Assembly: GCA_943788985.1 (NCBI GenBank)
Contig: CALSSJ010000010.1
Span: 32,001 to 96,000 of the forward strand
Direction of reading: 5' to 3'
Source: an uncultured Lentisphaerales bacterium
GTDB taxonomy: Bacteria > Verrucomicrobiota > Lentisphaeria > JABSQK01 > UBA12247
Length of the DNA stretch: 64,000 bases
The translations under genes and the position numbers were made by a program. Below the pieces are notes generated by a model that saw only the letters and a list, made by a program, of their open reading frames with translations, did no database searches and was not told where the DNA came from. This document shows, in pieces, positions 1 to 64,000 of the stretch. Each line of letters begins with the position of its first letter. The first letter of the stretch is position 1.

Positions 1-2
1 AA

Positions 3-425
3 CCCGTCCACAGCCTGCCCTTCTTGTTCAACCGCATCGGCAAGCCAGCGCTGACTCAGAAATGGTCGCGTTGGGCAGCGAAGAGCTTCTACGGCACCGG
101 CATCTTTGGCCTCAACGGCAACGAAGACGTCGGCCAAATGTCCGCTTGGTACGTCCTGGCTGCGATTGGCCTGCACCCCGTCTGCCCTGGCGACGGCACC
201 TACGAACTCACCAGCCCCGTCGTCTCGCGTGCGACTCTGCGGCTCCACCCGGACTACCACACAGGAAGCAGCTTCACCATCGTCGCCGAGAACAACAACG
301 ACGACAACATCTACATCCAGTCAGCCGTCCTCAATGGTCAGCCGCTGGACCGTTGCCAGTTACAATACGATGAAATCACCGCCGGCGGCGAACTCATCCT
401 TACCATGGGAGCAAAACCAGTATGA
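3..425 (+). CDS. GH92 alpha-1,2-mannosidase, C-terminal part (cut by window start)
   Basis: PVHSLPFLF...GNEDVGQMSAWYV...YIQSAVLNG...GGELILTMG is typical of the GH92 C-terminus. Confidence 0.9.
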   Translation, partial: PVHSLPFLFNRIGKPALTQKWSRWAAKSFYGTGIFGLNGNEDVGQMSAWYVLAAIGLHPVCPGDGTYELTSPVVSRATLRLHPDYHTGSSFTIVAENNNDDNIYIQSAVLNGQPLDRCQLQYDEITAGGELILTMGAKPV

Positions 426-583
426 ACCCAGGGACCATTCGCACAGACTTTGAACGCGACGGCTACTACCTCGCCCGCGGTGTCTTCAGCGGCGACCAAC
501 TCGCGGCCAGCCAACAGAGTGCGTCGGCAAGATTTCAAGCGGTAGGCTCAATGTGGCGCTCGATGGGATTAATGCCATTTTAG
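422..583 (+). pseudogene. Truncated phytanoyl-CoA dioxygenase (PhyH)-like 5' remnant
   Basis: ATG overlaps the GH92 stop; MNPGTIRTDFERDGYYLARGVFS resembles the PhyH N-terminus, then the frame closes at 53 aa. Confidence 0.5.
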
Positions 584-812
584 GGCGTCAAACTACGGCG
601 TCTCTACAGCCGAATCCCGCGGCTCGACCCCGTTCCGCCGGCGCACATATGCCGGCGGGCGGCCAGAAGTCCCAGGCATCATTCTTCCTACCTACCCGAG
701 CTTCCTGTAAAATACTCTCCTCTCCTCGACGCCCGGAGGGCTAGTCGAGTGACAGTCACGCGGGTTAGGGTAAGTAAGAGCGACTCCCACTCATCATCCA
801 GAGTCTTGCCCC

Positions 813-2333
813 ATGCCTCACGTTTTGATATTCCTGCTTCTCCTCGCCGCATCCGCCTTCGCAGTCCAGCCCAACGTGGTTATCATCTATGGCGATGATG
901 TCGGCTATGCGGACGTCGGTGCCTATGGCTCCGAACTGATTCCAACACCGAATATCGATAGACTCGCGGCCGGTGGCCTGCGCTTCACCGATGGGCATTG
1001 CTCTGCAGCGACCTGTACGCCCTCGCGTTTTTCGCTACTTACTGGCGTACATGCATTCCGCCACGGCGTGCGCGTTCTCGGCCCCAACGCCCCACTCACC
1101 ATCCCCCTGGGCGCCATGACCCTGCCGAAGCTGTTCGGCAAGGCGGACTACGCGACTGCGGTGATCGGTAAGTGGCACCTCGGCATTGGCCAGAAAGGGA
1201 CGCCCGTGGATTGGAATGGCGAGGTCAAACCGGGCCCGCTCGAAGTGGGCTTCGACTATTGTTTTCTGCTGCCGAGTACCAACGACCGCGTGCCCTGCGT
1301 ATATCTCGAGAATCACCGCGTCGTAAACCACGATCCAAACGATCCCATCTTCATTCGCAAGACCTCACCTGATCCGCGCAGCACCATCTACCCTGATGGC
1401 AAAACCAATCGCGAGGCGATGACCTACTACCAGAGCAGCCATGGGCACAACAACAGCGTCATCAATGGCATTGGCAGAATCGGCTACATGTCTGGTGGCA
1501 AATCCGCTCTCTGGAATGACGAGACCATGGCCGACGAGTATGTGAAGCAGATGCGCAGCTACATTGCCGCGAACAAGGAGAAGCCCTTCTTTCTGTTCTT
1601 CTCGTCGCAGGATATCCATGTGCCGCGGGTCCCACATCCACGGTTCATCGGCAAGACCGAGCTCGGCCATCGCGGCGATGCCATGGTCCAGTTCGACTGG
1701 TCCACCGGCGAAATCATGAAGACTCTCGAAGAGCACAACCTGACCGAGAACACCATTGTCATCTTTTCCAGCGACAACGGCCCCGTCTACGACGATGGCT
1801 ATCGGGATGGCACAGTCACCAAGACCTCCAGCAAAGAAACCGACCACGGGCACGACGGCTCCGGCATCTATCGTGGTGGCAAGTACCAGATCTACGAAGG
1901 CGGCACGCGGGTGCCCTTGATCGTGCGCTGGCCCGCCCGCATTAAGCCCGGGATCTCCGACGCCCTCGTCAGTCAGATCGACCTGCTGGCGTCCTTCGCC
2001 AAACTTCTCGATGTCGAACTTGGCCCCGATGAAGCGCGCGATAGCCGTGAGCTGCTGGCCAGCTTTCTTGGTGAGAGCAAGACCGGCCTTCCCTTTATGA
2101 TCGAAGAGGCCAAAGGTCTGGCCTTGCGCCGCGGTGACTGGAAGTACATCCAAGGGAAAAAGTCCCAGAAGAAGAATAAGAAGCAGAATGCTAAGCCTTC
2201 TGCTGGCCAGCTCTACAATCTCAAGGCTGACCCCGGCGAGGCCAAGAACGTGATCGCAGCCCACCCAGAGGTTGCGAAGTCCCTCCAGGAGCAGCTTCAA
2301 CAGCTGGTGGATGCCGGCGGTATCCGCGAATAA
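813..2333 (+). CDS. Secreted arylsulfatase (Cys-type, S1 family)
   Basis: Signal peptide, PNVVIIYGDD, CTPSR formylglycine motif, GKWHLG, SSDNG. Confidence 0.95.
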   Translation: MPHVLIFLLLLAASAFAVQPNVVIIYGDDVGYADVGAYGSELIPTPNIDRLAAGGLRFTDGHCSAATCTPSRFSLLTGVHAFRHGVRVLGPNAPLTIPLGAMTLPKLFGKADYATAVIGKWHLGIGQKGTPVDWNGEVKPGPLEVGFDYCFLLPSTNDRVPCVYLENHRVVNHDPNDPIFIRKTSPDPRSTIYPDGKTNREAMTYYQSSHGHNNSVINGIGRIGYMSGGKSALWNDETMADEYVKQMRSYIAANKEKPFFLFFSSQDIHVPRVPHPRFIGKTELGHRGDAMVQFDWSTGEIMKTLEEHNLTENTIVIFSSDNGPVYDDGYRDGTVTKTSSKETDHGHDGSGIYRGGKYQIYEGGTRVPLIVRWPARIKPGISDALVSQIDLLASFAKLLDVELGPDEARDSRELLASFLGESKTGLPFMIEEAKGLALRRGDWKYIQGKKSQKKNKKQNAKPSAGQLYNLKADPGEAKNVIAAHPEVAKSLQEQLQQLVDAGGIRE

Positions 2334-2424
2334 GAACCAAGATGGCTCCCGCAGCGCGCCAAGACGGATATCGCCTGCTACATAGATTTTCTACATCCGC
2401 TTGATTCTTACGTGCCTATATGCA

Positions 2425-2451
2425 ATCTTACTTAAATGCTAAAAGTAAGAT
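2425..2451. promoter_or_regulatory. Palindromic operator upstream of vapBC
   Basis: ATCTTACTT-N9-AAGTAAGAT perfect inverted repeat just upstream of the antitoxin start. Confidence 0.6.
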
Positions 2452-2469
2452 ACCAAGAGGTGCGGACGA

Positions 2470-2715
2470 ATGATTGCAACATTGACATCCAAAGGCCAAT
2501 TGACACTGCCGAAGCCTGTTCGTGAGCAGTGTGGGCTACGCACAGGTGACCGGGTTGATTGCATTGTCAGAGAAGATGGCCTGATCGAAATAGTCCCTCT
2601 TCGTCAGCCAGCTTCAAAGCTTCGCGGCCTCCTCCCCAAGCCGAGCACTCCCGTGACCATTGAGGAGATGAACGAAGCCATCGCCAGAGGAGCTTCTGCC
2701 CATGGTGGGCATTGA
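2470..2715 (+). CDS. vapB: AbrB/MazE/SpoVT-family antitoxin (VapB)
   Basis: ATLTSKGQLTLPKPVR...GDRV swapped-hairpin motif; overlaps the PIN toxin gene. Confidence 0.9.
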   Translation: MIATLTSKGQLTLPKPVREQCGLRTGDRVDCIVREDGLIEIVPLRQPASKLRGLLPKPSTPVTIEEMNEAIARGASAHGGH

Positions 2716-3112
2716 CACGAATGTTCTGGTTCGCCATGTCGTGCAGGACGACGAGCGGCAGGCAGCGTTGGCCAGCGAACTCATCGAGAACCACCTCAGT
2801 GCCGAACACCATGCCCACATTCCGCTGATCGTCCTATGCGAGTTTGTCTGGGTTCTGGGCACGGCCTACGGGTATTCCCGGCAGCAGATTTCTCTTGCTC
2901 TCAGACAGCTTCTTGTTACCGACTGTTTCGCGGTCGAGAGGCATGATCTGGCCTGGACCGCATACCGAGACTACCACGTCGGAAGCGCGGACTATGCCGA
3001 CTGCCTTATCGCGCAAATCAACAGCGACCGCGGGGCTTCCCCCACATTTACCTTTGATCGTAAAGCAGCCAAAAACTCCAAGTTCTTGCTATTGACTGAG
3101 AAGAATCTGTAG
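2702..3112 (+). CDS. vapC: PIN-domain VapC toxin
   Basis: GIDTNVLVR, E, DYADCLI and TFD PIN acidic residues. Confidence 0.9.
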   Translation: MVGIDTNVLVRHVVQDDERQAALASELIENHLSAEHHAHIPLIVLCEFVWVLGTAYGYSRQQISLALRQLLVTDCFAVERHDLAWTAYRDYHVGSADYADCLIAQINSDRGASPTFTFDRKAAKNSKFLLLTEKNL

Positions 3113-3243
3113 CTGGGTATCACACCAGGAGTAAATCGCCTCATCCTGTGATCCTGCCGTCTAAACTCCCCCGCGCCTTGCATTTTCACGTATTTGCGGA
3201 TACGGGTCCGCACTGTCGACGTAAATCCGGATCTGGATCCGCC

Positions 3244-4416
3244 ATGTATAAACGGTCGCTTAGCTTGCGCAGATCGAATAGTTTCATTCTCTTTGGGGCG
3301 CGCGGAACTGGCAAGTCTACGCTTCTGAGGGCCCTTTTTGCAGATGTAGATACCCTATGGATCGACCTGCTGCGGCCGGAGTTAGAAGACCGCTACGCGC
3401 GGCAACCAGAGTTGCTCTATGAGGAGATCAAGGGGCGGCAGGCACATCTGGAATGGGTGGTGATCGACGAGGTGCAAAAACTGCCGCGGCTGCTTGACAC
3501 GGTGCATCGTTGCATCGAGAGCGACGAGTTCAAACCGCCCCGTTTTGCGTTGACCGGTTCCAGCACCCGCAAACTCAAGCATGGCGGGGCAAACCTGTTG
3601 GCCGGCAGGGCATTCGTGAAGCATCTCCATCCGCTGCTAAATTCCGAGTTGAGTGCTGCATTTGACCTTGACGACGTCCTGAATTTTGGCGCTCTTCCGG
3701 GGCGTTTTACCTTCGCCTGTGATGAGGACCGCTGCGATTTTCTTGCGGCGTATGCATTGACCTATCTGAACGAGGAAGTCTGGGCAGAGCATCTGGTCCA
3801 GAAGCTGGCCCCGTTTCGCCGCTTTCTGGAAGTAGCGGCGCAGTGCAATGGCAAGGTCGTCAACTATAAGAAGGTGGCAAGAGACGTCTGCGCAGACGAG
3901 AAAACCGTCAAACGGTATTACCAGATTCTCGAAGACACACTTGTGGGCACACTCTTAGAACCACATCACAATTCACTCCGCAAAAGGCTGGTGAAGTCAC
4001 CAAAATTTTACTTTTTCGACCTCGGAGTGACACGAGCCCTCGCCAGAACCCTTCGCCAAAGAATCGTGCCAGCTACCTATGCCTATGGGAAGGCATTCGA
4101 GCATTTCTACATCCTTGAAGTCCTCCGCAGGAACGACTACGAGCAGATGGATTTTCGATTTACTTGGCTGCAAACGGAATCTGGGTTGGAGATCGACCTC
4201 ATTGTCGAAAGACCAGGATGCCCGCTGGTCCTGCTTGAAATCAAATCCGGAACCCAGCTCGACGACAGGGATGCTAAGGCCCTCAGGAGCTTGCGAGATC
4301 TGTTTGAAGGCTGTGTCTGTTTCGTGGTTTCCAACGACCCAATTGAGCGAGAGACGGATGGCATCTCCTTTCTCCATTGGACCAGCAGCTTTGTGGCTTT
4401 GGGATTCCAGTCCTGA
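3244..4416 (+). CDS. AAA_14 ATPase with DUF4143 C-terminus
   Basis: GARGTGKST, VVIDEVQ, LTGSS, KSPKFYFFDLG, EIDLIV..EIKS. Confidence 0.9.
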   Translation: MYKRSLSLRRSNSFILFGARGTGKSTLLRALFADVDTLWIDLLRPELEDRYARQPELLYEEIKGRQAHLEWVVIDEVQKLPRLLDTVHRCIESDEFKPPRFALTGSSTRKLKHGGANLLAGRAFVKHLHPLLNSELSAAFDLDDVLNFGALPGRFTFACDEDRCDFLAAYALTYLNEEVWAEHLVQKLAPFRRFLEVAAQCNGKVVNYKKVARDVCADEKTVKRYYQILEDTLVGTLLEPHHNSLRKRLVKSPKFYFFDLGVTRALARTLRQRIVPATYAYGKAFEHFYILEVLRRNDYEQMDFRFTWLQTESGLEIDLIVERPGCPLVLLEIKSGTQLDDRDAKALRSLRDLFEGCVCFVVSNDPIERETDGISFLHWTSSFVALGFQS

Positions 4417-4588
4417 GCTGACGCTGTATTGCACTCTCCGGCGTGTCTTCCTAACCGTCCCGCCTTCCTGTAGAAACCACGCCACGATCCAAGGAAGTCA
4501 CGGCGCAAGACACTTGCGCATTCTTCATGGGCGCGCTACTCTTTCCGTTGCGATTCGAAACGACGACACCCGAATGGCCCCCGCAGAC

Positions 4589-6370
4589 ATGACCGCGATC
4601 CCCCGCTCCGAGCACCCCAGACCGCAGTTTTTTCGCGATCAGTGGCTGAACTTGAACGGCCGCTGGCGCTTCGACTTCGACTTTGGCGCGTCTGGCGTCG
4701 AGCGTGGGATCCCGGCCGATCCATCGTCCCTGTCGCAGGAGATCCTAGTTCCCTTTTGTCCGGAGAGCAGCCTGTCTGGCATCGGGCACACAGATTTCAT
4801 CCCGTGCGCCTGGTACCACCGCACCTTCAGCCTGCCGGAGAACTGGACTGGCGATCGGGTATTCCTGCATTTCGGCGCAGTCGACTACGACTGTCAGGTC
4901 TGGCTGAATGGTGAGCAAGTCGGACGCCATCGGGGCGGTTCGGCGTCGTTCTCGTTCGACATCACGGACGCCTTGGCCGACGGCGAGAACGACCTCGTGG
5001 TCTGCGCGACGGACGACGTACGCAGTGGCACCCAGCCCTCGGGCAAGCAGTCCGCGGCCTACGGCTCTCGCGGCTGCCACTACACCCGGGTTACCGGCAT
5101 CTGGCAGACCGTCTGGCTCGAGTCGCGGCCGGCCACACACCTGACGTCCGCCCGGATCGTGCCAGACTTGGATGGCGGACGCCTGGTTGTGACGCCGACG
5201 ATCACCGGCGCTCGGACCGGATTGCGCTTTCGGGCTACGGTGACGGCCGACGGAACAGCAGCTGGTGCCGCCGAAGCGCCAGCCGGCAGCGGGAGCGCCG
5301 TCGTTGTCCAGCTGGCCAATCCACGGCCCTGGTCACCGACCGCCCCGTTCCTCTACGATGTCCGCCTCGAGTTAGTCGACGGCGAGACGATCGTTGATTC
5401 GGTCGCCAGCTATGCCGGCCTGCGCAAGTTTCACATTGAGGGCAATCGTTTCTACCTGAACAACGAGCCCTTCTTCTTCCGCTCCGTCCTAGATCAAGGT
5501 TTCTACCCCGACGGCATCTGGACCGCCCCAAGCGACGCCGAACTCAAGGCAGACATCGAGCGAGCCAAAGCAGTCGGCTTCAATGGTGCACGCCTCCACC
5601 AAAAGGTGTTCGAAGAGCGGTTTCACTATTGGGCGGACCAGCTCGGCTACATCACATGGGGCGAGTTCTGCGATTGGGGTGCCTGGCGCCAACAGGCCAG
5701 CCTGGAGGCGTTCCACAATCTCCAAAACGAGTGGCGCGAAGTGGTGATGCGCGATCTAAACCATCCCTCGATCGTCGCCTGGACACCCTATAACGAAACG
5801 GCAGAAGTCGCCAAGGCTCACATCGAGCGCCATCGGCGTTGCGTACAAGAGACGGTGGACCTCACCCGCGCCTTGGACCCGACCCGACCGGTCAACGATT
5901 GCAGCGGCTATGTGCACGTGGACACCGACATCTACACCGTGCATTGCTATGACCAAGACGTGGCGACCTTTGCTGAAAAGTTCACAGCAGTCGCGCCAGG
6001 CGCTCGCGAGGGCTTCCACGTGAACGTCCCCGAGCTTGATGCCCCCTACGCCGGCCAGCCCTACGTAGTCGACGAATACGGCGGCACCTGGTGGCGCGAG
6101 GAGATCGCCCCAGCGCAAGCCGATCCCGCCAGTTGGGGCTACGGCAGGCCGCCCGAAGGCATCGAGGAAGTCTACGCCCGAATCGCTGGGCTGACCAAGG
6201 TCTTGACAGATCACCCCCACATCGCTGGCTACACCTACACCCAACTCACCGATGTGGAGCAGGAGCAGAACGGCATCTACACCTACGATCGCCAGCTCAA
6301 GTTCGACGCCGAGCGCCTGCGCGCCATCTTCGGCGCCTCCGCGGCAAGCGAAGGGGAAGAATCCCCATGA
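4589..6370 (+). CDS. GH2 glycoside hydrolase (beta-galactosidase/glucuronidase-like)
   Basis: EHPRPQFFR, LHFGAVDY, GIWQTVWLE, NHPSIVAW..NE, YTQLTDVEQE; start could be 4574. Confidence 0.92.
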   Translation: MTAIPRSEHPRPQFFRDQWLNLNGRWRFDFDFGASGVERGIPADPSSLSQEILVPFCPESSLSGIGHTDFIPCAWYHRTFSLPENWTGDRVFLHFGAVDYDCQVWLNGEQVGRHRGGSASFSFDITDALADGENDLVVCATDDVRSGTQPSGKQSAAYGSRGCHYTRVTGIWQTVWLESRPATHLTSARIVPDLDGGRLVVTPTITGARTGLRFRATVTADGTAAGAAEAPAGSGSAVVVQLANPRPWSPTAPFLYDVRLELVDGETIVDSVASYAGLRKFHIEGNRFYLNNEPFFFRSVLDQGFYPDGIWTAPSDAELKADIERAKAVGFNGARLHQKVFEERFHYWADQLGYITWGEFCDWGAWRQQASLEAFHNLQNEWREVVMRDLNHPSIVAWTPYNETAEVAKAHIERHRRCVQETVDLTRALDPTRPVNDCSGYVHVDTDIYTVHCYDQDVATFAEKFTAVAPGAREGFHVNVPELDAPYAGQPYVVDEYGGTWWREEIAPAQADPASWGYGRPPEGIEEVYARIAGLTKVLTDHPHIAGYTYTQLTDVEQEQNGIYTYDRQLKFDAERLRAIFGASAASEGEESP

Positions 6371-7959
6371 CCAAACGACCGAACATTCTGCTCATCATCA
6401 ACGACGACATGGGCTACTCTGACTTAGGCTGCTACGGTGGCGAAGCCCGCACGCCCAATCTGAATGCCTTGGCCGAGAATGGCCTGCGCTACACCCAGTT
6501 CTACAACACCGCCCGCTGTTGCCCGTCGCGCGCATCGATGCTCACCGGCCTCTACCCGCAGCAGGCAGACGTGGGCCACATGGTCGGCGACGACCAGATC
6601 GACGGCTACCTCGGGGACCTGAACCGCGACACCGTCACCATCGCCGAAGCGCTCGGCACCAGCGGTTACCGCAGCTACATGTGTGGCAAGTGGCATGTCA
6701 CCGGCCATATCGGCGCAGATGGGCCGAAGCACAACTGGCCGGCCAATCGCGGATTCGACGATTTCTACGGCATCATCACCGGCGCTGCGAATTACTGGAA
6801 TCCCCAGACGTTGACTCGAAACAACGAGCGCATCGCGCCCGAGCCAGGGCACTTCTTCACTGACCGCATTTCGGAGGAAGCCGTCCGCCAGATCAGCGAG
6901 CATTGTACTGACCACGCTGACACGCCCTTTTTCCAATACGTTGCCTACACCGCGCCCCACTGGCCCTTGCACGCGCATCCCGAAGACATTGCGGAGTACG
7001 CAGGTGCGTTCGACGCCGGCTGGGACACGCTCCGCGAAGAGCGCTTGGCCCGCATGGTCAAGATGGGCATCATCGACCGCCAGTGGCTGCTCACCGCCCG
7101 CGATCCCCGGGTTGCGGCTTGGGATGAGGCTGATCACAAAGAATGGCAAGCGGGCAGAATGGAAGTCTATGCCGCCCAACTCGACCGCATGGACCGCGGC
7201 ATTGGCACCATCCTGCAGTCCCTCAAGGACAACGGCCAGTGGGACAACACCCTCATTGTGTTCTTGGCCGACAACGGTGCTTGCGCCGAAGAACTCGGGC
7301 CCAAGATGGGCCAGGGAGTTCGCGAAGGCTCAGTCCCGTACGCCACCGCCCAGACCAGCGATGGCCGCGAGGTCCGCTTCGGCAACGATCCCGCGGTCAT
7401 GCCGGGCCCCGAAGACACCTACCAGAGCTGCGGTACGGCGTGGGCAAACGTCAGCAACACGCCCTTTCGGCTCTACAAGCATTGGGTGCACGAAGGCGGC
7501 ATTTCGACACCGTTCATCGCCCATTGGCCCGCCGGGATCGCCGCTCGGAATGAGCTTCGCGATCAACCCGCACAGCTGCCAGATATTATGGCCACCTTCC
7601 TCGACATTGCGGACACCGCCTATCCGGCCAGCCACAACGGTCGAACCATCAAGCCTCTGGAGGGCTTCAGCATCGTGCCAACTTTTGCGGACTCCGCACC
7701 GACTCGCGAGGTGCTGTACTGGGAGCACGAGGGCAACAAAGCAGTCCGCCGCGGAATCTGGAAGCTTGTCTGCCGCTATGGCCAAGACTGGGAGCTCTAC
7801 AACATGGCCGCAGACCGCAGCGAGACCCGCGATCTAGCCGTCACCCATCCCCGCATTGTGAGTGAGCTGACAGCTCTCCACGATGCCTGGGCCGAACGCT
7901 GCGGCGTCATGCCATGGGAGGCGCTGCAAGAGCATCGGCGCTGGCAAGAGCAGCACTGA
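6367..7959 (+). CDS. Arylsulfatase (cytoplasmic)
   Basis: RPNILLIINDDMGYSD, CCPSR, GKWH, ADNG, HEGGISTP; ATGA overlap with GH2. Confidence 0.95.
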   Translation: MTKRPNILLIINDDMGYSDLGCYGGEARTPNLNALAENGLRYTQFYNTARCCPSRASMLTGLYPQQADVGHMVGDDQIDGYLGDLNRDTVTIAEALGTSGYRSYMCGKWHVTGHIGADGPKHNWPANRGFDDFYGIITGAANYWNPQTLTRNNERIAPEPGHFFTDRISEEAVRQISEHCTDHADTPFFQYVAYTAPHWPLHAHPEDIAEYAGAFDAGWDTLREERLARMVKMGIIDRQWLLTARDPRVAAWDEADHKEWQAGRMEVYAAQLDRMDRGIGTILQSLKDNGQWDNTLIVFLADNGACAEELGPKMGQGVREGSVPYATAQTSDGREVRFGNDPAVMPGPEDTYQSCGTAWANVSNTPFRLYKHWVHEGGISTPFIAHWPAGIAARNELRDQPAQLPDIMATFLDIADTAYPASHNGRTIKPLEGFSIVPTFADSAPTREVLYWEHEGNKAVRRGIWKLVCRYGQDWELYNMAADRSETRDLAVTHPRIVSELTALHDAWAERCGVMPWEALQEHRRWQEQH

Positions 7960-8083
7960 CAGCCAGAGACGGCAGGCTCTCAATTGGAGCGTGCTCTTCC
8001 CAGCACGGGGCGAAAGAACGCCACTCCCCTAGCTGACTACGAACAACGCCGTTGCCCGTTTGTAGTTAGCGACGGGAGTCGCG

Positions 8084-9010
8084 TTACAGCACGAGTGTCC
8101 CCGCGATTGCGCCGCTACTCTCGTCATCTGGTTGGCCACCGCCGACGCTGATGGCGTAGTCGCCGCTTGCGAAAATGGGCGCGCCCTTGGCGCTGTAGGC
8201 GGTAAGCTGCTTGCGCTTGATGGTCAGGCTAACGGTCTTGGTCGCGCCCGCTTTGATGCGAACCCGCTTGAAGGCCAAAAGCTGCTTGATCGGCGTCGGG
8301 ACCCGGACCGGGCTGTCCGTGACGTACACCTGGACCACTTCGTCGCCGTCGCGCTTGCCGCTGTTCTTCACCTCGACGGTCAGGGTCAAGCCATCCACCT
8401 TTAGCTTACTATACTTGGACGTTGTGTAACTCAGCCCATAGCCGAACTGGTAGAGCGCCTCCTTCTTCATGAACCGATAGGTGCGCCCCTTCATCCGGTA
8501 GTCGGTGAAGGTAGGAATATCTGCCAGCGACTTAATGAAGGTCAGGGGCAGGCGTCCGGCCGGATTGTAGTCGCCGAAGATGGCATCGGCCATTGCTTCG
8601 CCGCCAGCCTCGCCCGGATACCAGACCATCAAGATGGCCGCTCAGTGTTCCTTGGCCCAGTTGAACTCAATCGGGCTGCCTCCGGTAAGCACGAGGATCA
8701 CCGGCTTGCCGGTCGCGACCAACTTCTCCAGCAAGGCCTGCTGCTGCGTGGGCAGTCCGATGCTGACACGATCCCCGCCGCCCTCGGCATCGGGCACGCC
8801 CATGTCACCCGCCTCTTCGCCCTCCATCTCAGGTGTGACGCCCATGCAGGCGATGATCACCTCGGCATCATTCAAGGCCCAGCCGATCTCTTCTTCGATC
8901 GCACCCGAGCAGTAATTCACCTGGGTGCCCGCTGAGACCTTGCCGACCACGCCCTCGAGCAGCGTCGAGAAGCGAGAGGATAAGCCGTTGTAGTTACCCC
9001 ACAGCACGTC
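8084..9010 (-). pseudogene. GH3 beta-glucosidase/xylosidase, C-terminal half only, with in-frame TGA
   Basis: GNYNG..EGEE..GDR..LP..Q, then EH*AAILMVWYPGEAGG (TGA at 8642-8644) and Fn3-like GDEVVQVY; catalytic N-terminal domain missing. Confidence 0.85.
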
Positions 9011-9290
9011 ATGCCGCGAATGCGGCAGGAACCACCGGTATTCAGCGGCGTTGCCTCCGCCCTGGACGGTGTGCCAGAAGCCGTTACCGTAGGCAGATAC
9101 TCCTCCTTCGACGCATCCCCATACCGCCGATTCCCAGGAGCTTTCCAGCTGGTCTAGCTCGTCGCCGGGGTGGCATCACGAGGCGGGGAAACCGCGTCCT
9201 GCGTTGTATGTTCCTCGCACAGGCGGATTATACCGGTTCAGCCGATGCGTCCACTGGAGACGCAGACGACCTTAACAGCACGGTGTGAGA

Positions 9291-10679
9291 ATGTCGGAAT
9301 TAGACAAGTCGCTGGTTGGCTTTCATAGCAGCTTTTCCCCTGGCGAGCAAGTGACAGGCGTGATCATCTCGATCACGCGAGATTGGGTTTTCGTAGATGT
9401 CCGGGCCAAGAGCGAGGGCATCATCCCTCGCCAGGAACTAGAACGCGATGGTGAAATATCGGTCAAGGAAGGCGATGAGATTACGTCGCACTTTTCCCAC
9501 CAAGACAGCAATGGCATCCATCTCATGGTCCGCGTCGGTGGCAAGGACAGCGATCAGATCGACGAAGCGCTCGCAGACGCCGCAGCCAGCGGCATCCCCG
9601 TAGAGGGGAAGGTGGCCGAAGAACGTAAAGGCGGCTTCGAAGTCACGATTGGCTCGCAGCGAGCCTTCTGCCCCTACTCGCAAATCGACATGCATCGGCG
9701 TGATGCCGCAGACCACTTGGGCCGAGTATACAGCTTTCTGGTCACCGAGTACGCAGATGGAAACCTCGTGGTTTCGCGTCGCAAACTTATGGAGCAGGAG
9801 CAGCAGGGCCAGATCGAGGTGCTGAAGGAGCGCCTGCAGGTCGGGGAGATCATCGGAGGCGAGGTCACACGCCTCGCAGACTTTGGCGCATTTGTGGAGC
9901 TCGGTGGGACTGAAGGGCTTATTCCAATGCGCGAAATGGCCTGGAAACGGGTCGAAACCGCCGGCGATGTCGTGCAGCCTGGCCAAACCGTACAGGTCAA
10001 AATTCTGAGCTTGGACTGGGCGCGGAATCGCATTTCGCTGAGTTTGCGCGAAGCCCAAGGAGATCCGTGGGGCAAGGCTGAGAACAGCTACCACGTTTCC
10101 AATCGTTACCACGGCAAGGTCGTGCGCCTGATGCCATTCGGTGCCTTTGTCGAGCTTGAGCCCGGGATCGAAGGCCTGGTCCATATTTCGAAACTAGGCG
10201 CTGGCAAGCGCCTGCGCCACGCCGCCGAAGTTCTGCATGAAGATGAAGAGCTCGAGGTCTACATTCAGGCGATCGACATCGAGAAGCGTCGCATCTCCCT
10301 GACCATGGAGAACCCGCAATTGGGCCGCACCATGGATGTGGACGGCGCTGCGCTTACGGTTGGCCAACAGCACGTCGGCAAGGTTGAAGAGATTCGCCCA
10401 TTTGGCGTATTCGTTCGCTTGACGGACCGCCTGGTCGGGCTGCTTCATGTGAGCGAAGTATCGATCGACGGGGCGGTTAACCCGGGCAAAGCCCTGTGGA
10501 AGCGGCACCCTCCAGGATCCGAGGTGACGGTCGTCGTGAAATCGATTCATAACGATCGGGTTTCGCTGATGCTGCCTGATTCAGGTGACGATGATTCAGA
10601 CGAGTTCCGGGAGTATCTCTCGGGCAGTCAGGATGACTTCGGCAGCGTGGGCTCGGCATTCGACGGGCTGTCCCTCTAG
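9291..10679 (+). CDS. Ribosomal protein S1-like multi-S1-domain RNA-binding protein
   Basis: Repeated S1 motifs FGAFVELG..EGLIP, FGAFVELEPGIEGLVHIS, FGVFV..GLLHVSE; start could be GTG at 9285. Confidence 0.88.
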   Translation: MSELDKSLVGFHSSFSPGEQVTGVIISITRDWVFVDVRAKSEGIIPRQELERDGEISVKEGDEITSHFSHQDSNGIHLMVRVGGKDSDQIDEALADAAASGIPVEGKVAEERKGGFEVTIGSQRAFCPYSQIDMHRRDAADHLGRVYSFLVTEYADGNLVVSRRKLMEQEQQGQIEVLKERLQVGEIIGGEVTRLADFGAFVELGGTEGLIPMREMAWKRVETAGDVVQPGQTVQVKILSLDWARNRISLSLREAQGDPWGKAENSYHVSNRYHGKVVRLMPFGAFVELEPGIEGLVHISKLGAGKRLRHAAEVLHEDEELEVYIQAIDIEKRRISLTMENPQLGRTMDVDGAALTVGQQHVGKVEEIRPFGVFVRLTDRLVGLLHVSEVSIDGAVNPGKALWKRHPPGSEVTVVVKSIHNDRVSLMLPDSGDDDSDEFREYLSGSQDDFGSVGSAFDGLSL

Positions 10680-10693
10680 CCTCGAAGCTGGTC

Positions 10694-11386
10694 ATGGCGC
10701 AGAAAATTCTGGTAGTCGAGGATGAATCGGCGATTGCCGACACCATTCAGTATGCCTTGGCCACCGAAGGGTTTGACGTGACCGTCGTCGGAACTGGCAG
10801 CGCCGCGCGCGAAGCGCTGGCTGCTGCGCAGTTTGAGTTAGCAGTGCTGGATGTCGGCCTGCCGGACTGCAATGGCTTCGACCTCTTTCGCGAACTCCGC
10901 AGATCCTCCGAACTGCCGGTGGTCTTCCTGACCGCACGAAGCGAGGAGGTCGACCGCATTGTCGGCCTGGAGATCGGTGCCGATGACTACATGGCGAAGC
11001 CGTTCAGCCCCCGCGAATTGACGGCCCGCGTCCGTGCGATCCTCCGCCGTTGCGCCAGCGCCAAGGATCCAGAGCCAGAAGTTGCGGAGTCCGCACCAGG
11101 CTTCTCGCACTGCGAGTCAGCGTGCGAAATTCGCTATCACGGTGAATTGCTGCGGCTGTCCCGCGGGGAGTATCGCCTACTGACTGCCATGCTGTCGCGA
11201 CCTGGCTGGGTCCTCTCGCGCGAGCAACTGCTCGACCTTGCCTGGGACGATCCCATGGCGAGCGAGCCGCGCACGGTCGATACGCACATCAAGACCATCC
11301 GCGCCAAGCTGCGCAAGATCACGCCAGACCAGTGCCCGATCATCACGCACCACAGCATGGGCTACTCGCTCAGTGTTGACCCATGA
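10694..11386 (+). CDS. creB: CreB-like OmpR-family response regulator
   Basis: ILVVEDESAIADT, LDVGLPD, TARSEEVDRIVGLEIGADDY, RTVDTHIKTIRAKLR. Confidence 0.88.
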   Translation: MAQKILVVEDESAIADTIQYALATEGFDVTVVGTGSAAREALAAAQFELAVLDVGLPDCNGFDLFRELRRSSELPVVFLTARSEEVDRIVGLEIGADDYMAKPFSPRELTARVRAILRRCASAKDPEPEVAESAPGFSHCESACEIRYHGELLRLSRGEYRLLTAMLSRPGWVLSREQLLDLAWDDPMASEPRTVDTHIKTIRAKLRKITPDQCPIITHHSMGYSLSVDP

Positions 11387-11751
11387 ATAGCAAGGCCAGC
11401 CGCCAATGGTGAGTTTACTAGTTAAACTGCCCTCTTGACACGATACTGTTTCCAGCGATGGTTCCGGATGCCTTTTGCTCATTGAGGAGCAGTCTCGGAA
11501 AATTAGCATAGTGGCCAGAACACACGCCGCGTCACACTTCTCTTGCCACTGCAGACACATGATGCATTGAATCTGCAGCGTTCTATCGTGAGGTAGAGGC
11601 CTTCGGGCTCACTCGAATTTGTATCTAAGCGACGCTGAAAGCAGTGACAGGGTTGAGCTCGACAATTTGGATGCTTACGATGGACTGGTAGCTACGCACT
11701 GAGGCGTATGGGACAGCCCTGGGTTCAGCTCAGTAAAGGATTGGGCAATAG

Positions 11752-12078
11752 ATGAAAGCTGAAGCCATCTCTGCGAAGGACAGAGTACTCCAAGTCATAT
11801 TCGGTTCCATGCTGCTTGGCCTTCTGCTGGCTTTCGGGATCGTTTGCACGGCTCTATTGCTTCCAAGCATCCACCGGCTGTCGGCAGGGTCAGCGCTGTG
11901 GCGCTCATTTCATGTGGTTGTCGCAGCAGCGCTCGGGTTCTTCGTCTCACTGATTCTTGCTGGCTTCCTGGCGTTCATTATAGTGAGCGGGCGTACCGTT
12001 GGCTATGATCGCGAGCCTACAACCGGATTGCGATTAACGGGCGGTGGGTACCTATCGTATGAGATTCCCGGCGAATGA
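11752..12078 (+). CDS. Hypothetical two-TM membrane protein
   Basis: Two hydrophobic stretches; AAGGA upstream. Confidence 0.5.
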   Translation: MKAEAISAKDRVLQVIFGSMLLGLLLAFGIVCTALLLPSIHRLSAGSALWRSFHVVVAAALGFFVSLILAGFLAFIIVSGRTVGYDREPTTGLRLTGGGYLSYEIPGE

Positions 12079-12110
12079 GTGGGCAGAGAGAGTAGGGACT
12101 GGTCGAGTGC

Positions 12111-12399
12111 CTACGCACCATCGTCAGGTCGGCCGCTATGCGCCCGGTCTGCCCAGTAGACGGGCTTACGTTGTTGATGGGCGACGCGATAGAGACCAGC
12201 GTAGGGGGAAGCGAGTGAGCTGATGGTGTCGATTATCACAGAAGGTGACTGGCCATGCGAAAGAAAATTGGTCAATATGCCCGTAGGCTGTGACCAGTTC
12301 GAGAATGATCTCTCGGCCGAAGCCGGGCTCGACGTTGCTGTAGTAGTCTTCCGCGGCCGAAATCTCTTCGGCAGCCTCGTGAAGCAAGATGCGCTTCAC
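12111..12399 (-). pseudogene. RelE/ParE toxin, frameshifted
   Basis: HEAAEEISAAEDYY..GFG; removing one base from the G5 run at 12204-12208 gives RFPY..YRVAHQQRKPVYWADR. Confidence 0.7.
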
Positions 12400-12593
12400 G
12401 AATCGTAAGCAGATAGACGCGCACGCAGGAACTCGTCAGCGTCAATAAACTTAGCTTCGCCGCGATTGAGTTTGTCCAGACGGCGTTCGATTTCAGCCTT
12501 CCATTCAACGCTCAACTCTTGGGACTGGTGGCCTGGAAATGTGACATGCACTTCCGCGCGGCAGGACGGCAGATTCTGGTCGAGAAACAGCAA
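12396..12593 (-). pseudogene. Addiction-module antitoxin (TIGR02574-like), N-terminus degraded
   Basis: EWKAEIERRLDKLNRGEAKFIDADE is typical; overlaps the ParE start. Confidence 0.65.
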
Positions 12594-12816
12594 GTGACCG
12601 TGGTCGTAAATGGCCCGGTTTCCATGCGTATTTTTTCATGTCGCGTTCCGCCTGATACAGGTCGATACACCGGGACAGAACCAGCTGTCGGCTCCCACGG
12701 CTGGTTGTGTCCCTGACGCCTACGACGTGACTGCAGCCGGACATCCCGACTCACGTTTTGGAGCCTTTCCGAGTGGCAGCACGAGGATCAGAAGTAGCTG
12801 GCAAGTAGCACGGGGC

Positions 12817-13223
12817 CTACTGGGAATCATAGACCGGCGATGAAGGGACCGTTGCGCTCGCTCCTGACGCCAGCAGCAAGCTCACCCAGACGGCTTGGCC
12901 GCCTAGCTGCACTTCCGCCCAGAGAGCGCGCCTGTTGTTGCGCGTGATGTAGAACGGACGCCGGCCTGCCAGGTCAAAATTTATCAGAGGCGTCAGGGCA
13001 GATTTGCTGAGGATTGCCGTCGCGCCGACGACCAGAAACAGGGCAAATCCGATGTTGTAGCATTCCCCAAAGACCCAGGTATAGATGCCAAGGGCCTGGG
13101 CGATTGCCTCGACTTGTTTAATGCGAATGTGCGCGATCTCGATGACCACTTCCTGCAAGACCAGAATGTCGGGATCGTAGGGCTTGAGGGTCTCGATTAC
13201 GGCCTCGAGATTCTCGCGAACTT
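12817..13223 (-). pseudogene. Endonuclease/exonuclease/phosphatase-family internal fragment
   Basis: NLEAVIETLKPYDPDILVLQEV..AILSK..RRALWAEV; no proper start and no C-terminal motifs. Confidence 0.65.
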
Positions 13224-13353
13224 GCTGGCTTTGCGGGATGCCACGGCCACGGCTCCGCAAATGGACCTTGACCGCAATGGGGTGATCGATCGGCGAGACG
13301 TGGTCCTGCTGCTGTTCTACCTGCGCGGCCGGCTCAGCCCGGTTCCGCTGTAG
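13224..13353 (+). pseudogene. Dockerin/EF-hand-like C-terminal fragment
   Basis: MDLDRNGVIDRRDVVLLLFYLRG matches the dockerin Ca-loop pattern; no upstream gene body. Confidence 0.5.
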
Positions 13354-13363
13354 GCCAGCGTCC

Positions 13364-14623
13364 TTACTCCAAGTCGGGCGACACGGAGTCCCAGCGGTGC
13401 GCAAGCATTGCCGAGAACTGGTGTGCCTGCGGCTGTGGGCCATGCGCGAAGAAGGTTGAGCCGATCACGTCAAAGGACAGCGCGTTGAGCTGTTCATCGT
13501 GCCGCTCGTGGTACATGCGCAGCGTCGCCGCGACGCGATAGCGCCCCAACGGCAGCGGCAGCGAGGGGATATCGCAACGAAGCTTCCCACGCTGGCCCAG
13601 TGCGACTCGTGGGCCGCAGAAGGCAGTGCCCAGGCGAGTGATGGGCACACCTCGGTCGTTAAAAATCATGAGGTCCGCCTCGCAGCTCTCGGTGCCCTCA
13701 GGATTCTCATAGCCCAGCAGAAACGCTACCGCCTGGCCCGCAAAGGCTTCAGCGATGATGTCTCCTGCTTCGCTCACCATCTCCAGGGAAGAAATGTGCA
13801 GGCCGGTGCCGCTGAACGTCTGAGCCTTTGGATCTTCCGCCAGTGAGCTCTGATAGGCCGCGATCACGTCCTCAGTCGGGCCATCGGCGATCATTTCACC
13901 GTACTGCAGGAGAATCGAGCGTGGGCATAGTTGCCGCACGCTGGCCAGGTTGTGGCTGACGAACAGGATGGTCCGCTCTTGCTGTGCAATCTGATTCATC
14001 TTGCCGATGCACTTGCGTTGAAATGCCGCGTCTCCCACAGCTAGAATCTCGTCAATGATCAGGATCTCCGGATCCAGATGCGCGGCTACGGCAAAGCCCA
14101 ACCGCACAGACATCCCGCTAGAGTAGCGCTTGATCGGCGTGTCAATAAAGGTCTCGAACTCAGAGAAGCTGACGATATCATCGAACTTTCGCGAGATTTC
14201 ACGGCGAGACATGCCCAACACGGCGCCATTCAGATAGATGTTTTCACGGCCGGTCAGCTCGGGATGGAAGCCGGTTCCCACCTCTAGAAGGCTGGCCACG
14301 CGTCCCCGGATTCGGGCGCGCCCACGGGTGGGGGGGGTGATTCTCGACAGGACTTTGAGCAGAGTACTCTTGCCAGCTCCGTTGTGGCCGACGATACCAA
14401 GGACCTCGCCTCGCTTTACGTGAAACGTGAGGTCCCGGACCGCCCAAATCTGATCGGCGTCTCCCTCCCTAAATCGCCCCAGCCGGCGCAGGTTGTGGAA
14501 GTTACGCAGGGGGGCTGTGGCCAGCTGGGCGATGCGCCCGCCCAACGTCTCAGGGTGGCGGGAGGCCTGACCGATTCGGTAACACTTGCCGAGGCCTTCT
14601 ACGTCTATGATGGGTTCGCTCAT
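13364..14623 (-). CDS. wzt: Polysaccharide ABC exporter ATP-binding subunit (Wzt/TagH) with Wzt_C domain
   Basis: GHNGAGKST, LLEVGTGFHPELTGREN, YSSGM, IIDEILAVGD. Confidence 0.93.
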   Translation of the reverse strand: MSEPIIDVEGLGKCYRIGQASRHPETLGGRIAQLATAPLRNFHNLRRLGRFREGDADQIWAVRDLTFHVKRGEVLGIVGHNGAGKSTLLKVLSRITPPTRGRARIRGRVASLLEVGTGFHPELTGRENIYLNGAVLGMSRREISRKFDDIVSFSEFETFIDTPIKRYSSGMSVRLGFAVAAHLDPEILIIDEILAVGDAAFQRKCIGKMNQIAQQERTILFVSHNLASVRQLCPRSILLQYGEMIADGPTEDVIAAYQSSLAEDPKAQTFSGTGLHISSLEMVSEAGDIIAEAFAGQAVAFLLGYENPEGTESCEADLMIFNDRGVPITRLGTAFCGPRVALGQRGKLRCDIPSLPLPLGRYRVAATLRMYHERHDEQLNALSFDVIGSTFFAHGPQPQAHQFSAMLAHRWDSVSPDLE

Positions 14624-14688
14624 GGAGCTACCTTGGCAAGCGGCTCGCGCTTGTCAACCGGCCCCAGCCGGAGCTAGGGGTGAGCCTC

Positions 14689-15252
14689 TCATGGAATGGG
14701 ACTGGGGAACGCCATGACCTGATGACGCCCGGCGAAAGTCACGGAGTTAGCGAAGTCATGGATGTCGTCCGGCGTGACTTGGTCATCCAGTCCTGCTCCT
14801 TCTGAGAGCACGCACGCGTTTACGACCTCCTCTGCGGCGTGGCTCTCCACGGTGGTACGGCTTGGGACGGGGACACGCGGTGCTGTGTCAAGATCCTCAT
14901 GCTCAGGCTCTTCCTGACGGAGCGCGTATTCTCGGTAGTAGCCGACGGCAAGGCCCAGCGAGACGACCAAAGTGAGCATGCTGCGTTGGGTGTAGTAGAC
15001 CGGTACCCAACATTCCAGAAGGCCATGGGCGATCACCAGCCCATGAGCAAGTGCATCGTAGCGATCGACGAGGTATCGCTCACGTTTGGCCATGCACGAC
15101 AGCGCCCCCATACCAGTTGCCCAGACCGCTCCGAGCAGAAAGATGCCTTCTTGGGCATCCTGCAGCCCCTTGATGCGAATGAGTATGGAAGTCAGCTCAA
15201 AAAGAGCTGCGTATACAACGAGTTTGACAATGCTGAAGGACCAACGACGCAT
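14689..15252 (-). CDS. Hypothetical multi-TM protein
   Basis: About four hydrophobic segments followed by an acidic tail. Confidence 0.5.
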   Translation of the reverse strand: MRRWSFSIVKLVVYAALFELTSILIRIKGLQDAQEGIFLLGAVWATGMGALSCMAKRERYLVDRYDALAHGLVIAHGLLECWVPVYYTQRSMLTLVVSLGLAVGYYREYALRQEEPEHEDLDTAPRVPVPSRTTVESHAAEEVVNACVLSEGAGLDDQVTPDDIHDFANSVTFAGRHQVMAFPSPIP

Positions 15253-15393
15253 GCTACATCCCCAATTCCAATGACTACTGCTACTTCAGCATGATTGGAT
15301 CGGTGCTCCTGTACGAGAGCTGTCCTCTAAAATATTTGTGCGGCCAAGCCAGGGCCGATTTTGAAGGCCGTATTGGCTACTTAAACCAGGCAC

Positions 15394-15428
15394 AAAAAAG
15401 CCCGGCCGCGCGAGCGCGACCGGGCCTT
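15394..15428 (-). terminator. Rho-independent terminator of groEL
   Basis: GC hairpin gcccggccgcgc/gcgcgaccgggc followed by a T-run on the minus strand. Confidence 0.8.
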
Positions 15429-15444
15429 CAGGCAACGGGGGGAA

Positions 15445-17127
<1,683 letters not shown>

Positions 17128-17415
17128 TTACTTGACCACGGCGAGGATGTCGCCGGCGTTCAAGATTTTGTACTCACTGTCGTCAATCTTGACGTCAGTT
17201 CCGCCGTATTTGCTGGTCAGCACGATGTCGTCAACTGCGACTTCAAACGCAATCAGCTTGCCGTCATCGTCTTTCTTGCCGGTGCCTAGAGCAACGACGC
17301 GAGCTTCCTGCGGCTTTTCCTTGGCGGTGTCGGGAATGACAATGCCACCCTTGAGTTCTTCGTCGGCCTCAATGGCTTCGACCAGTACGCGGTCGCCCAG
17401 CGGTTGGATGTTCAT
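17128..17415 (-). CDS. groS: Co-chaperonin GroES
   Basis: [25 protein letters not shown]. Confidence 0.98.
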
Positions 17416-17452
17416 GCTACTTCTCCCTTGTTGGGTTGTTGTGGTTTGGTGA

Positions 17453-19417
<1,965 letters not shown>

Positions 19418-19479
19418 GATTCTCTCTCCAGCTAAACGCAAATAAATCGTGACACAGTGTAAGTTACACCGGAATCAAT

Positions 19480-19495
19480 AGCAAGGTGCGTGCCA
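19480..19495 (-). promoter_or_regulatory. Sigma-54 (-24/-12) promoter of dnaK-groES-groEL
   Basis: Minus strand reads TGGCAC-GCACC-TTGCT, an exact consensus about 63 nt upstream of dnaK. Confidence 0.8.
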
Positions 19496-19540
19496 TCACT
19501 TCTGTGTAGAGCTGCAACTGCTTGCAAATCAGATGGATAC

Positions 19541-19580
19541 AAAAAAGAAAGGCCCGCACTCATGACAAGTACGGGCCTTC
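19541..19580 (-). terminator. Rho-independent terminator after the sigma factor gene
   Basis: aaggcccgcact...agtacgggcctt hairpin plus T-run on the minus strand. Confidence 0.7.
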
Positions 19581-19600
19581 CGTGCGGGAGGCTGGGTCAG

Positions 19601-19619
19601 CGTGTCACAGTGTGACACG
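19601..19619. promoter_or_regulatory. Perfect palindrome, candidate enhancer for a sigma-54 activator
   Basis: CGTGTCACA-G-TGTGACACG about 110 bp upstream of the -24 box. Confidence 0.5.
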
Positions 19620-19638
19620 CACTAAAAGGCGGTGTGTC

Positions 19639-20478
19639 TCAGTTCATCGTGCTCATCGGCATGTCTTCCCTATGGAGCTGGCCCCTGAGTTTGGAGAGAG
19701 CGCGCTTCTGAATCTGACGGACGCGCTCCCGGGTGCGACCGATGGTCTGGCTGACTTCTTCGAGCGTCTTCGGCGGGCTGCCGTCCAGCCCATACCGCAT
19801 CAGGAGAATCTTTCGTTCGCGTTCGTCCAGGTTCTGGATCAGCAGATTCAGGCGATCAGTCATCTGCGAATCACCCAGAATCTCGTCCGGCGTCAAGGCG
19901 CGTTCGTCAGGAATTAGATCCTTTAGCCAGCCATCTTCATTGCGGGTGATCGGGTCCTGGAGGGATACCGAACGCAGCTCGACGTGGCTCAGTCTTTTGA
20001 CCACGCGCTCGCTGAAATCCACCTTCTCGGCGATCTCGGCAGCAGTGGGATCCCGATCCAGCTCGTCGCGAAGCTTCGCTCGAACGGTCCGAATCTTGTG
20101 GACCTTACCAGCCGAGGTGACTGGAATCCGAATGCACTTACTCTTCTCAAGCAAGGCGCGACGCATTGCCTGCTTGATCCACCAGGCGGCATAGCTACTG
20201 AACTTGGCGCCCTTCCGCGGATCAAACTTCTCGGCTGCGCGCATCAAGCCCACGTTTCCTTCGGAGACGAGATCTTGTATTGGGAGTCCAGGACCACGGA
20301 AATCATGGGCGATCTTTACGACCAATCGCAGGTTCGCACTGATCAGGTCGGCCCAAGCATCACGATCCCCGGAAGCGATGAGTTTTGCGAGTCTCGCCTC
20401 TTCCTGAATGTCAATCAGCGGTATCGCGCCGATATTCCTCATGTAACATGCCATACTGTCGATGCGTTCTGCTATCAT
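19639..20478 (-). CDS. RNA polymerase sigma-70 factor, RpoD/RpoH-type lacking region 1.1
   Basis: ANLRLVVKIA, DLVSEGNVGLMRAAEKFDP, FSSYAAWWIKQ, TRERVRQIQ. Confidence 0.93.
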   Translation of the reverse strand: MIAERIDSMACYMRNIGAIPLIDIQEEARLAKLIASGDRDAWADLISANLRLVVKIAHDFRGPGLPIQDLVSEGNVGLMRAAEKFDPRKGAKFSSYAAWWIKQAMRRALLEKSKCIRIPVTSAGKVHKIRTVRAKLRDELDRDPTAAEIAEKVDFSERVVKRLSHVELRSVSLQDPITRNEDGWLKDLIPDERALTPDEILGDSQMTDRLNLLIQNLDERERKILLMRYGLDGSPPKTLEEVSQTIGRTRERVRQIQKRALSKLRGQLHREDMPMSTMN

Positions 20479-20676
20479 CGTTACCCTCACACCGTGAACT
20501 CCGTGGTCGCTCCAACTGTGAGATAGGATGCAAGGAATGAGGGTCTGGTCGCAGCCTTCTGCAAAAAAAGTCGCCGGGTCTGCTGCGGGACCGGATTCAC
20601 GCAAGCGAGCGTGCCGCCTCGTACGGGACAACGTATAGTGCGGCTTTCGCCTGCGGAGAAGGAACTGGGAACGACT

Positions 20677-21156
20677 GTGCACTGTAGACTAATCGGTTTG
20701 TGTCTTGTGGTCCTGGCGTGTGGTTGCGAACAGCGCAAACCTGCCGCGCTTGACGTACCCACACCGCGTGCTGACCAGCGCACCCAGCCGCCCGATCCTC
20801 CGCCCGTAGAGCGCCCCAAGCCGCGCCTTTCGCTGAACGCTCAGCGGATTGAGAATTTCATTGTCCACGCCCACCAGATTGGCTATTTGCAGCCGGGAAA
20901 GATGGCCAGCTTTGAACTGGAGCTATTCGACCAAAAAACCTGGCCGGTGTCACCGGTGGCTTGGGTCGGGAGAGAAACGACCGACAAGCGCTGGCGTCGG
21001 CCAAGTCGCAACGACACTGGCCGCGTACGTCTTTTTAAGATCCCCGTCCCCAGCCCGATTCCCGCGGACAGCAGGCTCTGGGTGATGTTTCCAGATGAAG
21101 ACGCCACCGAGGACGCGCCCGCGGCGAGTGCCTCGTTCAAACTTCGCAGGGAATAG
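20677..21156 (+). CDS. Hypothetical lipoprotein
   Basis: LVVLACGC lipobox and Pro-rich linker; abuts the HDAC gene. Confidence 0.6.
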   Translation: MHCRLIGLCLVVLACGCEQRKPAALDVPTPRADQRTQPPDPPPVERPKPRLSLNAQRIENFIVHAHQIGYLQPGKMASFELELFDQKTWPVSPVAWVGRETTDKRWRRPSRNDTGRVRLFKIPVPSPIPADSRLWVMFPDEDATEDAPAASASFKLRRE

Positions 21157-21157
21157 C

Positions 21158-22108
21158 ATGGGCCAGACTAGAGTCCTGACAGATCCTGCCTGCTGCCTGC
21201 ATGACACCGGCACCGGGCACCCCGAGCGGGCCGCTCGAATTGAGGCGGTGACCGCAGCCATTGAGGCAGCCGGCTTGCGACTGGAGAGCCCCACCAACCT
21301 GCTGGGAATTCCGATGGTGGAATGGTTTCTTGCTGTTCATGAGGAGCAACTCGTAGAGCAAGTACGCCTGCCGGTGCCAGCTGGCACCCTGCATCATCTC
21401 GACCCCGATACACCGCTCTGCCCCGAGACCTGGAACGTGGTCGAGCGCGCGGGCCGTTGCGTCTTGCGGGCCGTCGATCTGGTCCTCACCGGCGATGCCG
21501 CCAACGCCTTCTGCGCCGTGCGTCCCCCTGGCCATCACGCAGAATCCGACCGGGCCATGGGCTTCTGCCCGCTCAACCTGATCGCCACTGCAGCCCGTTA
21601 TGCCCAGCGAGCCCACGGTGTAAAGAAGGTCGCCATTCTCGACTTCGATGTCCATCACGGGAACGGGACCCAGCAGATCTTCTATGACGACCCGACCGTC
21701 CTCTACATCAGCTCGCACCAGCATCCGTTCTATCCGGGAACCGGGAGCCGCGCCGAGAAGGGCAGCGGCGCGGGCATCGGGTTTACCGTGAACTTTCCAG
21801 TAGCGGCTGGCTCTGGAGACCAGGAATTACTCGCAGTATACACAGAGCAAGCAAAGAGCCACCTCGACCGCTTCTGCCCAGACTTAATTTTGCTCTCTGC
21901 TGGTTTCGATGCCCATATAGACGACCCACTCGCCTATCTCACGGTCAGTGACGCTGGGTTTGCTGCGCTCAGCCGCGTGCTTGTGGGCTTTGCCCGCGAC
22001 TATTGTGACGGCAAGCTAGTCTCTGTCCTTGAGGGCGGATACAACGTAGATGCCCTGTCACGAAATGTCGTCGACCACATCCGCGCACTGCAAGAGGGAG
22101 CATCGTGA
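21158..22108 (+). CDS. Histone deacetylase-family amidohydrolase
   Basis: HPE, RPPGHHA, GFC, DFDVHHGNGTQ, SAGFDAH, LEGGY. Confidence 0.95.
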   Translation: MGQTRVLTDPACCLHDTGTGHPERAARIEAVTAAIEAAGLRLESPTNLLGIPMVEWFLAVHEEQLVEQVRLPVPAGTLHHLDPDTPLCPETWNVVERAGRCVLRAVDLVLTGDAANAFCAVRPPGHHAESDRAMGFCPLNLIATAARYAQRAHGVKKVAILDFDVHHGNGTQQIFYDDPTVLYISSHQHPFYPGTGSRAEKGSGAGIGFTVNFPVAAGSGDQELLAVYTEQAKSHLDRFCPDLILLSAGFDAHIDDPLAYLTVSDAGFAALSRVLVGFARDYCDGKLVSVLEGGYNVDALSRNVVDHIRALQEGAS

Positions 22109-22782
22109 CCACGCTACTTGGTCGTTCCTGCCCGCTAATTGCTGGGGTTGTTTCAACCCCCGAGGCATTGGCCGCGCTCGACGTGGAGTCCGCCGCGGCC
22201 TGCGACTTAATCGAGCTTCGCTTTGATCAACTGGCAATGCCCCTTGCAGCCTTTCGCGCAGAGTGCGCGCGCGTCCGCACGCTGGTCCCTATCCTGCTAA
22301 CCCACCGCTGGTCTGCGGAAGGCGGTGGGGCAGACGATGACCAGGCCCGCTGGGCCGTCTATGAGGCATTGGTGCAGGACGTCGACGCATTCGATATTGA
22401 GTTGGCGAGCAGCCTCGCGGCCAGAGTAAGCGCCTTGGCGGTTGCCAATGGCGTGACCCTAATTCTCAGCTTTCATGATTTCCAAGGCCTGCCCGAAATT
22501 TGCGAACTCCGCAAAAAGATCGCCCGCATGCGCGAGTTAGGCGCAGTCCCCAAGCTGGCCGTGACCGTCGAAACCGACGAGCAAGTTCGCGAACTCGAGG
22601 CCCTTTTGCGCGACTGCGGCTCAGAGCCAACCTGCGTGATCGGGATGGGCACCGCCGGCCAGCAGACGCGCTTTGGCTTTCCCCGCCTGGGTTCCTGCCT
22701 GACCTACGGCTACATCGACCGACCGAGTGCCCCCGGCCAGCCAAGCTGTTGCGAACTCCGCAACGCCCTTAAGCCCGGCTGA
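22105..22782 (+). CDS. aroD: Type I 3-dehydroquinate dehydratase
   Basis: IELRFD, EGG, SFHDF, PKLA, IGMG..G..TR, APGQ. Confidence 0.9.
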   Translation: MTTLLGRSCPLIAGVVSTPEALAALDVESAAACDLIELRFDQLAMPLAAFRAECARVRTLVPILLTHRWSAEGGGADDDQARWAVYEALVQDVDAFDIELASSLAARVSALAVANGVTLILSFHDFQGLPEICELRKKIARMRELGAVPKLAVTVETDEQVRELEALLRDCGSEPTCVIGMGTAGQQTRFGFPRLGSCLTYGYIDRPSAPGQPSCCELRNALKPG

Positions 22783-22787
22783 ACTCC

Positions 22788-24659
22788 TCAGCTGTTTGCC
22801 AGCGCCTCTAGCTCCGCCCAGCGCTCATAGAGCACTGCTGTTCGGTCCTGAAGCGTCTTCAGCGCATCGCCATGCCTCTGAGCATCCTTAGGCGATGTCG
22901 CATAGAGATCCGGGTCCGCCAAAAGCGTCTCCAACTCCACCGCCTTCTCTTCGGCAGCGAGAATTGTAGCTTCCATGCCGGCCAACTCCTGCGTCTGCTT
23001 ATAATTGAGGCGCGAACGGCGCTTGGACGGGCGACCCGTTGCGGACTTGGCACCGCCCTGCTGCTCGGCACCACTCTTTTTGTTGCGCGCAGCCAGCTTC
23101 TCCCGATAGTAGTCATAATCACCTTCCTGGTAGACAACCTCTCCATTGCCCTCAAACGCCAGAATCGCCGTGCAGACCCGGTTCAGGAAATAACGATCAT
23201 GGCTCACCACGATCACGCACCCTCCGAACTCTGCAAGCCCCTCTTCAAGCACGCGGAGCGTCGCCAGATCAAGATCATTAGTCGGTTCGTCTAAAATCAG
23301 CAGATTCCCGCCGCGGATCAACTGCTTCGCGAGGAGGAGTCGGTTGCGCTCCCCGCCGGACAGGTCCTTGACCAGGGTGTTGATGCGGTCGTCCGTGAAC
23401 AAAAAACGATGCAAATAGGACCAGACCGTAATCGTGCCTGAGCCAAAGGGGATATCACGCTTGCCATCGCCCACTTCATCGAGCACAGTTTTCTCGTTAT
23501 TCAGCTGCACGCGGCCCTGGTCAATGTAGTTGAACATGACCTTGGGGCCGACCAAGACGGTGCCGGATTCAGCCTTCTGCTGCCCCATCAGGACGCGGAG
23601 CAAAGTGGTCTTGCCGATTCCGTTCGGCCCGACAATGCCCAGTCGCGTACCGGCTGTAAACTCCAGGTTCAGCCCCCGGACCAGCGGCCGATCGCCGACG
23701 TTCACGCAGACATCCTCCAGCTCGACCACGCGAGTGCCCAGCCGGGGCGGGGCGGGCAACAGCAAGTCCACGTCACGCGCAATGTTCGGCCCCTCTTGAG
23801 CGGCGGCCTCATAGAAACGGTCGAGCCGGCCCTTCCCTTTCGTCGTCCGGGCCTTGGGGCCGCGGCGTACCCAGTCCAACTCACGGCGGATAAAACTTTT
23901 GCGCCGGTCGTCCTGCTTAATCTCCGCAGCCTGGCGTTCGGCACTTCCCGTCAAATAGGCCGTGTAATTTCCCGGGTAGCTATAAATCTGGCCATCACGC
24001 AGCTCCAAGATGCGGGTGCAGACGCGATCCAGAAAGTAGCGATCATGGGTGACCAGCAGCAGGGTGCGGGCGTTGCGCTGGAGAAAGGTCTCGAGCCACT
24101 CGATCGTGCTTGCGTCCAGATGGTTCGTCGGTTCGTCCAAGATCAGCAGATCTGCTGCCGCCACGAGCGTACGGGCAATGGCGATGCGACGTTTTTCCCC
24201 GCCTGACATCGAAGACACTGGGCGCTCATCTACTGGGATCCCGAGCGCGTCAATCAGCTTGCGGCGCCGTACATCTACGTCCCAGCCATCGCGTGCGGTC
24301 AACTCGGTCTCGATCTCCAGGCGTCGCGTCTCCTCCGCATGATCACACTCATCGAGCAGGTCATAGAGCTCCTTTGCGCCCAGGCGCACGTTCGCATCCG
24401 CGGTTTGGGCCTCATCCAGCGCAAACTCCTGGGGCAACATCGCCGCATGCAGACCCTTGCGCCGCCGCACATCCCCGTCATTGGCCTCCTGTTGGCCAGC
24501 CAGAATGCGGAGCATCGTAGATTTCCCCGTGCCGTTGCGACCGACAACGCCGACGCGCTCTCCTTCATGAATCGTGAACGAGACGCCATCCAGCAGGATT
24601 TGAGGACCGATATTGGCAGAAAGGGCATCGGCAGCCAAAACAGGGGTAGTAGGTGCCAT
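22788..24659 (-). CDS. ABC-F family ATP-binding protein (Uup-like)
   Basis: Two ABC domains (GRNGTGKST, GPNGIGKTT), GPKARTTK linker, C-terminal coiled coil. Confidence 0.93.
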   Translation of the reverse strand: MAPTTPVLAADALSANIGPQILLDGVSFTIHEGERVGVVGRNGTGKSTMLRILAGQQEANDGDVRRRKGLHAAMLPQEFALDEAQTADANVRLGAKELYDLLDECDHAEETRRLEIETELTARDGWDVDVRRRKLIDALGIPVDERPVSSMSGGEKRRIAIARTLVAAADLLILDEPTNHLDASTIEWLETFLQRNARTLLLVTHDRYFLDRVCTRILELRDGQIYSYPGNYTAYLTGSAERQAAEIKQDDRRKSFIRRELDWVRRGPKARTTKGKGRLDRFYEAAAQEGPNIARDVDLLLPAPPRLGTRVVELEDVCVNVGDRPLVRGLNLEFTAGTRLGIVGPNGIGKTTLLRVLMGQQKAESGTVLVGPKVMFNYIDQGRVQLNNEKTVLDEVGDGKRDIPFGSGTITVWSYLHRFLFTDDRINTLVKDLSGGERNRLLLAKQLIRGGNLLILDEPTNDLDLATLRVLEEGLAEFGGCVIVVSHDRYFLNRVCTAILAFEGNGEVVYQEGDYDYYREKLAARNKKSGAEQQGGAKSATGRPSKRRSRLNYKQTQELAGMEATILAAEEKAVELETLLADPDLYATSPKDAQRHGDALKTLQDRTAVLYERWAELEALANS

Positions 24660-24845
24660 CTATCAGTGACCCACGGAGGGCGTTGCGCCATCCATGCTCC
24701 AAACTCTTTGAAATCCTCTCACGTGCACACCTGTCTCCTCAGCCATATTAGTCATCCGACATATCGTCAATCCGATACAGTGGAGCCTGGCGCGCAATAG
24801 TCAGTGAGTATCGTAAGTTGGATTTGAGCGATCGTGCCGCCTGGC

Positions 24846-25352
24846 CTATAATGCAAGCGTATGGGTCTTACCGCGGGCGTTTTTGATCACGATTTGGTCG
24901 TTCCCGACAGCCGCAGTACTCAGCCAACGGGCGCCAGGATCTCCGCTAATTATAGGCTCCCCCGGAATGGGGCGCAGCAGAAAGTCAATGAATTCACTGG
25001 CAAGGTGTCTTTTTACCGAGCCATCGCGATCATGAATGATAATCACGCTATCGGTGAGTTTTGAGACCTGATGGTTGCCACGGATGTGGACGATGCGGTC
25101 GCCGCCCTCAAGGACATGGACGGTGCTGAAGAGACCACTGAAACCGATCAACTTCACCGACCACAGTGCCGTATCGCGCTTGCCAGCAGCGAACACCGTG
25201 ACGACGCCGTCGGTGTTACTCCGGCGCACGTCCACTGCCTTGCCTTTATCGGTAAGCCAGACTTCAGCGGGAGGCGGTGCAAACAAGCAGGCGCTGGCAT
25301 GCGGTACGGCGGCACTCAGAAAGATGGCGAGAAAGAGCAGGGCGGTTTTCAT
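24846..25352 (-). CDS. Hypothetical secreted protein
   Basis: Clear signal peptide MKTALLFLAIFLSAAVPHASA. Confidence 0.65.
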   Translation of the reverse strand: MKTALLFLAIFLSAAVPHASACLFAPPPAEVWLTDKGKAVDVRRSNTDGVVTVFAAGKRDTALWSVKLIGFSGLFSTVHVLEGGDRIVHIRGNHQVSKLTDSVIIIHDRDGSVKRHLASEFIDFLLRPIPGEPIISGDPGARWLSTAAVGNDQIVIKNARGKTHTLAL

Positions 25353-25605
25353 GGGGACGCTCCAGAAGATGGGTCATGCCTATTTTCTACACGTGGTGCT
25401 GAGAAATCTCACCAGCAAAGGGGAACTGCAGTCGGACGATGCCTGTTCCGTAGGTCTTTTCCAAGGGTCAGGCAGTTGCCCTGCGCCGAGGATGGAAAGG
25501 CCCGATGCGGTGATTCCTAGCGTTGAGTTCAGTTGTGGTCGCAGGGCCCGTAGAGCCAGGTAACGACGACTACCCCTCAGCAGTACTCCTGAGGGTATCG
25601 GTCAA

Positions 25606-27585
25606 TCAGTCCAGAATTGTGTCCAAGGGGCCAAGCCCGGGGTTTACATCCTGTGGGGCTTGGCGGCTAAAGAACCAATCGAAGGATTTGATCGGTGCGG
25701 TGTCCGCAGCACTGGGGATCGCCCGCTCGCCAGTTCGGTTCCACGTACGAATCACATTGATCGCATGGCTGTGTGCATGGGCGACTTCCATGTTGTACTC
25801 TAGGTCACCGAGCACGCGTCGCGCAGCAGCCGCACTGATCAACTTTCCGCTCCCCTCGAAGCGTCCAAGCTGATCCTGATAGCGCGAGAGAATCACAAGG
25901 TGGAGCATGTTGAAGCCCACCAAGTAGGTGGCCACGTGTTCGGGATCATAGCTGCGTTGGAGGAAGCGCCGGATCTCGGCAGAGATATTCTGGAGTTGGC
26001 CATCGTTTACGCCCTTGTGACGACTCAGCAGATCGTCGATCCTTTCGGCAAGTTGGGGCGGGACCGCGAGCGCGCGCAGGTAGCGCACGACTTCCTTGCG
26101 GAGCGCTTCCATGGCCTCCGGCTGAGTCTTGCCCGAGCGCGCCAACATTTCAGCCGTGATGAAGTACTCGGCGAGCTTGCTGCCGAGGACAAAGGACAGG
26201 ACGCGCGGCGGCTCGTTCTGCAGGGTGCGGATCTCACTGGTGATCGCCTCCAGCTTCTTGACGACTTCGCTGAGGTAGCCATGCTCAGAGTTCGCAGTTA
26301 GCATCCGGGAGACCGGGCCAAAATCCAAGTCTGCCATCTCGTTCTGCATCAAGCCAAAGCGGGTAGTCAACTCGCGCGCCCAGAGGTTGTTATCGCCAGC
26401 GGTCATCAGCGAGATCGGGCTGCGATACTGCCTGCGAAACCGCTCCATGGCCCGGCTCGTTCCCAAGGCATAGCCAAGCGTGCCCTGGTGGCGATGATAA
26501 TGCAGCTTCCAGTTCTGCCCGTCGCTCCGGGCAATGTAGAAGGCGTCGCGTACCCGCGCGCCATTGTCGATTGCTTCAAGCTGCTCGAACGGACTCGCTA
26601 GCTCCCCGGCGCACATGGTGACACCGAGAACGCTCGCCGGATCGGAGACCGTCAGCTCAGCTGCGATCGAAAAGACGTGCGGTTCGCGCATGTCTAAGCC
26701 GGTGATGGCATAGTCCTTGATGCGTACCGGCGTACGCTCAAAAGCTGCCGCATCCACATGCACCCCCTCCAACTCCACCAGGCTGTCACGATGCGCCGCC
26801 AAGTTGCCGTTGGACCAGGCGGAGAGGATGCGATCCAGGGTGGCGACGGCCATCAGCGCCCGGGAGATCCGGTCCTGCCCCGTTGTCAGAAAGGTGGGAG
26901 CTAGCACCTCCATCGGCCCACGTGCCTCGGCCTCCTCAAGCTTCCTGGCGATCTCCGGTAATACCATGTCAGGCCGAATACCTAGGGAGGGGCGTTGCTG
27001 TAAGCGAGCGAGCAAAGCCACGATCTCAATGGTCGCGGGCAACCCGGGCTGCACCTTCTTGGTCGTCTCCTGCCACTCTCTGCGGGCTCTGGCGTGCTCA
27101 AGCAGGACGCCGAGTGGCTCCAACGCGGTCGGGGCCACAAGCTGAAGCCGCTTGCCATCGCTGCGCCACGTCAGCCGGCCAAGTTGTGAGGCGGTTTTGC
27201 TGTAAGCTGCCAGCATCGTCGGCGACAGGCGGTCATCGCGCACCAGATAGTTAAAAGCCGTCGATGCCGGGTCCGACAACGTGAGCCGGTAGTCGGCCGC
27301 CCACGTTTCTGCATCCACCTGACGCACCTGTAGCACGGCGATGTCGTGGATCAACAGCGGCCCGCCTACGGCATCGCCCAAGCCGAGCGCAGAATAGGTC
27401 TGCAGGTAGCCTTTGTCGTTGTTGGCAATCGCCAGAAACAACCCGTGCGCTTGGGTCGCCAACGTCCGTTCGATGGTGCTTGCGGCATCCTCCGCCTGTG
27501 GTGCCTCATCACGGCCACAGCCGCAAACCAGAAGCACCGCGATCATAACGGACAGGAGTAAGAATTGCGGAGATTTCCCGGTCAC
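25606..27585 (-). CDS. Hypothetical lipoprotein with internal duplication
   Basis: Lipobox LLVCGC; LTLSDPAS/LTVSDPAS repeat; GAGG upstream. Confidence 0.75.
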   Translation of the reverse strand: MTGKSPQFLLLSVMIAVLLVCGCGRDEAPQAEDAASTIERTLATQAHGLFLAIANNDKGYLQTYSALGLGDAVGGPLLIHDIAVLQVRQVDAETWAADYRLTLSDPASTAFNYLVRDDRLSPTMLAAYSKTASQLGRLTWRSDGKRLQLVAPTALEPLGVLLEHARARREWQETTKKVQPGLPATIEIVALLARLQQRPSLGIRPDMVLPEIARKLEEAEARGPMEVLAPTFLTTGQDRISRALMAVATLDRILSAWSNGNLAAHRDSLVELEGVHVDAAAFERTPVRIKDYAITGLDMREPHVFSIAAELTVSDPASVLGVTMCAGELASPFEQLEAIDNGARVRDAFYIARSDGQNWKLHYHRHQGTLGYALGTSRAMERFRRQYRSPISLMTAGDNNLWARELTTRFGLMQNEMADLDFGPVSRMLTANSEHGYLSEVVKKLEAITSEIRTLQNEPPRVLSFVLGSKLAEYFITAEMLARSGKTQPEAMEALRKEVVRYLRALAVPPQLAERIDDLLSRHKGVNDGQLQNISAEIRRFLQRSYDPEHVATYLVGFNMLHLVILSRYQDQLGRFEGSGKLISAAAARRVLGDLEYNMEVAHAHSHAINVIRTWNRTGERAIPSAADTAPIKSFDWFFSRQAPQDVNPGLGPLDTILD

Positions 27586-27663
27586 ATATACCTCATCACT
27601 GGGCGGCTTCGCTGGATCATTATACCCACGGCAAAACCTGCGCCATGGGCACCCTTAGAACGC

Positions 27664-28809
27664 CTACTTTACGTACATTCCCAGCACACGCTTGGTGTTT
27701 ACAAGTTTCTCTTTCTCCGGATAGTTCGGATATTTGACGACAAACTCGTCGATCAGCTTAATTGCCTTGGCGGCATTTGCACCGCGCTGGTCTTTGAGAT
27801 TCTTGTTTTTGACGTTTTTGATCACGGCCTTGATCGCTGCGTAGGCGCTGTCTGCATCGCTCGCTGGGGCTGCCGCAGGCGCTGCTGGGGCTACTGCTGT
27901 CGCTGGCGTTGTCGCCGCTGCAGGCGCAGGCTTCTTATTGCCGCTCGAGGAGAGCCACGCAACGCCAAGGGCGAGAATCACAACCGCACCCACGATCAGG
28001 ACAATGAACATCTTCTTGGACTTCTTCTCGTCCTCAGACGGTTCGGTGGTCGCGTGCGTGGCGTGAATTGAATGCGGCCGGGATGCAGTCGTTCTTGCGC
28101 CGGGCTTCGTGGCAGTGCGACTCCTGGCCTTTACTCGCGCACTCTTGCTCCTGCCACCAGCCGCTGCGCCCTTACCGGCACCCGCTTTAGCCCTGGCTAC
28201 CGCTTTAGCCTTGGCCACGGCCTTAGTCCGTGCCTCCGCGCCAGGATCTGTCTCCGCGCTGTCATCTTCAGCCCCAATCAGCGGTTCTTTAGCGGCGGGC
28301 TTCTTCTTCACGGTCCCAGTCGCAGCAAGCTTTTTCTTTGCGGCCGTACCGCTGCCTGGTTTTCTTCTTGCCCCCGTAGCGGCGGGCTTCTTCCTTGCGG
28401 ATCCTGTAGGACCTGGCTTCTTCGCCTTCGGTGCGGGCGCAATTGCGGTGGCTTGCTCCTCTTCTTTTTCTTCCTCAGCGAGGGCAGGCGCTGCCTCCTC
28501 ATCCGAATCTAGAAAGTCGCTAGGAAGATCCAGCTCAGCAAGAGCTTCGGCCTCTATCTGGCGTAAAGTCTCTTCATCCAGCTCAAAATCAGCGTCTCCG
28601 CCCCCAGAAGCGGCGTCCTCTTCCACAGCATCCGACGCCGGTTCCGCATCATTGCCGTCCAGATCCAAATCGCTGAGGTCGATAGAATCCAAATCAGCGT
28701 CATCCAAATCTAGGCCGAATTCATCCAATCCGAGCTCGGCAGCAGCCTGCCGCTTGGCTTCCGCTTCGATCTCTCGAAGGGTCTCAGGGTCTAGTTCGTA
28801 GTCACTCAT
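27664..28809 (-). CDS. Hypothetical single-TM protein with acidic and Lys/Ala-rich disordered regions
   Basis: D/E-rich N-terminus, K/A/P-rich middle, TM MFIVLIVGAVVILALGVAWL. Confidence 0.75.
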   Translation of the reverse strand: MSDYELDPETLREIEAEAKRQAAAELGLDEFGLDLDDADLDSIDLSDLDLDGNDAEPASDAVEEDAASGGGDADFELDEETLRQIEAEALAELDLPSDFLDSDEEAAPALAEEEKEEEQATAIAPAPKAKKPGPTGSARKKPAATGARRKPGSGTAAKKKLAATGTVKKKPAAKEPLIGAEDDSAETDPGAEARTKAVAKAKAVARAKAGAGKGAAAGGRSKSARVKARSRTATKPGARTTASRPHSIHATHATTEPSEDEKKSKKMFIVLIVGAVVILALGVAWLSSSGNKKPAPAAATTPATAVAPAAPAAAPASDADSAYAAIKAVIKNVKNKNLKDQRGANAAKAIKLIDEFVVKYPNYPEKEKLVNTKRVLGMYVK

Positions 28810-28981
28810 GGTACTTCCATAATCGAGATTCGATTCGTTACCTATAGCTCGAATCGGGCCGATTGACACTGGAGTTTACCGATGCTACACAGGGCCTTCC
28901 CGCGCTGGTGATCTTTGCAGGGCTCGCGGGGTCTACCATGTTCAACACTTCAGTACCACCTATTCACAGTAGGAGCCCACC

Positions 28982-29647
28982 GTGATCGGGATTCCTCAGC
29001 CCTCAGCCAAAGATTTGCGCTTTACGATCTTCGGCATTCGCGTGCGCGTCAACATCCTGTTTTGGGTGATCGCATTGCTGTTCGCCTGGGATATTGGCCG
29101 GGGTGATCAACGGGGCCTGCTCGTTGGCTTGTTCGTCGTCTTCATTTCCATCCTTGGCCATGAACTTGGGCACGCGCTGGTGTCAAAAAAATACGGGGGC
29201 TGTCCGCGTGAGATCGTGCTGCACATCATGGGCGGCCATGCCATCTCGGAGCGCCAGCTACCGAGGAACAAGCGACTGCTCGGGATCGCCGCTGGGCCGG
29301 GCTTTAACCTTGCCCTTGCCCTCATCGCCTTCTTGATCTATCCGTATGTACAAGGCACCAATCTGGCAAAAATCTCGCAATTCACATTCTGGGTGAACTT
29401 GGTCTGGGGCGTGTTCAACTTGGCTCCGGTGCTTCCCCTAGACGGCGGCATGTTGGTTGAGACCTTTCTCGAAGGCCAGGTCTCGAATCCCAGCTATCGG
29501 GCGTTGCGCGTCAGCGTTTACGCGGGCATCGTCTGCGCCATCCTAGCGCTGTGGGCTGGCTTTGTCTTTGGCACGATGATTTATGGTATGATGGCTTATA
29601 TGGCACACCAACAAACACGCCTGCCGCCAAGACCCGCTTGGCGTTAA
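28982..29647 (+). CDS. Site-2 (M50) membrane metalloprotease
   Basis: HELGH, AAGP, NLAPVLPLDGG. Confidence 0.92.
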   Translation: MIGIPQPSAKDLRFTIFGIRVRVNILFWVIALLFAWDIGRGDQRGLLVGLFVVFISILGHELGHALVSKKYGGCPREIVLHIMGGHAISERQLPRNKRLLGIAAGPGFNLALALIAFLIYPYVQGTNLAKISQFTFWVNLVWGVFNLAPVLPLDGGMLVETFLEGQVSNPSYRALRVSVYAGIVCAILALWAGFVFGTMIYGMMAYMAHQQTRLPPRPAWR

Positions 29648-29698
29648 GAAGCCCCGACTTTTGCGAACTCCGCAACTCCCACACTCTTCGAGACCCAC

Positions 29699-29881
29699 AT
29701 GACGCGTCGCCTTCTCCTATTTCTGGCTGTAGCCCTCTTGGTATCTGGTTGCGTAGTTCGCACCACGCGCCGCACACCGACCATTGACGAACTCGGCAAC
29801 AATCGCGCTAGAATCGGACCGGATGGTCGTATTGAGGAATCAGAGATCATCTGGCTCTGGGGATCAGAGAAGAAGAAGTGA
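29699..29881 (+). CDS. Small lipoprotein
   Basis: LLVSGC lipobox; overlaps the next gene. Confidence 0.65.
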   Translation: MTRRLLLFLAVALLVSGCVVRTTRRTPTIDELGNNRARIGPDGRIEESEIIWLWGSEKKK

Positions 29882-30492
29882 CCCACCCGCCCACCGACCC
29901 GGATCTTCCCATCCGCCAGGCTGTCCTAGTGGCCATCGACTTCGAGGCGACTGGCAGTGTCCCGGGCTATGACAATGAGCCGTGGCAAATCGGTATGGTC
30001 CGCATGCGCGAGGGCTGCGTCGAGATCTCTGACATCTTCGAGTCGTACCTCCAAGTCGGTGAGCGCCCGTTCAATCCCTACGCGCCGGGCAATCACCATG
30101 CCTTGCGCGACACACTTGCCGCCGCACCGACCCTTTCCTCCTTGTGGGGGGAGCTTGGACGGCCTTGGCTCTCTGGCCCCTTGGTCGCCCATAACGCTGG
30201 CACCGAGCGGGGCCTATTGCAACCCGTGGCCCCGTTGCATGACTTTGGCCCCTGGCTGGACACCTTGCGGCTGACGCGGCTGGCCTACCCGGACCTGGCC
30301 TCGCACGCATTGCAGGATGTCATCGACGCACTCGGGCTGGCGGACAGGCTGGCAGAGCTATGCCCAGGCAGGTCCGCTCACGACGCCCTTTACGATGCCG
30401 TTGGCTCCGCGCTTATTCTGGAGCAGCTTCTCGCCCACCCTGCCTGGAAGCAGCTTACCTTTCGCCAGGCTGCCGCCCGCTGGAAACGTTAG
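29878..30492 (+). CDS. DEDDh 3'-5' exonuclease (DnaQ-like)
   Basis: IDFEATG, VAHNA, LDTL, HDALYDA. Confidence 0.88.
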   Translation: MTHPPTDPDLPIRQAVLVAIDFEATGSVPGYDNEPWQIGMVRMREGCVEISDIFESYLQVGERPFNPYAPGNHHALRDTLAAAPTLSSLWGELGRPWLSGPLVAHNAGTERGLLQPVAPLHDFGPWLDTLRLTRLAYPDLASHALQDVIDALGLADRLAELCPGRSAHDALYDAVGSALILEQLLAHPAWKQLTFRQAAARWKR

Positions 30493-30582
30493 CTGCCTGT
30501 CGCCCAGACGATCCGTGTTGCGGAGTTCGCAACGCAACGTACGGTGACGGCGTTCGTACAGTTCCATGAAATCGGTACCTTC

Positions 30583-32559
30583 ATGATTCGGCGCTTTTTT
30601 CCCGCGGTCCTCGCTGCACTTCTCCTGACTGGCCCAGCCAGCGGCCAACAACAGATCACCCTGGAGCCCATGGTTGGCCTGTGGGTGCTCAATGACACCG
30701 GGGTCGAGCAAGTCCTCGCAACTCTTAGGCAGGAGCAAAAGGACGACAGCGAGATTTCCTTTGCCCGGGAAGTCATGACCCGCATGATGAAATCCACAAC
30801 CTATGAGATTCAACCTCGGGCGATCATTGCCCTGATGAACGGCAAGCGCCATGTGCTGCAGGTCGAATCAATCTCAAAAGAGGGCCCGCGCTACACACTC
30901 ATGCTCGACGGCAACCATTCCATCGAACTGACCTGGAATGATCCCATCGTACTGTTCAAGCAACAGAGACAGGCATTCGGCCTGCCGCTTTCGCAGTTGA
31001 GCGGCCACGCGCTGCGCGAGCGCGAGCAGGCGATCGCCGAAGCCTTCCAGCGGGCGATCGAAGGGCCGAGCGATCAGATGCCGCCCTTGCAGCGCATCAT
31101 GTGGCTGCTTAATACCGAGCTCGCAGTCGTAGAGAAAAAGCTCGCCATGACGCCAGCATGGGCGAAGCTACAAGGAGCGGCAAATCGCACGGCATTGCAC
31201 TACGCCGCCCAGCACAACAAGCCAAGCTTGGTAAAGCTACTGCTTAGCTCCGGTGCCGATCCAACCCAGACTGACGACAATGGCCGGATTGCGTTGCATG
31301 ACGCGGTCTCTGGACCCGGCCCGCGATCCTTGGAATCCATCGAGCTGCTGCTCGCCGCTGGAAGTGACCTCAACGCAGTTGATCGATTTCGCCGCACGCC
31401 GGTCACCCAAGTCCAGAACCCCGACGTTCTTAAGCTCCTGCTGCAGAAAGGTGTCGAGACAGACCCTGTTGCCCTCCGCCCTGCCCTGGAAAACGCGCTG
31501 CGCGCCGAAAACTTCGCGCTCATCCAGCAGGTCCTCGACGCCGGGGTCAACATCAATGCAGTGTTGGATTCCAGACAGGACACGCTGCTGCACCGCGCAG
31601 CCGCACAGGACAACGTCGCAGCCGTGCGCTGGCTCCTTAAGCAGGGAGCCGACCCGCAGCCAGCGGGCAAGGACGGCTTCGTACCACTGTCCTACGCCGC
31701 GCGAAACCAAGGGCTGGCCTGTCTGAGCGCACTCCTGGAGGCAGGCGCTCTGCCCGATGGGCAACCGGGTGCCGCGTACAGCCCGCTTCATCTGGCAGCG
31801 TCATCCGGCAAGCCGGAGGCAGTCTCGCTGCTACTGCAAGCCGGGGCAGACGCCAATCTCCAACCCAAGACTCCGACCGACCAGATCGGAGCCACTGCCT
31901 TGCTCCTCGCTGTAGAGGAGCAACAGGTGGAATGTGTGAAACTGTTGCTAGCCGCTGGGGCCAAGCCAGAACAGATCTGCTCCAGGCTTCAAACGCCCAT
32001 TGACGCCGCCAACAACGCCAACTCCCCTGAGCTTTGGGCGCTGCTGCCGTTTCCCGGCAAAGAGCCGCGCGCAGCACCCGCCACAGGACCAGAGGGCCCA
32101 CCGCAGATTTCCGTTACCCTTGGGAAATCTTGGAAAGAGATCCGCGGCTCCCACTGGAAGACTCAGGAACTTGGCAAGCCCCAGACCTACTTTATCGAAC
32201 GCGGAGACTATCGGGTCACGGTTGAATTTCCGGACGGCACGCAAGCCACCGTTCCTCTCTACCGAAACCTCCGCCTAGACCAGAGGCAGGGAATCATCAC
32301 CATGGTCGCAGGAAAGCTCACCGCCGAGCCGCTCACTCTTCCGGACGTAGTGGCCCAGCTCGAGAGGTGGCTTAAGACTCTGGCCGCGAACCCGACCGAA
32401 TCAAGCGCGGCCGCCTTTGCAAGCCTGCGCGACGGCCCGCTGAGGCCCGCTTCGATCATCGCCACCCGCCCAGACGGCGTCATTGCCCAATTCAATGCTA
32501 GCCCGTCGCGAAAAGCCCACTGGCTCCTCGAACTTCAGCTGACGACCCCAATTAACTAG
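30583..32559 (+). CDS. Secreted ankyrin-repeat protein
   Basis: Signal peptide; repeats such as TALHYAA..LLLSSGADP, SPLHLAA..LLLQAGADAN. Confidence 0.88.
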   Translation: MIRRFFPAVLAALLLTGPASGQQQITLEPMVGLWVLNDTGVEQVLATLRQEQKDDSEISFAREVMTRMMKSTTYEIQPRAIIALMNGKRHVLQVESISKEGPRYTLMLDGNHSIELTWNDPIVLFKQQRQAFGLPLSQLSGHALREREQAIAEAFQRAIEGPSDQMPPLQRIMWLLNTELAVVEKKLAMTPAWAKLQGAANRTALHYAAQHNKPSLVKLLLSSGADPTQTDDNGRIALHDAVSGPGPRSLESIELLLAAGSDLNAVDRFRRTPVTQVQNPDVLKLLLQKGVETDPVALRPALENALRAENFALIQQVLDAGVNINAVLDSRQDTLLHRAAAQDNVAAVRWLLKQGADPQPAGKDGFVPLSYAARNQGLACLSALLEAGALPDGQPGAAYSPLHLAASSGKPEAVSLLLQAGADANLQPKTPTDQIGATALLLAVEEQQVECVKLLLAAGAKPEQICSRLQTPIDAANNANSPELWALLPFPGKEPRAAPATGPEGPPQISVTLGKSWKEIRGSHWKTQELGKPQTYFIERGDYRVTVEFPDGTQATVPLYRNLRLDQRQGIITMVAGKLTAEPLTLPDVVAQLERWLKTLAANPTESSAAAFASLRDGPLRPASIIATRPDGVIAQFNASPSRKAHWLLELQLTTPIN

Positions 32560-32561
32560 CC

Positions 32562-33437
32562 GTGAAAACATCCTTGCTCCCCCCGACCATGTTGCAGCGT
32601 CTGGAACGCATGCGCCTCGTGAGTGCGCGGCGCAATACCAGCCGAGTGCGGGGCGAGCACCTGACAGGAAGAAGCGGCAGCAGCAACGAGTTTTCAGACT
32701 ATCGCAATTACGTCGCCGGGGATGATACGCGCTTCGTCGACTGGAACGCATTTGCCCGCCTGCGCCGCCCATACATGAAGCTCTACCGCGAAGAAGACGA
32801 GATGAGCGTGGTGCTTCTGATCGACGCCTCCAAATCCATGGCCGAGCACGATAAATTCACCCGCGCTCAACAGCTGGCGTTGGCCTTTGCCATCATGGCC
32901 CTGTATGGCGGCGAACGTCTCAGCGCGTATGCCATCACCGGCAGTGGTGTCGCCCACTGGAAACCAGCGCGCGGCCGCGGCCAAATTGCGAAGTTCGCAC
33001 ATTTTTTAGAGACTCTCAATTCCGACGGGGAGGCGAGCATTGAAGCCTGCGCCGAGACCGCCATGCGCTATCACAGCGGGCGGGGGCTGGTCATCGTGCT
33101 CTCAGACTTCCTCACCCAGGGCGACCTCAAGAAGATGTTCAATCGCTTGTTCAGTCAGGGCCTCGAGATTATGGCCACCCAGATTCTCAGTGGGGTCGAG
33201 CTCAACCCAGAGTTGACCGGTGACGCGCGCCTGGTTGATTGCGAGACCAGCGAGGTGCTCGATGTCTCGGCGAACTCCTACCTCATGCAGCTCTACCATG
33301 AACACCTCAGCGATCTCCGAGAATTACTGGGCTCGCTCGCCAAATCACGGGGCGGGCGATATCTCAGCTTCTGCGCAGATGACCGCATTGAGGAGATGTT
33401 ATTCGGCCAGGCTCTTCGCGCCGGGTGGCTGAAATGA
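32562..33437 (+). CDS. DUF58 (VWA-like) protein
   Basis: GSSNEFSDYRNYVAGDDTRFVDWN, IDASKSM, VLSDF. Confidence 0.92.
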   Translation: MKTSLLPPTMLQRLERMRLVSARRNTSRVRGEHLTGRSGSSNEFSDYRNYVAGDDTRFVDWNAFARLRRPYMKLYREEDEMSVVLLIDASKSMAEHDKFTRAQQLALAFAIMALYGGERLSAYAITGSGVAHWKPARGRGQIAKFAHFLETLNSDGEASIEACAETAMRYHSGRGLVIVLSDFLTQGDLKKMFNRLFSQGLEIMATQILSGVELNPELTGDARLVDCETSEVLDVSANSYLMQLYHEHLSDLRELLGSLAKSRGGRYLSFCADDRIEEMLFGQALRAGWLK

Positions 33438-35305
33438 AGCTAGGCTTTCATGCCCCCGCTCTCGCTTGGCTGGCCCTCCTGGCCCTTCCGCTCATCGTTG
33501 CCTATTTCCTCAAGCTGCGCCGGGCGAACTGCGCCGTCTCCTCGCTGGCATTGTGGCAGCGTGTCCTCGAGGACAAACGCGTCAATTCCCCCTTTCAGCG
33601 CTTCCGCCGGCACCTCCTGTTATTCATCCAACTGCTCGTCCTAGCCCTACTGGTCTTGGCCGCTATGCAGCCTCTCTGGGGAGGAGCTAGCGGCGGCGGG
33701 GAGCGCGTCCCGATCATCGTCGATTGCTCCGCCAGCATGGCCGCCACCACTCCGGAAGGCGGAACCCAGTTGGAGGCCGCAGTCAAGGAAGCGCGAAGCC
33801 TGATTGATTCGCTCAGCAAGAATCAGCAAGCAGCCGTGCTGGCCATGGCAGATTATCCGCGTAAGCTGGTGGATTTCACCACCGACCGCAGGCTGTTGCA
33901 TCAGGCACTGGATTCGCTCGAGACCGTAGACGTTCCAGCAGACATCTCCGCAGCCCTGGGGCTTGGCCAAGCCCTTAGCCAGAGCCACCCTTTCGAGCAA
34001 ATGCACCTGTTCACCGACGGCAACATTGACGCCCAGGCTAAGCTCAAGCTATCCTTTAACGTTCAGTTTCACCGGCTCTCGCCAGCCGAGAATAACATTG
34101 GCATCAGTGGGCTCAACGCGCGCCGCAGCCCATCCGGGGCCTGGGACCTTCTCGTGCAAGTCGATGGCAGCGGCTCCGGCACCGGAGACGTCGCCCTAAA
34201 GATCGGTGACGAAATCATTGCTCAGGGCAGAGTCGCCGTCATCGATGGCGCGGGCGATCCGCTCCTTTTCAGCGTTTCGCCCGAGCAACACAGCGTAATC
34301 GAGGTCCAGCTCAAACTCAGCCAACCCGACTCACTGGCGGCAGACAATACCGCCTATATCTCACTCGGTGTGCCCCGTGACATCACAGTCAGGGTCACCG
34401 ACCCCAGCCCATTCATCGAGCATGCCCTGTCCGTACAGGACGGCCTCCTGGTACTCGGCACAGAGTCCGAGACCAAGTTTGTCGACGTTGCCATTGCCAG
34501 CACGCCCGAAGGCCAGCAGAAAGCCGCCGTAGTGCTTGTCACCGCCGGCACCATTCCCGAAGACCTTCAGGATCTACTAACCCAACAAGACAAACAGACA
34601 GAGATCATCGACTGGCTGCGAGAAGATCCTCTGCTGTGTAACGTACCGCTCGCCGAAGTCGGGTTCGCCCAGCGAGTGGCTTGGAAGGTAGTCGAAGGCG
34701 CGTCGCAACACCAACAGCGCGCCCTGCTGGAATCCCGCGGCTACCAGATTGTAGCCTCCGGCGAAACCGGCCCTCTCATTCTCCGCTGGGGCTCCACGAG
34801 TCAGCCCGTGTACCACCTGCTATTCCACCTCAAAGACTCCGAGTTACCCATGCGCATCGGCTTTCCGGTCATGCTCACCAACCTCACCGCCATCGGTCGC
34901 AAACTAGCTGGTCTGTCAATCGTCGCCGCGACCGGCACCGGTGTACTCGCTCCCATTCACACCACCGGCGAGACCACCATCACGGTCCAAACACCAAGCG
35001 GCCTGGCGCAGCAGCTCATCAGCGACAGCGAAGGCCGGGCGGCGGGCGTGCGCGCCACCTCCGTTGGCCTCTACCCGTGGATGTCCGACAGCGACTCCGG
35101 CATCGCCACTGCCAGCCTCCTGTCCCCAACCGAGAGCCAGCTCCTCACCATCGACGAGATCAACTTCCAAGAAGACCTCCGCGTCACCACCAGCAAGGCA
35201 GGTTGGGAAGCCCAGCGCCCGCTCTGGACCTGGTTTGCGATCATTGCACTTCTCGTCCTCTTTTGGGAGTGGTGGTACTTTCAGCGCGGCGCTCGTGGCA
35301 CCTGA
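33434..35305 (+). CDS. BatA-N / VWA-domain membrane protein
   Basis: BatA-type N-terminus, MIDAS DCSASM..FTDG, C-terminal TM ending EWW. Confidence 0.85.
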   Translation: MKLGFHAPALAWLALLALPLIVAYFLKLRRANCAVSSLALWQRVLEDKRVNSPFQRFRRHLLLFIQLLVLALLVLAAMQPLWGGASGGGERVPIIVDCSASMAATTPEGGTQLEAAVKEARSLIDSLSKNQQAAVLAMADYPRKLVDFTTDRRLLHQALDSLETVDVPADISAALGLGQALSQSHPFEQMHLFTDGNIDAQAKLKLSFNVQFHRLSPAENNIGISGLNARRSPSGAWDLLVQVDGSGSGTGDVALKIGDEIIAQGRVAVIDGAGDPLLFSVSPEQHSVIEVQLKLSQPDSLAADNTAYISLGVPRDITVRVTDPSPFIEHALSVQDGLLVLGTESETKFVDVAIASTPEGQQKAAVVLVTAGTIPEDLQDLLTQQDKQTEIIDWLREDPLLCNVPLAEVGFAQRVAWKVVEGASQHQQRALLESRGYQIVASGETGPLILRWGSTSQPVYHLLFHLKDSELPMRIGFPVMLTNLTAIGRKLAGLSIVAATGTGVLAPIHTTGETTITVQTPSGLAQQLISDSEGRAAGVRATSVGLYPWMSDSDSGIATASLLSPTESQLLTIDEINFQEDLRVTTSKAGWEAQRPLWTWFAIIALLVLFWEWWYFQRGARGT

Positions 35306-36338
35306 GCCCACACCTACCTTTGCGGAGTTCGCAATCTTCCGCGTCCCCCTGGTCCGAAAGGGTACCTGGCAGACCGCAGGCGGTCGCCAAGCCGACGCCA
35401 CCACGCTCATTCTCCGCGCCACCCTGACCACGGGCGAGGCCCTCTGCAGCGAGTCCATCCTGCTTCCCGGCCACGTTGCGGAGTCCGCAGCCTCAGCCTG
35501 GGCCGAGCTGCAGCGCGTCGCTCCCCTGATGCTTGCGGCACTGCCTGGCACCGCTCCGGCAACCACCTCTACCGCCGTTGCCGGCCTGTTCGACCAGATC
35601 GCCTGGGAGTGCCTGCGCAGGCTGCCGGCTCCTGCTCGAGTTCCGATCGCCGGCACCGTCGCCGCAGCGGACCTCCAGCAGGCAATTGCGGAGTCCGCAA
35701 CCCTCGTCGAACAGGGCTGCACCACGCTCAAGGTCAAGATCACGCCGGCCACAGCCGAATCCCTAATCGAAGCCTTGCAAGGCAGCTTCCCACAAGTGAG
35801 CATCGCCGTCGATGCCAATGGCTCCTTCAACGAAGCACAGCTGCCGCAACTAGGCGCCTGGGATCGCTACGATCTCGCCTTTCTCGAGGACCCGTTCCCG
35901 GCGGCTGCGCTCGCGCTCTCGGCTCGACTGCAACAGCGGCTGCGCACGCCCATTTGCCTTGACCTTGGCATTATCGACTCTGCAGCTGCGGAGTCCGCAA
36001 TCCGCGCCCGGGCCGGTCGTCTTCTTAACCTAAAGGTCAGCCGTCTCGGCGGCTTCACTCCGGCTCACGAGATTGCCAGCTTGGCGGCCGAAGCCGGGAT
36101 CGCCTGTCGTATCGGCAGCCTGCTCGAAAGCGCCGTCGGTACCGCAGCCCACGCTCGCTTCGGCTCTCTGCCCATCTTCACCTTGCCAGCGGGCCTCGTG
36201 CCCCCAGCCAGGCTCTACACCACCCCTGGCCTGAGTGAGCTCGCTTGCACCCGTGGTGCGCTTCCTCCATCCCCTGCAGCCCCCACGCTTGAGCAACTCC
36301 TCGCAGCAGCCGATGCCAGCGCACGCTTTGGTTCGTAG
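35295..36338 (+). CDS. Enolase-superfamily enzyme (o-succinylbenzoate synthase / N-acylamino acid racemase-like)
   Basis: LKVKI, VDANG, FLEDP, ICLD, NLKVSRLGG, GSLLES; N-terminal domain divergent. Confidence 0.75.
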   Translation: MAPEPTPTFAEFAIFRVPLVRKGTWQTAGGRQADATTLILRATLTTGEALCSESILLPGHVAESAASAWAELQRVAPLMLAALPGTAPATTSTAVAGLFDQIAWECLRRLPAPARVPIAGTVAAADLQQAIAESATLVEQGCTTLKVKITPATAESLIEALQGSFPQVSIAVDANGSFNEAQLPQLGAWDRYDLAFLEDPFPAAALALSARLQQRLRTPICLDLGIIDSAAAESAIRARAGRLLNLKVSRLGGFTPAHEIASLAAEAGIACRIGSLLESAVGTAAHARFGSLPIFTLPAGLVPPARLYTTPGLSELACTRGALPPSPAAPTLEQLLAAADASARFGS

Positions 36339-36381
36339 TCAGGCACGGAAGTGCCGTGCCCGTCGTGCGGGTGACGGAATG

Positions 36382-36506
36382 GGACTTGGTGACTTGGTGA
36401 CGCCCGACGACGCCATGACCCAATGACGCCCGACCAGCAGCCACTGTCACAGCGTCAGCCCAGTCAAGATGTCCGGGCGTCATCAAGTCACCGAGTCACC
36501 AAGTCC
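36382..36506. repeat. Intergenic inverted-repeat element built from GACTTGGT units (REP/MITE-like)
   Basis: GGACTTGGTGACTTGGTGACGCCC ... GGGCGTCATCAAGTCACCGAGTCACCAAGTCC. Confidence 0.6.
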
Positions 36507-36721
36507 TGTTCTTCCGCGCGCACCCGTCAAAACGCCAAGTGTTTTTTTCGCAGTTTCTGAGCACCTTGCATCGGTGCTTTGTGGGACTATCGATCGACAG
36601 CCTATTCTGACCGACACCACTACAATCGCGACCAATGGACGCTCCTTCTCAAGCATAGACCGATCAATTCTGGGTTCACCAACGGCGCCTCTATCAGAAG
36701 TTTTGCTATGGCGACCACCAG

Positions 36722-37750
36722 GTGTTAATCGTCGCAATCGGCACGGTCTTTGAGGCTGTCGGCATTGCCTTTTACGGTTGGTCGAAGATTTCGTTTGAGA
36801 TGTTTCTTCCGCTGTACGTTGGCGTGCTTGGAGTCAGTCGGCTGCTCGTCCTACTCCGAACAACCGGCCAGTTGCAGGCATTTCGAACAATGCTCCCAGA
36901 CAGCGAGCAGTTGCCAGTTCCTCCCCCGATTGACGACGCGGCTGCCGAGAAGTTCTACGTCCAGTCACAAGAGTCCGAGAGAAGCGGGGGCCCATTGATC
37001 TTTTCTTTAGCGTGCGGCGTTCCGTTGGCCGCAATGGCTTACGGGGCCGGTTTCGACACTCTCGCATTGTGCCTGCTGCTTGGGATTCCGACGGTTTTCA
37101 CATTCGTATCGTCGCAGCTCAAGCCTGGCGGCTGTCCACCCGATGGGGAGGCTTTGGCCAAGGCCCGTGGGAAACTTATTGCCATGAGGACCAGGGGGGC
37201 CCTTGGCGGGTACACGTCCTTGGGCTTCTTCGTCGCAAACCAGCGATATTGGCAGTCATGGGCGATGCGCAACCTGTTCGCTTCAATCCTGACCGTGTGT
37301 TTGTCCCTGGCAGCTTTGGCAGTCGATTCAAGCTTGTCGGCGGGGTATCCTCTGATCGCTGCGGCGGTGACGGCAGTTCTATTCTTCAACGGACGCTACC
37401 TTGCCCACGCCGTTGCTGCCTTGATGCAATCTGGGGTGGGCCGTCTAATCAAGGCCGTCGTCGTGGCGTGGGTACTCGCCTACAGCGTGGCCAAGGGAGT
37501 CCCCTCCGGGGTTCTTATGGGCCTGTTTCTTATCCCGCGTCCGCATCAGTTTCCCCTTACTGAGCTTGGTCGCGAGCGGTTGTTGCAGGACCAGAAGCTG
37601 CCTGCTGAAGTCGTGATTCCCACAGCATTCGGCGCCTTTGATCTTGCTGTCTGGCGCCTGCGAAAGCTCCGCGCCACGAGTACCGATGACGCCTGGACGA
37701 CAGTCAGCGATTTGCGCGATTCCCTTGCGGCGATTCAATGCACCCTCTGA
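36722..37750 (+). CDS. Hypothetical multi-TM membrane protein
   Basis: About eight hydrophobic segments; an in-frame ATG at 36635 is separated from it by a TAG. Confidence 0.6.
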   Translation: MLIVAIGTVFEAVGIAFYGWSKISFEMFLPLYVGVLGVSRLLVLLRTTGQLQAFRTMLPDSEQLPVPPPIDDAAAEKFYVQSQESERSGGPLIFSLACGVPLAAMAYGAGFDTLALCLLLGIPTVFTFVSSQLKPGGCPPDGEALAKARGKLIAMRTRGALGGYTSLGFFVANQRYWQSWAMRNLFASILTVCLSLAALAVDSSLSAGYPLIAAAVTAVLFFNGRYLAHAVAALMQSGVGRLIKAVVVAWVLAYSVAKGVPSGVLMGLFLIPRPHQFPLTELGRERLLQDQKLPAEVVIPTAFGAFDLAVWRLRKLRATSTDDAWTTVSDLRDSLAAIQCTL

Positions 37751-38122
37751 GCCTCTCGCGCAGTCTCGCCGGTACTTTTTCTCGTCGCCGTCTTGTTGCT
37801 CGGCTGCAACACTCCGAGCGGGCCCCTGGTTGGCAACCGCGGACCATTGACGTCAGGAGGGATGTCGCCTGACCTCGGCGTTGTCCGATTTGCAACCGGA
37901 ATGCTGGAGCCCGAGCAGTACTCCGTTGCGAGTGCAGAGAGGTCGCTTAAGATTGACGAATCATCCGTCTCCCGCCGCACTTTGGTCGTGCTCAATATTG
38001 ATACTAGAATCACGCTTGTAGCGCTTCAGTTCGATCCTGGCCAGCTTACCCCTTGGGAGGCAGATTGGGACCCAGCGATCATCATCTCGGAAGAAGCCCG
38101 CCCCCCGCCGGACCATCCTTAA
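37738..38122 (+). CDS. Putative lipoprotein, probable frameshift in a T5 run near 37776-37780
   Basis: VAVLLLGC lipobox has no full in-frame signal start; ATG at 37738 joins if one T is removed. Confidence 0.4.
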
Positions 38123-38164
38123 TCTAGGCAACCCACTTCCCCGATTAGGTCATGGAGGGGAAAT

Positions 38165-38872
38165 CTACCACTTCGATGCGCTGCATTCTGTATTGGAAGG
38201 TGGGCCGATTGCCGCGCGAGCAGAAGAGTGCTCTGGTGGCGCCGTCAGAAACACGACGCTGTCGCTGATCAACTCCACCTCCAGGCCGAAGCGCTCGCCG
38301 ATCCAGGCAAAGGTCTCAGGGCAGAAGAAGCAAATGTGGGTGATGTCATCTTTGTAGCGCCAGCGCGAGAATGCCTCAGCATCGCGCACCATCTGCGTCA
38401 TCACGGCAAGGATGCCACCCGGGCGAAGCAGTCCCCGTAGGCGCTCAAGCTCCGCGCCTGGCCGCTGCAGGTGCTCGAATACCTCGGTCGCAGTAATCGC
38501 ATCATAGCTTCGCGTATACACCGCCTGATCCGGCGCGTAGAATGGATCAAACAGGGCAACTGAATGGCCAGCTTCTTCGAGCATCACCGAAAGTGTCGGC
38601 CCCGGGCCAGAACCAAAATCCAGGACCTCGCTGCCTGCGCTCAGCCGGGCCAGGAGCGGAGTTGCGACGCGGGCCAGAAACCTCCGGTAGCCGGGATCAT
38701 CCGGTGAGTTGTGGTGCAGGTCATACTCAGCCTGCTCCCGCTCTGCGGTCGGCCAAAATTGTGGAGGCACAAAAACCAGACGGCACTGCTCACAGCGCTG
38801 ATAACTGCGCCTCTGGTCCCGTGCGAACTCCGCGGAGTTGCGAACTCCGCAAAGCGGGCAGCTGTCACTCAC
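38165..38872 (-). CDS. Class I SAM-dependent methyltransferase with N-terminal Zn ribbon
   Basis: CPLC..CEQC, LDFGSGPGP, EVFEHL, YKDDITHI. Confidence 0.88.
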   Translation of the reverse strand: MSDSCPLCGVRNSAEFARDQRRSYQRCEQCRLVFVPPQFWPTAEREQAEYDLHHNSPDDPGYRRFLARVATPLLARLSAGSEVLDFGSGPGPTLSVMLEEAGHSVALFDPFYAPDQAVYTRSYDAITATEVFEHLQRPGAELERLRGLLRPGGILAVMTQMVRDAEAFSRWRYKDDITHICFFCPETFAWIGERFGLEVELISDSVVFLTAPPEHSSARAAIGPPSNTECSASKW

Positions 38873-40484
38873 CGCTGATAGGCTCGGGCAGTTCAGGCCA
38901 GGCGACCGATAGCTGCGACAGCAAGTCACGCGCGATCGCAGCGTAGTGATGCCGGACTGACGGCAACGGCAGCGGGTTCGCCTCACATGCAGCGGCCAAC
39001 AATTCGCAGTCCACTCCCCACTCGGTTGCGAAGATCGCAAAGCGATGCACGACGGTCGGAAAGGTCTCGCTTACGGAGCGTAGAAATGCGGCCGCCTCGA
39101 GCGCAGCCCCAGTTGCGGACTTCGCACGCACCAGCATTGCGGCGAAGCAGCGGGTGACCGGTGCCAGGGTCTCACACAGGTAGTCTTGCGCAAGCACCGC
39201 AGCGACCACCTCCTCCAGCGAGTTCAACAGATCCTGAACGGTCAGGTTCCCCTGAATCGTCCGCCAGTGCGCAGATTCGCAGTGCCTCGCCTGCTCCGGC
39301 CACAACAGCAAGCGCATCCAGGTGAGAGCCCCCGACAGTGCGGCCTCATCGGCTCTATGACGAAACGGCAGGCTGTGGGCCCAGGAGCCGGCTCTTACAC
39401 GGTCGGTGATCTGCCGACCCCATTCCAGCGCAGCTTCGCGGTCACGGGCAGAAAGGGCGCTTTGGAGTCCGGCAAGCAGCGCTGCTACCGGACCCCGTTC
39501 ATCCACTGCCTGCGCGCTCAGGCGCTCGGCAAGGCGGGCCCAGGCTGCGCCTTCTTTCAGCTCTCCCAAGGTGACCAGCAACTCAGCAAAACGCACCGCG
39601 CTACCGGAACAATCATCCAGGCTGTGACTGCGAAGGGTGCGATCGAAACGGCCATGGTAATGATCCAAGGTCATCTCATTGTGGTAGACACGGCTCATGC
39701 CAGTAAGCGAGACATCTCCCAACAGCGCCAGATCACTCGATTTCGTAAAACACTCCAGAGCCTGCTGATAAAGTTGTTCGATCTCAGGATCGCTCCGGTG
39801 GACGCGCCGCGTCACCTTTCCCGTAGTTTCCAGCATATACCGCCCCACCACCCTGGCGGCGAATGACTGGTCTGGCTCATCAAGCAGCTTGTCCAGCGCC
39901 CAGCAATAGTCCAAAGATAAGCGTACCCCTGGCAGCAGGCCTCCTGTGCCCACGAGCGCGGCTGGAACCAAGGTGCGCTGCCAACGATCCCAACTGCGGG
40001 CTGCCTGCCGCGGAGCTTGCGGTCCAGACATCTTGGCGGCTACCGAGAAGGCTCTTCCAAAGGAGCCGCCGGTAACGGCGGGAAGTGGAGGAACCACTTG
40101 CCGCGCGCGAAGCATTTCGTAGGTAAAGGCACGCCCACTCCGAACCCGGCGCAAGGGCGTTGCGGACTTCGCAACCGTGGGCCCGAGGAAGGCCAAAGCT
40201 TCCGGCAACAGGTTTGCCTTCAAGTCGTGATGGATGCGCAGCCCGACCTGCAAACAATGGTCCTGGGCTTTCTCAGGGCAGGCGATGCCCAGCGAGGTCG
40301 GCAGGCACCACCCGTCTGAAGCTGAGCCGGCGAGCATAAAGGACCAGAAGCCCCACTGTTGCGGCATCGCGCGGGTGGCAAAGTTGTGCCTCCAGACAGC
40401 GATCTGGAAGAGACTACGCAGGGGGCGCGAGATCTCAGGATGCGCCAGAACCGCGCCGGTTAGGTCCTCATCGGGAATCAGCAT
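38865..40484 (-). CDS. Hypothetical protein, helical/TPR-like C-terminal half; start uncertain
   Basis: Long ORF overlapping the methyltransferase start; no recognised motif. Confidence 0.55.
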   Translation of the reverse strand: MLIPDEDLTGAVLAHPEISRPLRSLFQIAVWRHNFATRAMPQQWGFWSFMLAGSASDGWCLPTSLGIACPEKAQDHCLQVGLRIHHDLKANLLPEALAFLGPTVAKSATPLRRVRSGRAFTYEMLRARQVVPPLPAVTGGSFGRAFSVAAKMSGPQAPRQAARSWDRWQRTLVPAALVGTGGLLPGVRLSLDYCWALDKLLDEPDQSFAARVVGRYMLETTGKVTRRVHRSDPEIEQLYQQALECFTKSSDLALLGDVSLTGMSRVYHNEMTLDHYHGRFDRTLRSHSLDDCSGSAVRFAELLVTLGELKEGAAWARLAERLSAQAVDERGPVAALLAGLQSALSARDREAALEWGRQITDRVRAGSWAHSLPFRHRADEAALSGALTWMRLLLWPEQARHCESAHWRTIQGNLTVQDLLNSLEEVVAAVLAQDYLCETLAPVTRCFAAMLVRAKSATGAALEAAAFLRSVSETFPTVVHRFAIFATEWGVDCELLAAACEANPLPLPSVRHHYAAIARDLLSQLSVAWPELPEPISGE

Positions 40485-40804
40485 CGGCCGGGCGGCACCA
40501 AGAAGGTCCGAAGTCCAGGGCTGCCAGGGATAGCGGCCGTCTCCAAGGATGGTCGCGAAACGACAGCTGTTTTTACTTGCGAGAAGGTGAAACAGCTCGT
40601 CGGTGCATTTCTGTGGCGAAAAATTTAGCATTTCTTGAATATGCCATAGGCACCCCAGTGAGCCAACGCCGCACGGATTCAAAAGCCTTGGTGAGGCTCG
40701 TGGCGGACTTGAGGGGCGTTTAATCTACGCAGCTAAACCGCAATTATTCCGAACAGTCAGGCGTGAGAAGCCTCAACCCTCTGCATTTGCTAGTCAAAAT
40801 AAGA

Positions 40805-40864
40805 TACTGAAATACACTTAACCAAACTAAACTGCACTTTACGCAACTATACTACAGTTTATTT
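40805..40864. repeat. Three imperfect AT-rich direct repeats with 20-bp period (tubC-like iterons)
   Basis: TACTGAAATACACTTAA (40805), AACTAAACTGCACTTTA (40825), AACTATACTACAGTTTA (40845). Confidence 0.6.
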
Positions 40865-40973
40865 CAATAAAGATGCTGTTTGCTGCTTGACAGCACGCAT
40901 TGAGTTGCCAAGATACCCATCCGCAGACCACACGGGCAAGGTCGCCCGTCACCTACAATCCGGACAGCAGCCA

Positions 40974-41303
40974 GTGAGTGAGCTTTTTGCAGAGCAGGTA
41001 GAGCACCTTCGCGAGACCCATTTTCTCGTGTTGTTCTGGGCTGCGAAGGCTGAGAGTAAGAGTCGTGTGTATAATCTTACAAATGCCTTTGATGATCTCA
41101 AGGCTCACGACATTACCCGGACTAAGCAGACGGCTATGGCCTGTGTGGAAGCGCTTTGTCAGCTCCGCTTTTTAAACGTTCGCGACGAGCGCAATCGCAA
41201 GAATCTCTATATTACAACCCACGGAGCAAAGGCGATCGAGCAGCTGGCCACCAGCCATCGATTTCAAGTCCGCCGCTCCACTTTCCTGGAGGGAATCGCA
41301 TGA
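40974..41303 (+). CDS. Small putative winged-helix DNA-binding protein (TubR-like)
   Basis: 109 aa; helices then LRFLNVRDERNRKNLYITTHG wing-like hairpin; ATGA-coupled to the tubulin-like gene. Confidence 0.65.
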   Translation: MSELFAEQVEHLRETHFLVLFWAAKAESKSRVYNLTNAFDDLKAHDITRTKQTAMACVEALCQLRFLNVRDERNRKNLYITTHGAKAIEQLATSHRFQVRRSTFLEGIA

Positions 41304-42403
41304 GTATCGGAATCGGCGGCGCAGGTAGCAAGCTGGCAAGTTTGCTTGACACAGGCAACGCCATCATCGTCAACGTCTCTGAGATGGAGCTCGACAAGGT
41401 CGAAGCATCATCGAAGCTGCGAGCAGTTGCGAGCACCAACCGTGCCGCTTTACAAGGGTCACGGAAGGATCCAACGCTAGCCAAGGAGGCCTTCTCCTCG
41501 GTGCGCGACGTCCTCCTCCACGAGATCCAGAACAACATCGTCTTTACCTCCACCGGCGGCGGCACCGGCAACGGCATCTGCACCAAGCTGCTGGACCACG
41601 TCAGCGATCTGCCTCGTGTGGCTCTCGATGACAAGACCATGTTTGTCTTCGTACTGCCCTACGCCGATCAGGAAGCCGCTGAGTTCGTCGACAACACCAT
41701 CGACTTCCTCGAAGGCCCAGTGGCTCGCGCCATCGACACCGGCAACACTGGCAACATCGTGCTGATCTCCAACAAGCAGAAATTCATCGACCGCCAAGCG
41801 GAACTCGAATACAACCAGCGCTGCATCGAATCGCTGCGCACGTTCCTCGATATTCCGCACAAGTGCGACCGCTTCTCGACCCTCGACGGGACGGTCGACT
41901 ACGAGGACTTTCGTCACTACTGTGCTCGGCCGTATTTCAATCACTTCTTCCATGTCTCTTTCGACTTGGAGAAGCCGATTGGCGAGCAAATTCGCGAGGC
42001 AACTAATCCCCTGTTGCTTCCGCCAGCCGCTCCCATCGAGTCCCTGTTTCTGCTCGAAGTACCGAAGCCCGAGCAGGCTCCGGCGTTCTACAAGATCCTC
42101 GACTACTTCGCCAACGAGCAGCAGGTCCCGCCTGCTTACGCCGTGGTGCACAACCCCGAGATCCCGAACCCCCTGCTGACTGTCTCGCTCTTGTACTCAC
42201 GCCAGCCGCTTGAGCTCGTGGACGACTTCAACAGCATCTCGGGCCAGAACAAGCGCCGGCGCATCCGCAAGTCTCTCGACCAGAAGGTCACCCTGAGTAA
42301 GCTTGAGGTCGACTTTGAAGACGAGACCCACCAAGTAGCCAGAGAGACCGGCAAGGACGAGGACGAAGTTACCAGCGTGCTGCGCCGCATCGGCAAGCTT
42401 TAG
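41300..42403 (+). CDS. Divergent tubulin/FtsZ-family GTPase (TubZ-like)
   Basis: IGIGGAG (T1), GSRKDP (T3-like), TGGGTGNG (T4 signature), VLP..E, ISN, GTVDYEDF (T7-like); GGAGG RBS. Confidence 0.85.
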   Translation: MSIGIGGAGSKLASLLDTGNAIIVNVSEMELDKVEASSKLRAVASTNRAALQGSRKDPTLAKEAFSSVRDVLLHEIQNNIVFTSTGGGTGNGICTKLLDHVSDLPRVALDDKTMFVFVLPYADQEAAEFVDNTIDFLEGPVARAIDTGNTGNIVLISNKQKFIDRQAELEYNQRCIESLRTFLDIPHKCDRFSTLDGTVDYEDFRHYCARPYFNHFFHVSFDLEKPIGEQIREATNPLLLPPAAPIESLFLLEVPKPEQAPAFYKILDYFANEQQVPPAYAVVHNPEIPNPLLTVSLLYSRQPLELVDDFNSISGQNKRRRIRKSLDQKVTLSKLEVDFEDETHQVARETGKDEDEVTSVLRRIGKL

Positions 42404-43227
42404 CCTGGAGACAGTCACCACGGCGCCCAGCGCGCCTGCCGCCGTGGGAACGCCCCAAGGCCCTTGCCCCTTGTGGGCTAGGTTCGTAGAAGGCCTCGTA
42501 GCGAAGCGGAGTGGCGTTCTTTCCATCCCGCGTGGTGCACCACGACGGGCACCTCGGCTTCTTCGTGCCTTCAGGTCAAATCAAAGACTTTCTTGGTAGC
42601 CTATTGGGTGCAGAGCTATGCATTCGTCAACCGTAGATCCAAAGAGCTTCGTGCGATGACGCCACGCGCCGAAGCGCTCCGGGCCGGATGTCGCAATCAC
42701 TCGCAAACTGTAGCAGGCTCTGATTGTTGCCTTGGGCCTCGAGAGAAAGGGACCGCAGGGATGGCGCGTCAACCGCATGTCCTCGTGCGAACTTCTACAA
42801 TGCGTGCAAGGATGGGAGCCAGTTCCCGTTGCTCTGCAGCAAGCACAGGCAGGCGAATGCGACTATCTCTGCATCCGTAGCATTACGCTGGGCATCACTG
42901 AATTCCGCCTCCCACCTGTGCCCCACTAGCGTTGTCCGTGACGATACAGCCGGGTAAAAGACGGCGGCGCCAAACCGCCCAGACACTGATAGCAGGGCAG
43001 CCAAGCGCTGGGGAATAATTGCAGACAGGGTCCTCACGGCGGATAGTTTCCGCTGGCTCTGGCGGACTATCAAAGCCCGCGCGACGCGAGGGCTGCGCCG
43101 CTTAAAACCGCCACTTGAAAGAAAAACGACCTTTGGCATCAACGCTTGACCTTTCGCCCGTGCTTGACAAGGTTAGCAACTATTGCAATCACTGGGGCCG
43201 TGCCCCGATCCACTGCGAGGCTGCTTG

Positions 43228-44067
43228 ATGGTGAAGACGTGTTTAATTCTGAGTCTGCTGATTGCTCCGCTGACCGGGTTCGGCGACATAAGTGGTCTCC
43301 TAGCAGACTTGCGCTCGAACGAGCCGGCCAAAACTCGCGTGGCTCTGCTGAAACTCAAGCGACTTTCGGTGGTGGCTGAGAGCCGCAAGGAAGTGTCCGC
43401 AGTATTGGTGCGCCTCCTAACGGAAGGCGATCCTATGATCCAACGCGGCGCAGCGGATGCCCTCGGTGCTTGGCAAACCGCCGCCGCCGTCACACCGCTC
43501 TGCGAATTTGCGAAGTCCGCAAAGACGCATGCCCGCGGGGCCGCACTCTCAGCGCTTGCCAGGAACGGGACGGAGCTCGCGTTGGAATGCTTGGTGACCG
43601 AGCTGAAAGCGTCGTGCGATTCCCATGCAATCCAAGCGCTACACCAGCTATCACCAGAGCAGCAAAGCGCCGTTGTTGAGCAGCTCATACCAGTCCTGGA
43701 TGCAGCGGCACAGTCCCGCCTGACTAGGGCGCTCGACAGAGGAAAGCGCACCGCGAGCGCGCAAGTCACGATTCGGACGAAGCCGGACCTGGCAGAATTA
43801 CGGGCGCTGGCTGAACAGATTGACCTCGACCCGCTTGCGGTGTTGCATGCCTTGCGGGCCGCGGGACTGGCAGGGGAAGCGGAGGCAATTCGTTTGCTCC
43901 AAGAGGGGCACTACGACATTGCCTGCCAGGCCCTTGCGGACATCGGCACGGCCGCTGCACTTCCACATCTCGCTACCCTCGCCAAAAGTGACAAGGCAGT
44001 GGTGCGCCGCATGGCCCAAACTGCTACGGCCGGCATTCAGAAACGGGCCGCTGCCAGCAACGATTAA
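43228..44067 (+). CDS. Secreted HEAT-repeat protein
   Basis: Signal peptide; GAADALG, ACQALADIGTAAALPHL HEAT-like units. Confidence 0.7.
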   Translation: MVKTCLILSLLIAPLTGFGDISGLLADLRSNEPAKTRVALLKLKRLSVVAESRKEVSAVLVRLLTEGDPMIQRGAADALGAWQTAAAVTPLCEFAKSAKTHARGAALSALARNGTELALECLVTELKASCDSHAIQALHQLSPEQQSAVVEQLIPVLDAAAQSRLTRALDRGKRTASAQVTIRTKPDLAELRALAEQIDLDPLAVLHALRAAGLAGEAEAIRLLQEGHYDIACQALADIGTAAALPHLATLAKSDKAVVRRMAQTATAGIQKRAAASND

Positions 44068-44076
44068 TACCACCTA

Positions 44077-44769
44077 ATGCGGATGTGTATCTTATTTCTC
44101 GCTGGAACCGGGCTGGCAGCATGCCTGTACTACGCGATCCGCGCGCTCCGAATGAGAAGGCTGATGACCGGAACCCCGACCACGAAGATTGAGGATATCA
44201 CTGGGGGGCTCACAGAGCTTTCAGGCCGGGTCCCAGATAACGCGGACATCCTAGAAGCCCCGATTAGCGGCCAAGAATGCGCATACTACCGCATTAAGAT
44301 CGAACAATATCGATCCCAGAAAGATTCTGGCGGCTGGCACCAAGTCCTGGAAGCTAGCGCGCCGGACTGGATGACTATCGATGACGGGACCGGTATTGCC
44401 GCCATCTGCCTAGCAGACGCGACCTTCGAGTTGGGACGTGATATTCGCAGCGAGAGTGGTGGGTACAGCGGAGCTCCCGAGAAGATCCGAGAGCGCCTCT
44501 CCAGCAAGTATGGCTTCGACACCAAGGGCTGGGTCTTCAATAAGCGTCTCCGGTATACTGAATTTCGGCTCTCGTCAGGCGATATGCTCTACGCGATTGG
44601 GGAAGCCACTGCAGGCGAGCCACCGACGTTGAAGGCAGGGCCCAAGGGCTTGCTGCTCTCCGACAGGCCGGAGGCCATCCTGGCCGCGGAGTTACAGTTT
44701 CGTTTCGTTGGCTTTGCCGCCGGTGCCATTGGCAGCCTCATTGTGCTGATTTTGGCATTGTCCAAGTAG
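44077..44769 (+). CDS. GIDE-domain membrane protein
   Basis: TM, then TPTTKI..GLTELSGRV..APISGQECAYY..DDGTG..GDMLYAIG, then TM. Confidence 0.75.
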   Translation: MRMCILFLAGTGLAACLYYAIRALRMRRLMTGTPTTKIEDITGGLTELSGRVPDNADILEAPISGQECAYYRIKIEQYRSQKDSGGWHQVLEASAPDWMTIDDGTGIAAICLADATFELGRDIRSESGGYSGAPEKIRERLSSKYGFDTKGWVFNKRLRYTEFRLSSGDMLYAIGEATAGEPPTLKAGPKGLLLSDRPEAILAAELQFRFVGFAAGAIGSLIVLILALSK

Positions 44770-44777
44770 GCAATCCG

Positions 44778-47700
44778 ATGGAAATGCCTCAAGTCTCGCT
44801 GCCTGAACAGCTGGAGCTGTACCGCGTGGCCCGGCGCCGCCGGGACCTAGTGCAACAGGCGGCGCGCTTGTTGCTGATGGCAGGCAGTGGTTTGCTCCTC
44901 TTCTGCGCCTTCGACTACTGGCTCCAACCGAGTTGGGTGGTGCGCTTCGCCTTGGCTGCGGTCTGGTACACCGCAGTCGGCATCAAGGCCGTCCGGCTCT
45001 TGCGGCGCTATGCGATACGCGCGTCGGACCTTGACATGGCCTGGGAGCTTGAAGCACGATTACCGCTGGGCGAGTGCCTCATTTCCGCGGTCGAGTTCTA
45101 TCAGTCACCACAGCTGGGCACCTCGCCGGAGATGCTGGATTGGACGCAGCTGGACGCGCAGGTAGAGCTGAGCCAAGCCACCCCCGAAGAACTCTTTCCA
45201 GTGCAACGGGCCTGGCCGGTCTGTGGCGGGATCCTCATCGCGATCTTGTTGATTGGCTGCTTGTTGCTGCCGGATGGCATCGGCCGCTCAGCCCGCCGCC
45301 TGCTGGTACCTACGCCCCATGATGCCACGGCCGGTAGCTTCAGCCTGGGCATCATTTCTCCCGGAACCGGCAATGTGCTAGAGGGGAAAACCGTAGCCGT
45401 ACGAATGCACTGCGAGGAATCGTCGCTGACGAACGTCTACCTCGTCGCCGACAATGAGTATGCCCAACACCGGATCCGAGCCGAGCTTGAGCCCACCACG
45501 GGGCACTATCTGGCAGAACTGCGCGCAGTGCGAGAAGACACGCTGTATTGGGCAGCTGCCGGGCGCGTCCGTTCGCGCGCTTACCAGCTAACTGTCCTGG
45601 CAAAGCCACGCCTGCGCGCGCTCAACTATCGCATTGTGCCGCCGGACTATCTCGACGCCGCGATCGTCGAAGGCGAGGATCTGAATGGCCAGATCGAGGG
45701 CCTGATCGGGGCTACCGTGGAGCTGAACATCGAGCTATCCTCGCCCATCACCTGGCTGCAAATCAAGCGGGGCACCGAGACCATCCGGGCCATCATAGAC
45801 GGATCGCGCGCCTCGCTGCGCTTCCACTTACGTCGCACCGAGCACTTCACGATTGAGTATGCGGACGACTCCAGCGGCCATGCCGGCCAGTTTAGTGGGC
45901 TGATTCGCGGGGTGGAGGACGAGCCACCATGGGTACAGTTTCTGACCCCGGCGGGAGACATTTATTGCGAACCGGGCGACACGGTGCCCCTTTCCTGGCG
46001 CGACTGGGACGATCATGGCCTAGAATCCGTGGCCTTGCAGATCAGCAAGAACGGCGAGCCGCTTCCGGACCGGGTGCAGGACTTGAGCGCCTCTACCGCG
46101 CAGCTCGAGCTCGACCGCCTTGGCGCACGGAGCGGCGACCGCATCGACCTGCGCCTGCTGGTCCGCGACAAAGCCGGCCGCCAAGCCACAAGCAAGACCC
46201 GCAGTTTGCATGTTTCGCGCGCCACCTTTCTGCGAGACCTACCGGCCTTCGAATCGCTGATGACGCAGCTTGCTAAGTCCGCAACGACTCTGCACGAGCA
46301 ACTCAAGGCGCTCAAGACCAGCACCGACTTAATGCGGTCCATGTCGGTCTCTGTGGGGGATGAAGCGCACCATCGCCACACCGCGGCCACTCTGCGCGAA
46401 AGCGTGGAGAACGAGCTGAGCACTGCGCTGGACCGAATCGCAGCAGGGAAGCGGATGCATCTTTTTCCGGGAAGCAGGCTGGGGCTCGCGCAGCTCGACG
46501 CCGCCCTGTCGGACATCTACCTCTTCAGCCTGGCTGGCAGCACGACAGCGTTGAACAGCGACCACCTACAGCAGGCGATCGACTCAGTCGCGCTGATCTC
46601 TCCGGTGCTCAGCGACCTCCGCGAACGCCTGCAGCAGCACAAGCGCCTGTGGACACGCGATACGCTCTATCGTCGCCTCCAGCAAGACCCGAGTCCGCAG
46701 CTGCTGATCCTGGCCGCAGCGGAGCTTGCCTCGAAAGCTAAGCCAGCGGAGATCATGCCGCAGCTTGCCGCGGCAATTGCGGAGTCCGCAGCAGCGCTAG
46801 CGAAGATTGGGAGCCTGTTGCGCAGCTGCGAGGCACTGGCCCAAAGCCACCCGCTCCCTGGGGCGCGCTTCAAAGCGCTCGCCAGTCCCGAACTGACCGA
46901 TGCGGAGCGGCTGCAACTTCTCGGCCAAGTGATCCGCCGGCTCAAATCACGCACCTTTCCCGACGCAGAGGAGGACACGACGCGGTACCTCGTGATTCGC
47001 GCACTTGAGGACGCGGCCAGCCACCAACGAATCGGCAGCATTGAGCTGCTCGCGCGCACCGTTCACCTGCTCCAATCGGGAATTGATGCCCACGCACTGA
47101 GGACTGATTGGGAACAACGACACCACAATCACCTAGATGAGCAACTCTATGCCCTCCAAATACTCCACCACGCCCCCCTCCAGTCGCAGCCCCTCTCAAA
47201 AGTGCCTGCGGCCGAGAGGCTCACGTCCGAGATTCGGATTGCCCTCAAGCGACGCAACCCAGAGTACAAAAAGCTTGCCCCAGCGTTTCATGCGCTGATG
47301 CGCGAGACTGAAACGGCCGTAGCTCGCGCCAGAACGCAACTAGCGCAATACTCTGAGCCTGCTTCGCAGAGCCTGCGCTTTGCAGCGGACCAATTGCTGG
47401 CGGCACTGGCTGGGCTCGAGCAGGACCGGGCGGACGTGGTCGATCTGCACGCCATCCTGCTCGCGGAAACCGTCGCCGAATTGGAACGTCTGGCGCGAGA
47501 TGAAATCCGGGCCGCCGAGGGCTCCATTCTGGCGGCAGCGGACGCCACAGTCTTGGCCCGAGTGACCGCAGGCCATGTCGAGGAACTGAGAGAGCAGGGC
47601 AACTCTGCAGACATCTTGGAAGCCGTCGCCGACGCACTAACGCAGCTTGCGGAGTTCGCAGAACTCTTTGAGGCAGCACTGGCTGGAGAGATCAAGCCTG

Positions 47701-49547
47701 CTGAGGCAGTTGCGAACTCTGCAGCTTTGCAACAGGCCTACGCGCTGCTTCGTCCGGAGGAACTGTCCGTCCTAGCCCCTTTGCGCCGTGAGCGCCGGGG
47801 GCTGGACGCGTTGCGCGACGCGGATCAGTCGGATTCCGCCGATGACCTTCAACGCCGTGGCGCCCGGCTGGCCTCACTCCTCGGCAGCAAAGGCAGCCGA
47901 GAGCTCCGCTCACGCGTCGAGCTGGGCTTGGCCACAGCGCAGAAAGCGGTGCTGAGTTGGCTCCTAGAGTCTGCCCAGCACGGGCATGTCCCGGCGCCGC
48001 TGGACCGCGAACTAGCCCGTGCTTGCCATGACGTCACCGCGCTCCTCCACGCATTCGCGGTCTTCAGTGATGTTGAGCTGGGGCTCCGGGCCGAACTGGC
48101 CCTCGCCGATGGCGAAGACGAGGTGTTTCAGCTGCTCGAAGCGCTGAGCGACGTGCTCGACGCGCTCCCCGCGCGGAAGCTTGAGCCCGTGGCCTATGCT
48201 TCGTCTCCACCGGACGAGGATGCGCTCTGGGCGGCACTCGCGTTTAACGATCGCGAGACAGTACTCGCGATCCTGGCAGGCCAGCCGACACAGATTGCGG
48301 AGTTCGCAACGCTCGGATTGCGCCATGGCCAAATGGCTGGTGTTACCATCGACGAGCTGGATGTGCGCCAGGGACCGCACGGCTTTCTCTCTGAGCTGCC
48401 GCTGGTGCCTACTCCGGGCGTGCCGCTGGTAGACCTCCAACTGCCGAGCCTGCAGCGCCTCGCGATCGCCCGTGAGGCCGCCACCGGGGGCAACGTGATT
48501 CAGTTGCAGACTTCGCTAGCGCGCAATGACTGGCGCCGCATATCCCGCATGTCACTAGGCTCGAGCGCCGCGTACTTGGACTTTGGGGCGAAGCTCTGGC
48601 AGGTGGCCACCGAGGCTGGCCGGACCGCGGTGCAGGTCATCCCGGCCGAAGAAGATGCGGAGTTCGCACAAGCGCAGGCTCCAAGCATGCTGAACCGGTG
48701 GGAGTTTCTGGCGCTGTGCATCGCGGAGCAGTTTGACCTCCCCCAGGCCGTGCAGGCTGTTCGCTACGGCGAACCCGAGCGCGCCATCGCCGCGTTTGCG
48801 GAGTTCGCAAAACTGCGCCCCAGCACCGCCGAGCTTTCGCTGCTTGCAGGCCGGCTGCTATGCGTCCCCGTTCCTTGGCGAGGACCACCGGAGGGGAGTG
48901 TCGAAGCCTGGCTGATGGCTACGATGTGGGATCGGGATCCGGTGCAGCAATTGCTGCGCTGGGAGGTACTGGAAGCGCTGGCCACCGGCCACGATGACCG
49001 TGCGCGGGTCCACCTGCTGGCGTATGACCGGCTCGAAACCCACCCGCAGACCCATGTCCTGTTGGCGACCCTGCCGCCTCCGGCCTTACGCCCCGAGCGC
49101 AGGCCAGAGGTCGGCCTGGCCGAGCACACCTGGGCCCCCGGATGTCCGTGGCAGCCGCATCAGGCGTTGCTGAGTGGCGAGGCCGAGCTGGTGGATGCGA
49201 TCGTCCAGCTCTGGCGCGCCGCCTACTACGCTCAATTGCCGGAGTCGGCAGCCTACCTGCGGCTCCCGGATCAGGACCAGCTCCTCGGGCAGGCACGCGA
49301 TCTGTTGGGGATCGCCGAGCAGCGGTTTGTGATGCACGCCTTCGATGCAGCCCGCCCGCTGATGTTGGCGCCGACCGGTGCCACAGATGGCTTCACAGAC
49401 CCGTTTCAATCCGCCACAACCGGCCCCGATCAGGACGACTCGCTGTTCCACAGTTTCGAACGTGCGAACTCCGCAGCAGCATTCTCGCTGCACTTTCGCC
49501 GGGCCAATCGACGCTACCTGGAGCGGTTAACGCATCTTCTGGATTGA
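44778..49547 (+). CDS. Large membrane-anchored protein (DUF4175-like: TMs, Ig-like domains, long helical tail)
   Basis: N-terminal TMs, LISAVEF, PPDY, DEPP..DDHGL motifs; 1589 aa. Confidence 0.7.
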   Translation: MEMPQVSLPEQLELYRVARRRRDLVQQAARLLLMAGSGLLLFCAFDYWLQPSWVVRFALAAVWYTAVGIKAVRLLRRYAIRASDLDMAWELEARLPLGECLISAVEFYQSPQLGTSPEMLDWTQLDAQVELSQATPEELFPVQRAWPVCGGILIAILLIGCLLLPDGIGRSARRLLVPTPHDATAGSFSLGIISPGTGNVLEGKTVAVRMHCEESSLTNVYLVADNEYAQHRIRAELEPTTGHYLAELRAVREDTLYWAAAGRVRSRAYQLTVLAKPRLRALNYRIVPPDYLDAAIVEGEDLNGQIEGLIGATVELNIELSSPITWLQIKRGTETIRAIIDGSRASLRFHLRRTEHFTIEYADDSSGHAGQFSGLIRGVEDEPPWVQFLTPAGDIYCEPGDTVPLSWRDWDDHGLESVALQISKNGEPLPDRVQDLSASTAQLELDRLGARSGDRIDLRLLVRDKAGRQATSKTRSLHVSRATFLRDLPAFESLMTQLAKSATTLHEQLKALKTSTDLMRSMSVSVGDEAHHRHTAATLRESVENELSTALDRIAAGKRMHLFPGSRLGLAQLDAALSDIYLFSLAGSTTALNSDHLQQAIDSVALISPVLSDLRERLQQHKRLWTRDTLYRRLQQDPSPQLLILAAAELASKAKPAEIMPQLAAAIAESAAALAKIGSLLRSCEALAQSHPLPGARFKALASPELTDAERLQLLGQVIRRLKSRTFPDAEEDTTRYLVIRALEDAASHQRIGSIELLARTVHLLQSGIDAHALRTDWEQRHHNHLDEQLYALQILHHAPLQSQPLSKVPAAERLTSEIRIALKRRNPEYKKLAPAFHALMRETETAVARARTQLAQYSEPASQSLRFAADQLLAALAGLEQDRADVVDLHAILLAETVAELERLARDEIRAAEGSILAAADATVLARVTAGHVEELREQGNSADILEAVADALTQLAEFAELFEAALAGEIKPAEAVANSAALQQAYALLRPEELSVLAPLRRERRGLDALRDADQSDSADDLQRRGARLASLLGSKGSRELRSRVELGLATAQKAVLSWLLESAQHGHVPAPLDRELARACHDVTALLHAFAVFSDVELGLRAELALADGEDEVFQLLEALSDVLDALPARKLEPVAYASSPPDEDALWAALAFNDRETVLAILAGQPTQIAEFATLGLRHGQMAGVTIDELDVRQGPHGFLSELPLVPTPGVPLVDLQLPSLQRLAIAREAATGGNVIQLQTSLARNDWRRISRMSLGSSAAYLDFGAKLWQVATEAGRTAVQVIPAEEDAEFAQAQAPSMLNRWEFLALCIAEQFDLPQAVQAVRYGEPERAIAAFAEFAKLRPSTAELSLLAGRLLCVPVPWRGPPEGSVEAWLMATMWDRDPVQQLLRWEVLEALATGHDDRARVHLLAYDRLETHPQTHVLLATLPPPALRPERRPEVGLAEHTWAPGCPWQPHQALLSGEAELVDAIVQLWRAAYYAQLPESAAYLRLPDQDQLLGQARDLLGIAEQRFVMHAFDAARPLMLAPTGATDGFTDPFQSATTGPDQDDSLFHSFERANSAAAFSLHFRRANRRYLERLTHLLD

Positions 49548-49632
49548 AGGAGGCAAGAATATCCGCCTGCCTTCCGGGGGCAACAGTCGTTAGATTGTAT
49601 TGTTATTTGTCGCCGCATCAATAGGTTGCGGC

Positions 49633-50703
49633 ATGACCATTGCGTACGTAATTACTGAACTGCACGAGGGCGGCGCTGAGAATGCGCTGTGGCAGCTGTG
49701 TCGCCAGCTCGTCTCGCGTCACTCGCTCGCGATCTGCTGCTTGCACGGGGCCGACGGCCCCGTGGCGGCGCGTGTGCGCGAGCTGGGAATCCCCGTAGAC
49801 GAGGTCGGAATTTCATCTGCACGCGACCTGGCGGGCATCGGCCGGCTTCGCGAGTGGTTGCGGAGTTCGCAAGCCGATGTGATTCATAGCTGGCTGTTTC
49901 ATGCGAACTTCGCGACGCGCCTGGCCAATCCGGGGCCCACGCCGCTGGTTTGCGGACTCCGCGTCAACGAGCCGCGGCGTTCGCATGTGCTGCCGGACCG
50001 TTGGACGCGAGGCAAGGTCACCCGCTATGCCTGTGTGTCGCAGCAGGTGAAGGCCTTTGCGGTAGATGAGTTGCGGGCGGACCCAGCGCGCTGCACGGTG
50101 ATCGAGAATGGTGTGGACTTTGGGGCATTCGAGAGCGCACGCACGGGCAAGCGGCCGAGCGATTGCGTGCTGGGCCTAACGGTCGCGCGCATTGCCCGCC
50201 AGAAGGCGCATCACCGACTGCTCCGCGGGCTGGCGACGCTCCCGCCCACGCTGGACTGGAGTTGGCGCTTTGTGGGCGCTGTGGCAGAGCCAGACTACCA
50301 GGCCGAGCTTACCGCGCTGGCGAGCGAGCTCGGCATTCACGAGCGCATTGAGTGGGTGGGCCCGGTGACGAAGCAGCAGGTGTTTGCGGAGTACGCAAAC
50401 GCCACGGCGTTTGCCCTGGCCAGTTCGTGGGAAGGCCAGCCGAATGTGGTGCTGGAAGCGATGGCTGCAGGCTTGCCGGTGATCTGCACCCGCACCGATG
50501 GGATTCCGCAGTTGCTGGATGCGGTCCCTGGCTGCGTGCGAGCAGTGCAGGGCGAGCCGAACGATTGGTCCGTGATACCGGAATTAGTGGCAGACCAAGC
50601 CTTGATCGCCGCGGGACTGCAAGCGGCGCAAGCGCGCGGCTGGGAGGATGTGGCACGGCAATACGAGAGTCTGTATCAGGAGGTGGCGCCATGTGCGGGA
50701 TAG
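49633..50703 (+). CDS. GT4 glycosyltransferase
   Basis: GGAE, IENGVD, ARQKAH, EGQPNVVLEAMAAGLPV. Confidence 0.92.
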   Translation: MTIAYVITELHEGGAENALWQLCRQLVSRHSLAICCLHGADGPVAARVRELGIPVDEVGISSARDLAGIGRLREWLRSSQADVIHSWLFHANFATRLANPGPTPLVCGLRVNEPRRSHVLPDRWTRGKVTRYACVSQQVKAFAVDELRADPARCTVIENGVDFGAFESARTGKRPSDCVLGLTVARIARQKAHHRLLRGLATLPPTLDWSWRFVGAVAEPDYQAELTALASELGIHERIEWVGPVTKQQVFAEYANATAFALASSWEGQPNVVLEAMAAGLPVICTRTDGIPQLLDAVPGCVRAVQGEPNDWSVIPELVADQALIAAGLQAAQARGWEDVARQYESLYQEVAPCAG

Positions 50704-52568
50704 CAGGCCTAATCGACCCCAATACGCCGCCGGATGAGGCGACGCTGGCGCGGATGGCCGAGACGATGGTGACGCGGGGTCCCGATGCGGTCGGCTATTG
50801 GACGCATCACGCCGCCGGACTTGCGCATCGACGCTTGTCGATTATCGACCTGAGCGAGGCTGGGCGCCAGCCGTTGTTCAACGAGGACCGAAGCCTGGCC
50901 TTGGTCGCCAATGGCGAGATTTACGGGCATTGCGAACTCCGCAAAGACTTGGAGGCGCGCGGCCATCGGTTCGCGTCAGGAAGCGATAGCGAGTGCCTGT
51001 TGCACCTCTATGAGGAGTACGGCGAGAAAATGGTGGAACGCCTGAATGGGATGTTCGCTTTTGCGATCGTGGAGGTGCAGACCGGACGGCTGTTTCTGGC
51101 GCGAGACCGGCTGGGCCAGAAGCCACTCTTTTACGCGGTGAAGGGCGATCGCATTGCCTTTGCCAGCGGCCCACGGGCACTGGCGACGCTGCCGTGGGTG
51201 GATCGCACCTTGGATCCGCAGGCCATCTACGACTACCTGGAGATGCAGTATGTCCCGGGCCCAAGGACCATTTATTGCGGAGTTCGCAAACTGCTGCCGG
51301 GGCATTCGGCGCTGTGGCAGGGGCAAGAGCTGACGCTGCGCAGCTACTGGGATCCGGGTGCTGCGCGGGCGCCGTTTCAGGGCAGCTTCGCCGATGGCAA
51401 GGCTGCGTTGCGCGAGACGATGGGCCGGGCTGTCGAACGACGCATGGTGGCGGATGTTCCGCTGGGAATGTTCCTGAGCGGCGGCGTGGATTCGAGCGTG
51501 ATCTGCGCGCTGGGCCAAGAAGCCTCGGTGCGGCCGGTGCAGACCTTCTCGCTTGGGTTCCCCGAGCGCAAGTATGATGAGCGCGAGTACGCGGCGCAGG
51601 TGGCGCAACATCTTGGGACCGACCATCATTTTCTGGAGGTGTCGCCGGATGATTTCTCGCGACTCCCTACGATCTGCGCAGACTTTGAGGAGCCGTTCGC
51701 CGATGCCAGCATGCTGCCCACCTGGCTGCTGAGCCAGTTTACGCGCCAACACGTGACCGTGGCGCTAAGCGGTGACGCGGCTGATGAATTGTTTGCCGGG
51801 TACTATCGCTACGCGGTAATGAAGATGGCGCAGAACTTCAATCTGGTCCCGGGCTCGCTGCGCGGGCCGCTGACCGCTGCGGGACTCGCAATCCTGCCGC
51901 CTAAGCGAGAGGAGCGCACGTTCTTTGGCCGGCTGCGCCGGATTGTGGAGATCGCGGGCCCGACGGATGCGGCGCGCTACTTGCAGTTGATCTCGCGGTT
52001 TCGCGATGCGCAAAAGGGTGCAATTCTGGGTGCAAACTTCGCGGATGCGGGCCTGCGGCCTACGGGCGAGTGGCTGGGCAGCAGCTGGAATGGTGCGGAT
52101 GGCGATGGCCTGGCCGCGATGGCGCTCGATATGCACACGTACTTACCAAATGACATTCTGGTAAAGGTGGACCGGGCCTCAATGGCCCATGGGCTGGAGG
52201 TACGCAGCCCGTTTCTGGATCCAGAAGTGGTCGAACTGGCGCTGTCGATGCCGTTCGACTGGAAACTGAACGGGCGCACGCGCAAGCACATCTTGGTGGA
52301 GTCGTTTCGGGATAAGCTGCCCGCGGCAATCTTTGCGCGGGGCAAGATGGGCTTTGGTGTGCCGGTGGCGCGCTGGTTCCGCGGCGCCTGGGAAAAACCG
52401 CTCCGCGATCATTTACTGGGCGGCCAGTTGATTCGTGAGGGCTGGCTGGATGAGGCAGGCGTGCAGGCGCTCATTGACCAGCATGTCGGGATGAAGGCGG
52501 ATACGAGCTATTCGCTGTTCGCGCTGCTGATGCTGGAGCTGTGGCTCGCAGGCTCTGAGGCGGTTTAG
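50691..52568 (+). CDS. asnB: Asparagine synthase-like glutamine amidotransferase
   Basis: MCGIAG, RGPD, HRRLSIID, NGEIY, LSGGVDSS, KVDRASM..LEVRSPFLD. Confidence 0.95.
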   Translation: MCGIAGLIDPNTPPDEATLARMAETMVTRGPDAVGYWTHHAAGLAHRRLSIIDLSEAGRQPLFNEDRSLALVANGEIYGHCELRKDLEARGHRFASGSDSECLLHLYEEYGEKMVERLNGMFAFAIVEVQTGRLFLARDRLGQKPLFYAVKGDRIAFASGPRALATLPWVDRTLDPQAIYDYLEMQYVPGPRTIYCGVRKLLPGHSALWQGQELTLRSYWDPGAARAPFQGSFADGKAALRETMGRAVERRMVADVPLGMFLSGGVDSSVICALGQEASVRPVQTFSLGFPERKYDEREYAAQVAQHLGTDHHFLEVSPDDFSRLPTICADFEEPFADASMLPTWLLSQFTRQHVTVALSGDAADELFAGYYRYAVMKMAQNFNLVPGSLRGPLTAAGLAILPPKREERTFFGRLRRIVEIAGPTDAARYLQLISRFRDAQKGAILGANFADAGLRPTGEWLGSSWNGADGDGLAAMALDMHTYLPNDILVKVDRASMAHGLEVRSPFLDPEVVELALSMPFDWKLNGRTRKHILVESFRDKLPAAIFARGKMGFGVPVARWFRGAWEKPLRDHLLGGQLIREGWLDEAGVQALIDQHVGMKADTSYSLFALLMLELWLAGSEAV

Positions 52569-52676
52569 CGGGCCGGTTACAGGCTCACGCGAGCTCAAGC
52601 CACGTTGGGGCTGAGAAAATTCGGACTAATAAGTCCAACCTACATCAAGCGGGGACAATGGTCAGCGATGGGCTAA

Positions 52677-53009
52677 CTACCGAGACTCGAGCCAAGATTT
52701 GAGTTGGGCGAGTTCAGCCTCCGTGAGGACGGAGGCCTGGTAGGCTTCTTTGGATAGGCCAAGCTTCTCGAGGTACTTTTCCTTGTACTTGCCAGGTGGC
52801 ATGTATTCGTCTTCGACGACTTCGACAAGGACGTCTTCGAGGTCGGCAAGTATGGACTCTAGGTCCGGATAGGCGACTTCTGCGGTCTTGCTCTCGCCAT
52901 GCTGGCCGTGGCAGGGGAAGCAGCCCTTCCTGATGATCCGCTCGATCTCCACCTCAGCGGCGCACACCCAAAGGGTGGCGAACAAGAAGACGAGAAAAAT
53001 CCGGGTCAT
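52677..53009 (-). CDS. Small secreted c-type cytochrome
   Basis: Signal peptide, CFPCH, MPP, LTEAELAQLKSW. Confidence 0.75.
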   Translation of the reverse strand: MTRIFLVFLFATLWVCAAEVEIERIIRKGCFPCHGQHGESKTAEVAYPDLESILADLEDVLVEVVEDEYMPPGKYKEKYLEKLGLSKEAYQASVLTEAELAQLKSWLESR

Positions 53010-53035
53010 CACAACCTCGCAGGGGGAGAGTGGTG

Positions 53036-53108
53036 TGGCAAGGGTCGGAGTCGAACCGACGACACAGGGATTTTCAGTCCCCTGCTCTACCAACTGAGCT
53101 ACCCCGCC
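53036..53108 (-). tRNA. tRNA-Phe(GAA)
   Basis: GGCGGGGTAGCTCAGTTGGTAGAGCAGGGGACTGAAAATCCCTGTGTCGTCGGTTCGACTCCGACCCTTGCCA folds as a cloverleaf. Confidence 0.95.
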
Positions 53109-53111
53109 ATG

Positions 53112-53188
53112 TGGTACACCCGGGAGGACTCGAACCTCCAACCTTCTGGTTCGTAGCCAGACACTCTATCCAATTGAGCTACGGGTGC
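53112..53188 (-). tRNA. tRNA-Arg(ACG)
   Basis: GCACCCGTAGCTCAATTGGATAGAG..CTACGAA..GGTTCGAGTCC..GTGTACCA. Confidence 0.96.
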
Positions 53189-53371
53189 ACAGTTGTGAGC
53201 CGCATACCTTAGGCGCGGTCCAAGATGGGTCAAACCGTTCTCTTTCACTCTCTCGAAAAATGTTGATCGCTGCCCTGCCGAAAGGGCGCCGGAATTCCAG
53301 CATTGCAGGGCCATCGCTGCCCGGTACTGTACGCGTTTGCCTTATTTCCCCTTATAACGTGTAGACCCGCA

Positions 53372-54754
53372 ATGCCTGAAGAAAGTATTACAGCTTCAGA
53401 ATCCACTCGCTCTTATCATATCTGGACCATGGGGTGCCAGATGAATGAGGCGGACTCGCGACGCGTGGCGTCGGAGTTGGAACATCTGGGCTATCAGCCG
53501 AGCGATGCGCCGGAAGAGTCGGATCTGGTGATTCTCAATACCTGCGTGGTCAAACAGCAGGCAGAAGACCGAATCTATGGCCGGCTGGGGTCGCTCAAGA
53601 CAGCCAAGGAGCGGCGTCCAGATATGACGCTGGCGTTGATGGGCTGCTTCGTGGGCGTGAAGGAAGCGCCGCGGCTGCAAAAGACTTTTCCGTTTGTCGA
53701 TGTGTTCATGCCGCCCTCGGACTCCGGGCCGCTGCTGGACTATTTGCAGCAGACGAAGCTGTATGACGGAGCGTTGGAAGCGGAGGCGCAGGATCGCAAC
53801 TTGCGGGACTTGGTGCAGGACGCGGACTTGCTGCTGCCGATCGAGCAGCGCAAGGCCAATGCAATCTCGGCCCATGTTCCGATCGTGCTGGGTTGCTCGC
53901 ACGCATGCTCTTTCTGTATCATCCCGTATCGTCGGGGCCGCGAGCGCAGTCGCGAACGCCAAGACGTGCTACAGGAAGTGCGGCTGTTGGTCGACCAGGG
54001 CGTCAAAGAGATCACTCTGCTCGGGCAGATTGTGGATCGCTACGGCCTAGAGCTTGATGCGCCGACGACATTGGCGCGGTTGCTGCGAGATGTCCACGAG
54101 ATTGAGGGCCTGGAGCGGATTCGCTTTCTCACCAGCCACCCAAACTGGATGACCGATGAATTGCTCGACGCGGTGGCAGAGCTGCCACGCGCTATGCCGC
54201 ATCTGGAAGTGCCGATTCAGGCCGGGAATGACGAAGTGCTCGAAGGCATGCGTCGCGGCTATACGGTAGATGATTTTCGCCGATTGACGGACCGGATCCG
54301 CAGTCGGATTCCGGATGCGGCGATCAATACCGACATCATCGTCGGCTTTCCCGGAGAAACCGACGCGCAGTTCGAGGACACATGCAATGTCTGCCAAGAG
54401 ATTGGGTTCGACAAGATTCATCTCTCGAAGTACTCCGAGCGTCCCAAGACCGTCGCGGCGCGATTCCATCCTGACACAGTTAGTGAGAAGGACAAGACCC
54501 GGCGCTGGCATCAGCTGGACGGGATCCAACGGGAACTGCTTGCAGTCAAGCAACAGCAGACTGTGGGCGAGACCGTGGAGGTGTTGATCGACCGACACGC
54601 CAAGGGCCGACCTGGCGGGCGTACGCCACACAATAAGCTAGTTTATATCGATGCCGAGCCGCATGAATCACTGCTCGGCCAAACGCGTGCGGTGACCATT
54701 CATCACGCCACGCCCTACTCCATGATCGGTTCTTTGGCAGGAGCACACGCCTGA
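53372..54754 (+). CDS. miaB: tRNA methylthiotransferase MiaB
   Basis: TMGCQMN, NTC, GC, CSHACSFC, DIIVGFPGET, TRAM-like end. Confidence 0.93.
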   Translation: MPEESITASESTRSYHIWTMGCQMNEADSRRVASELEHLGYQPSDAPEESDLVILNTCVVKQQAEDRIYGRLGSLKTAKERRPDMTLALMGCFVGVKEAPRLQKTFPFVDVFMPPSDSGPLLDYLQQTKLYDGALEAEAQDRNLRDLVQDADLLLPIEQRKANAISAHVPIVLGCSHACSFCIIPYRRGRERSRERQDVLQEVRLLVDQGVKEITLLGQIVDRYGLELDAPTTLARLLRDVHEIEGLERIRFLTSHPNWMTDELLDAVAELPRAMPHLEVPIQAGNDEVLEGMRRGYTVDDFRRLTDRIRSRIPDAAINTDIIVGFPGETDAQFEDTCNVCQEIGFDKIHLSKYSERPKTVAARFHPDTVSEKDKTRRWHQLDGIQRELLAVKQQQTVGETVEVLIDRHAKGRPGGRTPHNKLVYIDAEPHESLLGQTRAVTIHHATPYSMIGSLAGAHA

Positions 54755-54758
54755 TTTT

Positions 54759-55587
54759 ATGTATACGTTTCTTGTAGCAATCGCCGCCGCAACTGCGGCA
54801 TACGCAATTGGTCACTCGATCGAGTGGGGGCCCACCTTTGCAGTTCTAACCTTTATTGGCGTGCTGATTTACTGTTTCCGCAAGTTCGGCAAGAAACTCC
54901 AGGCTGTGGTCGAAGAGGCGCAGCAGATTGTGTTGGGAGGGCGCGCCGAAGTTGAGAAGCTGATTCAGCGCGCGCAATCCAAGCCGATGGGCTCGCAGAA
55001 GATGTTGGAAGAGAAGGCCGAGAAGATGATCGCCGACTCGGTCCGCACGGCGCTCATTTCGCTTGACACCGCCGAGCCACTATTCAAGTGGGTCGCAATG
55101 GGCAAACGCCAGATTAGCACGGTCAAGATGCAGTGGCTCTATCAAATCAAGGCCTTTGACGAGGCGGACCCCTTGATGGCGAAGGCATTTGAAATGGATC
55201 CATTGGTGATCGCCATGAAGATGGGCCCGCGCCTACATGAAGGATGCGGACGCAGATCTGGAGCCGCTGTTCAAGCGTGGCACTCGCAAGTTCAAGGGGG
55301 ACAAGGGGCTGATCCTGTACTCTCTGATGGCCTGGGTAAACCTCAAGCGTAAGAACAATGAGCGGGCGCTGGAGATTCTGGTCCAAGCCAAGGAACGAAC
55401 GGAGAGTACCGTAATTCGGAAGAACTGGGAGCATGTGGTAAACAACAAAGTGCACATGTTCTCCAACGCCGGACTTGGCGATGCCTGGTATTCATTGCAT
55501 CTTGAGAAACCGCCGCGGCAGAAAGCCGGTAAGGGGCAGCTGAAAAGCCACCCCATGTACGGACGCGGCAAACGTCGATTTGTCTAG
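54759..55587 (+). pseudogene. Hypothetical membrane/TPR-like protein split by a +1 frameshift (possible sequencing error)
   Basis: Removing one G from atgggcc (~55222) fuses 54759.. with 55237..55587 (MKMARAYMKDAD). Confidence 0.7.
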
Positions 55588-55608
55588 CTAGACGGAAAGG
55601 GGGCCATT

Positions 55609-56637
55609 GTGCGCGTACTGGTCACTGGCATTATAGCCGGAATTGAGGATAAGAAGGCCATTCGTGAAGTGGTTGAGCTGGGCAAGGACGATGGTCTCGA
55701 TATCGCAACCTATGACCTGATTGATTCGCTGGAGAGCACCGGCGGCAAGAAGCTTCATCGGCTACTCGGCACGACAAACTACCTCTTTGAGGTGCTGCGC
55801 GAACGCGAGTACAGAAAGATGGGCTTCCAGATGGAGCGCGATAATGTCAAAGACGCGATCATCCGTGCGCCTGCGACCGTCGAATGGAAGCGGATCAATT
55901 TTAAGCTGAAGGACCATGAAGAGATCGCTGAGTTTATCCAGCCAGATGTGGTGGTCACGCTGATTGATGCGGAATGGCTGATTCAGGAACGCTTCAAGCA
56001 CCCCGAGGTGCAGACCGAGTTCTTCCAGATCATTCAGCAGCAGAACCACACGATCAATGAGATCCTAGGCTGGATGAACGAAGAAGTGAGCCTAAGTGAA
56101 GATTGGGCGCGGCATTTCGGCGTGCGCCACTACGTGATTCCGCTGGGTCAGGATCCGGAGAGTATTTACAAGCTCGTCAAATACGGGGATGTCCCCTCTT
56201 TCTACGTGTCCTACTCCATGACGCACTCCGAACCCGCCGAGCGCGAAGAGATCAACGCGGTGATCAATCGCTTGACCAAATATGGCCTGGTGATCGATCC
56301 ACAGGCGATCGAGATTGGCTTTAATTTCGAGAATGCCAAGGATAAACAGGCGACCTTCAGCCACACGGTGCACCGTGACCTGCATTGGTTTGTCGGGAAA
56401 GTGGACGCGGTGGTCGCGATTCATCCCTATGCCAAACGACCGCCAATGTCGACCGGAATGATGGATGAGCTTGGCCATGCCCGAGACTATCTTAAGAAGC
56501 GGTACATGATCTATCCGCCCAATCATCTCAGCCCATTCACGACCGACAGCTATATCGAGCCTGGGCACGTGTTTGCCGACCCCGAGGAATTCTTCCTCTG
56601 CTTGGAAAGTGAAGGGTACCGCCCTCTCGGCGAATAG
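55609..56637 (+). CDS. Putative nucleotide-kinase-like plus nucleoside deoxyribosyltransferase-like fusion
   Basis: RVLVTG, PDVVVTLID, W..EE; then YVSYSMT..RD..VDAVV..STG..EL..SPF. Confidence 0.55.
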   Translation: MRVLVTGIIAGIEDKKAIREVVELGKDDGLDIATYDLIDSLESTGGKKLHRLLGTTNYLFEVLREREYRKMGFQMERDNVKDAIIRAPATVEWKRINFKLKDHEEIAEFIQPDVVVTLIDAEWLIQERFKHPEVQTEFFQIIQQQNHTINEILGWMNEEVSLSEDWARHFGVRHYVIPLGQDPESIYKLVKYGDVPSFYVSYSMTHSEPAEREEINAVINRLTKYGLVIDPQAIEIGFNFENAKDKQATFSHTVHRDLHWFVGKVDAVVAIHPYAKRPPMSTGMMDELGHARDYLKKRYMIYPPNHLSPFTTDSYIEPGHVFADPEEFFLCLESEGYRPLGE

Positions 56638-56643
56638 CACCCG

Positions 56644-57815
56644 ATGAAGAGCACAAGACCCACGGTGCTCGTCCTCGCACTCGAACGCCTCGATCGAGAC
56701 ATCCGCATCCAGAAGCAGATCCGGACTCTCCAGCGAGGGATTCGACGTCACGCTCGCGGCCTTGAGCCGCGCGCCAGGGCTCTGGCTACGACTTCGTCCA
56801 GCTTGAACAGCGCAAGTGGAGTGGCTGCATTTTTTGGGTATCTGCTAAAATTCAAGCCACTGGCTACGCTCCTTTCTCCCACCTTCGCATGCGGCTGGCG
56901 TTTTACGTATCGAGTATCGCGAAATTGGACAGGCAAGACCTGATCGTATGCAACAACGTTGAATCGCTTCCGATTGGACTCTACCTGAAGCGAAAATGGG
57001 GCTGCCGATTACTTGCCGATTTGCATGAGTACGCAGCGGCAGGGCATCGCCATGCAGCGAAGCGAGATCGAGCCATCCGGCTGTGCCGCGACTGCTTTCC
57101 GCATATTGACCAAGCGCTGACGGTCAGTCATGGACTGGAAAAATTATATAAAGACGATTTTTCCTTAGACTGCAAGGTCGTCCCCAATGTGCCCTATCGT
57201 CACCCAGGGCCACACTCGCCATGCTGCGTGGATCGACCGCCATTTCGAATGGTCTGTCACGGAATCTGCGCAGCCGGTCGAGGTCTATTGGAGCTTCTGG
57301 AGCTGGCAGCCCTCTTGGAGAACTCGTGGTCCTTAACGCTCATGCTGGTGCCACCTGAGAGCAATCGCGGGTCCACAACCTACGACCTTATCGTGGGGCG
57401 GGCCGCAGCCCTGAAAAATGTGGAAATTCGACCACCCGTCCCAGCGGATCAGGTCGTCTCAGAGATTTCGAAGTATGACGCAGGCGTTTACCTGATGCCT
57501 GGCGATTCGCTGAACAAGATCCATGCGATGCCCAATAAATTCTACGATTTCATTCAGGCCGGCCTTGCGGTATTTGTGGGCCCTGACCTGCTTGAGATGG
57601 CAGAATTTGTGACCTCTAAGAACTGTGGATTCGTCTGCGAGGCGCACAGCCCCGCTAGCATGGCTAGCTTGCTAGCTTCAATCGACTCCGAGCGTCTTCT
57701 TGAACTCAAGGAAGGATCTCGAGCTGCGGCGGCGCAGTGGTGCCACGAAGTCCACGAAGACAGATTGCTCGACTACGCGCTGACTCTCTGCAGACCTGAG
57801 AGTTCTGCGGGCTAA
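56644..57815 (+). pseudogene. Capsule-type GT-B glycosyltransferase with frameshifts in the 5' part
   Basis: DIRIQKQ, GFDVTLA in another frame, then ADLHEY..GRGL..MPNKFYDFIQAGL. Confidence 0.7.
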
Positions 57816-57855
57816 ATCAGCCTCCCCAATCAAAGGTACCGAGTCACAATGCGGG

Positions 57856-58959
57856 TCAGAGCTCGCGACAAATGCCTTGGTGGAGCAGGAGCTTTTGGGC
57901 GGGGATCGCAATATGCGTGTGGCTGAGTTCGAGCAGGCCGTGGTCGACCAAGGCTGAGGCGCTGTCGGGCAGCAGCTCGGCGACTGTGAAGCCGGTGCGC
58001 TGGTGAAAGGCATCGCGCTCCCAGCCTCCGACTAGGCGCAGGCCGGTGCAGAGAATCTCGTGGGCTCGGTCGCGCGTTGAGATGGTATCTGCCTCGGGGT
58101 GCTCAGCGGCTAACCAGCGGGCGAGGTCGGGGAGATTGCGCCAACGAGTCTCCCCGTCGAACCAACAGGCACTGGGGCCAGCGCCAGCGAAGCTGCCGCC
58201 ACGCCAGATGTCGACGTTGTGGCGACACTCCGCGCCGGGAAGGGCGAGGTTGGAGATCTCGTAGAGCTGGAGGTCGATGGCGGCCAAGGCTTCGACGCCG
58301 TGCGTCCAGAAGTCGGCCATGCGGTCATCGTCTGCCGCCTCTGCGCCGCGATCAGCAAGCGGCGTGAAGGGCTCGATCGAGAGCGCGTACATGGAGACGT
58401 GGTCGGGTGCGAACTCCGCAACTGCAGCAACGTCGGCAGCCCATTCGGCTAGGGTTTGGTCCTGGGCGCCGTAGATGAGGTCGCAATTCATGTGTGCGAA
58501 GTTCGCACTGCGAATGCGCTCGACTGCTTTGCGGACGAGCTTGGCTGCGCCGGGTCGCCCGAGGGCCTTGCGGGTGCGGTCGTTGAGGCTCTCGACACCA
58601 AGGGAGATGCGGTTGACGCCGTGGTCCTGCATGATCTTGAGGCGGTCGGGCGTGAGCGAGAGGGGGTTGCCCTCCATGGTGAATTCGCAGTCGGCGGCGA
58701 GGGTGAAGTGGGTGTGAATCTGGCGCAGGAAGCGCTGGAGTTCGCTGACGGTGAGGTGGGTGGGGGTGCCACCACCGACAAAGATAGCGTCGAGCGGCAC
58801 TGCCTGCGGGGCGAACTCCGCAAATTCGGCGTCCACGCGCTGGAGGTAGCGCTCGCGCTGGATGTCGCTGCCACCAGCCAGGGTGTAGAAGGCGCAGTAG
58901 TCGCAGCGCACGGCGCAGAAGGGGACGTGGACGTAGAGGGAGGCGAAGGGCTGGGTCAC
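57856..58959 (-). CDS. hemW: Radical SAM heme chaperone HemW
   Basis: LYVHVPFCAVRCDYCAF, GGGTPT, RISLGV, YEISN. Confidence 0.92.
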   Translation of the reverse strand: MTQPFASLYVHVPFCAVRCDYCAFYTLAGGSDIQRERYLQRVDAEFAEFAPQAVPLDAIFVGGGTPTHLTVSELQRFLRQIHTHFTLAADCEFTMEGNPLSLTPDRLKIMQDHGVNRISLGVESLNDRTRKALGRPGAAKLVRKAVERIRSANFAHMNCDLIYGAQDQTLAEWAADVAAVAEFAPDHVSMYALSIEPFTPLADRGAEAADDDRMADFWTHGVEALAAIDLQLYEISNLALPGAECRHNVDIWRGGSFAGAGPSACWFDGETRWRNLPDLARWLAAEHPEADTISTRDRAHEILCTGLRLVGGWERDAFHQRTGFTVAELLPDSASALVDHGLLELSHTHIAIPAQKLLLHQGICREL

Positions 58960-59690
58960 AGGGCGGCTCGGATGGTGGCGAGGTCGATGTGCTGGCGGAT
59001 GGCGGCACGCACTGCAGTGGGGCTGAGATCGCTCAGCTCGGGCAGGTAGCCGAGGATGGGGCACTGGGTGAGGGCCTGGACGTAGAGCGGGTTGCTGGCC
59101 TCTGGCTGTGTGCGTTGCGAACTCCGCAAAAGCTGGTCCATGGTGCGAGCCGGGGGAAGGGGCCCGGTGTAGCGGTTGAAGATGATGCCAGCGACGGTGA
59201 GGCCGAGCTGCCGGGCACAGCGGACGGTCATGACGGTGTGGTTGATGGCGCCCAGACCGGCTGGGGCGATGATGAGCAGGGGCAGCTGGAGGGCGGTTGC
59301 GAGGTCCGCAACTGTGGTGTCATGGGCGATGGGGGCGAAGAGGCCGCCAGCGCCTTCGACGAGGAGTCGCTGATAGGGCAGGGCGTCGCGGCCGGCGAGC
59401 AGGGCGGGCAGGGTGAGTTCGCGCCCCTCGAGCCGCGCCGCGAGGTCGGGGGTGACGGCGTGCGGCAGGCTGTGCGGGCAAATTGCGGACTCCGCGTCCG
59501 GAACACCGGAGAGGGCCTTGAGTCTGGCACTGTCGGCGTCTGGCTGGCCACAAAGCGCACCAGATTGCACGGGCTTCCAGATGCCAAGATCCAGACCGTC
59601 TTCACGCAGGCAGCCGACTATGCCACCGGTAAGGATGGTCTTTCCGACTTCGGTGTCGGTGGCGGTAATGAACAGCCCTGGTTGGGGCAT
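58956..59690 (-). CDS. bioD: Dethiobiotin synthase
   Basis: TATDTEVGKT, WKPVQSG, VEGAGG, LGAINHT. Confidence 0.95.
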   Translation of the reverse strand: MPQPGLFITATDTEVGKTILTGGIVGCLREDGLDLGIWKPVQSGALCGQPDADSARLKALSGVPDAESAICPHSLPHAVTPDLAARLEGRELTLPALLAGRDALPYQRLLVEGAGGLFAPIAHDTTVADLATALQLPLLIIAPAGLGAINHTVMTVRCARQLGLTVAGIIFNRYTGPLPPARTMDQLLRSSQRTQPEASNPLYVQALTQCPILGYLPELSDLSPTAVRAAIRQHIDLATIRAAL

Positions 59691-59700
59691 GGCGTATCTG

Positions 59701-60444
59701 CTACTGCATGACCATGCCGCCATCGACGGTCAGGGTTTGACCGGTGATGTAGGAGGCGGCAGGTGAGACGAGAAAGGAGACGGCAGCAGCGATGTCTTCG
59801 GGACTGCCAGGACGGGCCAGCGGGATGTGGGTGAGGAAGGCCTCGCGCTGTTCGTCGGTGAGTTCGTCGGTCATCTCGGTGGCGATGTAGCCGGGGGCCA
59901 CGGTGTTCACGGTGATGTTCCGCGCAGCAAGCTCCTTGGCAGCAGCCTTGCCGAGGCCGATGAGACCAGCCTTGGAGGCGGAGTAGTTCGCCTGGCCAGC
60001 ATTGCCGGTGAGGCCGACGATAGAGGAAATGTTGACGATGCGACCGCTGCGGGCTTTCATCATGGGCCGGCTGACTGCTTTGATACAGTTGAAGGCACCG
60101 CGCAGATTGATGTTCATGACGGTGTCCCAGTCGTCCTGCTTGAGACGCACGAGCAGGTTGTCGCGGGTGACGCCGGCATTGTTCACGAGGATGTCGATGC
60201 GGCCGTGGCTCTTGCTGATCTGCTTGACCATAGCGTCGATTTCTGCGGACTCCGCAACGTTGGCAAGATGACTCTCGATGGTGAGGCCGTCGACAGCAAG
60301 CTCGTCGATGGCCGCTTGGGCTGGTTCGGGTCGAACGCTGACGATGATGACGCGGGCGCCCTGGGCTGCGAGCGAGCGTGCGATTCCTTTGCCGATACCG
60401 CGGGAACCGCCGGTAACGATTGCGACTTGATCTGTGAGGTCCAT
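59701..60444 (-). CDS. fabG: 3-oxoacyl-ACP reductase
   Basis: TGGSRGIG, NNAG, GQANYSASK. Confidence 0.96.
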   Translation of the reverse strand: MDLTDQVAIVTGGSRGIGKGIARSLAAQGARVIIVSVRPEPAQAAIDELAVDGLTIESHLANVAESAEIDAMVKQISKSHGRIDILVNNAGVTRDNLLVRLKQDDWDTVMNINLRGAFNCIKAVSRPMMKARSGRIVNISSIVGLTGNAGQANYSASKAGLIGLGKAAAKELAARNITVNTVAPGYIATEMTDELTDEQREAFLTHIPLARPGSPEDIAAAVSFLVSPAASYITGQTLTVDGGMVMQ

Positions 60445-60459
60445 GGTGAGACTCCTAAA

Positions 60460-61449
60460 TTACCATTGAATGAGGCTGGCGCCCCAGGTGAGGCCAGCTC
60501 CGAACGCGACCAGCAGGAGATAGTCGTCTTGTTTTACGAGGTCGTTGCGCACCAGTTCATCGAGGGCGATAGGAATGGTAGCCGCTGAGGTGTTGCCATA
60601 CTTTGGCAGGTTGATGTAGGCCCGGTCTTCGGGGAGCCGCAGGCGCTTGGCCACGCTGTTGATGATACGGACGTTAGCCTGATGGGGCACGAGCCAGCGG
60701 ACCTGGTCGATGTCGATGGGGCTGTGGGCAAGGGCCTCGAGTGCGGCGCTGGCCATGGTGTTGACGGCAAGCTTGAAGACTTCCTGGCCGGACATGGCGA
60801 GGTAGTGCAGCTTCTGGTCGATGACTTCCTGGCAGATCGGGTAGGCAGAGCCGCCTGCGGGGATATGCAGGATGTCAGTATGGGCACCGTCGCTTCCCAT
60901 CTTGGAGCTAAGGTAGTGGTTCTGGTCTGGCGCACAGGCTTGAAGAACTGCAGCTCCGGCTCCGTCACCGAAGAGGACGCAGGTGCTGCGGTCATCCCAG
61001 TTCATGATGGAGGATAGCTTCTCGGCACCAATGATCAGGGCATTACGCACCATACCGGAACGAATCAGGGCGGCGCCGATGTCCAGGATGTAGAGAAAGC
61101 CCGAACAGGCTGCTTCTACGGAGAAGCAGGTGGCATTTACGGCACCGATGCGCTGCTGGACGAAGCAGGCGGTGTTGGGAAAGATTTTATCCGGGGTGAT
61201 CGTGGCTACGATGATGAGCTCTACTTCTTCGGGAGTCATGCCCGCGGCATCAAGCGCGCGCTCGGCGGCAGCGGCGCCGAGAGCGCTGGTGGGCTCATCG
61301 TCTGCCGCGAAGTGACGTTGCTCGATGCCTGTTCGGGTCCGAATCCAGTCATCGGTGGTGTCGACGATGGTTTCGAGCTCTTTATTGGTTACGACTCGCT
61401 CGGGGAGATAGGAGCCGGTGCCGGTGATGCGCACGCCGATTGCTTCCAT
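60460..61449 (-). CDS. fabH: Beta-ketoacyl-ACP synthase III
   Basis: AACSGF, FGDGAGA, PHQAN, GNTSAA. Confidence 0.96.
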   Translation of the reverse strand: MEAIGVRITGTGSYLPERVVTNKELETIVDTTDDWIRTRTGIEQRHFAADDEPTSALGAAAAERALDAAGMTPEEVELIIVATITPDKIFPNTACFVQQRIGAVNATCFSVEAACSGFLYILDIGAALIRSGMVRNALIIGAEKLSSIMNWDDRSTCVLFGDGAGAAVLQACAPDQNHYLSSKMGSDGAHTDILHIPAGGSAYPICQEVIDQKLHYLAMSGQEVFKLAVNTMASAALEALAHSPIDIDQVRWLVPHQANVRIINSVAKRLRLPEDRAYINLPKYGNTSAATIPIALDELVRNDLVKQDDYLLLVAFGAGLTWGASLIQW

Positions 61450-61471
61450 GGCTAAATGTCCTGGGTTTTAT

Positions 61472-62497
61472 TCATGCGTCAGTAAGTGTTGTCCAGTCGA
61501 TCAGGCTGCTGCGGTCACCGATCAATTGGTTGAATCCGGAGTTGACCATATCCGTTGAGATACGGATAGCATTGCATATGGCCCGCGGGGAGGAGGAGCC
61601 ATGGGCAATGATGCAGATGCCATTGGTTCCCATCAGGGGAGCGCCACCGTACTCTTCATGGTCGAGAATTTCTTTGAGCTCGACAAAGGCGTTCTTGGAC
61701 AGCCAAGCGCCGGCTTTGCGAATGGTGGTCTTGTTGAGGCTCATTTTGAGCGAGCCGATCAGGCTTTTGGCCATGCCTTCGCAGGTTTTGAGTACGATGT
61801 TGCCGACGAAGCCATCGCAAACGACGACGTCAGCCTTGTCGAAAAAGAGGTCACTGCCTTCGATGTTGCCGACGAAATTGATCGGCATGCTCGCCAGCAT
61901 TTTGCGGGTGGCCCTGGCAAGCTCGTTGCCCTTGTCGTCTTCCTCGCCAATGTTCAGTAGGCCAATGCGGGGAGACTTGATTCCTAGGACGACCTTGGTG
62001 TAGGTCTCGCCGAGGATTGCGTATTGGGCAAGATGGATGGGTTTGCATTCGACGTTGGCACCGATGTCGAGGACGGTGAAGAAGCCTTCGGGCCCGGGAA
62101 AGACGCTGGCAATAGCGGGGCGCTCGATGCCAGCAGCCATACGGGTATGAACGACCATGCTGGCGACGGCAGCACCTGTGTTGCCAGCGCTGACAACTCC
62201 GTCAGCCAAGCCATCCTTGACCAGTCTAGCAGCTACGGCGATGGATGAATCTTTCTTCTTGCGCAGCGCGATCGTGGGGCTCTCACACATATCGACGACG
62301 GAATCAGAATGAACAATCTCGAGCTTCTCGTGATCGGGTGAGAGACCGCAGGCCTTAAGCGAGGCGACCAGAAGGTCGGTCTGGCCCACGAGCAGGTAGC
62401 GATCTACCGCGTAGCCAGACTCGAGAGCAAGCTTCACACCAGCAATGTTATTCTCTGGGGCGAAATCACCGCCCATGACATCAAGGGCTATTCTCAC
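61472..62497 (-). CDS. plsX: Phosphate acyltransferase PlsX
   Basis: IALDVMGGD, SAGNTGA, LDIGAN, CDGFVGN, HGSS. Confidence 0.96.
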   Translation of the reverse strand: MRIALDVMGGDFAPENNIAGVKLALESGYAVDRYLLVGQTDLLVASLKACGLSPDHEKLEIVHSDSVVDMCESPTIALRKKKDSSIAVAARLVKDGLADGVVSAGNTGAAVASMVVHTRMAAGIERPAIASVFPGPEGFFTVLDIGANVECKPIHLAQYAILGETYTKVVLGIKSPRIGLLNIGEEDDKGNELARATRKMLASMPINFVGNIEGSDLFFDKADVVVCDGFVGNIVLKTCEGMAKSLIGSLKMSLNKTTIRKAGAWLSKNAFVELKEILDHEEYGGAPLMGTNGICIIAHGSSSPRAICNAIRISTDMVNSGFNQLIGDRSSLIDWTTLTDA

Positions 62498-62976
62498 AGG
62501 TCTAACCCATCCAGGCCGGACCAAGCGCCGGCAGTGTCGACGATTGGAATACAGTCGCATGCTTTCTGATTCAGATTCACACCACAGGTGCCGCAGAGGC
62601 CCTTGCAGTCGTTGTCACAGAGGCTCTTCGACGGAAAGGCGATGAGCAGGTCTTCGCGCAGTTGCTCGAGCAGGTCTAGCTCTTCCTCGAGCTCCCGGAT
62701 AAAATGCGAGACGTCGGCCGCGACTTCTGTGGGGACGGCGCCTAGACAACGGTCGCAGGTTCCACAAAAGCGCACCTGAGCGGTGCCCTGGACCAAGGCG
62801 CCTTCGCTGAGGAGTGCACAGCGGAGATCATAGCTGACGGGCTCCAGGTCACGAATCATCTCGTCTTGACTGAGCTCGAGAATGCTGGGGGCGAGGAGGC
62901 CACGAAAGGTCTCACCGTCTTCGGTGAGGCGACTGACGGTAATGCGGAGCGTTTTAGAGAGAATTGGGGTGGTCAT
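62494..62976 (-). CDS. yceD: YceD/DUF177 protein
   Basis: CDRCL, LC..DCKGLC..CG.NLN..CDC, W..L. Confidence 0.9.
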   Translation of the reverse strand: MTTPILSKTLRITVSRLTEDGETFRGLLAPSILELSQDEMIRDLEPVSYDLRCALLSEGALVQGTAQVRFCGTCDRCLGAVPTEVAADVSHFIRELEEELDLLEQLREDLLIAFPSKSLCDNDCKGLCGTCGVNLNQKACDCIPIVDTAGAWSGLDGLDL

Positions 62977-63998
62977 GATGGACCTCCCAATGCTTCGCGC
63001 AGGGCGAGTATGGCATAGGACGTGACTAGCTCGGGAAGGGCCTCGAAGTAGCGACCGTTCTCGTTGAGCCAGGAGCCGTCCTCGCGCTGGAGGCTGATGA
63101 TCTGCGTCACGAGCTCCTGCCGCCAGAGGCGGTCTCCCTGCGGGGTCTGAATGGTGTCTGAGCCATAGGCATTGAGGGCCTTGGCCATGGTGAGGTAATA
63201 ATAAAAGAGGCCAGCGTCTCCTTTGGCAGGTTCTTCAAGAACTGTGTAGTGGTGCTGAATGTAGCGCATGGCGCCCCTGACGCGGGGGTCGTTGCGATCG
63301 AGCTTGGCGTAAACCATGGCCTTGAGGCCGGCGTAGGTCATGGCGCCGGTGCTCACGAGCTTGGCGCTCGGGCTGTAGGCCAGTCCACCGTCCGCCTCTG
63401 GATTATCTGCAGTGGGCATCGATTGGACTTGGCCAAGAAACTCCGTGAGTGTGCTCCATATCTCGGCAGTCTCCTTGGACGCGGCGCCGGGTGTGTCGCC
63501 AAATGGCTCGGCATCGAGATACGCGGTCTTGTGTAACGCTTCAGTTGCCCAGTTCGTATTCGACAAATCAGCGCGCTTGCCCCGGTCGTAGCCGAAGCCG
63601 CCTGCCATCGTTCCGGCCTCGCTGATCTGCATGCTTTTGAGATAGGTGCGCGCGGCTTTCATCGTCTCGCGATACCCCTCTGGGTCATCCGCGTCCATCG
63701 CCAGCAAGGCAATGGAGGTGGTGTAGACCGGATAGCCGGACATCTTAATCACCTTGAGGATACGCACGGGAGATTGGACAGAGCCGTCTTCCCGGGCAAA
63801 GCCGGTCACAAACGTCATGGCAGCCTCGACGGCAGCCTGACTGGTCGCGGTGTCCGCGCTTGCGACACCGGTCATGGCCAACGCTGCGAGCGCTGAGATT
63901 GCCGGCTGTTTCTTCTTACCCCAGCTTCCGTCCGCGTTGACGGTAGTCGCCAGATAGGAGACACCTTCACGGATTGCGGCGTCGGCATCCTTGTGCCA
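62973..63998 (-). CDS. Prenyltransferase/squalene-cyclase-repeat protein (cut by window end)
   Basis: DGSW, GGFGY, ADLSNT, GAMTYAGL, YYY, QREDGSW; frame open to the window edge. Confidence 0.85.
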   Translation of the reverse strand, partial: WHKDADAAIREGVSYLATTVNADGSWGKKKQPAISALAALAMTGVASADTATSQAAVEAAMTFVTGFAREDGSVQSPVRILKVIKMSGYPVYTTSIALLAMDADDPEGYRETMKAARTYLKSMQISEAGTMAGGFGYDRGKRADLSNTNWATEALHKTAYLDAEPFGDTPGAASKETAEIWSTLTEFLGQVQSMPTADNPEADGGLAYSPSAKLVSTGAMTYAGLKAMVYAKLDRNDPRVRGAMRYIQHHYTVLEEPAKGDAGLFYYYLTMAKALNAYGSDTIQTPQGDRLWRQELVTQIISLQREDGSWLNENGRYFEALPELVTSYAILALREALGGPS

Positions 63999-64000
63999 GT

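Follow-up and report, generated by a model that had tools for sequence, protein, structure and literature searches.

The window analysed here, a stretch of 64,000 nucleotides, carries a series of genes that includes those for a sulfatase, a response regulator, an AroD-like protein, a DEDD-exonuclease-like protein, a glycosyltransferase, an asparagine-synthase-like protein, HemW-like, BioD and FabG proteins and a 1,589 amino acid ORF. The source organism is a marine bacterium of the class Lentisphaeria. Within and between these genes lies a short repeated word, TGCGRASTYCGCA, with 28 exact matches spanning positions 7686 to 60256 (the initial annotation had counted 27), whereas 100 dinucleotide-preserving shuffles of the window averaged 0.02 and never exceeded one. 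When only the outer bases are fixed (TGCG-N5-CGCA), the window holds 38 sites, comprising the 28 with the five-base centre RASTY and 10 with another centre, in keeping with the ten or so near matches previously noted. Spacings of three, four, six or seven bases yield just one or two sites apiece.

The sites within identified genes are located in the sulfatase gene (7686–7698, centre GACTC), the response-regulator gene (11083–11095, GAGTC), the aroD-like gene (22501–22513 and 22750–22762, both AACTC), the 1,589 amino acid ORF (46778–46790, GAGTC; 47648–47660, 48296–48308, 48656–48668 and 48797–48809, all GAGTT; 49463–49475, AACTC), the glycosyltransferase gene (49859–49871, GAGTT), the hemW-like gene (58408–58420, AACTC; 58495–58507, AAGTT), bioD (59116–59128, AACTC) and fabG (60244–60256, GACTC). 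The asparagine-synthase-like gene contains three, of which two have RASTY centres (50931–50943, AACTC, translated CELR; 51276–51288, GAGTT, translated CGVR) and one does not (51878–51890, GGACT). The DEDD-exonuclease-like gene is flanked by sites lying between ORFs, at 29662–29674 (AACTC) upstream and 30519–30531 (GAGTT) downstream, bearing out the intergenic copies first reported there, and the upstream spacer is shared with a site of non-RASTY centre (29750–29762, TAGTT). Further RASTY sites are found at 32987–32999 (AAGTT), 35321–35333 (GAGTT), 35477–35489, 35687–35699 and 35987–35999 (all GAGTC), 38839–38851 (AACTC), 39114–39126 and 40161–40173 (both GACTT) and 43509–43521 (AAGTC), and the remaining sites with other centres at 6990–7002 (GAGTA), with which the initial annotation began, 20725–20737 (AACAG), 25696–25708 (GTGTC), 26678–26690 (GTTCG), 39027–39039 (AAGAT), 50385–50397 (GAGTA), 54794–54806 (GCATA) and 59298–59310 (AGGTC).

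The stretch 43000–52999 is contained in 20 public runs from 10 studies and is covered at >99% identity by contigs from four runs, each from a different study. As contigs from independent studies carry this stretch, the word is no assembly artefact; dozens of unrelated assemblies contain it too. Of 44 SNPs reported, 40 were listed and none of these falls within a copy of the word, but only ~0.6 would be expected to do so, leaving this comparison without power.

Across the genome of this organism (G000; 4.58 Mb in 48 contigs, 83.6% complete), there are 850 exact copies of the RASTY-centred word compared with ~1.4 predicted when the shuffle counts are extrapolated to its full length, making it the most frequent 10-, 12- and 14-mer. 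The conserved unit is a two-part palindrome, TTGCG-N5-CGCAA, in which two five-base arms are separated by a gap of exactly five bases: TGCG-N5-CGCA occurs at 1,749 sites versus 142–195 at each of the other spacings (n = 0–4 and 6–10), a density of one per 2.6 kb and an excess over background of ~1,600 sites, or one per 2.9 kb. The same spacing stands out in two relatives, with 95 sites versus 0–5 in a 400-kb sample of genome G028 and 53 versus 1–16 in G032. Enrichment is ~11-fold for the arms alone and reaches ~600- to 1,000-fold when the whole local word is counted. The consensus 15-mer is present in 216 copies, and single-base variants of the arms in at most eight each.

The centre behaves differently from genome to genome, being mostly AACTC in G000 and GACTC in G032 and almost unconstrained in G028; it drifts with lineage, and the same arms are found in genomes of 41–68% GC. 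The word is a spaced dyad, its RASTY centre merely a preference of the G000 lineage, and the motif limits originally proposed must be redrawn. Nor is the consensus its own reverse complement, as had been suggested: the commonest form, TGCGAACTCCGCA, which together with its complement makes up 424 of the 850 copies, is asymmetric in the centre. The earlier statement that the motif matches none of HIP1, the DNA uptake sequences, matS, SBS/NBS or parS stands as regards sequence. In the literature searched, no account of the motif came to light, and none of the papers presents its 11-base cores as belonging to a bacterial motif; the 20 listed of 22 matches are mammalian, axolotl or Leishmania by title and, given these non-bacterial titles, the matches were taken to be primers or incidental sequence.

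Two families of known elements were considered and rejected. REP- or MITE-type dispersed repeats do not fit a word with 79% of its copies in coding DNA and with flanks whose information content falls to ~0 beyond ±8, where no conservation is seen. Oriented words of the Chi or KOPS type do not fit asymmetric forms that split 95:66 and 101:77 by the sign of GC skew, and since this orientation bias is weak, a role linked to replication direction is unlikely.

The word occupies all reading frames as well as spacers, in keeping with the original view of a genome-wide signal at the level of DNA. Could codon or peptide bias nevertheless have produced it? A single frame, Ala-x-x-Ala (GCG-xxx-xxC-GCA), does hold ~72% of coding sites in G000 (478/668), and 61 of 86 in G028. 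The 3,003 crude gene calls contain 693 copies, however, and the codon-aware nulls fall far short of this, whether synonymous codons are shuffled per gene (mean 11.2, maximum 19 in 20 replicates) or codon order is shuffled (0.7 copies). With spacers and every frame occupied, flanks unconserved and independent assemblies in agreement, we consider a codon or peptide by-product, a mobile repeat and an assembly artefact all to be refuted. The preferred frame is instead consistent with what proteins tolerate.

The cost to proteins is visible in the peptides that the word encodes, among them AESA/AEFA, CELR, CGVR, ANSA and AKSA, all of which had been read correctly from the window. AEFA is seen 173 times where 30 are expected, with 123 of these written in motif codons (3.1 expected), and the codon pair GCG-x-x-GCA 1,808 times versus 842, other offsets showing no excess. 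In the asparagine-synthase-like gene, the T/N/Q-G-I-R of motif-free relatives becomes C-G-V-R in motif bearers (the site at 51276–51288). The word is kept within genes even where amino acids change, and its copies are shown not to have been inserted but to have been made in place, at any point of the resident DNA, by point substitution, both synonymous and amino-acid-changing.

Placement shows little regard for gene structure. Coding DNA has 0.40 sites per kb (0.396) and three classes of spacer have 0.31–0.39, counts per gene decile are flat (129–162), and neither promoters, terminators nor position within the gene have any effect. Bias towards one coding strand is weak (178:147). These figures bear on the notion of a structural element, in which the word would fold into a small hairpin in RNA or in single-stranded DNA; as the word is palindromic, the hairpin could form in a transcript from either strand. 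We regard this reading as very improbable. Although folding is possible, with a stem of 5 bp closing a 5-nt loop or one of 6 bp closing a 3-nt loop, and the 'loop' is nearly sequence-free in G028, predicted stability is just –4.1 to –6.3 kcal/mol, the inner pair of the commonest form is an A–C mismatch, the arms show constancy of sequence and not covariation, and the loop is strictly five long. Equal density in transcribed and spacer DNA and the weak strand bias likewise tell against it.

The geometry suits recognition as double-stranded DNA. The arm centres lie 10 bp apart, one helical turn, with N5 obligatory, an arrangement consistent with binding by a putative symmetric dimer to one face of the helix, the centre being read indirectly. 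Copies, once present, are shown to persist at orthologous positions. In g18, a genus related to but distinct from that of G000, arms are kept at 17/29 and 14/28 such positions (50–59% for the sites versus 11–18% for three matched controls), whereas the centre is conserved no more than its surroundings (127/155).

These results would fit binding of the sites by a sequence-specific dimeric nucleoid protein, in the manner of MatP at matS, Noc at NBS or SlmA at SBS or of the part in chromosome structure that has been suggested for HIP1, with selection for chromosome organisation or self-marking maintaining each one. The identity of the arms from 41% to 68% GC and the indifference of the sites to promoters, terminators and position within genes would also fit, and there is a precedent for conservation and periodicity in HIP1 (PMC5861425). 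Nonetheless, we think this reading unlikely. It requires a selective benefit for each of hundreds of amino-acid replacements, and the excess of ~1,600 sites is 10–70 times the number in known nucleoid systems. Sites are present on nearly all G000 contigs but are clustered, short gaps exceeding exponential expectation (88 versus 47.6 at 200–500 bp, for example), and nine stretches of >22 kb are site-free. Two further difficulties, loss or absence of the trait within families and the presence of sites in a temperate phage, emerge from the distributions described below.

One region without sites is an 86-kb glycan-degradation island (C12:1–86172; 0 sites) made up of co-directional sulfatase and fucosidase genes of 54–57% GC together with a transposase. 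A Mu-like phage fragment, on the other hand, has 14 sites in 28 kb, a host-like density, and none at N3, N4 or N6. The presence of the word is tied to the residence of the DNA in the cell.

Approximately 33 of 201 genomes of the class Lentisphaeria are enriched in the word, in 16 of 29 families, compared with none of 167 genomes from the other classes of the phylum. The pattern is patchy inside families too, the trait being lost or absent in some members, and in one family (f3) the word reaches only ~10 times its control.

Such patchiness is typical of mobile modification genes and draws attention to a further possibility, akin to an older idea linking HIP1 to a methyltransferase: the dyad would be marked by an enzyme of symmetric, bipartite specificity, like those of Type I or IIB, and near-sites would be turned into sites by a bias in site-directed repair or mismatch correction. 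Type I and IIB targets are typically bipartite (3–4 + N5–6 + 3–4), a form that the dyad shares, and one strand of each arm presents an adenine. The methyltransferase genes provide little encouragement. In the 83.6%-complete G000, no PF01555 or PF02086 methyltransferase was found and the PF02384 genes are fragments with stops and frame changes. The sole intact C5 methyltransferase, which adjoins an HNH gene, has no homologue in five of five f3 genomes or in the strong bearers G028, G034 and G037. PF02384 is found in none of the five f3 genomes, yet in nearly all non-bearers. The f3 results would carry less weight if this family, with its low enrichment, were a decaying lineage that had lost the enzyme. 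Even so, no DNA methyltransferase family tested (C5, PF01555, PF02086 or PF02384) tracks the word, and the role in methylation suggested at the outset receives no support. Known repair biases, moreover, shift word counts only modestly, and restriction targets tend to be under-represented. Taking these points together, we judge modification with biased repair to be improbable.

Of the systems already described, HIP1, one of the highly iterated palindromes of the cyanobacteria, is similar in many respects, being a short palindromic word, hyper-abundant inside and between genes, conserved at orthologous positions and lost from some lineages, and the function of both words is unproven. An over-representation of 15- to 300-fold and conservation between genomes are reported for HIP1 (PMC5861425); the Lentisphaeria word exceeds ~15-fold (850 copies versus ~1.4), is present both in genes and between them (0.40 versus 0.31–0.39 per kb) and is conserved above background in genus g18. 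The two differ in sequence (GCGATCGC for HIP1) and host phylum, and HIP1 is a contiguous octamer, the Lentisphaeria word a spaced dyad whose centre is free. HIP1 can also exceed one copy per gene, the Lentisphaeria word being sparser. HIP1 contains GATC and CGATCG, the sites of two orphan methylases (PMC4390886 and PMC13756078), whereas the Lentisphaeria word includes no recognition site of any methyltransferase found in G000. In the latter study, HIP1 abundance co-varies with pilus and competence genes and the methylases fail correction (PMC13756078).

The likeness to uptake signals is also considerable. As with the DUS and USS, the core is sharp and the flanks are weaker, copies run from hundreds into thousands, there is a cost in peptides with frame use set by protein tolerance, and recently acquired DNA has few copies. 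The sharing of a word among related lineages with 'dialects' is mirrored here by the ~33 of 201 genomes and their differing centres, and the group encodes a pilus, ComEC and DprA, with ComEC unseen in the 83.6%-complete G000. The DUS of Neisseriaceae and the USS of Pasteurellaceae are asymmetric, contiguous words, of 9–12 bases, in contrast to a dyad with an obligatory five-base gap. Pairs of DUS often form terminators, but here convergent spacers show no excess (0.385 per kb versus 0.396 in coding DNA).

Sites bound by chromosome-organising proteins (matS, the Noc-binding NBS, the SlmA-binding SBS and parS) share the form of a 12–16-bp dyad read by a protein dimer and can lie within genes. 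They number in the tens, often in one region of the chromosome, and each has a known protein, in contrast to the ~1,600 clustered excess sites seen here on nearly all contigs. Operators of the Cro/434 type and Type I/IIB targets have comparable half-sites of 4–5 bp one helical turn apart, around an uncontacted centre with base preferences. The former comprise a handful of regulatory sites, however, and the latter are restriction targets and not enriched; neither explains accumulation across a genome.

Our favoured explanation, held tentatively, takes the motif to be a word for self-DNA that a putative dimeric protein would read and that a bias in uptake or recombination would spread. The word would identify DNA as 'own' at a sequence-specific stage of uptake or recombination, the role that the DUS and USS play and that has more recently been suggested for HIP1. 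Alleles bearing the word would be preferentially taken up or recombined, and molecular drive, together with selection if any, would spread it until halted by protein constraint. The putative reader may be a DNA receptor, pilus-associated or periplasmic, and would be the part repeatedly gained and lost among families. PilM is encoded by 66 of 69 genomes, G000 included, ComEC by 39 of 41 relatives, and DprA is present in G000. ComEC was not seen in G000 either by Pfam search or by tblastn with the proteins of relatives; as this genome is 83.6% complete and comEC synteny is unconserved, loss and an assembly gap are indistinguishable. Pilus and competence genes are equally common with and without the word and so explain none of the patchiness.

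We know of no dyad-symmetric uptake signal and of no report of transformation in the class Lentisphaeria. The 50–59% positional conservation would be just as compatible with a binding site under selection, and Xu et al. treat such conservation as evidence for selection on sites, not replenishment (PMC5861425). Cyanobacteria, Neisseria and Haemophilus have self-DNA words to which the Lentisphaeria word is similar in the features compared here.

The descriptive finding is solid, and more precise than the first description: the word is a gapped dyad that occurs in one bacterial class only, is patchy in its distribution there, is conserved in position and is costly to the proteins encoded across it. 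In the window, TGCGRASTYCGCA is present in 28 copies (span 7686-60256), against a mean of 0.02 in 100 dinucleotide-preserving shuffles, and 850 copies lie on nearly all contigs of the source assembly (4.58 Mb in 48 contigs, 58.3% GC, 83.6% complete; the window is C10:32001-96000), whose commonest 10-, 12- and 14-mers are this word and its parts. The gene content of the window is that of ordinary chromosome (sulfatases, rpsA, groEL, dnaK, a sigma factor, plsX-fabH-fabG, bioD and hemW). The initial annotation had allowed that the enrichment might vanish under codon-aware nulls; it survives them, the 693 copies within 3,003 crude gene calls falling to a mean of 11.2 (maximum 19 in 20 replicates) when synonymous codons are shuffled within each gene and to 0.7 when codon order is shuffled. 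Assembly artefact, the other explanation that it had entertained, fails too and is given only a very small weight, since contigs from four runs of four independent studies cover positions 43000-52999 at >99% identity. Twenty metagenome runs of marine or estuarine origin, drawn from 10 studies (2014-2025), contain DNA near-identical to this stretch (84-99% of sampled words), indicating that the source organism is widespread in seawater. Two clusters of differences are seen in the stretch, at 50631-50738 and 50957-50966. None of the 40 SNPs listed (44 were reported) falls in a copy of the motif, but only ~0.6 would be expected to, and the test for depletion thus has no power.

The abundance of the palindrome first described therefore stands; its RASTY centre proves to be a preference of the source genome alone, and the real unit is the dyad TTGCG-N5-CGCAA (short form TGCG-N5-CGCA), in which two fixed arms flank a centre of five bases. 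The short form occurs 1,749 times in the whole source genome, compared with 142-195 times for spacings of 0-4 and 6-10 bases (composition predicts 122). Samples of 400 kb from two other enriched genomes, G028 and G032, gave 95 copies versus 0-5 and 53 copies versus 1-16, respectively, whilst samples of the same size from the non-bearers G004, G020 and G035 have no N5 excess, other spacings being about as common, and contain no comparable hyper-abundant dyad. In a logo of 849 copies from the source genome, information extends from -2 to +14 only and the flanks are unconserved. The arms are sharply defined, with one-base arm variants present in at most eight copies each versus 216 for the consensus 15-mer, and are identical across genomes of 41-68% GC. 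The centres vary by lineage: AACTC (424), GACTC (239), AACTT (109), ATCTC (100) and AAGTC (78) are the most frequent in the source genome and GACTC is favoured in G032 (68% GC), whilst in G028 (41% GC) the centre is almost free and the outer flanks are T- and A-rich. In the source genome the centre follows a rule at the DNA level, an A-type half going with a central C and a G-type half with a central G, in both coding orientations. The arm centres are 10 bp apart, a geometry that suggests a symmetric protein dimer reading the dyad on one face of the duplex. That the dyad is a selected site for a nucleoid protein we regard as unlikely. A hairpin element is given very little weight, the predicted stability being only -4.1 to -6.3 kcal/mol.

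A second "dialect" was considered in G009 (family f4), where the reversed control word scored 94 versus 11, and was rejected: most of the 94 control-pattern matches are copies of one fixed 15-base hairpin word, AACGCCTTCAGCGTT (for example G009:C22:27347-27361), which is a separate dispersed repeat and no variant of the dyad. Its copies in G009 are frequently close to a contig end, at most a few hundred bases away. Other repeated words seen in the 400-kb samples were GGACGGATCGGAC-type 12- to 14-mers (30-39 copies in G035, C1:100001-500000) and CAACCAGAGAACCA (28 copies in G028, C1:100001-500000), the latter possibly a tandem or dispersed repeat.

Related genomes, which had been suggested as a place to look, do carry the dyad. 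Among the matches listed for the exact 15-mer in other genomes, Lentisphaerae, Lentisphaeria and Victivallales MAGs recur repeatedly. When relatives were scored by their count of TTGCG-N5-CGCAA against a reversed-word control, 14 of 41 (the source included) were clearly enriched: the source genome has 594 copies (control 9), family f3 56-103 (control 3-8), G017 185 (control 0), genera g15 and g18 of family f9 216-390 and 469-712, respectively, and G032 75 (control 1). The remaining relatives are at about control level, including genus g21, also of f9, and families f2, f4 and f5 of the order to which the source belongs. A wider survey of 201 genomes of the class, with enrichment defined as 40 or more copies and a count no lower than five times the control, identified 33 enriched genomes in 16 of 29 families. 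The extremes are f25, with all seven members enriched, and f7 (0/66) and f6 (0/40); families f9, f12, f14, f16, f24 and f29 include both enriched and unenriched members. None of 167 genomes sampled from other classes of the phylum reaches 40 copies, the maximum being 25 (control 10).

Evidence for conservation of position comes from G028, of which four 20-kb stretches were aligned with two congeners, G034 and G025 (75-81% identity). All eight arm bases are kept at 17 of 29 aligned G028 sites in G034 and 14 of 28 in G025, as against 0.178 and 0.143 for all windows, 0.143 and 0.119 for words of the same W/S make-up and 0.156 and 0.114 for xGCx-N5-xGCx words (binomial p ~1e-5 to 4e-8). Identity of the centre at retained sites (127/155) is about the regional average. 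Between families, most sites are lineage-specific. Among 26 orthologues of an asparagine-synthase-like gene in the window, the 11 from bearers contain nine sites and the 15 from non-bearers one. Sites have arisen there with change of amino acid, T/N/Q-G-I-R-K-L becoming C-G-V-R-K-L in the source genome and G005, with three other f3 genomes one base away from the dyad at the same position; they have also arisen synonymously, a Y-T/A-I-F-A-L peptide being unchanged in f3 with its codons recoded to the dyad word.

In the source genome 79% of copies are coding versus 74% of random positions (local codon-score classifier), and density per kb is 0.40 in coding sequence and 0.31, 0.34 and 0.39 in co-directional, divergent and convergent spacers, respectively. 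The frame T|GCG|RAS|TYC|GCA|A accounts for 478 of 668 coding copies there, the remaining two frames for 97 and 93, and G028 shows the same preference (61/86) despite its 41% GC. The effect on protein sequence is considerable. AEFA is observed 173 times versus 30 expected (123 by motif codons, 3.1 expected), AESA 173 versus 48.5 (107 by motif codons) and ANSA 129 versus 25 (90 by motif codons). For the codon pair GCG-x-x-GCA the count is 1,808 versus 842 expected, an excess absent at codon offsets 1, 2, 4 and 5 and in the reverse order. The word thus reshapes proteins, adding hundreds of Ala-x-x-Ala peptides. Site count is flat along genes (129-162 per decile), sites are clustered, with an excess of short gaps, and asymmetric forms are only weakly biased in orientation relative to GC skew (95:66 and 101:77). 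Operator-like tandem pairs were considered and rejected, as seven of nine pairs at a 16-bp offset are intragenic and none of the nine has an evident small regulator gene next to it. Three intergenic dyad sites (29662, 29750 and 30519) flank a small DEDD-exonuclease-like gene (29878-30492), possibly by chance. GC skew in the window is negative to ~48 kb and positive thereafter, with a cumulative minimum near 44-48 kb; the switch might mark an origin or terminus of replication or else reflect a local inversion, and dnaA was not seen among the window ORFs scanned.

There are few hyper-abundant genomic words of the kind that HIP1, DUS and USS represent; DUS and USS are asymmetric words and the function of HIP1 has been an open question for decades. 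The dyad is a new architecture of the same kind of phenomenon. HIP1 and the uptake sequences are its nearest relatives in form and behaviour, but it differs from HIP1 in sequence, taxon and methylase association, and from DUS and USS in its symmetry. Over-representation of 15- to 300-fold, conservation from genome to genome and periodicity are described for HIP1 (PMC5861425), and two orphan methylases have been associated with it (PMC4390886). One account reports co-variation of HIP1 abundance with pilus and competence genes, with methylases failing correction, and its authors put HIP1 forward as an uptake sequence (PMC13756078). According to a preprint, HIP1 makes transformation more efficient, an effect that depends on homology and on methylation (10.1101/2024.09.10.611283). 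Among the matches listed for highly iterated palindromes or Lentisphaerae in the literature no Lentisphaerae motif is described, and those listed for four 11-base cores come from papers with non-bacterial titles and were taken as primers or incidental sequence.

A role in methylation, proposed in the initial annotation, finds no support among the C5, PF01555, PF02086 and PF02384 methyltransferase families. The source genome has one intact C5 enzyme, whose gene adjoins an HNH gene on C17, as well as a C5 fragment on C35; the intact enzyme has no homologue in any of five f3 genomes, nor in G028, G034 or G037. The C17 locus (C17:79194-80342), where an ORF bearing an HNH motif follows the C5 gene, resembles a Type II restriction-modification pair. 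PF01555 and PF02086 enzymes were not found in the source assembly (83.6% complete). PF02384 is present there as frame-broken pieces only, is missing from all five f3 genomes and is present in nearly all non-bearers, and so does not track the motif; two adjacent N6_Mtase genes (C36:36244-38483) are split over several frames with stops. As a caveat on the f3-based negatives, f3, with its modest excess, could be a decaying ex-bearer. That the dyad is a modification- or repair-linked word is quite improbable, as no methyltransferase family tested tracks it.

The uptake machinery discriminates no better. Bearers and non-bearers alike have ComEC (39 of 41 relatives) and PilM (66 of 69 genomes). DprA and PilM are present in the source genome; ComEC was not found in the 83.6% complete assembly, and the genes flanking comEC in f3 and f2 relatives, used as a test of loss versus assembly gap, map to scattered contigs there. 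A second, longer ComEC-like gene (open frames of 950-1,270 amino acids) is found beside the ordinary comEC (~750 amino acids) in f3 and in G017 of family f8 (G011:C31, G005:C166, G017:C192, G013:C375 and G002:C43). It was not found in the source genome nor in f9 and f12 genomes and, being confined to f3 and f8, cannot be the general reader of the dyad. None of the gene families tested (methyltransferases, ComEC, PilM) explains the patchiness of the dyad.

Nine stretches of the source genome longer than 22 kb lack any TGCG-N5-CGCA site. The largest, C12:1-86172 (86 kb, outside the window), has 54-57% GC, and nearly all its genes share one strand. Their products include a DDE transposase, numerous Exo_endo_phos proteins, sulfatases and enzymes of the alpha-L-fucosidase, rhamnosidase, GH20 and GH95 types. 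The stretch has the look of an island that was acquired recently and serves to degrade sulfated fucose-rich glycans, an example of how absence of the word marks foreign DNA. Exact 15-mers gave 60 and 36 matches in IMG/VR, with two contigs common to both; as a viral signal these were rejected, being near chance by a rough estimate on an assumed collection size. The IMG/VR contig G042 (28 kb, 58.9% GC) has 14 N5 sites, one per 2 kb, and none at N3, N4 or N6. Its PHROGs matches (transposase, MuB-like protein, terminase, portal, head and tail proteins, DNA methyltransferase) identify it as a fragment of a Mu-like transposable phage. Two pairs of dyad copies in it are 18 bp apart (16031/16049 and 16325/16343), and a PAPS-reductase-like protein is among its further products. 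Two copies are present in a complete 83-kb phage that has terminal repeats.

Our tentative reading, quite possible though short of probable, is that the dyad is a self-DNA word: a putative dimeric reader would recognise it as the cell's own, and it would spread by biased uptake or recombination. The broader proposal, that part of the Lentisphaeria uses the dyad as a "self-DNA watermark" whose putative dimeric reader has undergone repeated gain and loss in the class, is more doubtful. The identical arms, lineage-specific centres and presence or absence within families mean that a reader should be findable by comparative genomics and then testable. The word may also be of use as a marker when Lentisphaeria contigs and their phages are binned or assigned to hosts. 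It represents a third architecture, in which an obligatory gap of five bases separates two fixed arms, and comes from a phylum in which no such word had been described. If the watermark reading is true, it would be the first spaced-dyad word for uptake or self-recognition, and the class, with contrasts in at least five families open to phylogenetic profiling, would offer the best natural system so far in which to find the reader of such a word.

Follow-up and report, generated by a model that had tools for sequence, protein, structure and literature searches.

A chromosomally fixed TubZRC-like gene module in a class of marine PVC bacteria

Two coupled genes downstream of a repeat array

The window, i.e. 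the whole stretch of 64,000 nucleotides that was analysed, contains at 40804-42403 a 5-bp-periodic repeat array, a gene for a 109-aa winged-helix protein and a gene for a 367-aa GTPase of the tubulin/FtsZ fold, in this order. An earlier note, made from the letters alone, had described an AT-rich repeat tract, a 109-aa ORF and an ATGA-coupled 367-aa ORF as a chromosomal tubC-tubR-tubZ arrangement. All of this was found again: GC content was 0.425-0.46 at 40700-40999 as opposed to about 0.6-0.65 in the flanks, both ORFs were present, and the order and the chromosomal setting were confirmed. The tubR-like gene (40974-41303, plus strand, GTG start) codes for a predicted DNA-binding protein. Its TGA stop at 41301-41303 overlaps the ATG at 41300 of the tubZ-like gene (41300-42403, plus strand, stop at 42403) and thus forms ATGA. 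The operon comprises these two genes only. The small open frame begins at a TTG at 40887, which would correspond to 138 aa. The small proteins of relatives (107-118 aa, mostly 107-109) start where GTG 40974 is located, and because of this match a product of 109 aa is likely.

The TTG at 40887 belongs to a TTGACA, a possible -35 box. As read from the sequence, TTGACA, 16 nt and CAAGAT may constitute a promoter immediately 3' of the array (40887-40914, plus strand). A scan for consensus promoters and terminators called nothing useful 5' of the operon; this candidate was missed because its -10 box matches at only three of six positions. In relatives, TTGACA adjoins or overlaps the arrays. Contigs from environmental RNA libraries (four runs in two studies) covered the operon at an identity of at least 99%, and three span the gene junction. 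The RNA contigs of X19 and X20 lack 40400-40957, which we do not take as evidence of a transcript start.

The tubC-like array (40804-40862) is a candidate centromere and operator. It carries A[CG]T every 5 bp in TATA[CG]-type pentamers: the triplet is found at 40806, 40816, 40826, 40831, 40836, 40846, 40851 and 40856, that is in 8 of 11 successive pentamers. With this count and a single 7-mer the window's own array is degenerate. A repeat search also brought up a possible distal block at 40726-40745, whose 20 nt resemble sections of the main array (70% against 40820-40839, 75% against 40840-40859); on its own this block is weak. In the 4.58-Mb assembly only two arrays had at least 7 of 9 such pentamers, and the second is an unrelated GTCGACT repeat. 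Block shuffles predicted 0.00 arrays per locus. The array exceeds chance. For relatives the threshold of 7 of 9 was too strict, as 6 of 17 relatives' loci and the window passed; it was replaced by counts of 7-mers and of 4-pentamer clusters. Of 18 loci, 17 had blocks of the 7-mers TA[CG]TATA/TATA[CG]TA 5' of the small gene, and two to three separated blocks per locus were common. Of the strict 4-pentamer clusters, 13 were counted in 7,974 nt of upstream DNA and none in 51,716 nt of downstream DNA; shuffling led to an expectation of 0.01. In one relative, G035, the sole non-trivial array match adjoins the operon.

This layout fits the rule for tubC given in PMC6009700, i.e. split blocks of direct repeats 5' of tubR, where TubR both represses and binds TubZ. 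According to the same paper the centromere of the TubZRC(Y) system of the Clostridium botulinum prophage c-st likewise uses very short iterons (A/TGAA, TTGAC) in split blocks, and these overlap the promoter. Unlike c-st, the present locus has no conserved fourth gene downstream (tubY), its flanks are unshared and its setting is not a prophage. The TubZRC systems of Bacillus plasmids (pBtoxis, a pXO1-like plasmid with a TubZ named RepX, and pBM400) have the same order of repeats, winged-helix gene and gene for a tubulin-like GTPase. They differ in their repeats, which here are 5-bp-periodic TATA[CG] units. They also differ in setting, since they reside on Firmicute plasmids; the present module sits in a single copy on the chromosome and is passed on vertically in a PVC class.

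The large protein is closest to TubZ in predicted structure

The tubZ-like protein contains GIGGAG (residues 4-9), GGGTGNG (86-92) and GTVDYEDF (197-204) and terminates in VLRRIGKL, all as the earlier note had reported. We take the three motifs to be T1, T4 and T7. Invariant in 50 tubZ-like sequences were G4, G6, G7, G9, G86-G88, G90, G92, D200 and D203. PF00091 reached 29.5 bits in the protein, under its cut-off of 33, and was matched by all 50 family members. NCBIfam had no match for either protein of the pair. The structural model (pLDDT 90.3) displayed a confident tubulin fold with a helix at 303-327, which corresponds to the long helix that follows the C-terminal domain in TubZ. When the model was compared with 48,161 chains, ranks 1-17 were all tubulin-family and the top three were TubZ: 4ei7 (Z 28.7), the c-st protein 4xcq (26.5) and 3m8k (25.2), where 4ei7 and 3m8k are from Bacillus plasmids. 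Lower scores were obtained with CetZ (24.6 and 23.0), PhiKZ TubZ (21.8), FtsZ (21.5) and tubulins (about 20). The margin between TubZ 3m8k and CetZ2 (24.6) is below 1 Z and constitutes a tie. Foldseek also had TubZ 4ei7_A as best match, over 385 columns. At the sequence level the distance is considerable: identity to TubZ is about 12-18%, and 367 aa compare with 382-393 residues in solved chains. None of the 50 members matched PF21493 TubZ_C, PF22340 TubZ_C_3 or PF22453 TubZ-like_C at E<=0.1, the presence of these models in the library being assumed. By sequence the family is therefore a distinct subfamily outside the TubZ C-terminal Pfam families.

Might the protein be an additional FtsZ that works in cell division as a divisome paralogue? 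N-terminal domains of FtsZ were among the matches of its profile (9v7v_A, E 1.4e-07), and many FtsZ chains appeared in Foldseek at E about 1e-17. Against this, the NCBIfam ftsZ model did not match and FtsZ_C was found in 0 of 50 members. FtsZ alignments end at about residue 300 (model residues 1-300) whereas those with TubZ extend to about residue 325 (4ei7: 308 aligned, model residues 1-325). No dcw genes are present in the window, as had been stated before; the neighbours are housekeeping genes. Further, it never occurs without a predicted DNA-binding protein at its side, and its C-terminal tail is unlike the one carried by the FtsZ-like protein of the same genome. We regard a divisome paralogue as very unlikely; the protein lies outside canonical FtsZ. 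A separate FtsZ-like gene does exist on another contig, yet it is located outside a dcw cluster and misses the cut-off of TIGR00065 (116.6 bits against 295.2). This FtsZ-like protein is very divergent and fast-evolving, with 21-33% identity within the class; the tubZ-like protein is far more conserved.

Other tubulin relatives were compared as well. FtsZ and FtsZl-1 (Tubulin_2; Makarova and Koonin 2010) have the GTP-binding N-terminal domain and the T7 loop in common with the tubZ-like protein. With PF13809 Tubulin_2 the protein itself had an E-value of 0.23; among the 50 members two matched (best E 0.0034). Genes for vWA, kinase and GTPase proteins belong to the operons of FtsZl-1 (PMC2875224); the present operon has no such companions. 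PhuZ and PhiKZ TubZ of jumbo phages share the tubulin fold and a C-terminal tail. They score below plasmid TubZ (Z 20.7-21.8), and phrog_4733 (PHROG) matched the tubZ-like protein weakly (E 3.9e-05, 23.9 bits, residues 4-165 only). Unlike PhuZ, the module has no phage context. Phage PhuZ is not known to have a TubR or centromere partner.

A TubR-like partner and a predicted docking tail

The model of the small protein had a pLDDT of 93.6. Its profile aligned with TubR of pBM400 (4asn_A), residues 1-94 with residues 1-91 of 101, at E 0.0025; no other PDB protein matched the profile from end to end. A phage tail adaptor chain reached the same profile score as TubR over a shorter stretch. Foldseek superimposed the model on 4asn_A with TM 0.66/0.79 and an rmsd of 2.8. 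Winged-helix folds are common, and the TubR E-value of 0.0025 is modest. In relatives the small protein is 49-57% identical and is encoded directly 5' of the large gene; T48-R49-T50-K51-Q52 and N74-R75 are invariant.

Like TubZ of the Bacillus plasmids, the large protein ends in a conserved C-terminal tail on a flexible linker. The tail (residues 349-367, ending VLRRIGKL; 42344-42400, plus strand) is a predicted docking peptide for the TubR-like protein. Its residues L361, R363 and K366 are invariant, and the linker in front of it has a pLDDT of 54-76 over residues 301-340. Complex prediction of the tail with the small protein scored 0.74, the best control 0.34. The mark set for this docking score was attained by 116 of 157 solved complexes and by 2 of 215 mismatched pairs. 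Contact agreement between docking runs was at least 71%, and the partner pLDDT at least 51. On the side of the tail the predicted interface comprises residues 349-367, on that of the small protein residues 21-28 and 80-99. Thus, the tail is predicted to contact the TubR-like protein.

Being amphipathic and basic, the tail could instead be a membrane anchor. This touches on a broader alternative, an autoregulated cytoskeletal filament for shape, division support or compartments, in which the small protein would be a repressor only, the repeats an operator only, and the tail might bind the membrane. The arrays at or beside promoter-like TTGACA boxes would suit such an operator, and not every family of the class has the module. 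In addition, a helper filament is conceivable because the class's FtsZ-like protein is so divergent and its gene lies outside a dcw cluster. On the other hand, the three-part plan, the nearest structures and the TubR-like profile are those of DNA-partition systems, and the prediction places the tail on the small protein at a score which the controls do not come near. A filament that does not serve DNA movement appears rather unlikely, and we prefer to view the pair as a DNA-anchored filament system. A further point against such a filament, its position on the chromosome, is taken up below.

Distribution and inheritance

The upstream ORF is conserved together with the large gene. Wherever a relative's locus included upstream DNA, the two genes were neighbours (19 of 19; 18 of 18 plus G225), often with the ATGA overlap. 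The synteny goes no further, however: the window's neighbours are not kept beside the module in relatives, and flanks are unshared among loci. Apparent neighbour matches in relatives were only the antisense frame of the tubZ-like 3' end and were discarded as an artefact. The module is single-copy and was found in 25 of 41 related genomes. Carriers are marine PVC bacteria of a class labelled Lentisphaeria. Within the order the tubZ-like proteins are 55-59% identical, in the class as a whole 45-55%, and identity falls with kinship. Homologues reside on contigs of up to 8.78 Mb, and single-contig genomes have a single copy. Two families of the same class, f7 (0 of 65) and f11 (0 of 24), had no module. 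A word search with the small protein yielded 15 matches among 19 candidates, which says little on its range. A contig scan with a single protein brought up no more than an unrelated stretch of gammaproteobacterial origin (34% over 58 residues).

Outside the class one lone carrier was encountered (G225; 1 of 151), with an ISL3 transposase 4 kb from the module. Is the module then what is left of an integrated plasmid or prophage, in decay and with no cellular function? Known TubZRC systems are plasmid- or phage-borne (PMC6009700). The nearest protein clusters in a language-model comparison were mostly labelled viral, with few records. In addition, G225, alone in its class and with a transposase close by, indicates that the module can move. 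Yet the module is intact and single-copy, all three parts are retained, it is 45-59% identical across the class, and identity tracks kinship. A Pfam scan of the 48 other ORFs in the window detected no integrase, transposase, replication or phage gene, in agreement with what had been noted initially. Plasmid and phage collections contained no match to the module. IMG/VR, scanned with two peptide patterns only, had none. The operon is also present in RNA libraries. A functionless remnant is extremely unlikely. The module is cellular, chromosomally fixed and vertically inherited, not mobile.

Position on the chromosome

GC skew was sampled in 20-kb stretches and not over whole genomes. In three single-contig genomes, one of them G225, the module was located within about 20-85 kb of an origin-type GC-skew switch, and the opposite switch lay roughly half a genome away. 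The minus-to-plus change was at about 1.59 Mb in G353 (module at 1.576 Mb), at 2.015-2.050 Mb in G035 (module at 2.097 Mb), at 0.568-0.600 Mb in G028 (module at 0.608 Mb) and at 1.388-1.420 Mb in G225 (module at 1.430 Mb, dnaA at 1.386 Mb). One arm of G353 has a weak skew, and that of G004 carries no information. The genome of the window itself is ambiguous. Contig C10 has the deepest V of 38 contigs with the global minimum 112 kb from the module; contig C2 has dnaA, a DnaA-box cluster and the second-deepest V. The window contained 2 DnaA boxes where 5.9 were expected and no cluster; clusters were absent from C10 and present on C2 and C16. The near-origin position could be inherited within the class, so that only G225 would be an independent case. 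A shape or division factor would not be expected at an origin-type skew switch, a position kept also in G225.

With dnaA as origin proxy the module would not be near the origin. This reading was dropped because dnaA is at no skew switch in G353, G028 and G035. In these three genomes the distance from dnaA to the module is 0.69-1.49 Mb, with the module at the minus-to-plus switch. Could the repeats and the winged-helix protein then organise the origin of the chromosome or help it to fire, the tubulin-like protein having an accessory part? TubZ/RepX and TubR first came to light in plasmid minireplicons, to which they belong, and the PDB chain 4ei7 is named 'Plasmid replication protein RepX'. Iterons with a winged-helix binder are the layout of plasmid origins, and the module has the same combination. 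Nevertheless, dnaA was found in 7 of 7 genomes checked, f7 and f11 replicate without the module, and in G225 it is dnaA which is at the switch while the module is 44 kb off. Moreover, neither a Pfam scan nor the model revealed a helicase-loader or initiator-like domain in the 109-aa protein. We consider a replication-linked module distinctly unlikely.

Next to the skew, ParB deserves attention. Strong ParB (TIGR00180) was present in 131 of 134 sampled genomes of the phylum's other classes and in 0 of 67 genomes of the module's class, 20 of which had weak matches (<=68 bits). Strong ParB was also not found in the f7 and f11 genomes. Since these two families have neither the module nor strong ParB, the module is not a simple ParB replacement, and complementarity of module and ParB within the class was rejected.

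A possible chromosomal partition module

Filaments of the tubulin family move plasmid and phage DNA in bacteria, and FtsZ divides cells. Segregation of bacterial chromosomes is thought to depend on ParABS, SMC and related systems. To our knowledge, TubR, TubZ and repeats together are otherwise restricted to plasmids and phages, and we found no description of a chromosomal module in print. On balance we believe that the locus encodes a TubZRC-type, i.e. type III partition-like, DNA-anchored filament module which is chromosomally fixed and vertically inherited, and that the origin region is the most likely cargo. The origin region is favoured because the single site adjoins the GC-skew switch and because the class has no canonical ParB. 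The evidence for this cellular role is circumstantial. The earlier note had speculated on domestication for chromosome positioning, and to that extent the idea is supported; the module as a plain substitute for ParB is not.

How might such a module operate? Dimers of the TubR-like protein would coat the TATA[CG]-type pentamer arrays just 5' of their own gene and form a nucleoprotein complex; probably, they would repress the operon at the same time. The TubZ-like GTPase would bind GTP via the T1 (GIGGAG) and T4 (GGGTGNG) loops. Its subunits would polymerise head to tail, and GTP hydrolysis via the T7-loop acids D200 and D203 would render the filaments dynamic. The C-terminal helix (residues 349-367) on its flexible linker would then dock on the TubR-like protein and couple the filament to the DNA site. 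ParABS is a functional analogue of this arrangement, not a relative: it likewise has a single cis site beside the gene of the binding protein and near the origin. Here, the motor is a tubulin-fold GTPase in place of a Walker ATPase, and the DNA binder is a 109-aa winged-helix protein in place of ParB.

One may go a step further. ParABS may have been lost in the class, with the TubR-like adaptor on origin-proximal repeats, and treadmilling TubZ-like filaments that pull or position it, segregating the chromosome origin instead. We put this forward tentatively, as somewhat less likely than not. In a bolder variant the module would also organise the replication origin itself, a thought suggested by the distance of dnaA from the skew switch in three carriers. 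PVC bacteria are a recurring subject when the evolution of the cytoskeleton is discussed. A TubZRC system on the chromosome, inherited vertically and located at the origin-type skew switch of a lineage with no canonical ParB, would amount to a PVC machinery that segregates chromosomes by means of tubulin; if true, this would be the first tubulin-family apparatus for chromosome segregation in bacteria. At any rate several hundred proteins of this family, 'hypothetical' in public records, can now be named and given a putative role. The proposal lends itself to direct tests, as the proteins are small, the cis site is defined and a docking interface is predicted. Candidate interface residues are E27 in the small protein and R363 and K366 in the tail.

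Layout of the operon and its upstream repeats

The tubZ-like open reading frame of 367 aa extends from an ATG at 41300 to its stop at 42403 (+ strand). Directly upstream on the same strand is the tubR-like gene, the stop of which overlaps the tubZ-like start in an ATGA. The small frame is open from a TTG at 40887 (138 aa). Because the small proteins of relatives begin at the position corresponding to GTG 40974 (107-118 aa, mostly 107-109), this GTG is the likely start and the 109-aa form the likely product. The TTGACA which contains TTG 40887 may instead serve as a -35 box. Further upstream the GC content drops to 0.425-0.46 compared with about 0.6-0.65 in the surroundings, and a 5-bp-periodic array with A[CG]T in 8 of 11 successive pentamers is located at 40804-40862. 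Arrays with at least 7 of 9 such pentamers occur just twice in the complete 4.58-Mb assembly; the second one is an unrelated GTCGACT repeat. The layout reported in the earlier note, i.e. a low-GC repeat tract, a 109-aa ORF and an ATGA-coupled 367-aa ORF with GIGGAG and GGGTGNG, was thus seen again. An antisense ORF of 109 aa over the tubZ-like 3' end (42197-42526, - strand) was rejected as a gene because its apparent conservation across loci reflects the conserved tail encoded on the other strand.

Metatranscriptome contigs from four runs of two studies aligned with the operon at ≥99% identity; DNA carry-over is possible. Three of them span the junction of both genes; transcript ends are not readable from such contigs.

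The large protein is a TubZ-like tubulin homologue

The only Pfam match of the large protein was PF00091 Tubulin with 29.5 bits, under the cut-off of 33; NCBIfam gave none. A word-indexed search yielded 335 homologues. The best 120 of these have 361-388 aa and 48-100% identity, and they are unnamed or called 'hypothetical'. The few taxon labels among the homologues are Lentisphaeria, Victivallales, Kiritimatiellales, Pontiella and Verrucomicrobiota, and the contigs of some measure 1.2-8.8 Mb. An exhaustive phmmer search against 1.84 billion representatives returned 35 proteins only; almost all of them belong to this family, some as fragments, and neither FtsZ nor TubZ was among them. In these searches the family stood out as a tight group, isolated in sequence. 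Across 50 aligned members the invariant residues include the glycines of GIGGAG and GGGTGNG, D200 and D203 of GxxDxEDF, and L361, R363 and K366 in the C-terminal motif.

The AlphaFold model predicts a tubulin fold, as the earlier note had anticipated, with a pLDDT of 90.3; confidence is low at about 301-340, followed by two short terminal helices. Among 48,161 PDB representatives the three top structural matches were TubZ proteins, those from a Bacillus cereus plasmid (Z 28.7), from C. botulinum phage c-st (Z 26.5) and from pBtoxis (Z 25.2). CetZ (24.6 and 23.0), PhiKZ TubZ (21.8), FtsZ (21.5), PhuZ (20.9 and 20.7) and tubulins (about 20) followed. Foldseek returned the same TubZ as top match. 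All 50 members matched PF00091 and none the TubZ C-terminal Pfam families. The large protein is TubZ-like in structure and architecture; in sequence it forms a family of its own. The placement outside canonical FtsZ held, with no NCBIfam match and a Z of 28.7 for TubZ versus 21.5 for FtsZ.

Language-model neighbours of the large protein were mostly tubulin clusters labelled viral, with few records, and serve as a lead only. The nearest ESM Atlas cluster contains 366-aa proteins, and half of its six taxon-labelled members are marked as viruses (Uroviricota); possibly it is the large protein's own family.

The genome carries a second tubulin-family gene of 406 aa on a contig other than that of the module (C32:8118-9338, locus L024:8118-9338). 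It scored 73.5 bits with PF00091 and 116.6 bits with TIGR00065, below the cut-off of 295.2. This is the genome's separate FtsZ-like gene, a very divergent one. It is located outside a dcw cluster; its neighbours are genes for an LD-carboxypeptidase and an RseP-like protease and an unknown ORF. An FtsZ-like gene was detected in 34 of 41 relatives, including every family without the TubZ-like gene, at an identity of only 21-33%; five of the seven missed genomes were checked and had a match, weaker still. Therefore, the TubZ-like protein is an extra tubulin homologue and, within the class, much better conserved than the FtsZ-like protein.

The small protein and its predicted coupling to the large protein

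The model of the small protein is a winged helix (pLDDT 93.6). A profile of 18 sequences aligned end-to-end with TubR of pBM400 (1-94 versus 1-91 of 101, E 0.0025). The phage tail adaptor gp53 (PDB 9gb5_H, residues 166-228) had an equal E-value of 0.0025 over a shorter stretch; a winged-helix-like segment may be present in this chain. In Foldseek, TubR 4asn_A ranked third and had the highest target-normalised TM (0.79, rmsd 2.8); winged helices of MarR type and of viruses were also numerous among the matches. Two motifs are invariant: T48-R49-T50-K51-Q52, which opens the third helix, and N74-R75 within the wing.

Two copies of the small protein were modelled with residues 296-367 of the large protein. 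The predicted complex scored 0.74, the best of three controls 0.34. Solved complexes came up to this mark in 116 of 157 cases, mismatched pairs in 2 of 215. Contact agreement between runs was at least 71% and partner pLDDT at least 51. According to this prediction the tail of the large protein (349-367) would dock on the small protein at residues 21-28 and 80-99, clear of the helix and wing that presumably read DNA. To our knowledge no TubZ-tail/TubR complex has been solved.

Conservation of the module and comparison with type III systems

The large gene is single-copy in 25 of 41 related genomes, its presence following families, with protein identities of 55-59% within the order and 45-55% within the class. 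Expectation of a conserved gene pair was borne out, the small gene being directly 5' of the large one in 18/18 loci with upstream DNA; there is no wider synteny, as the window neighbours are not conserved beside the module elsewhere. In 17/18 loci, copies of the 7-mers TA[CG]TATA / TATA[CG]TA precede the small gene by 50-590 nt, often grouped as two or three blocks, and only five single copies were counted in the ~2.9 kb following in each locus. Runs of four perfect pentamers numbered 13 in 7,974 nt upstream versus 0 in 51,716 nt downstream; 0.01 were expected from shuffles. One relative's locus (L013:460-760) has no TATA[CG] motif upstream of the small gene and carries repeated TCGAAC[AG] units instead; its small protein retains the invariant TRTKQ motif.

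According to a published account, tubC of type III systems invariably precedes tubR and is built of direct repeats in split blocks, the c-st centromere has iterons of 4-5 bp, and TubR is operon repressor and TubZ binder (PMC6009700). Repeats and gene order in the relatives agree with this description. The tubC-tubR-tubZ-like reading is upheld by TubZ as best structural match, the end-to-end TubR profile and the upstream repeats, and the module most probably works like a TubZRC system. In architecture, structures and cis-elements it agrees with TubZRC. It differs in two respects: it is not plasmid- or phage-borne, and its large protein does not belong by sequence to the TubZ C-terminal families. 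Because of these two differences we class the module as a chromosomal variant, new among type III partition systems, rather than as a plain member. We found no description of it in openly available full-text literature, including passages of PMC9871819, PMC2875224, PMC3495828, PMC3232192, PMC12283558 and bioRxiv 10.64898/2026.10.06.756941.

Chromosomal setting and probable rare transfer

The absence of rep, integrase or phage genes noted earlier was confirmed: the 48 other window ORFs scanned contained no integrase, transposase, replication or phage gene, and they include DnaK, GroEL, a sigma-70 factor, PlsX, FabH and asparagine synthase. Neither tblastn against 72,556 plasmids and 50,697 phages nor pattern scanning of IMG/VR gave a relative. 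Among 401 genomes of the phylum 37 matched, i.e. the own genome, 33 of the same class, G225 from another class and two weak matches with far longer proteins. G225, the one strong match outside the own class, is the single carrier among 151 genomes of its class. Its module is complete with two repeat blocks, is situated among genes for pyruvate kinase, an ABC-F protein and leucyl-tRNA synthetase, and has an ISL3 transposase 4 kb away. The compact module therefore seems to be transferred horizontally on rare occasions.

A DUF58 and BatA/vWA pair is located 5 kb upstream of the module, and a 1,589-aa ORF without Pfam match 2.4 kb downstream, after a HEAT-repeat protein and then a GIDE-like membrane protein (features at 32562-35305 and 44778-49547); in relatives the module has none of them as a conserved neighbour. 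At 8084-9007 (- strand) two neighbouring short ORFs (182 and 121 aa) cover consecutive portions of Glyco_hydro_3_C and an Fn3-like domain and may represent a frameshifted or truncated GH3 gene. A VapC-like PIN-domain ORF of 136 aa (2702-3112, + strand) is situated among sulfatase and glycoside-hydrolase genes.

ParB and the position of the module

The distribution of ParB and the map position of the module are both relevant to what it may move. Strong ParB matches (TIGR00180, E 1e-44 to 1e-62) were present in 131 of 134 sampled genomes from other classes of the phylum. The own class had none in 67 sampled genomes and weak ones only (up to 68 bits) in 20; the own genome, 83.6% complete, had no match. 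This looks like a class-wide loss of ParABS. Since families without the module likewise are without strong ParB, its absence is the setting of the module and no clean complement to it.

GC skew was sampled as 20-kb stretches, and a minus-to-plus change was taken as origin-type switch. Such a switch adjoins the module in four genomes: G353 (switch ~1.59 Mb, module 1.576 Mb, dnaA 0.613 Mb), G035 (2.015-2.050, 2.097 and 0.608 Mb), G028 (0.568-0.600, 0.608 and 1.296 Mb) and G225 (1.388-1.420, 1.430 and 1.386 Mb). The opposite switch is about half a genome off in the three single-contig genomes among them. By a rough estimate a random locus would be equally near one given point with a chance of ~3-6% per genome; within the class this position could be inherited, but G225 acquired the module independently. 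Along one of the arms of G353 the sampled skew was weak, and in G004 it gave no information. The origin position of the own genome is ambiguous. C10, the contig with the module (73-74 kb), shows the deepest skew V among the 38 contigs, its local minima lying at 82, 146 and 186 kb; contig C2 carries dnaA together with a DnaA-box cluster and ranks second in depth of the V. In G353, G028 and G035 dnaA is 0.69-1.49 Mb from the module and equally 0.69-1.49 Mb from the minus-to-plus switch, at no skew change; in G225 dnaA is located at the switch.
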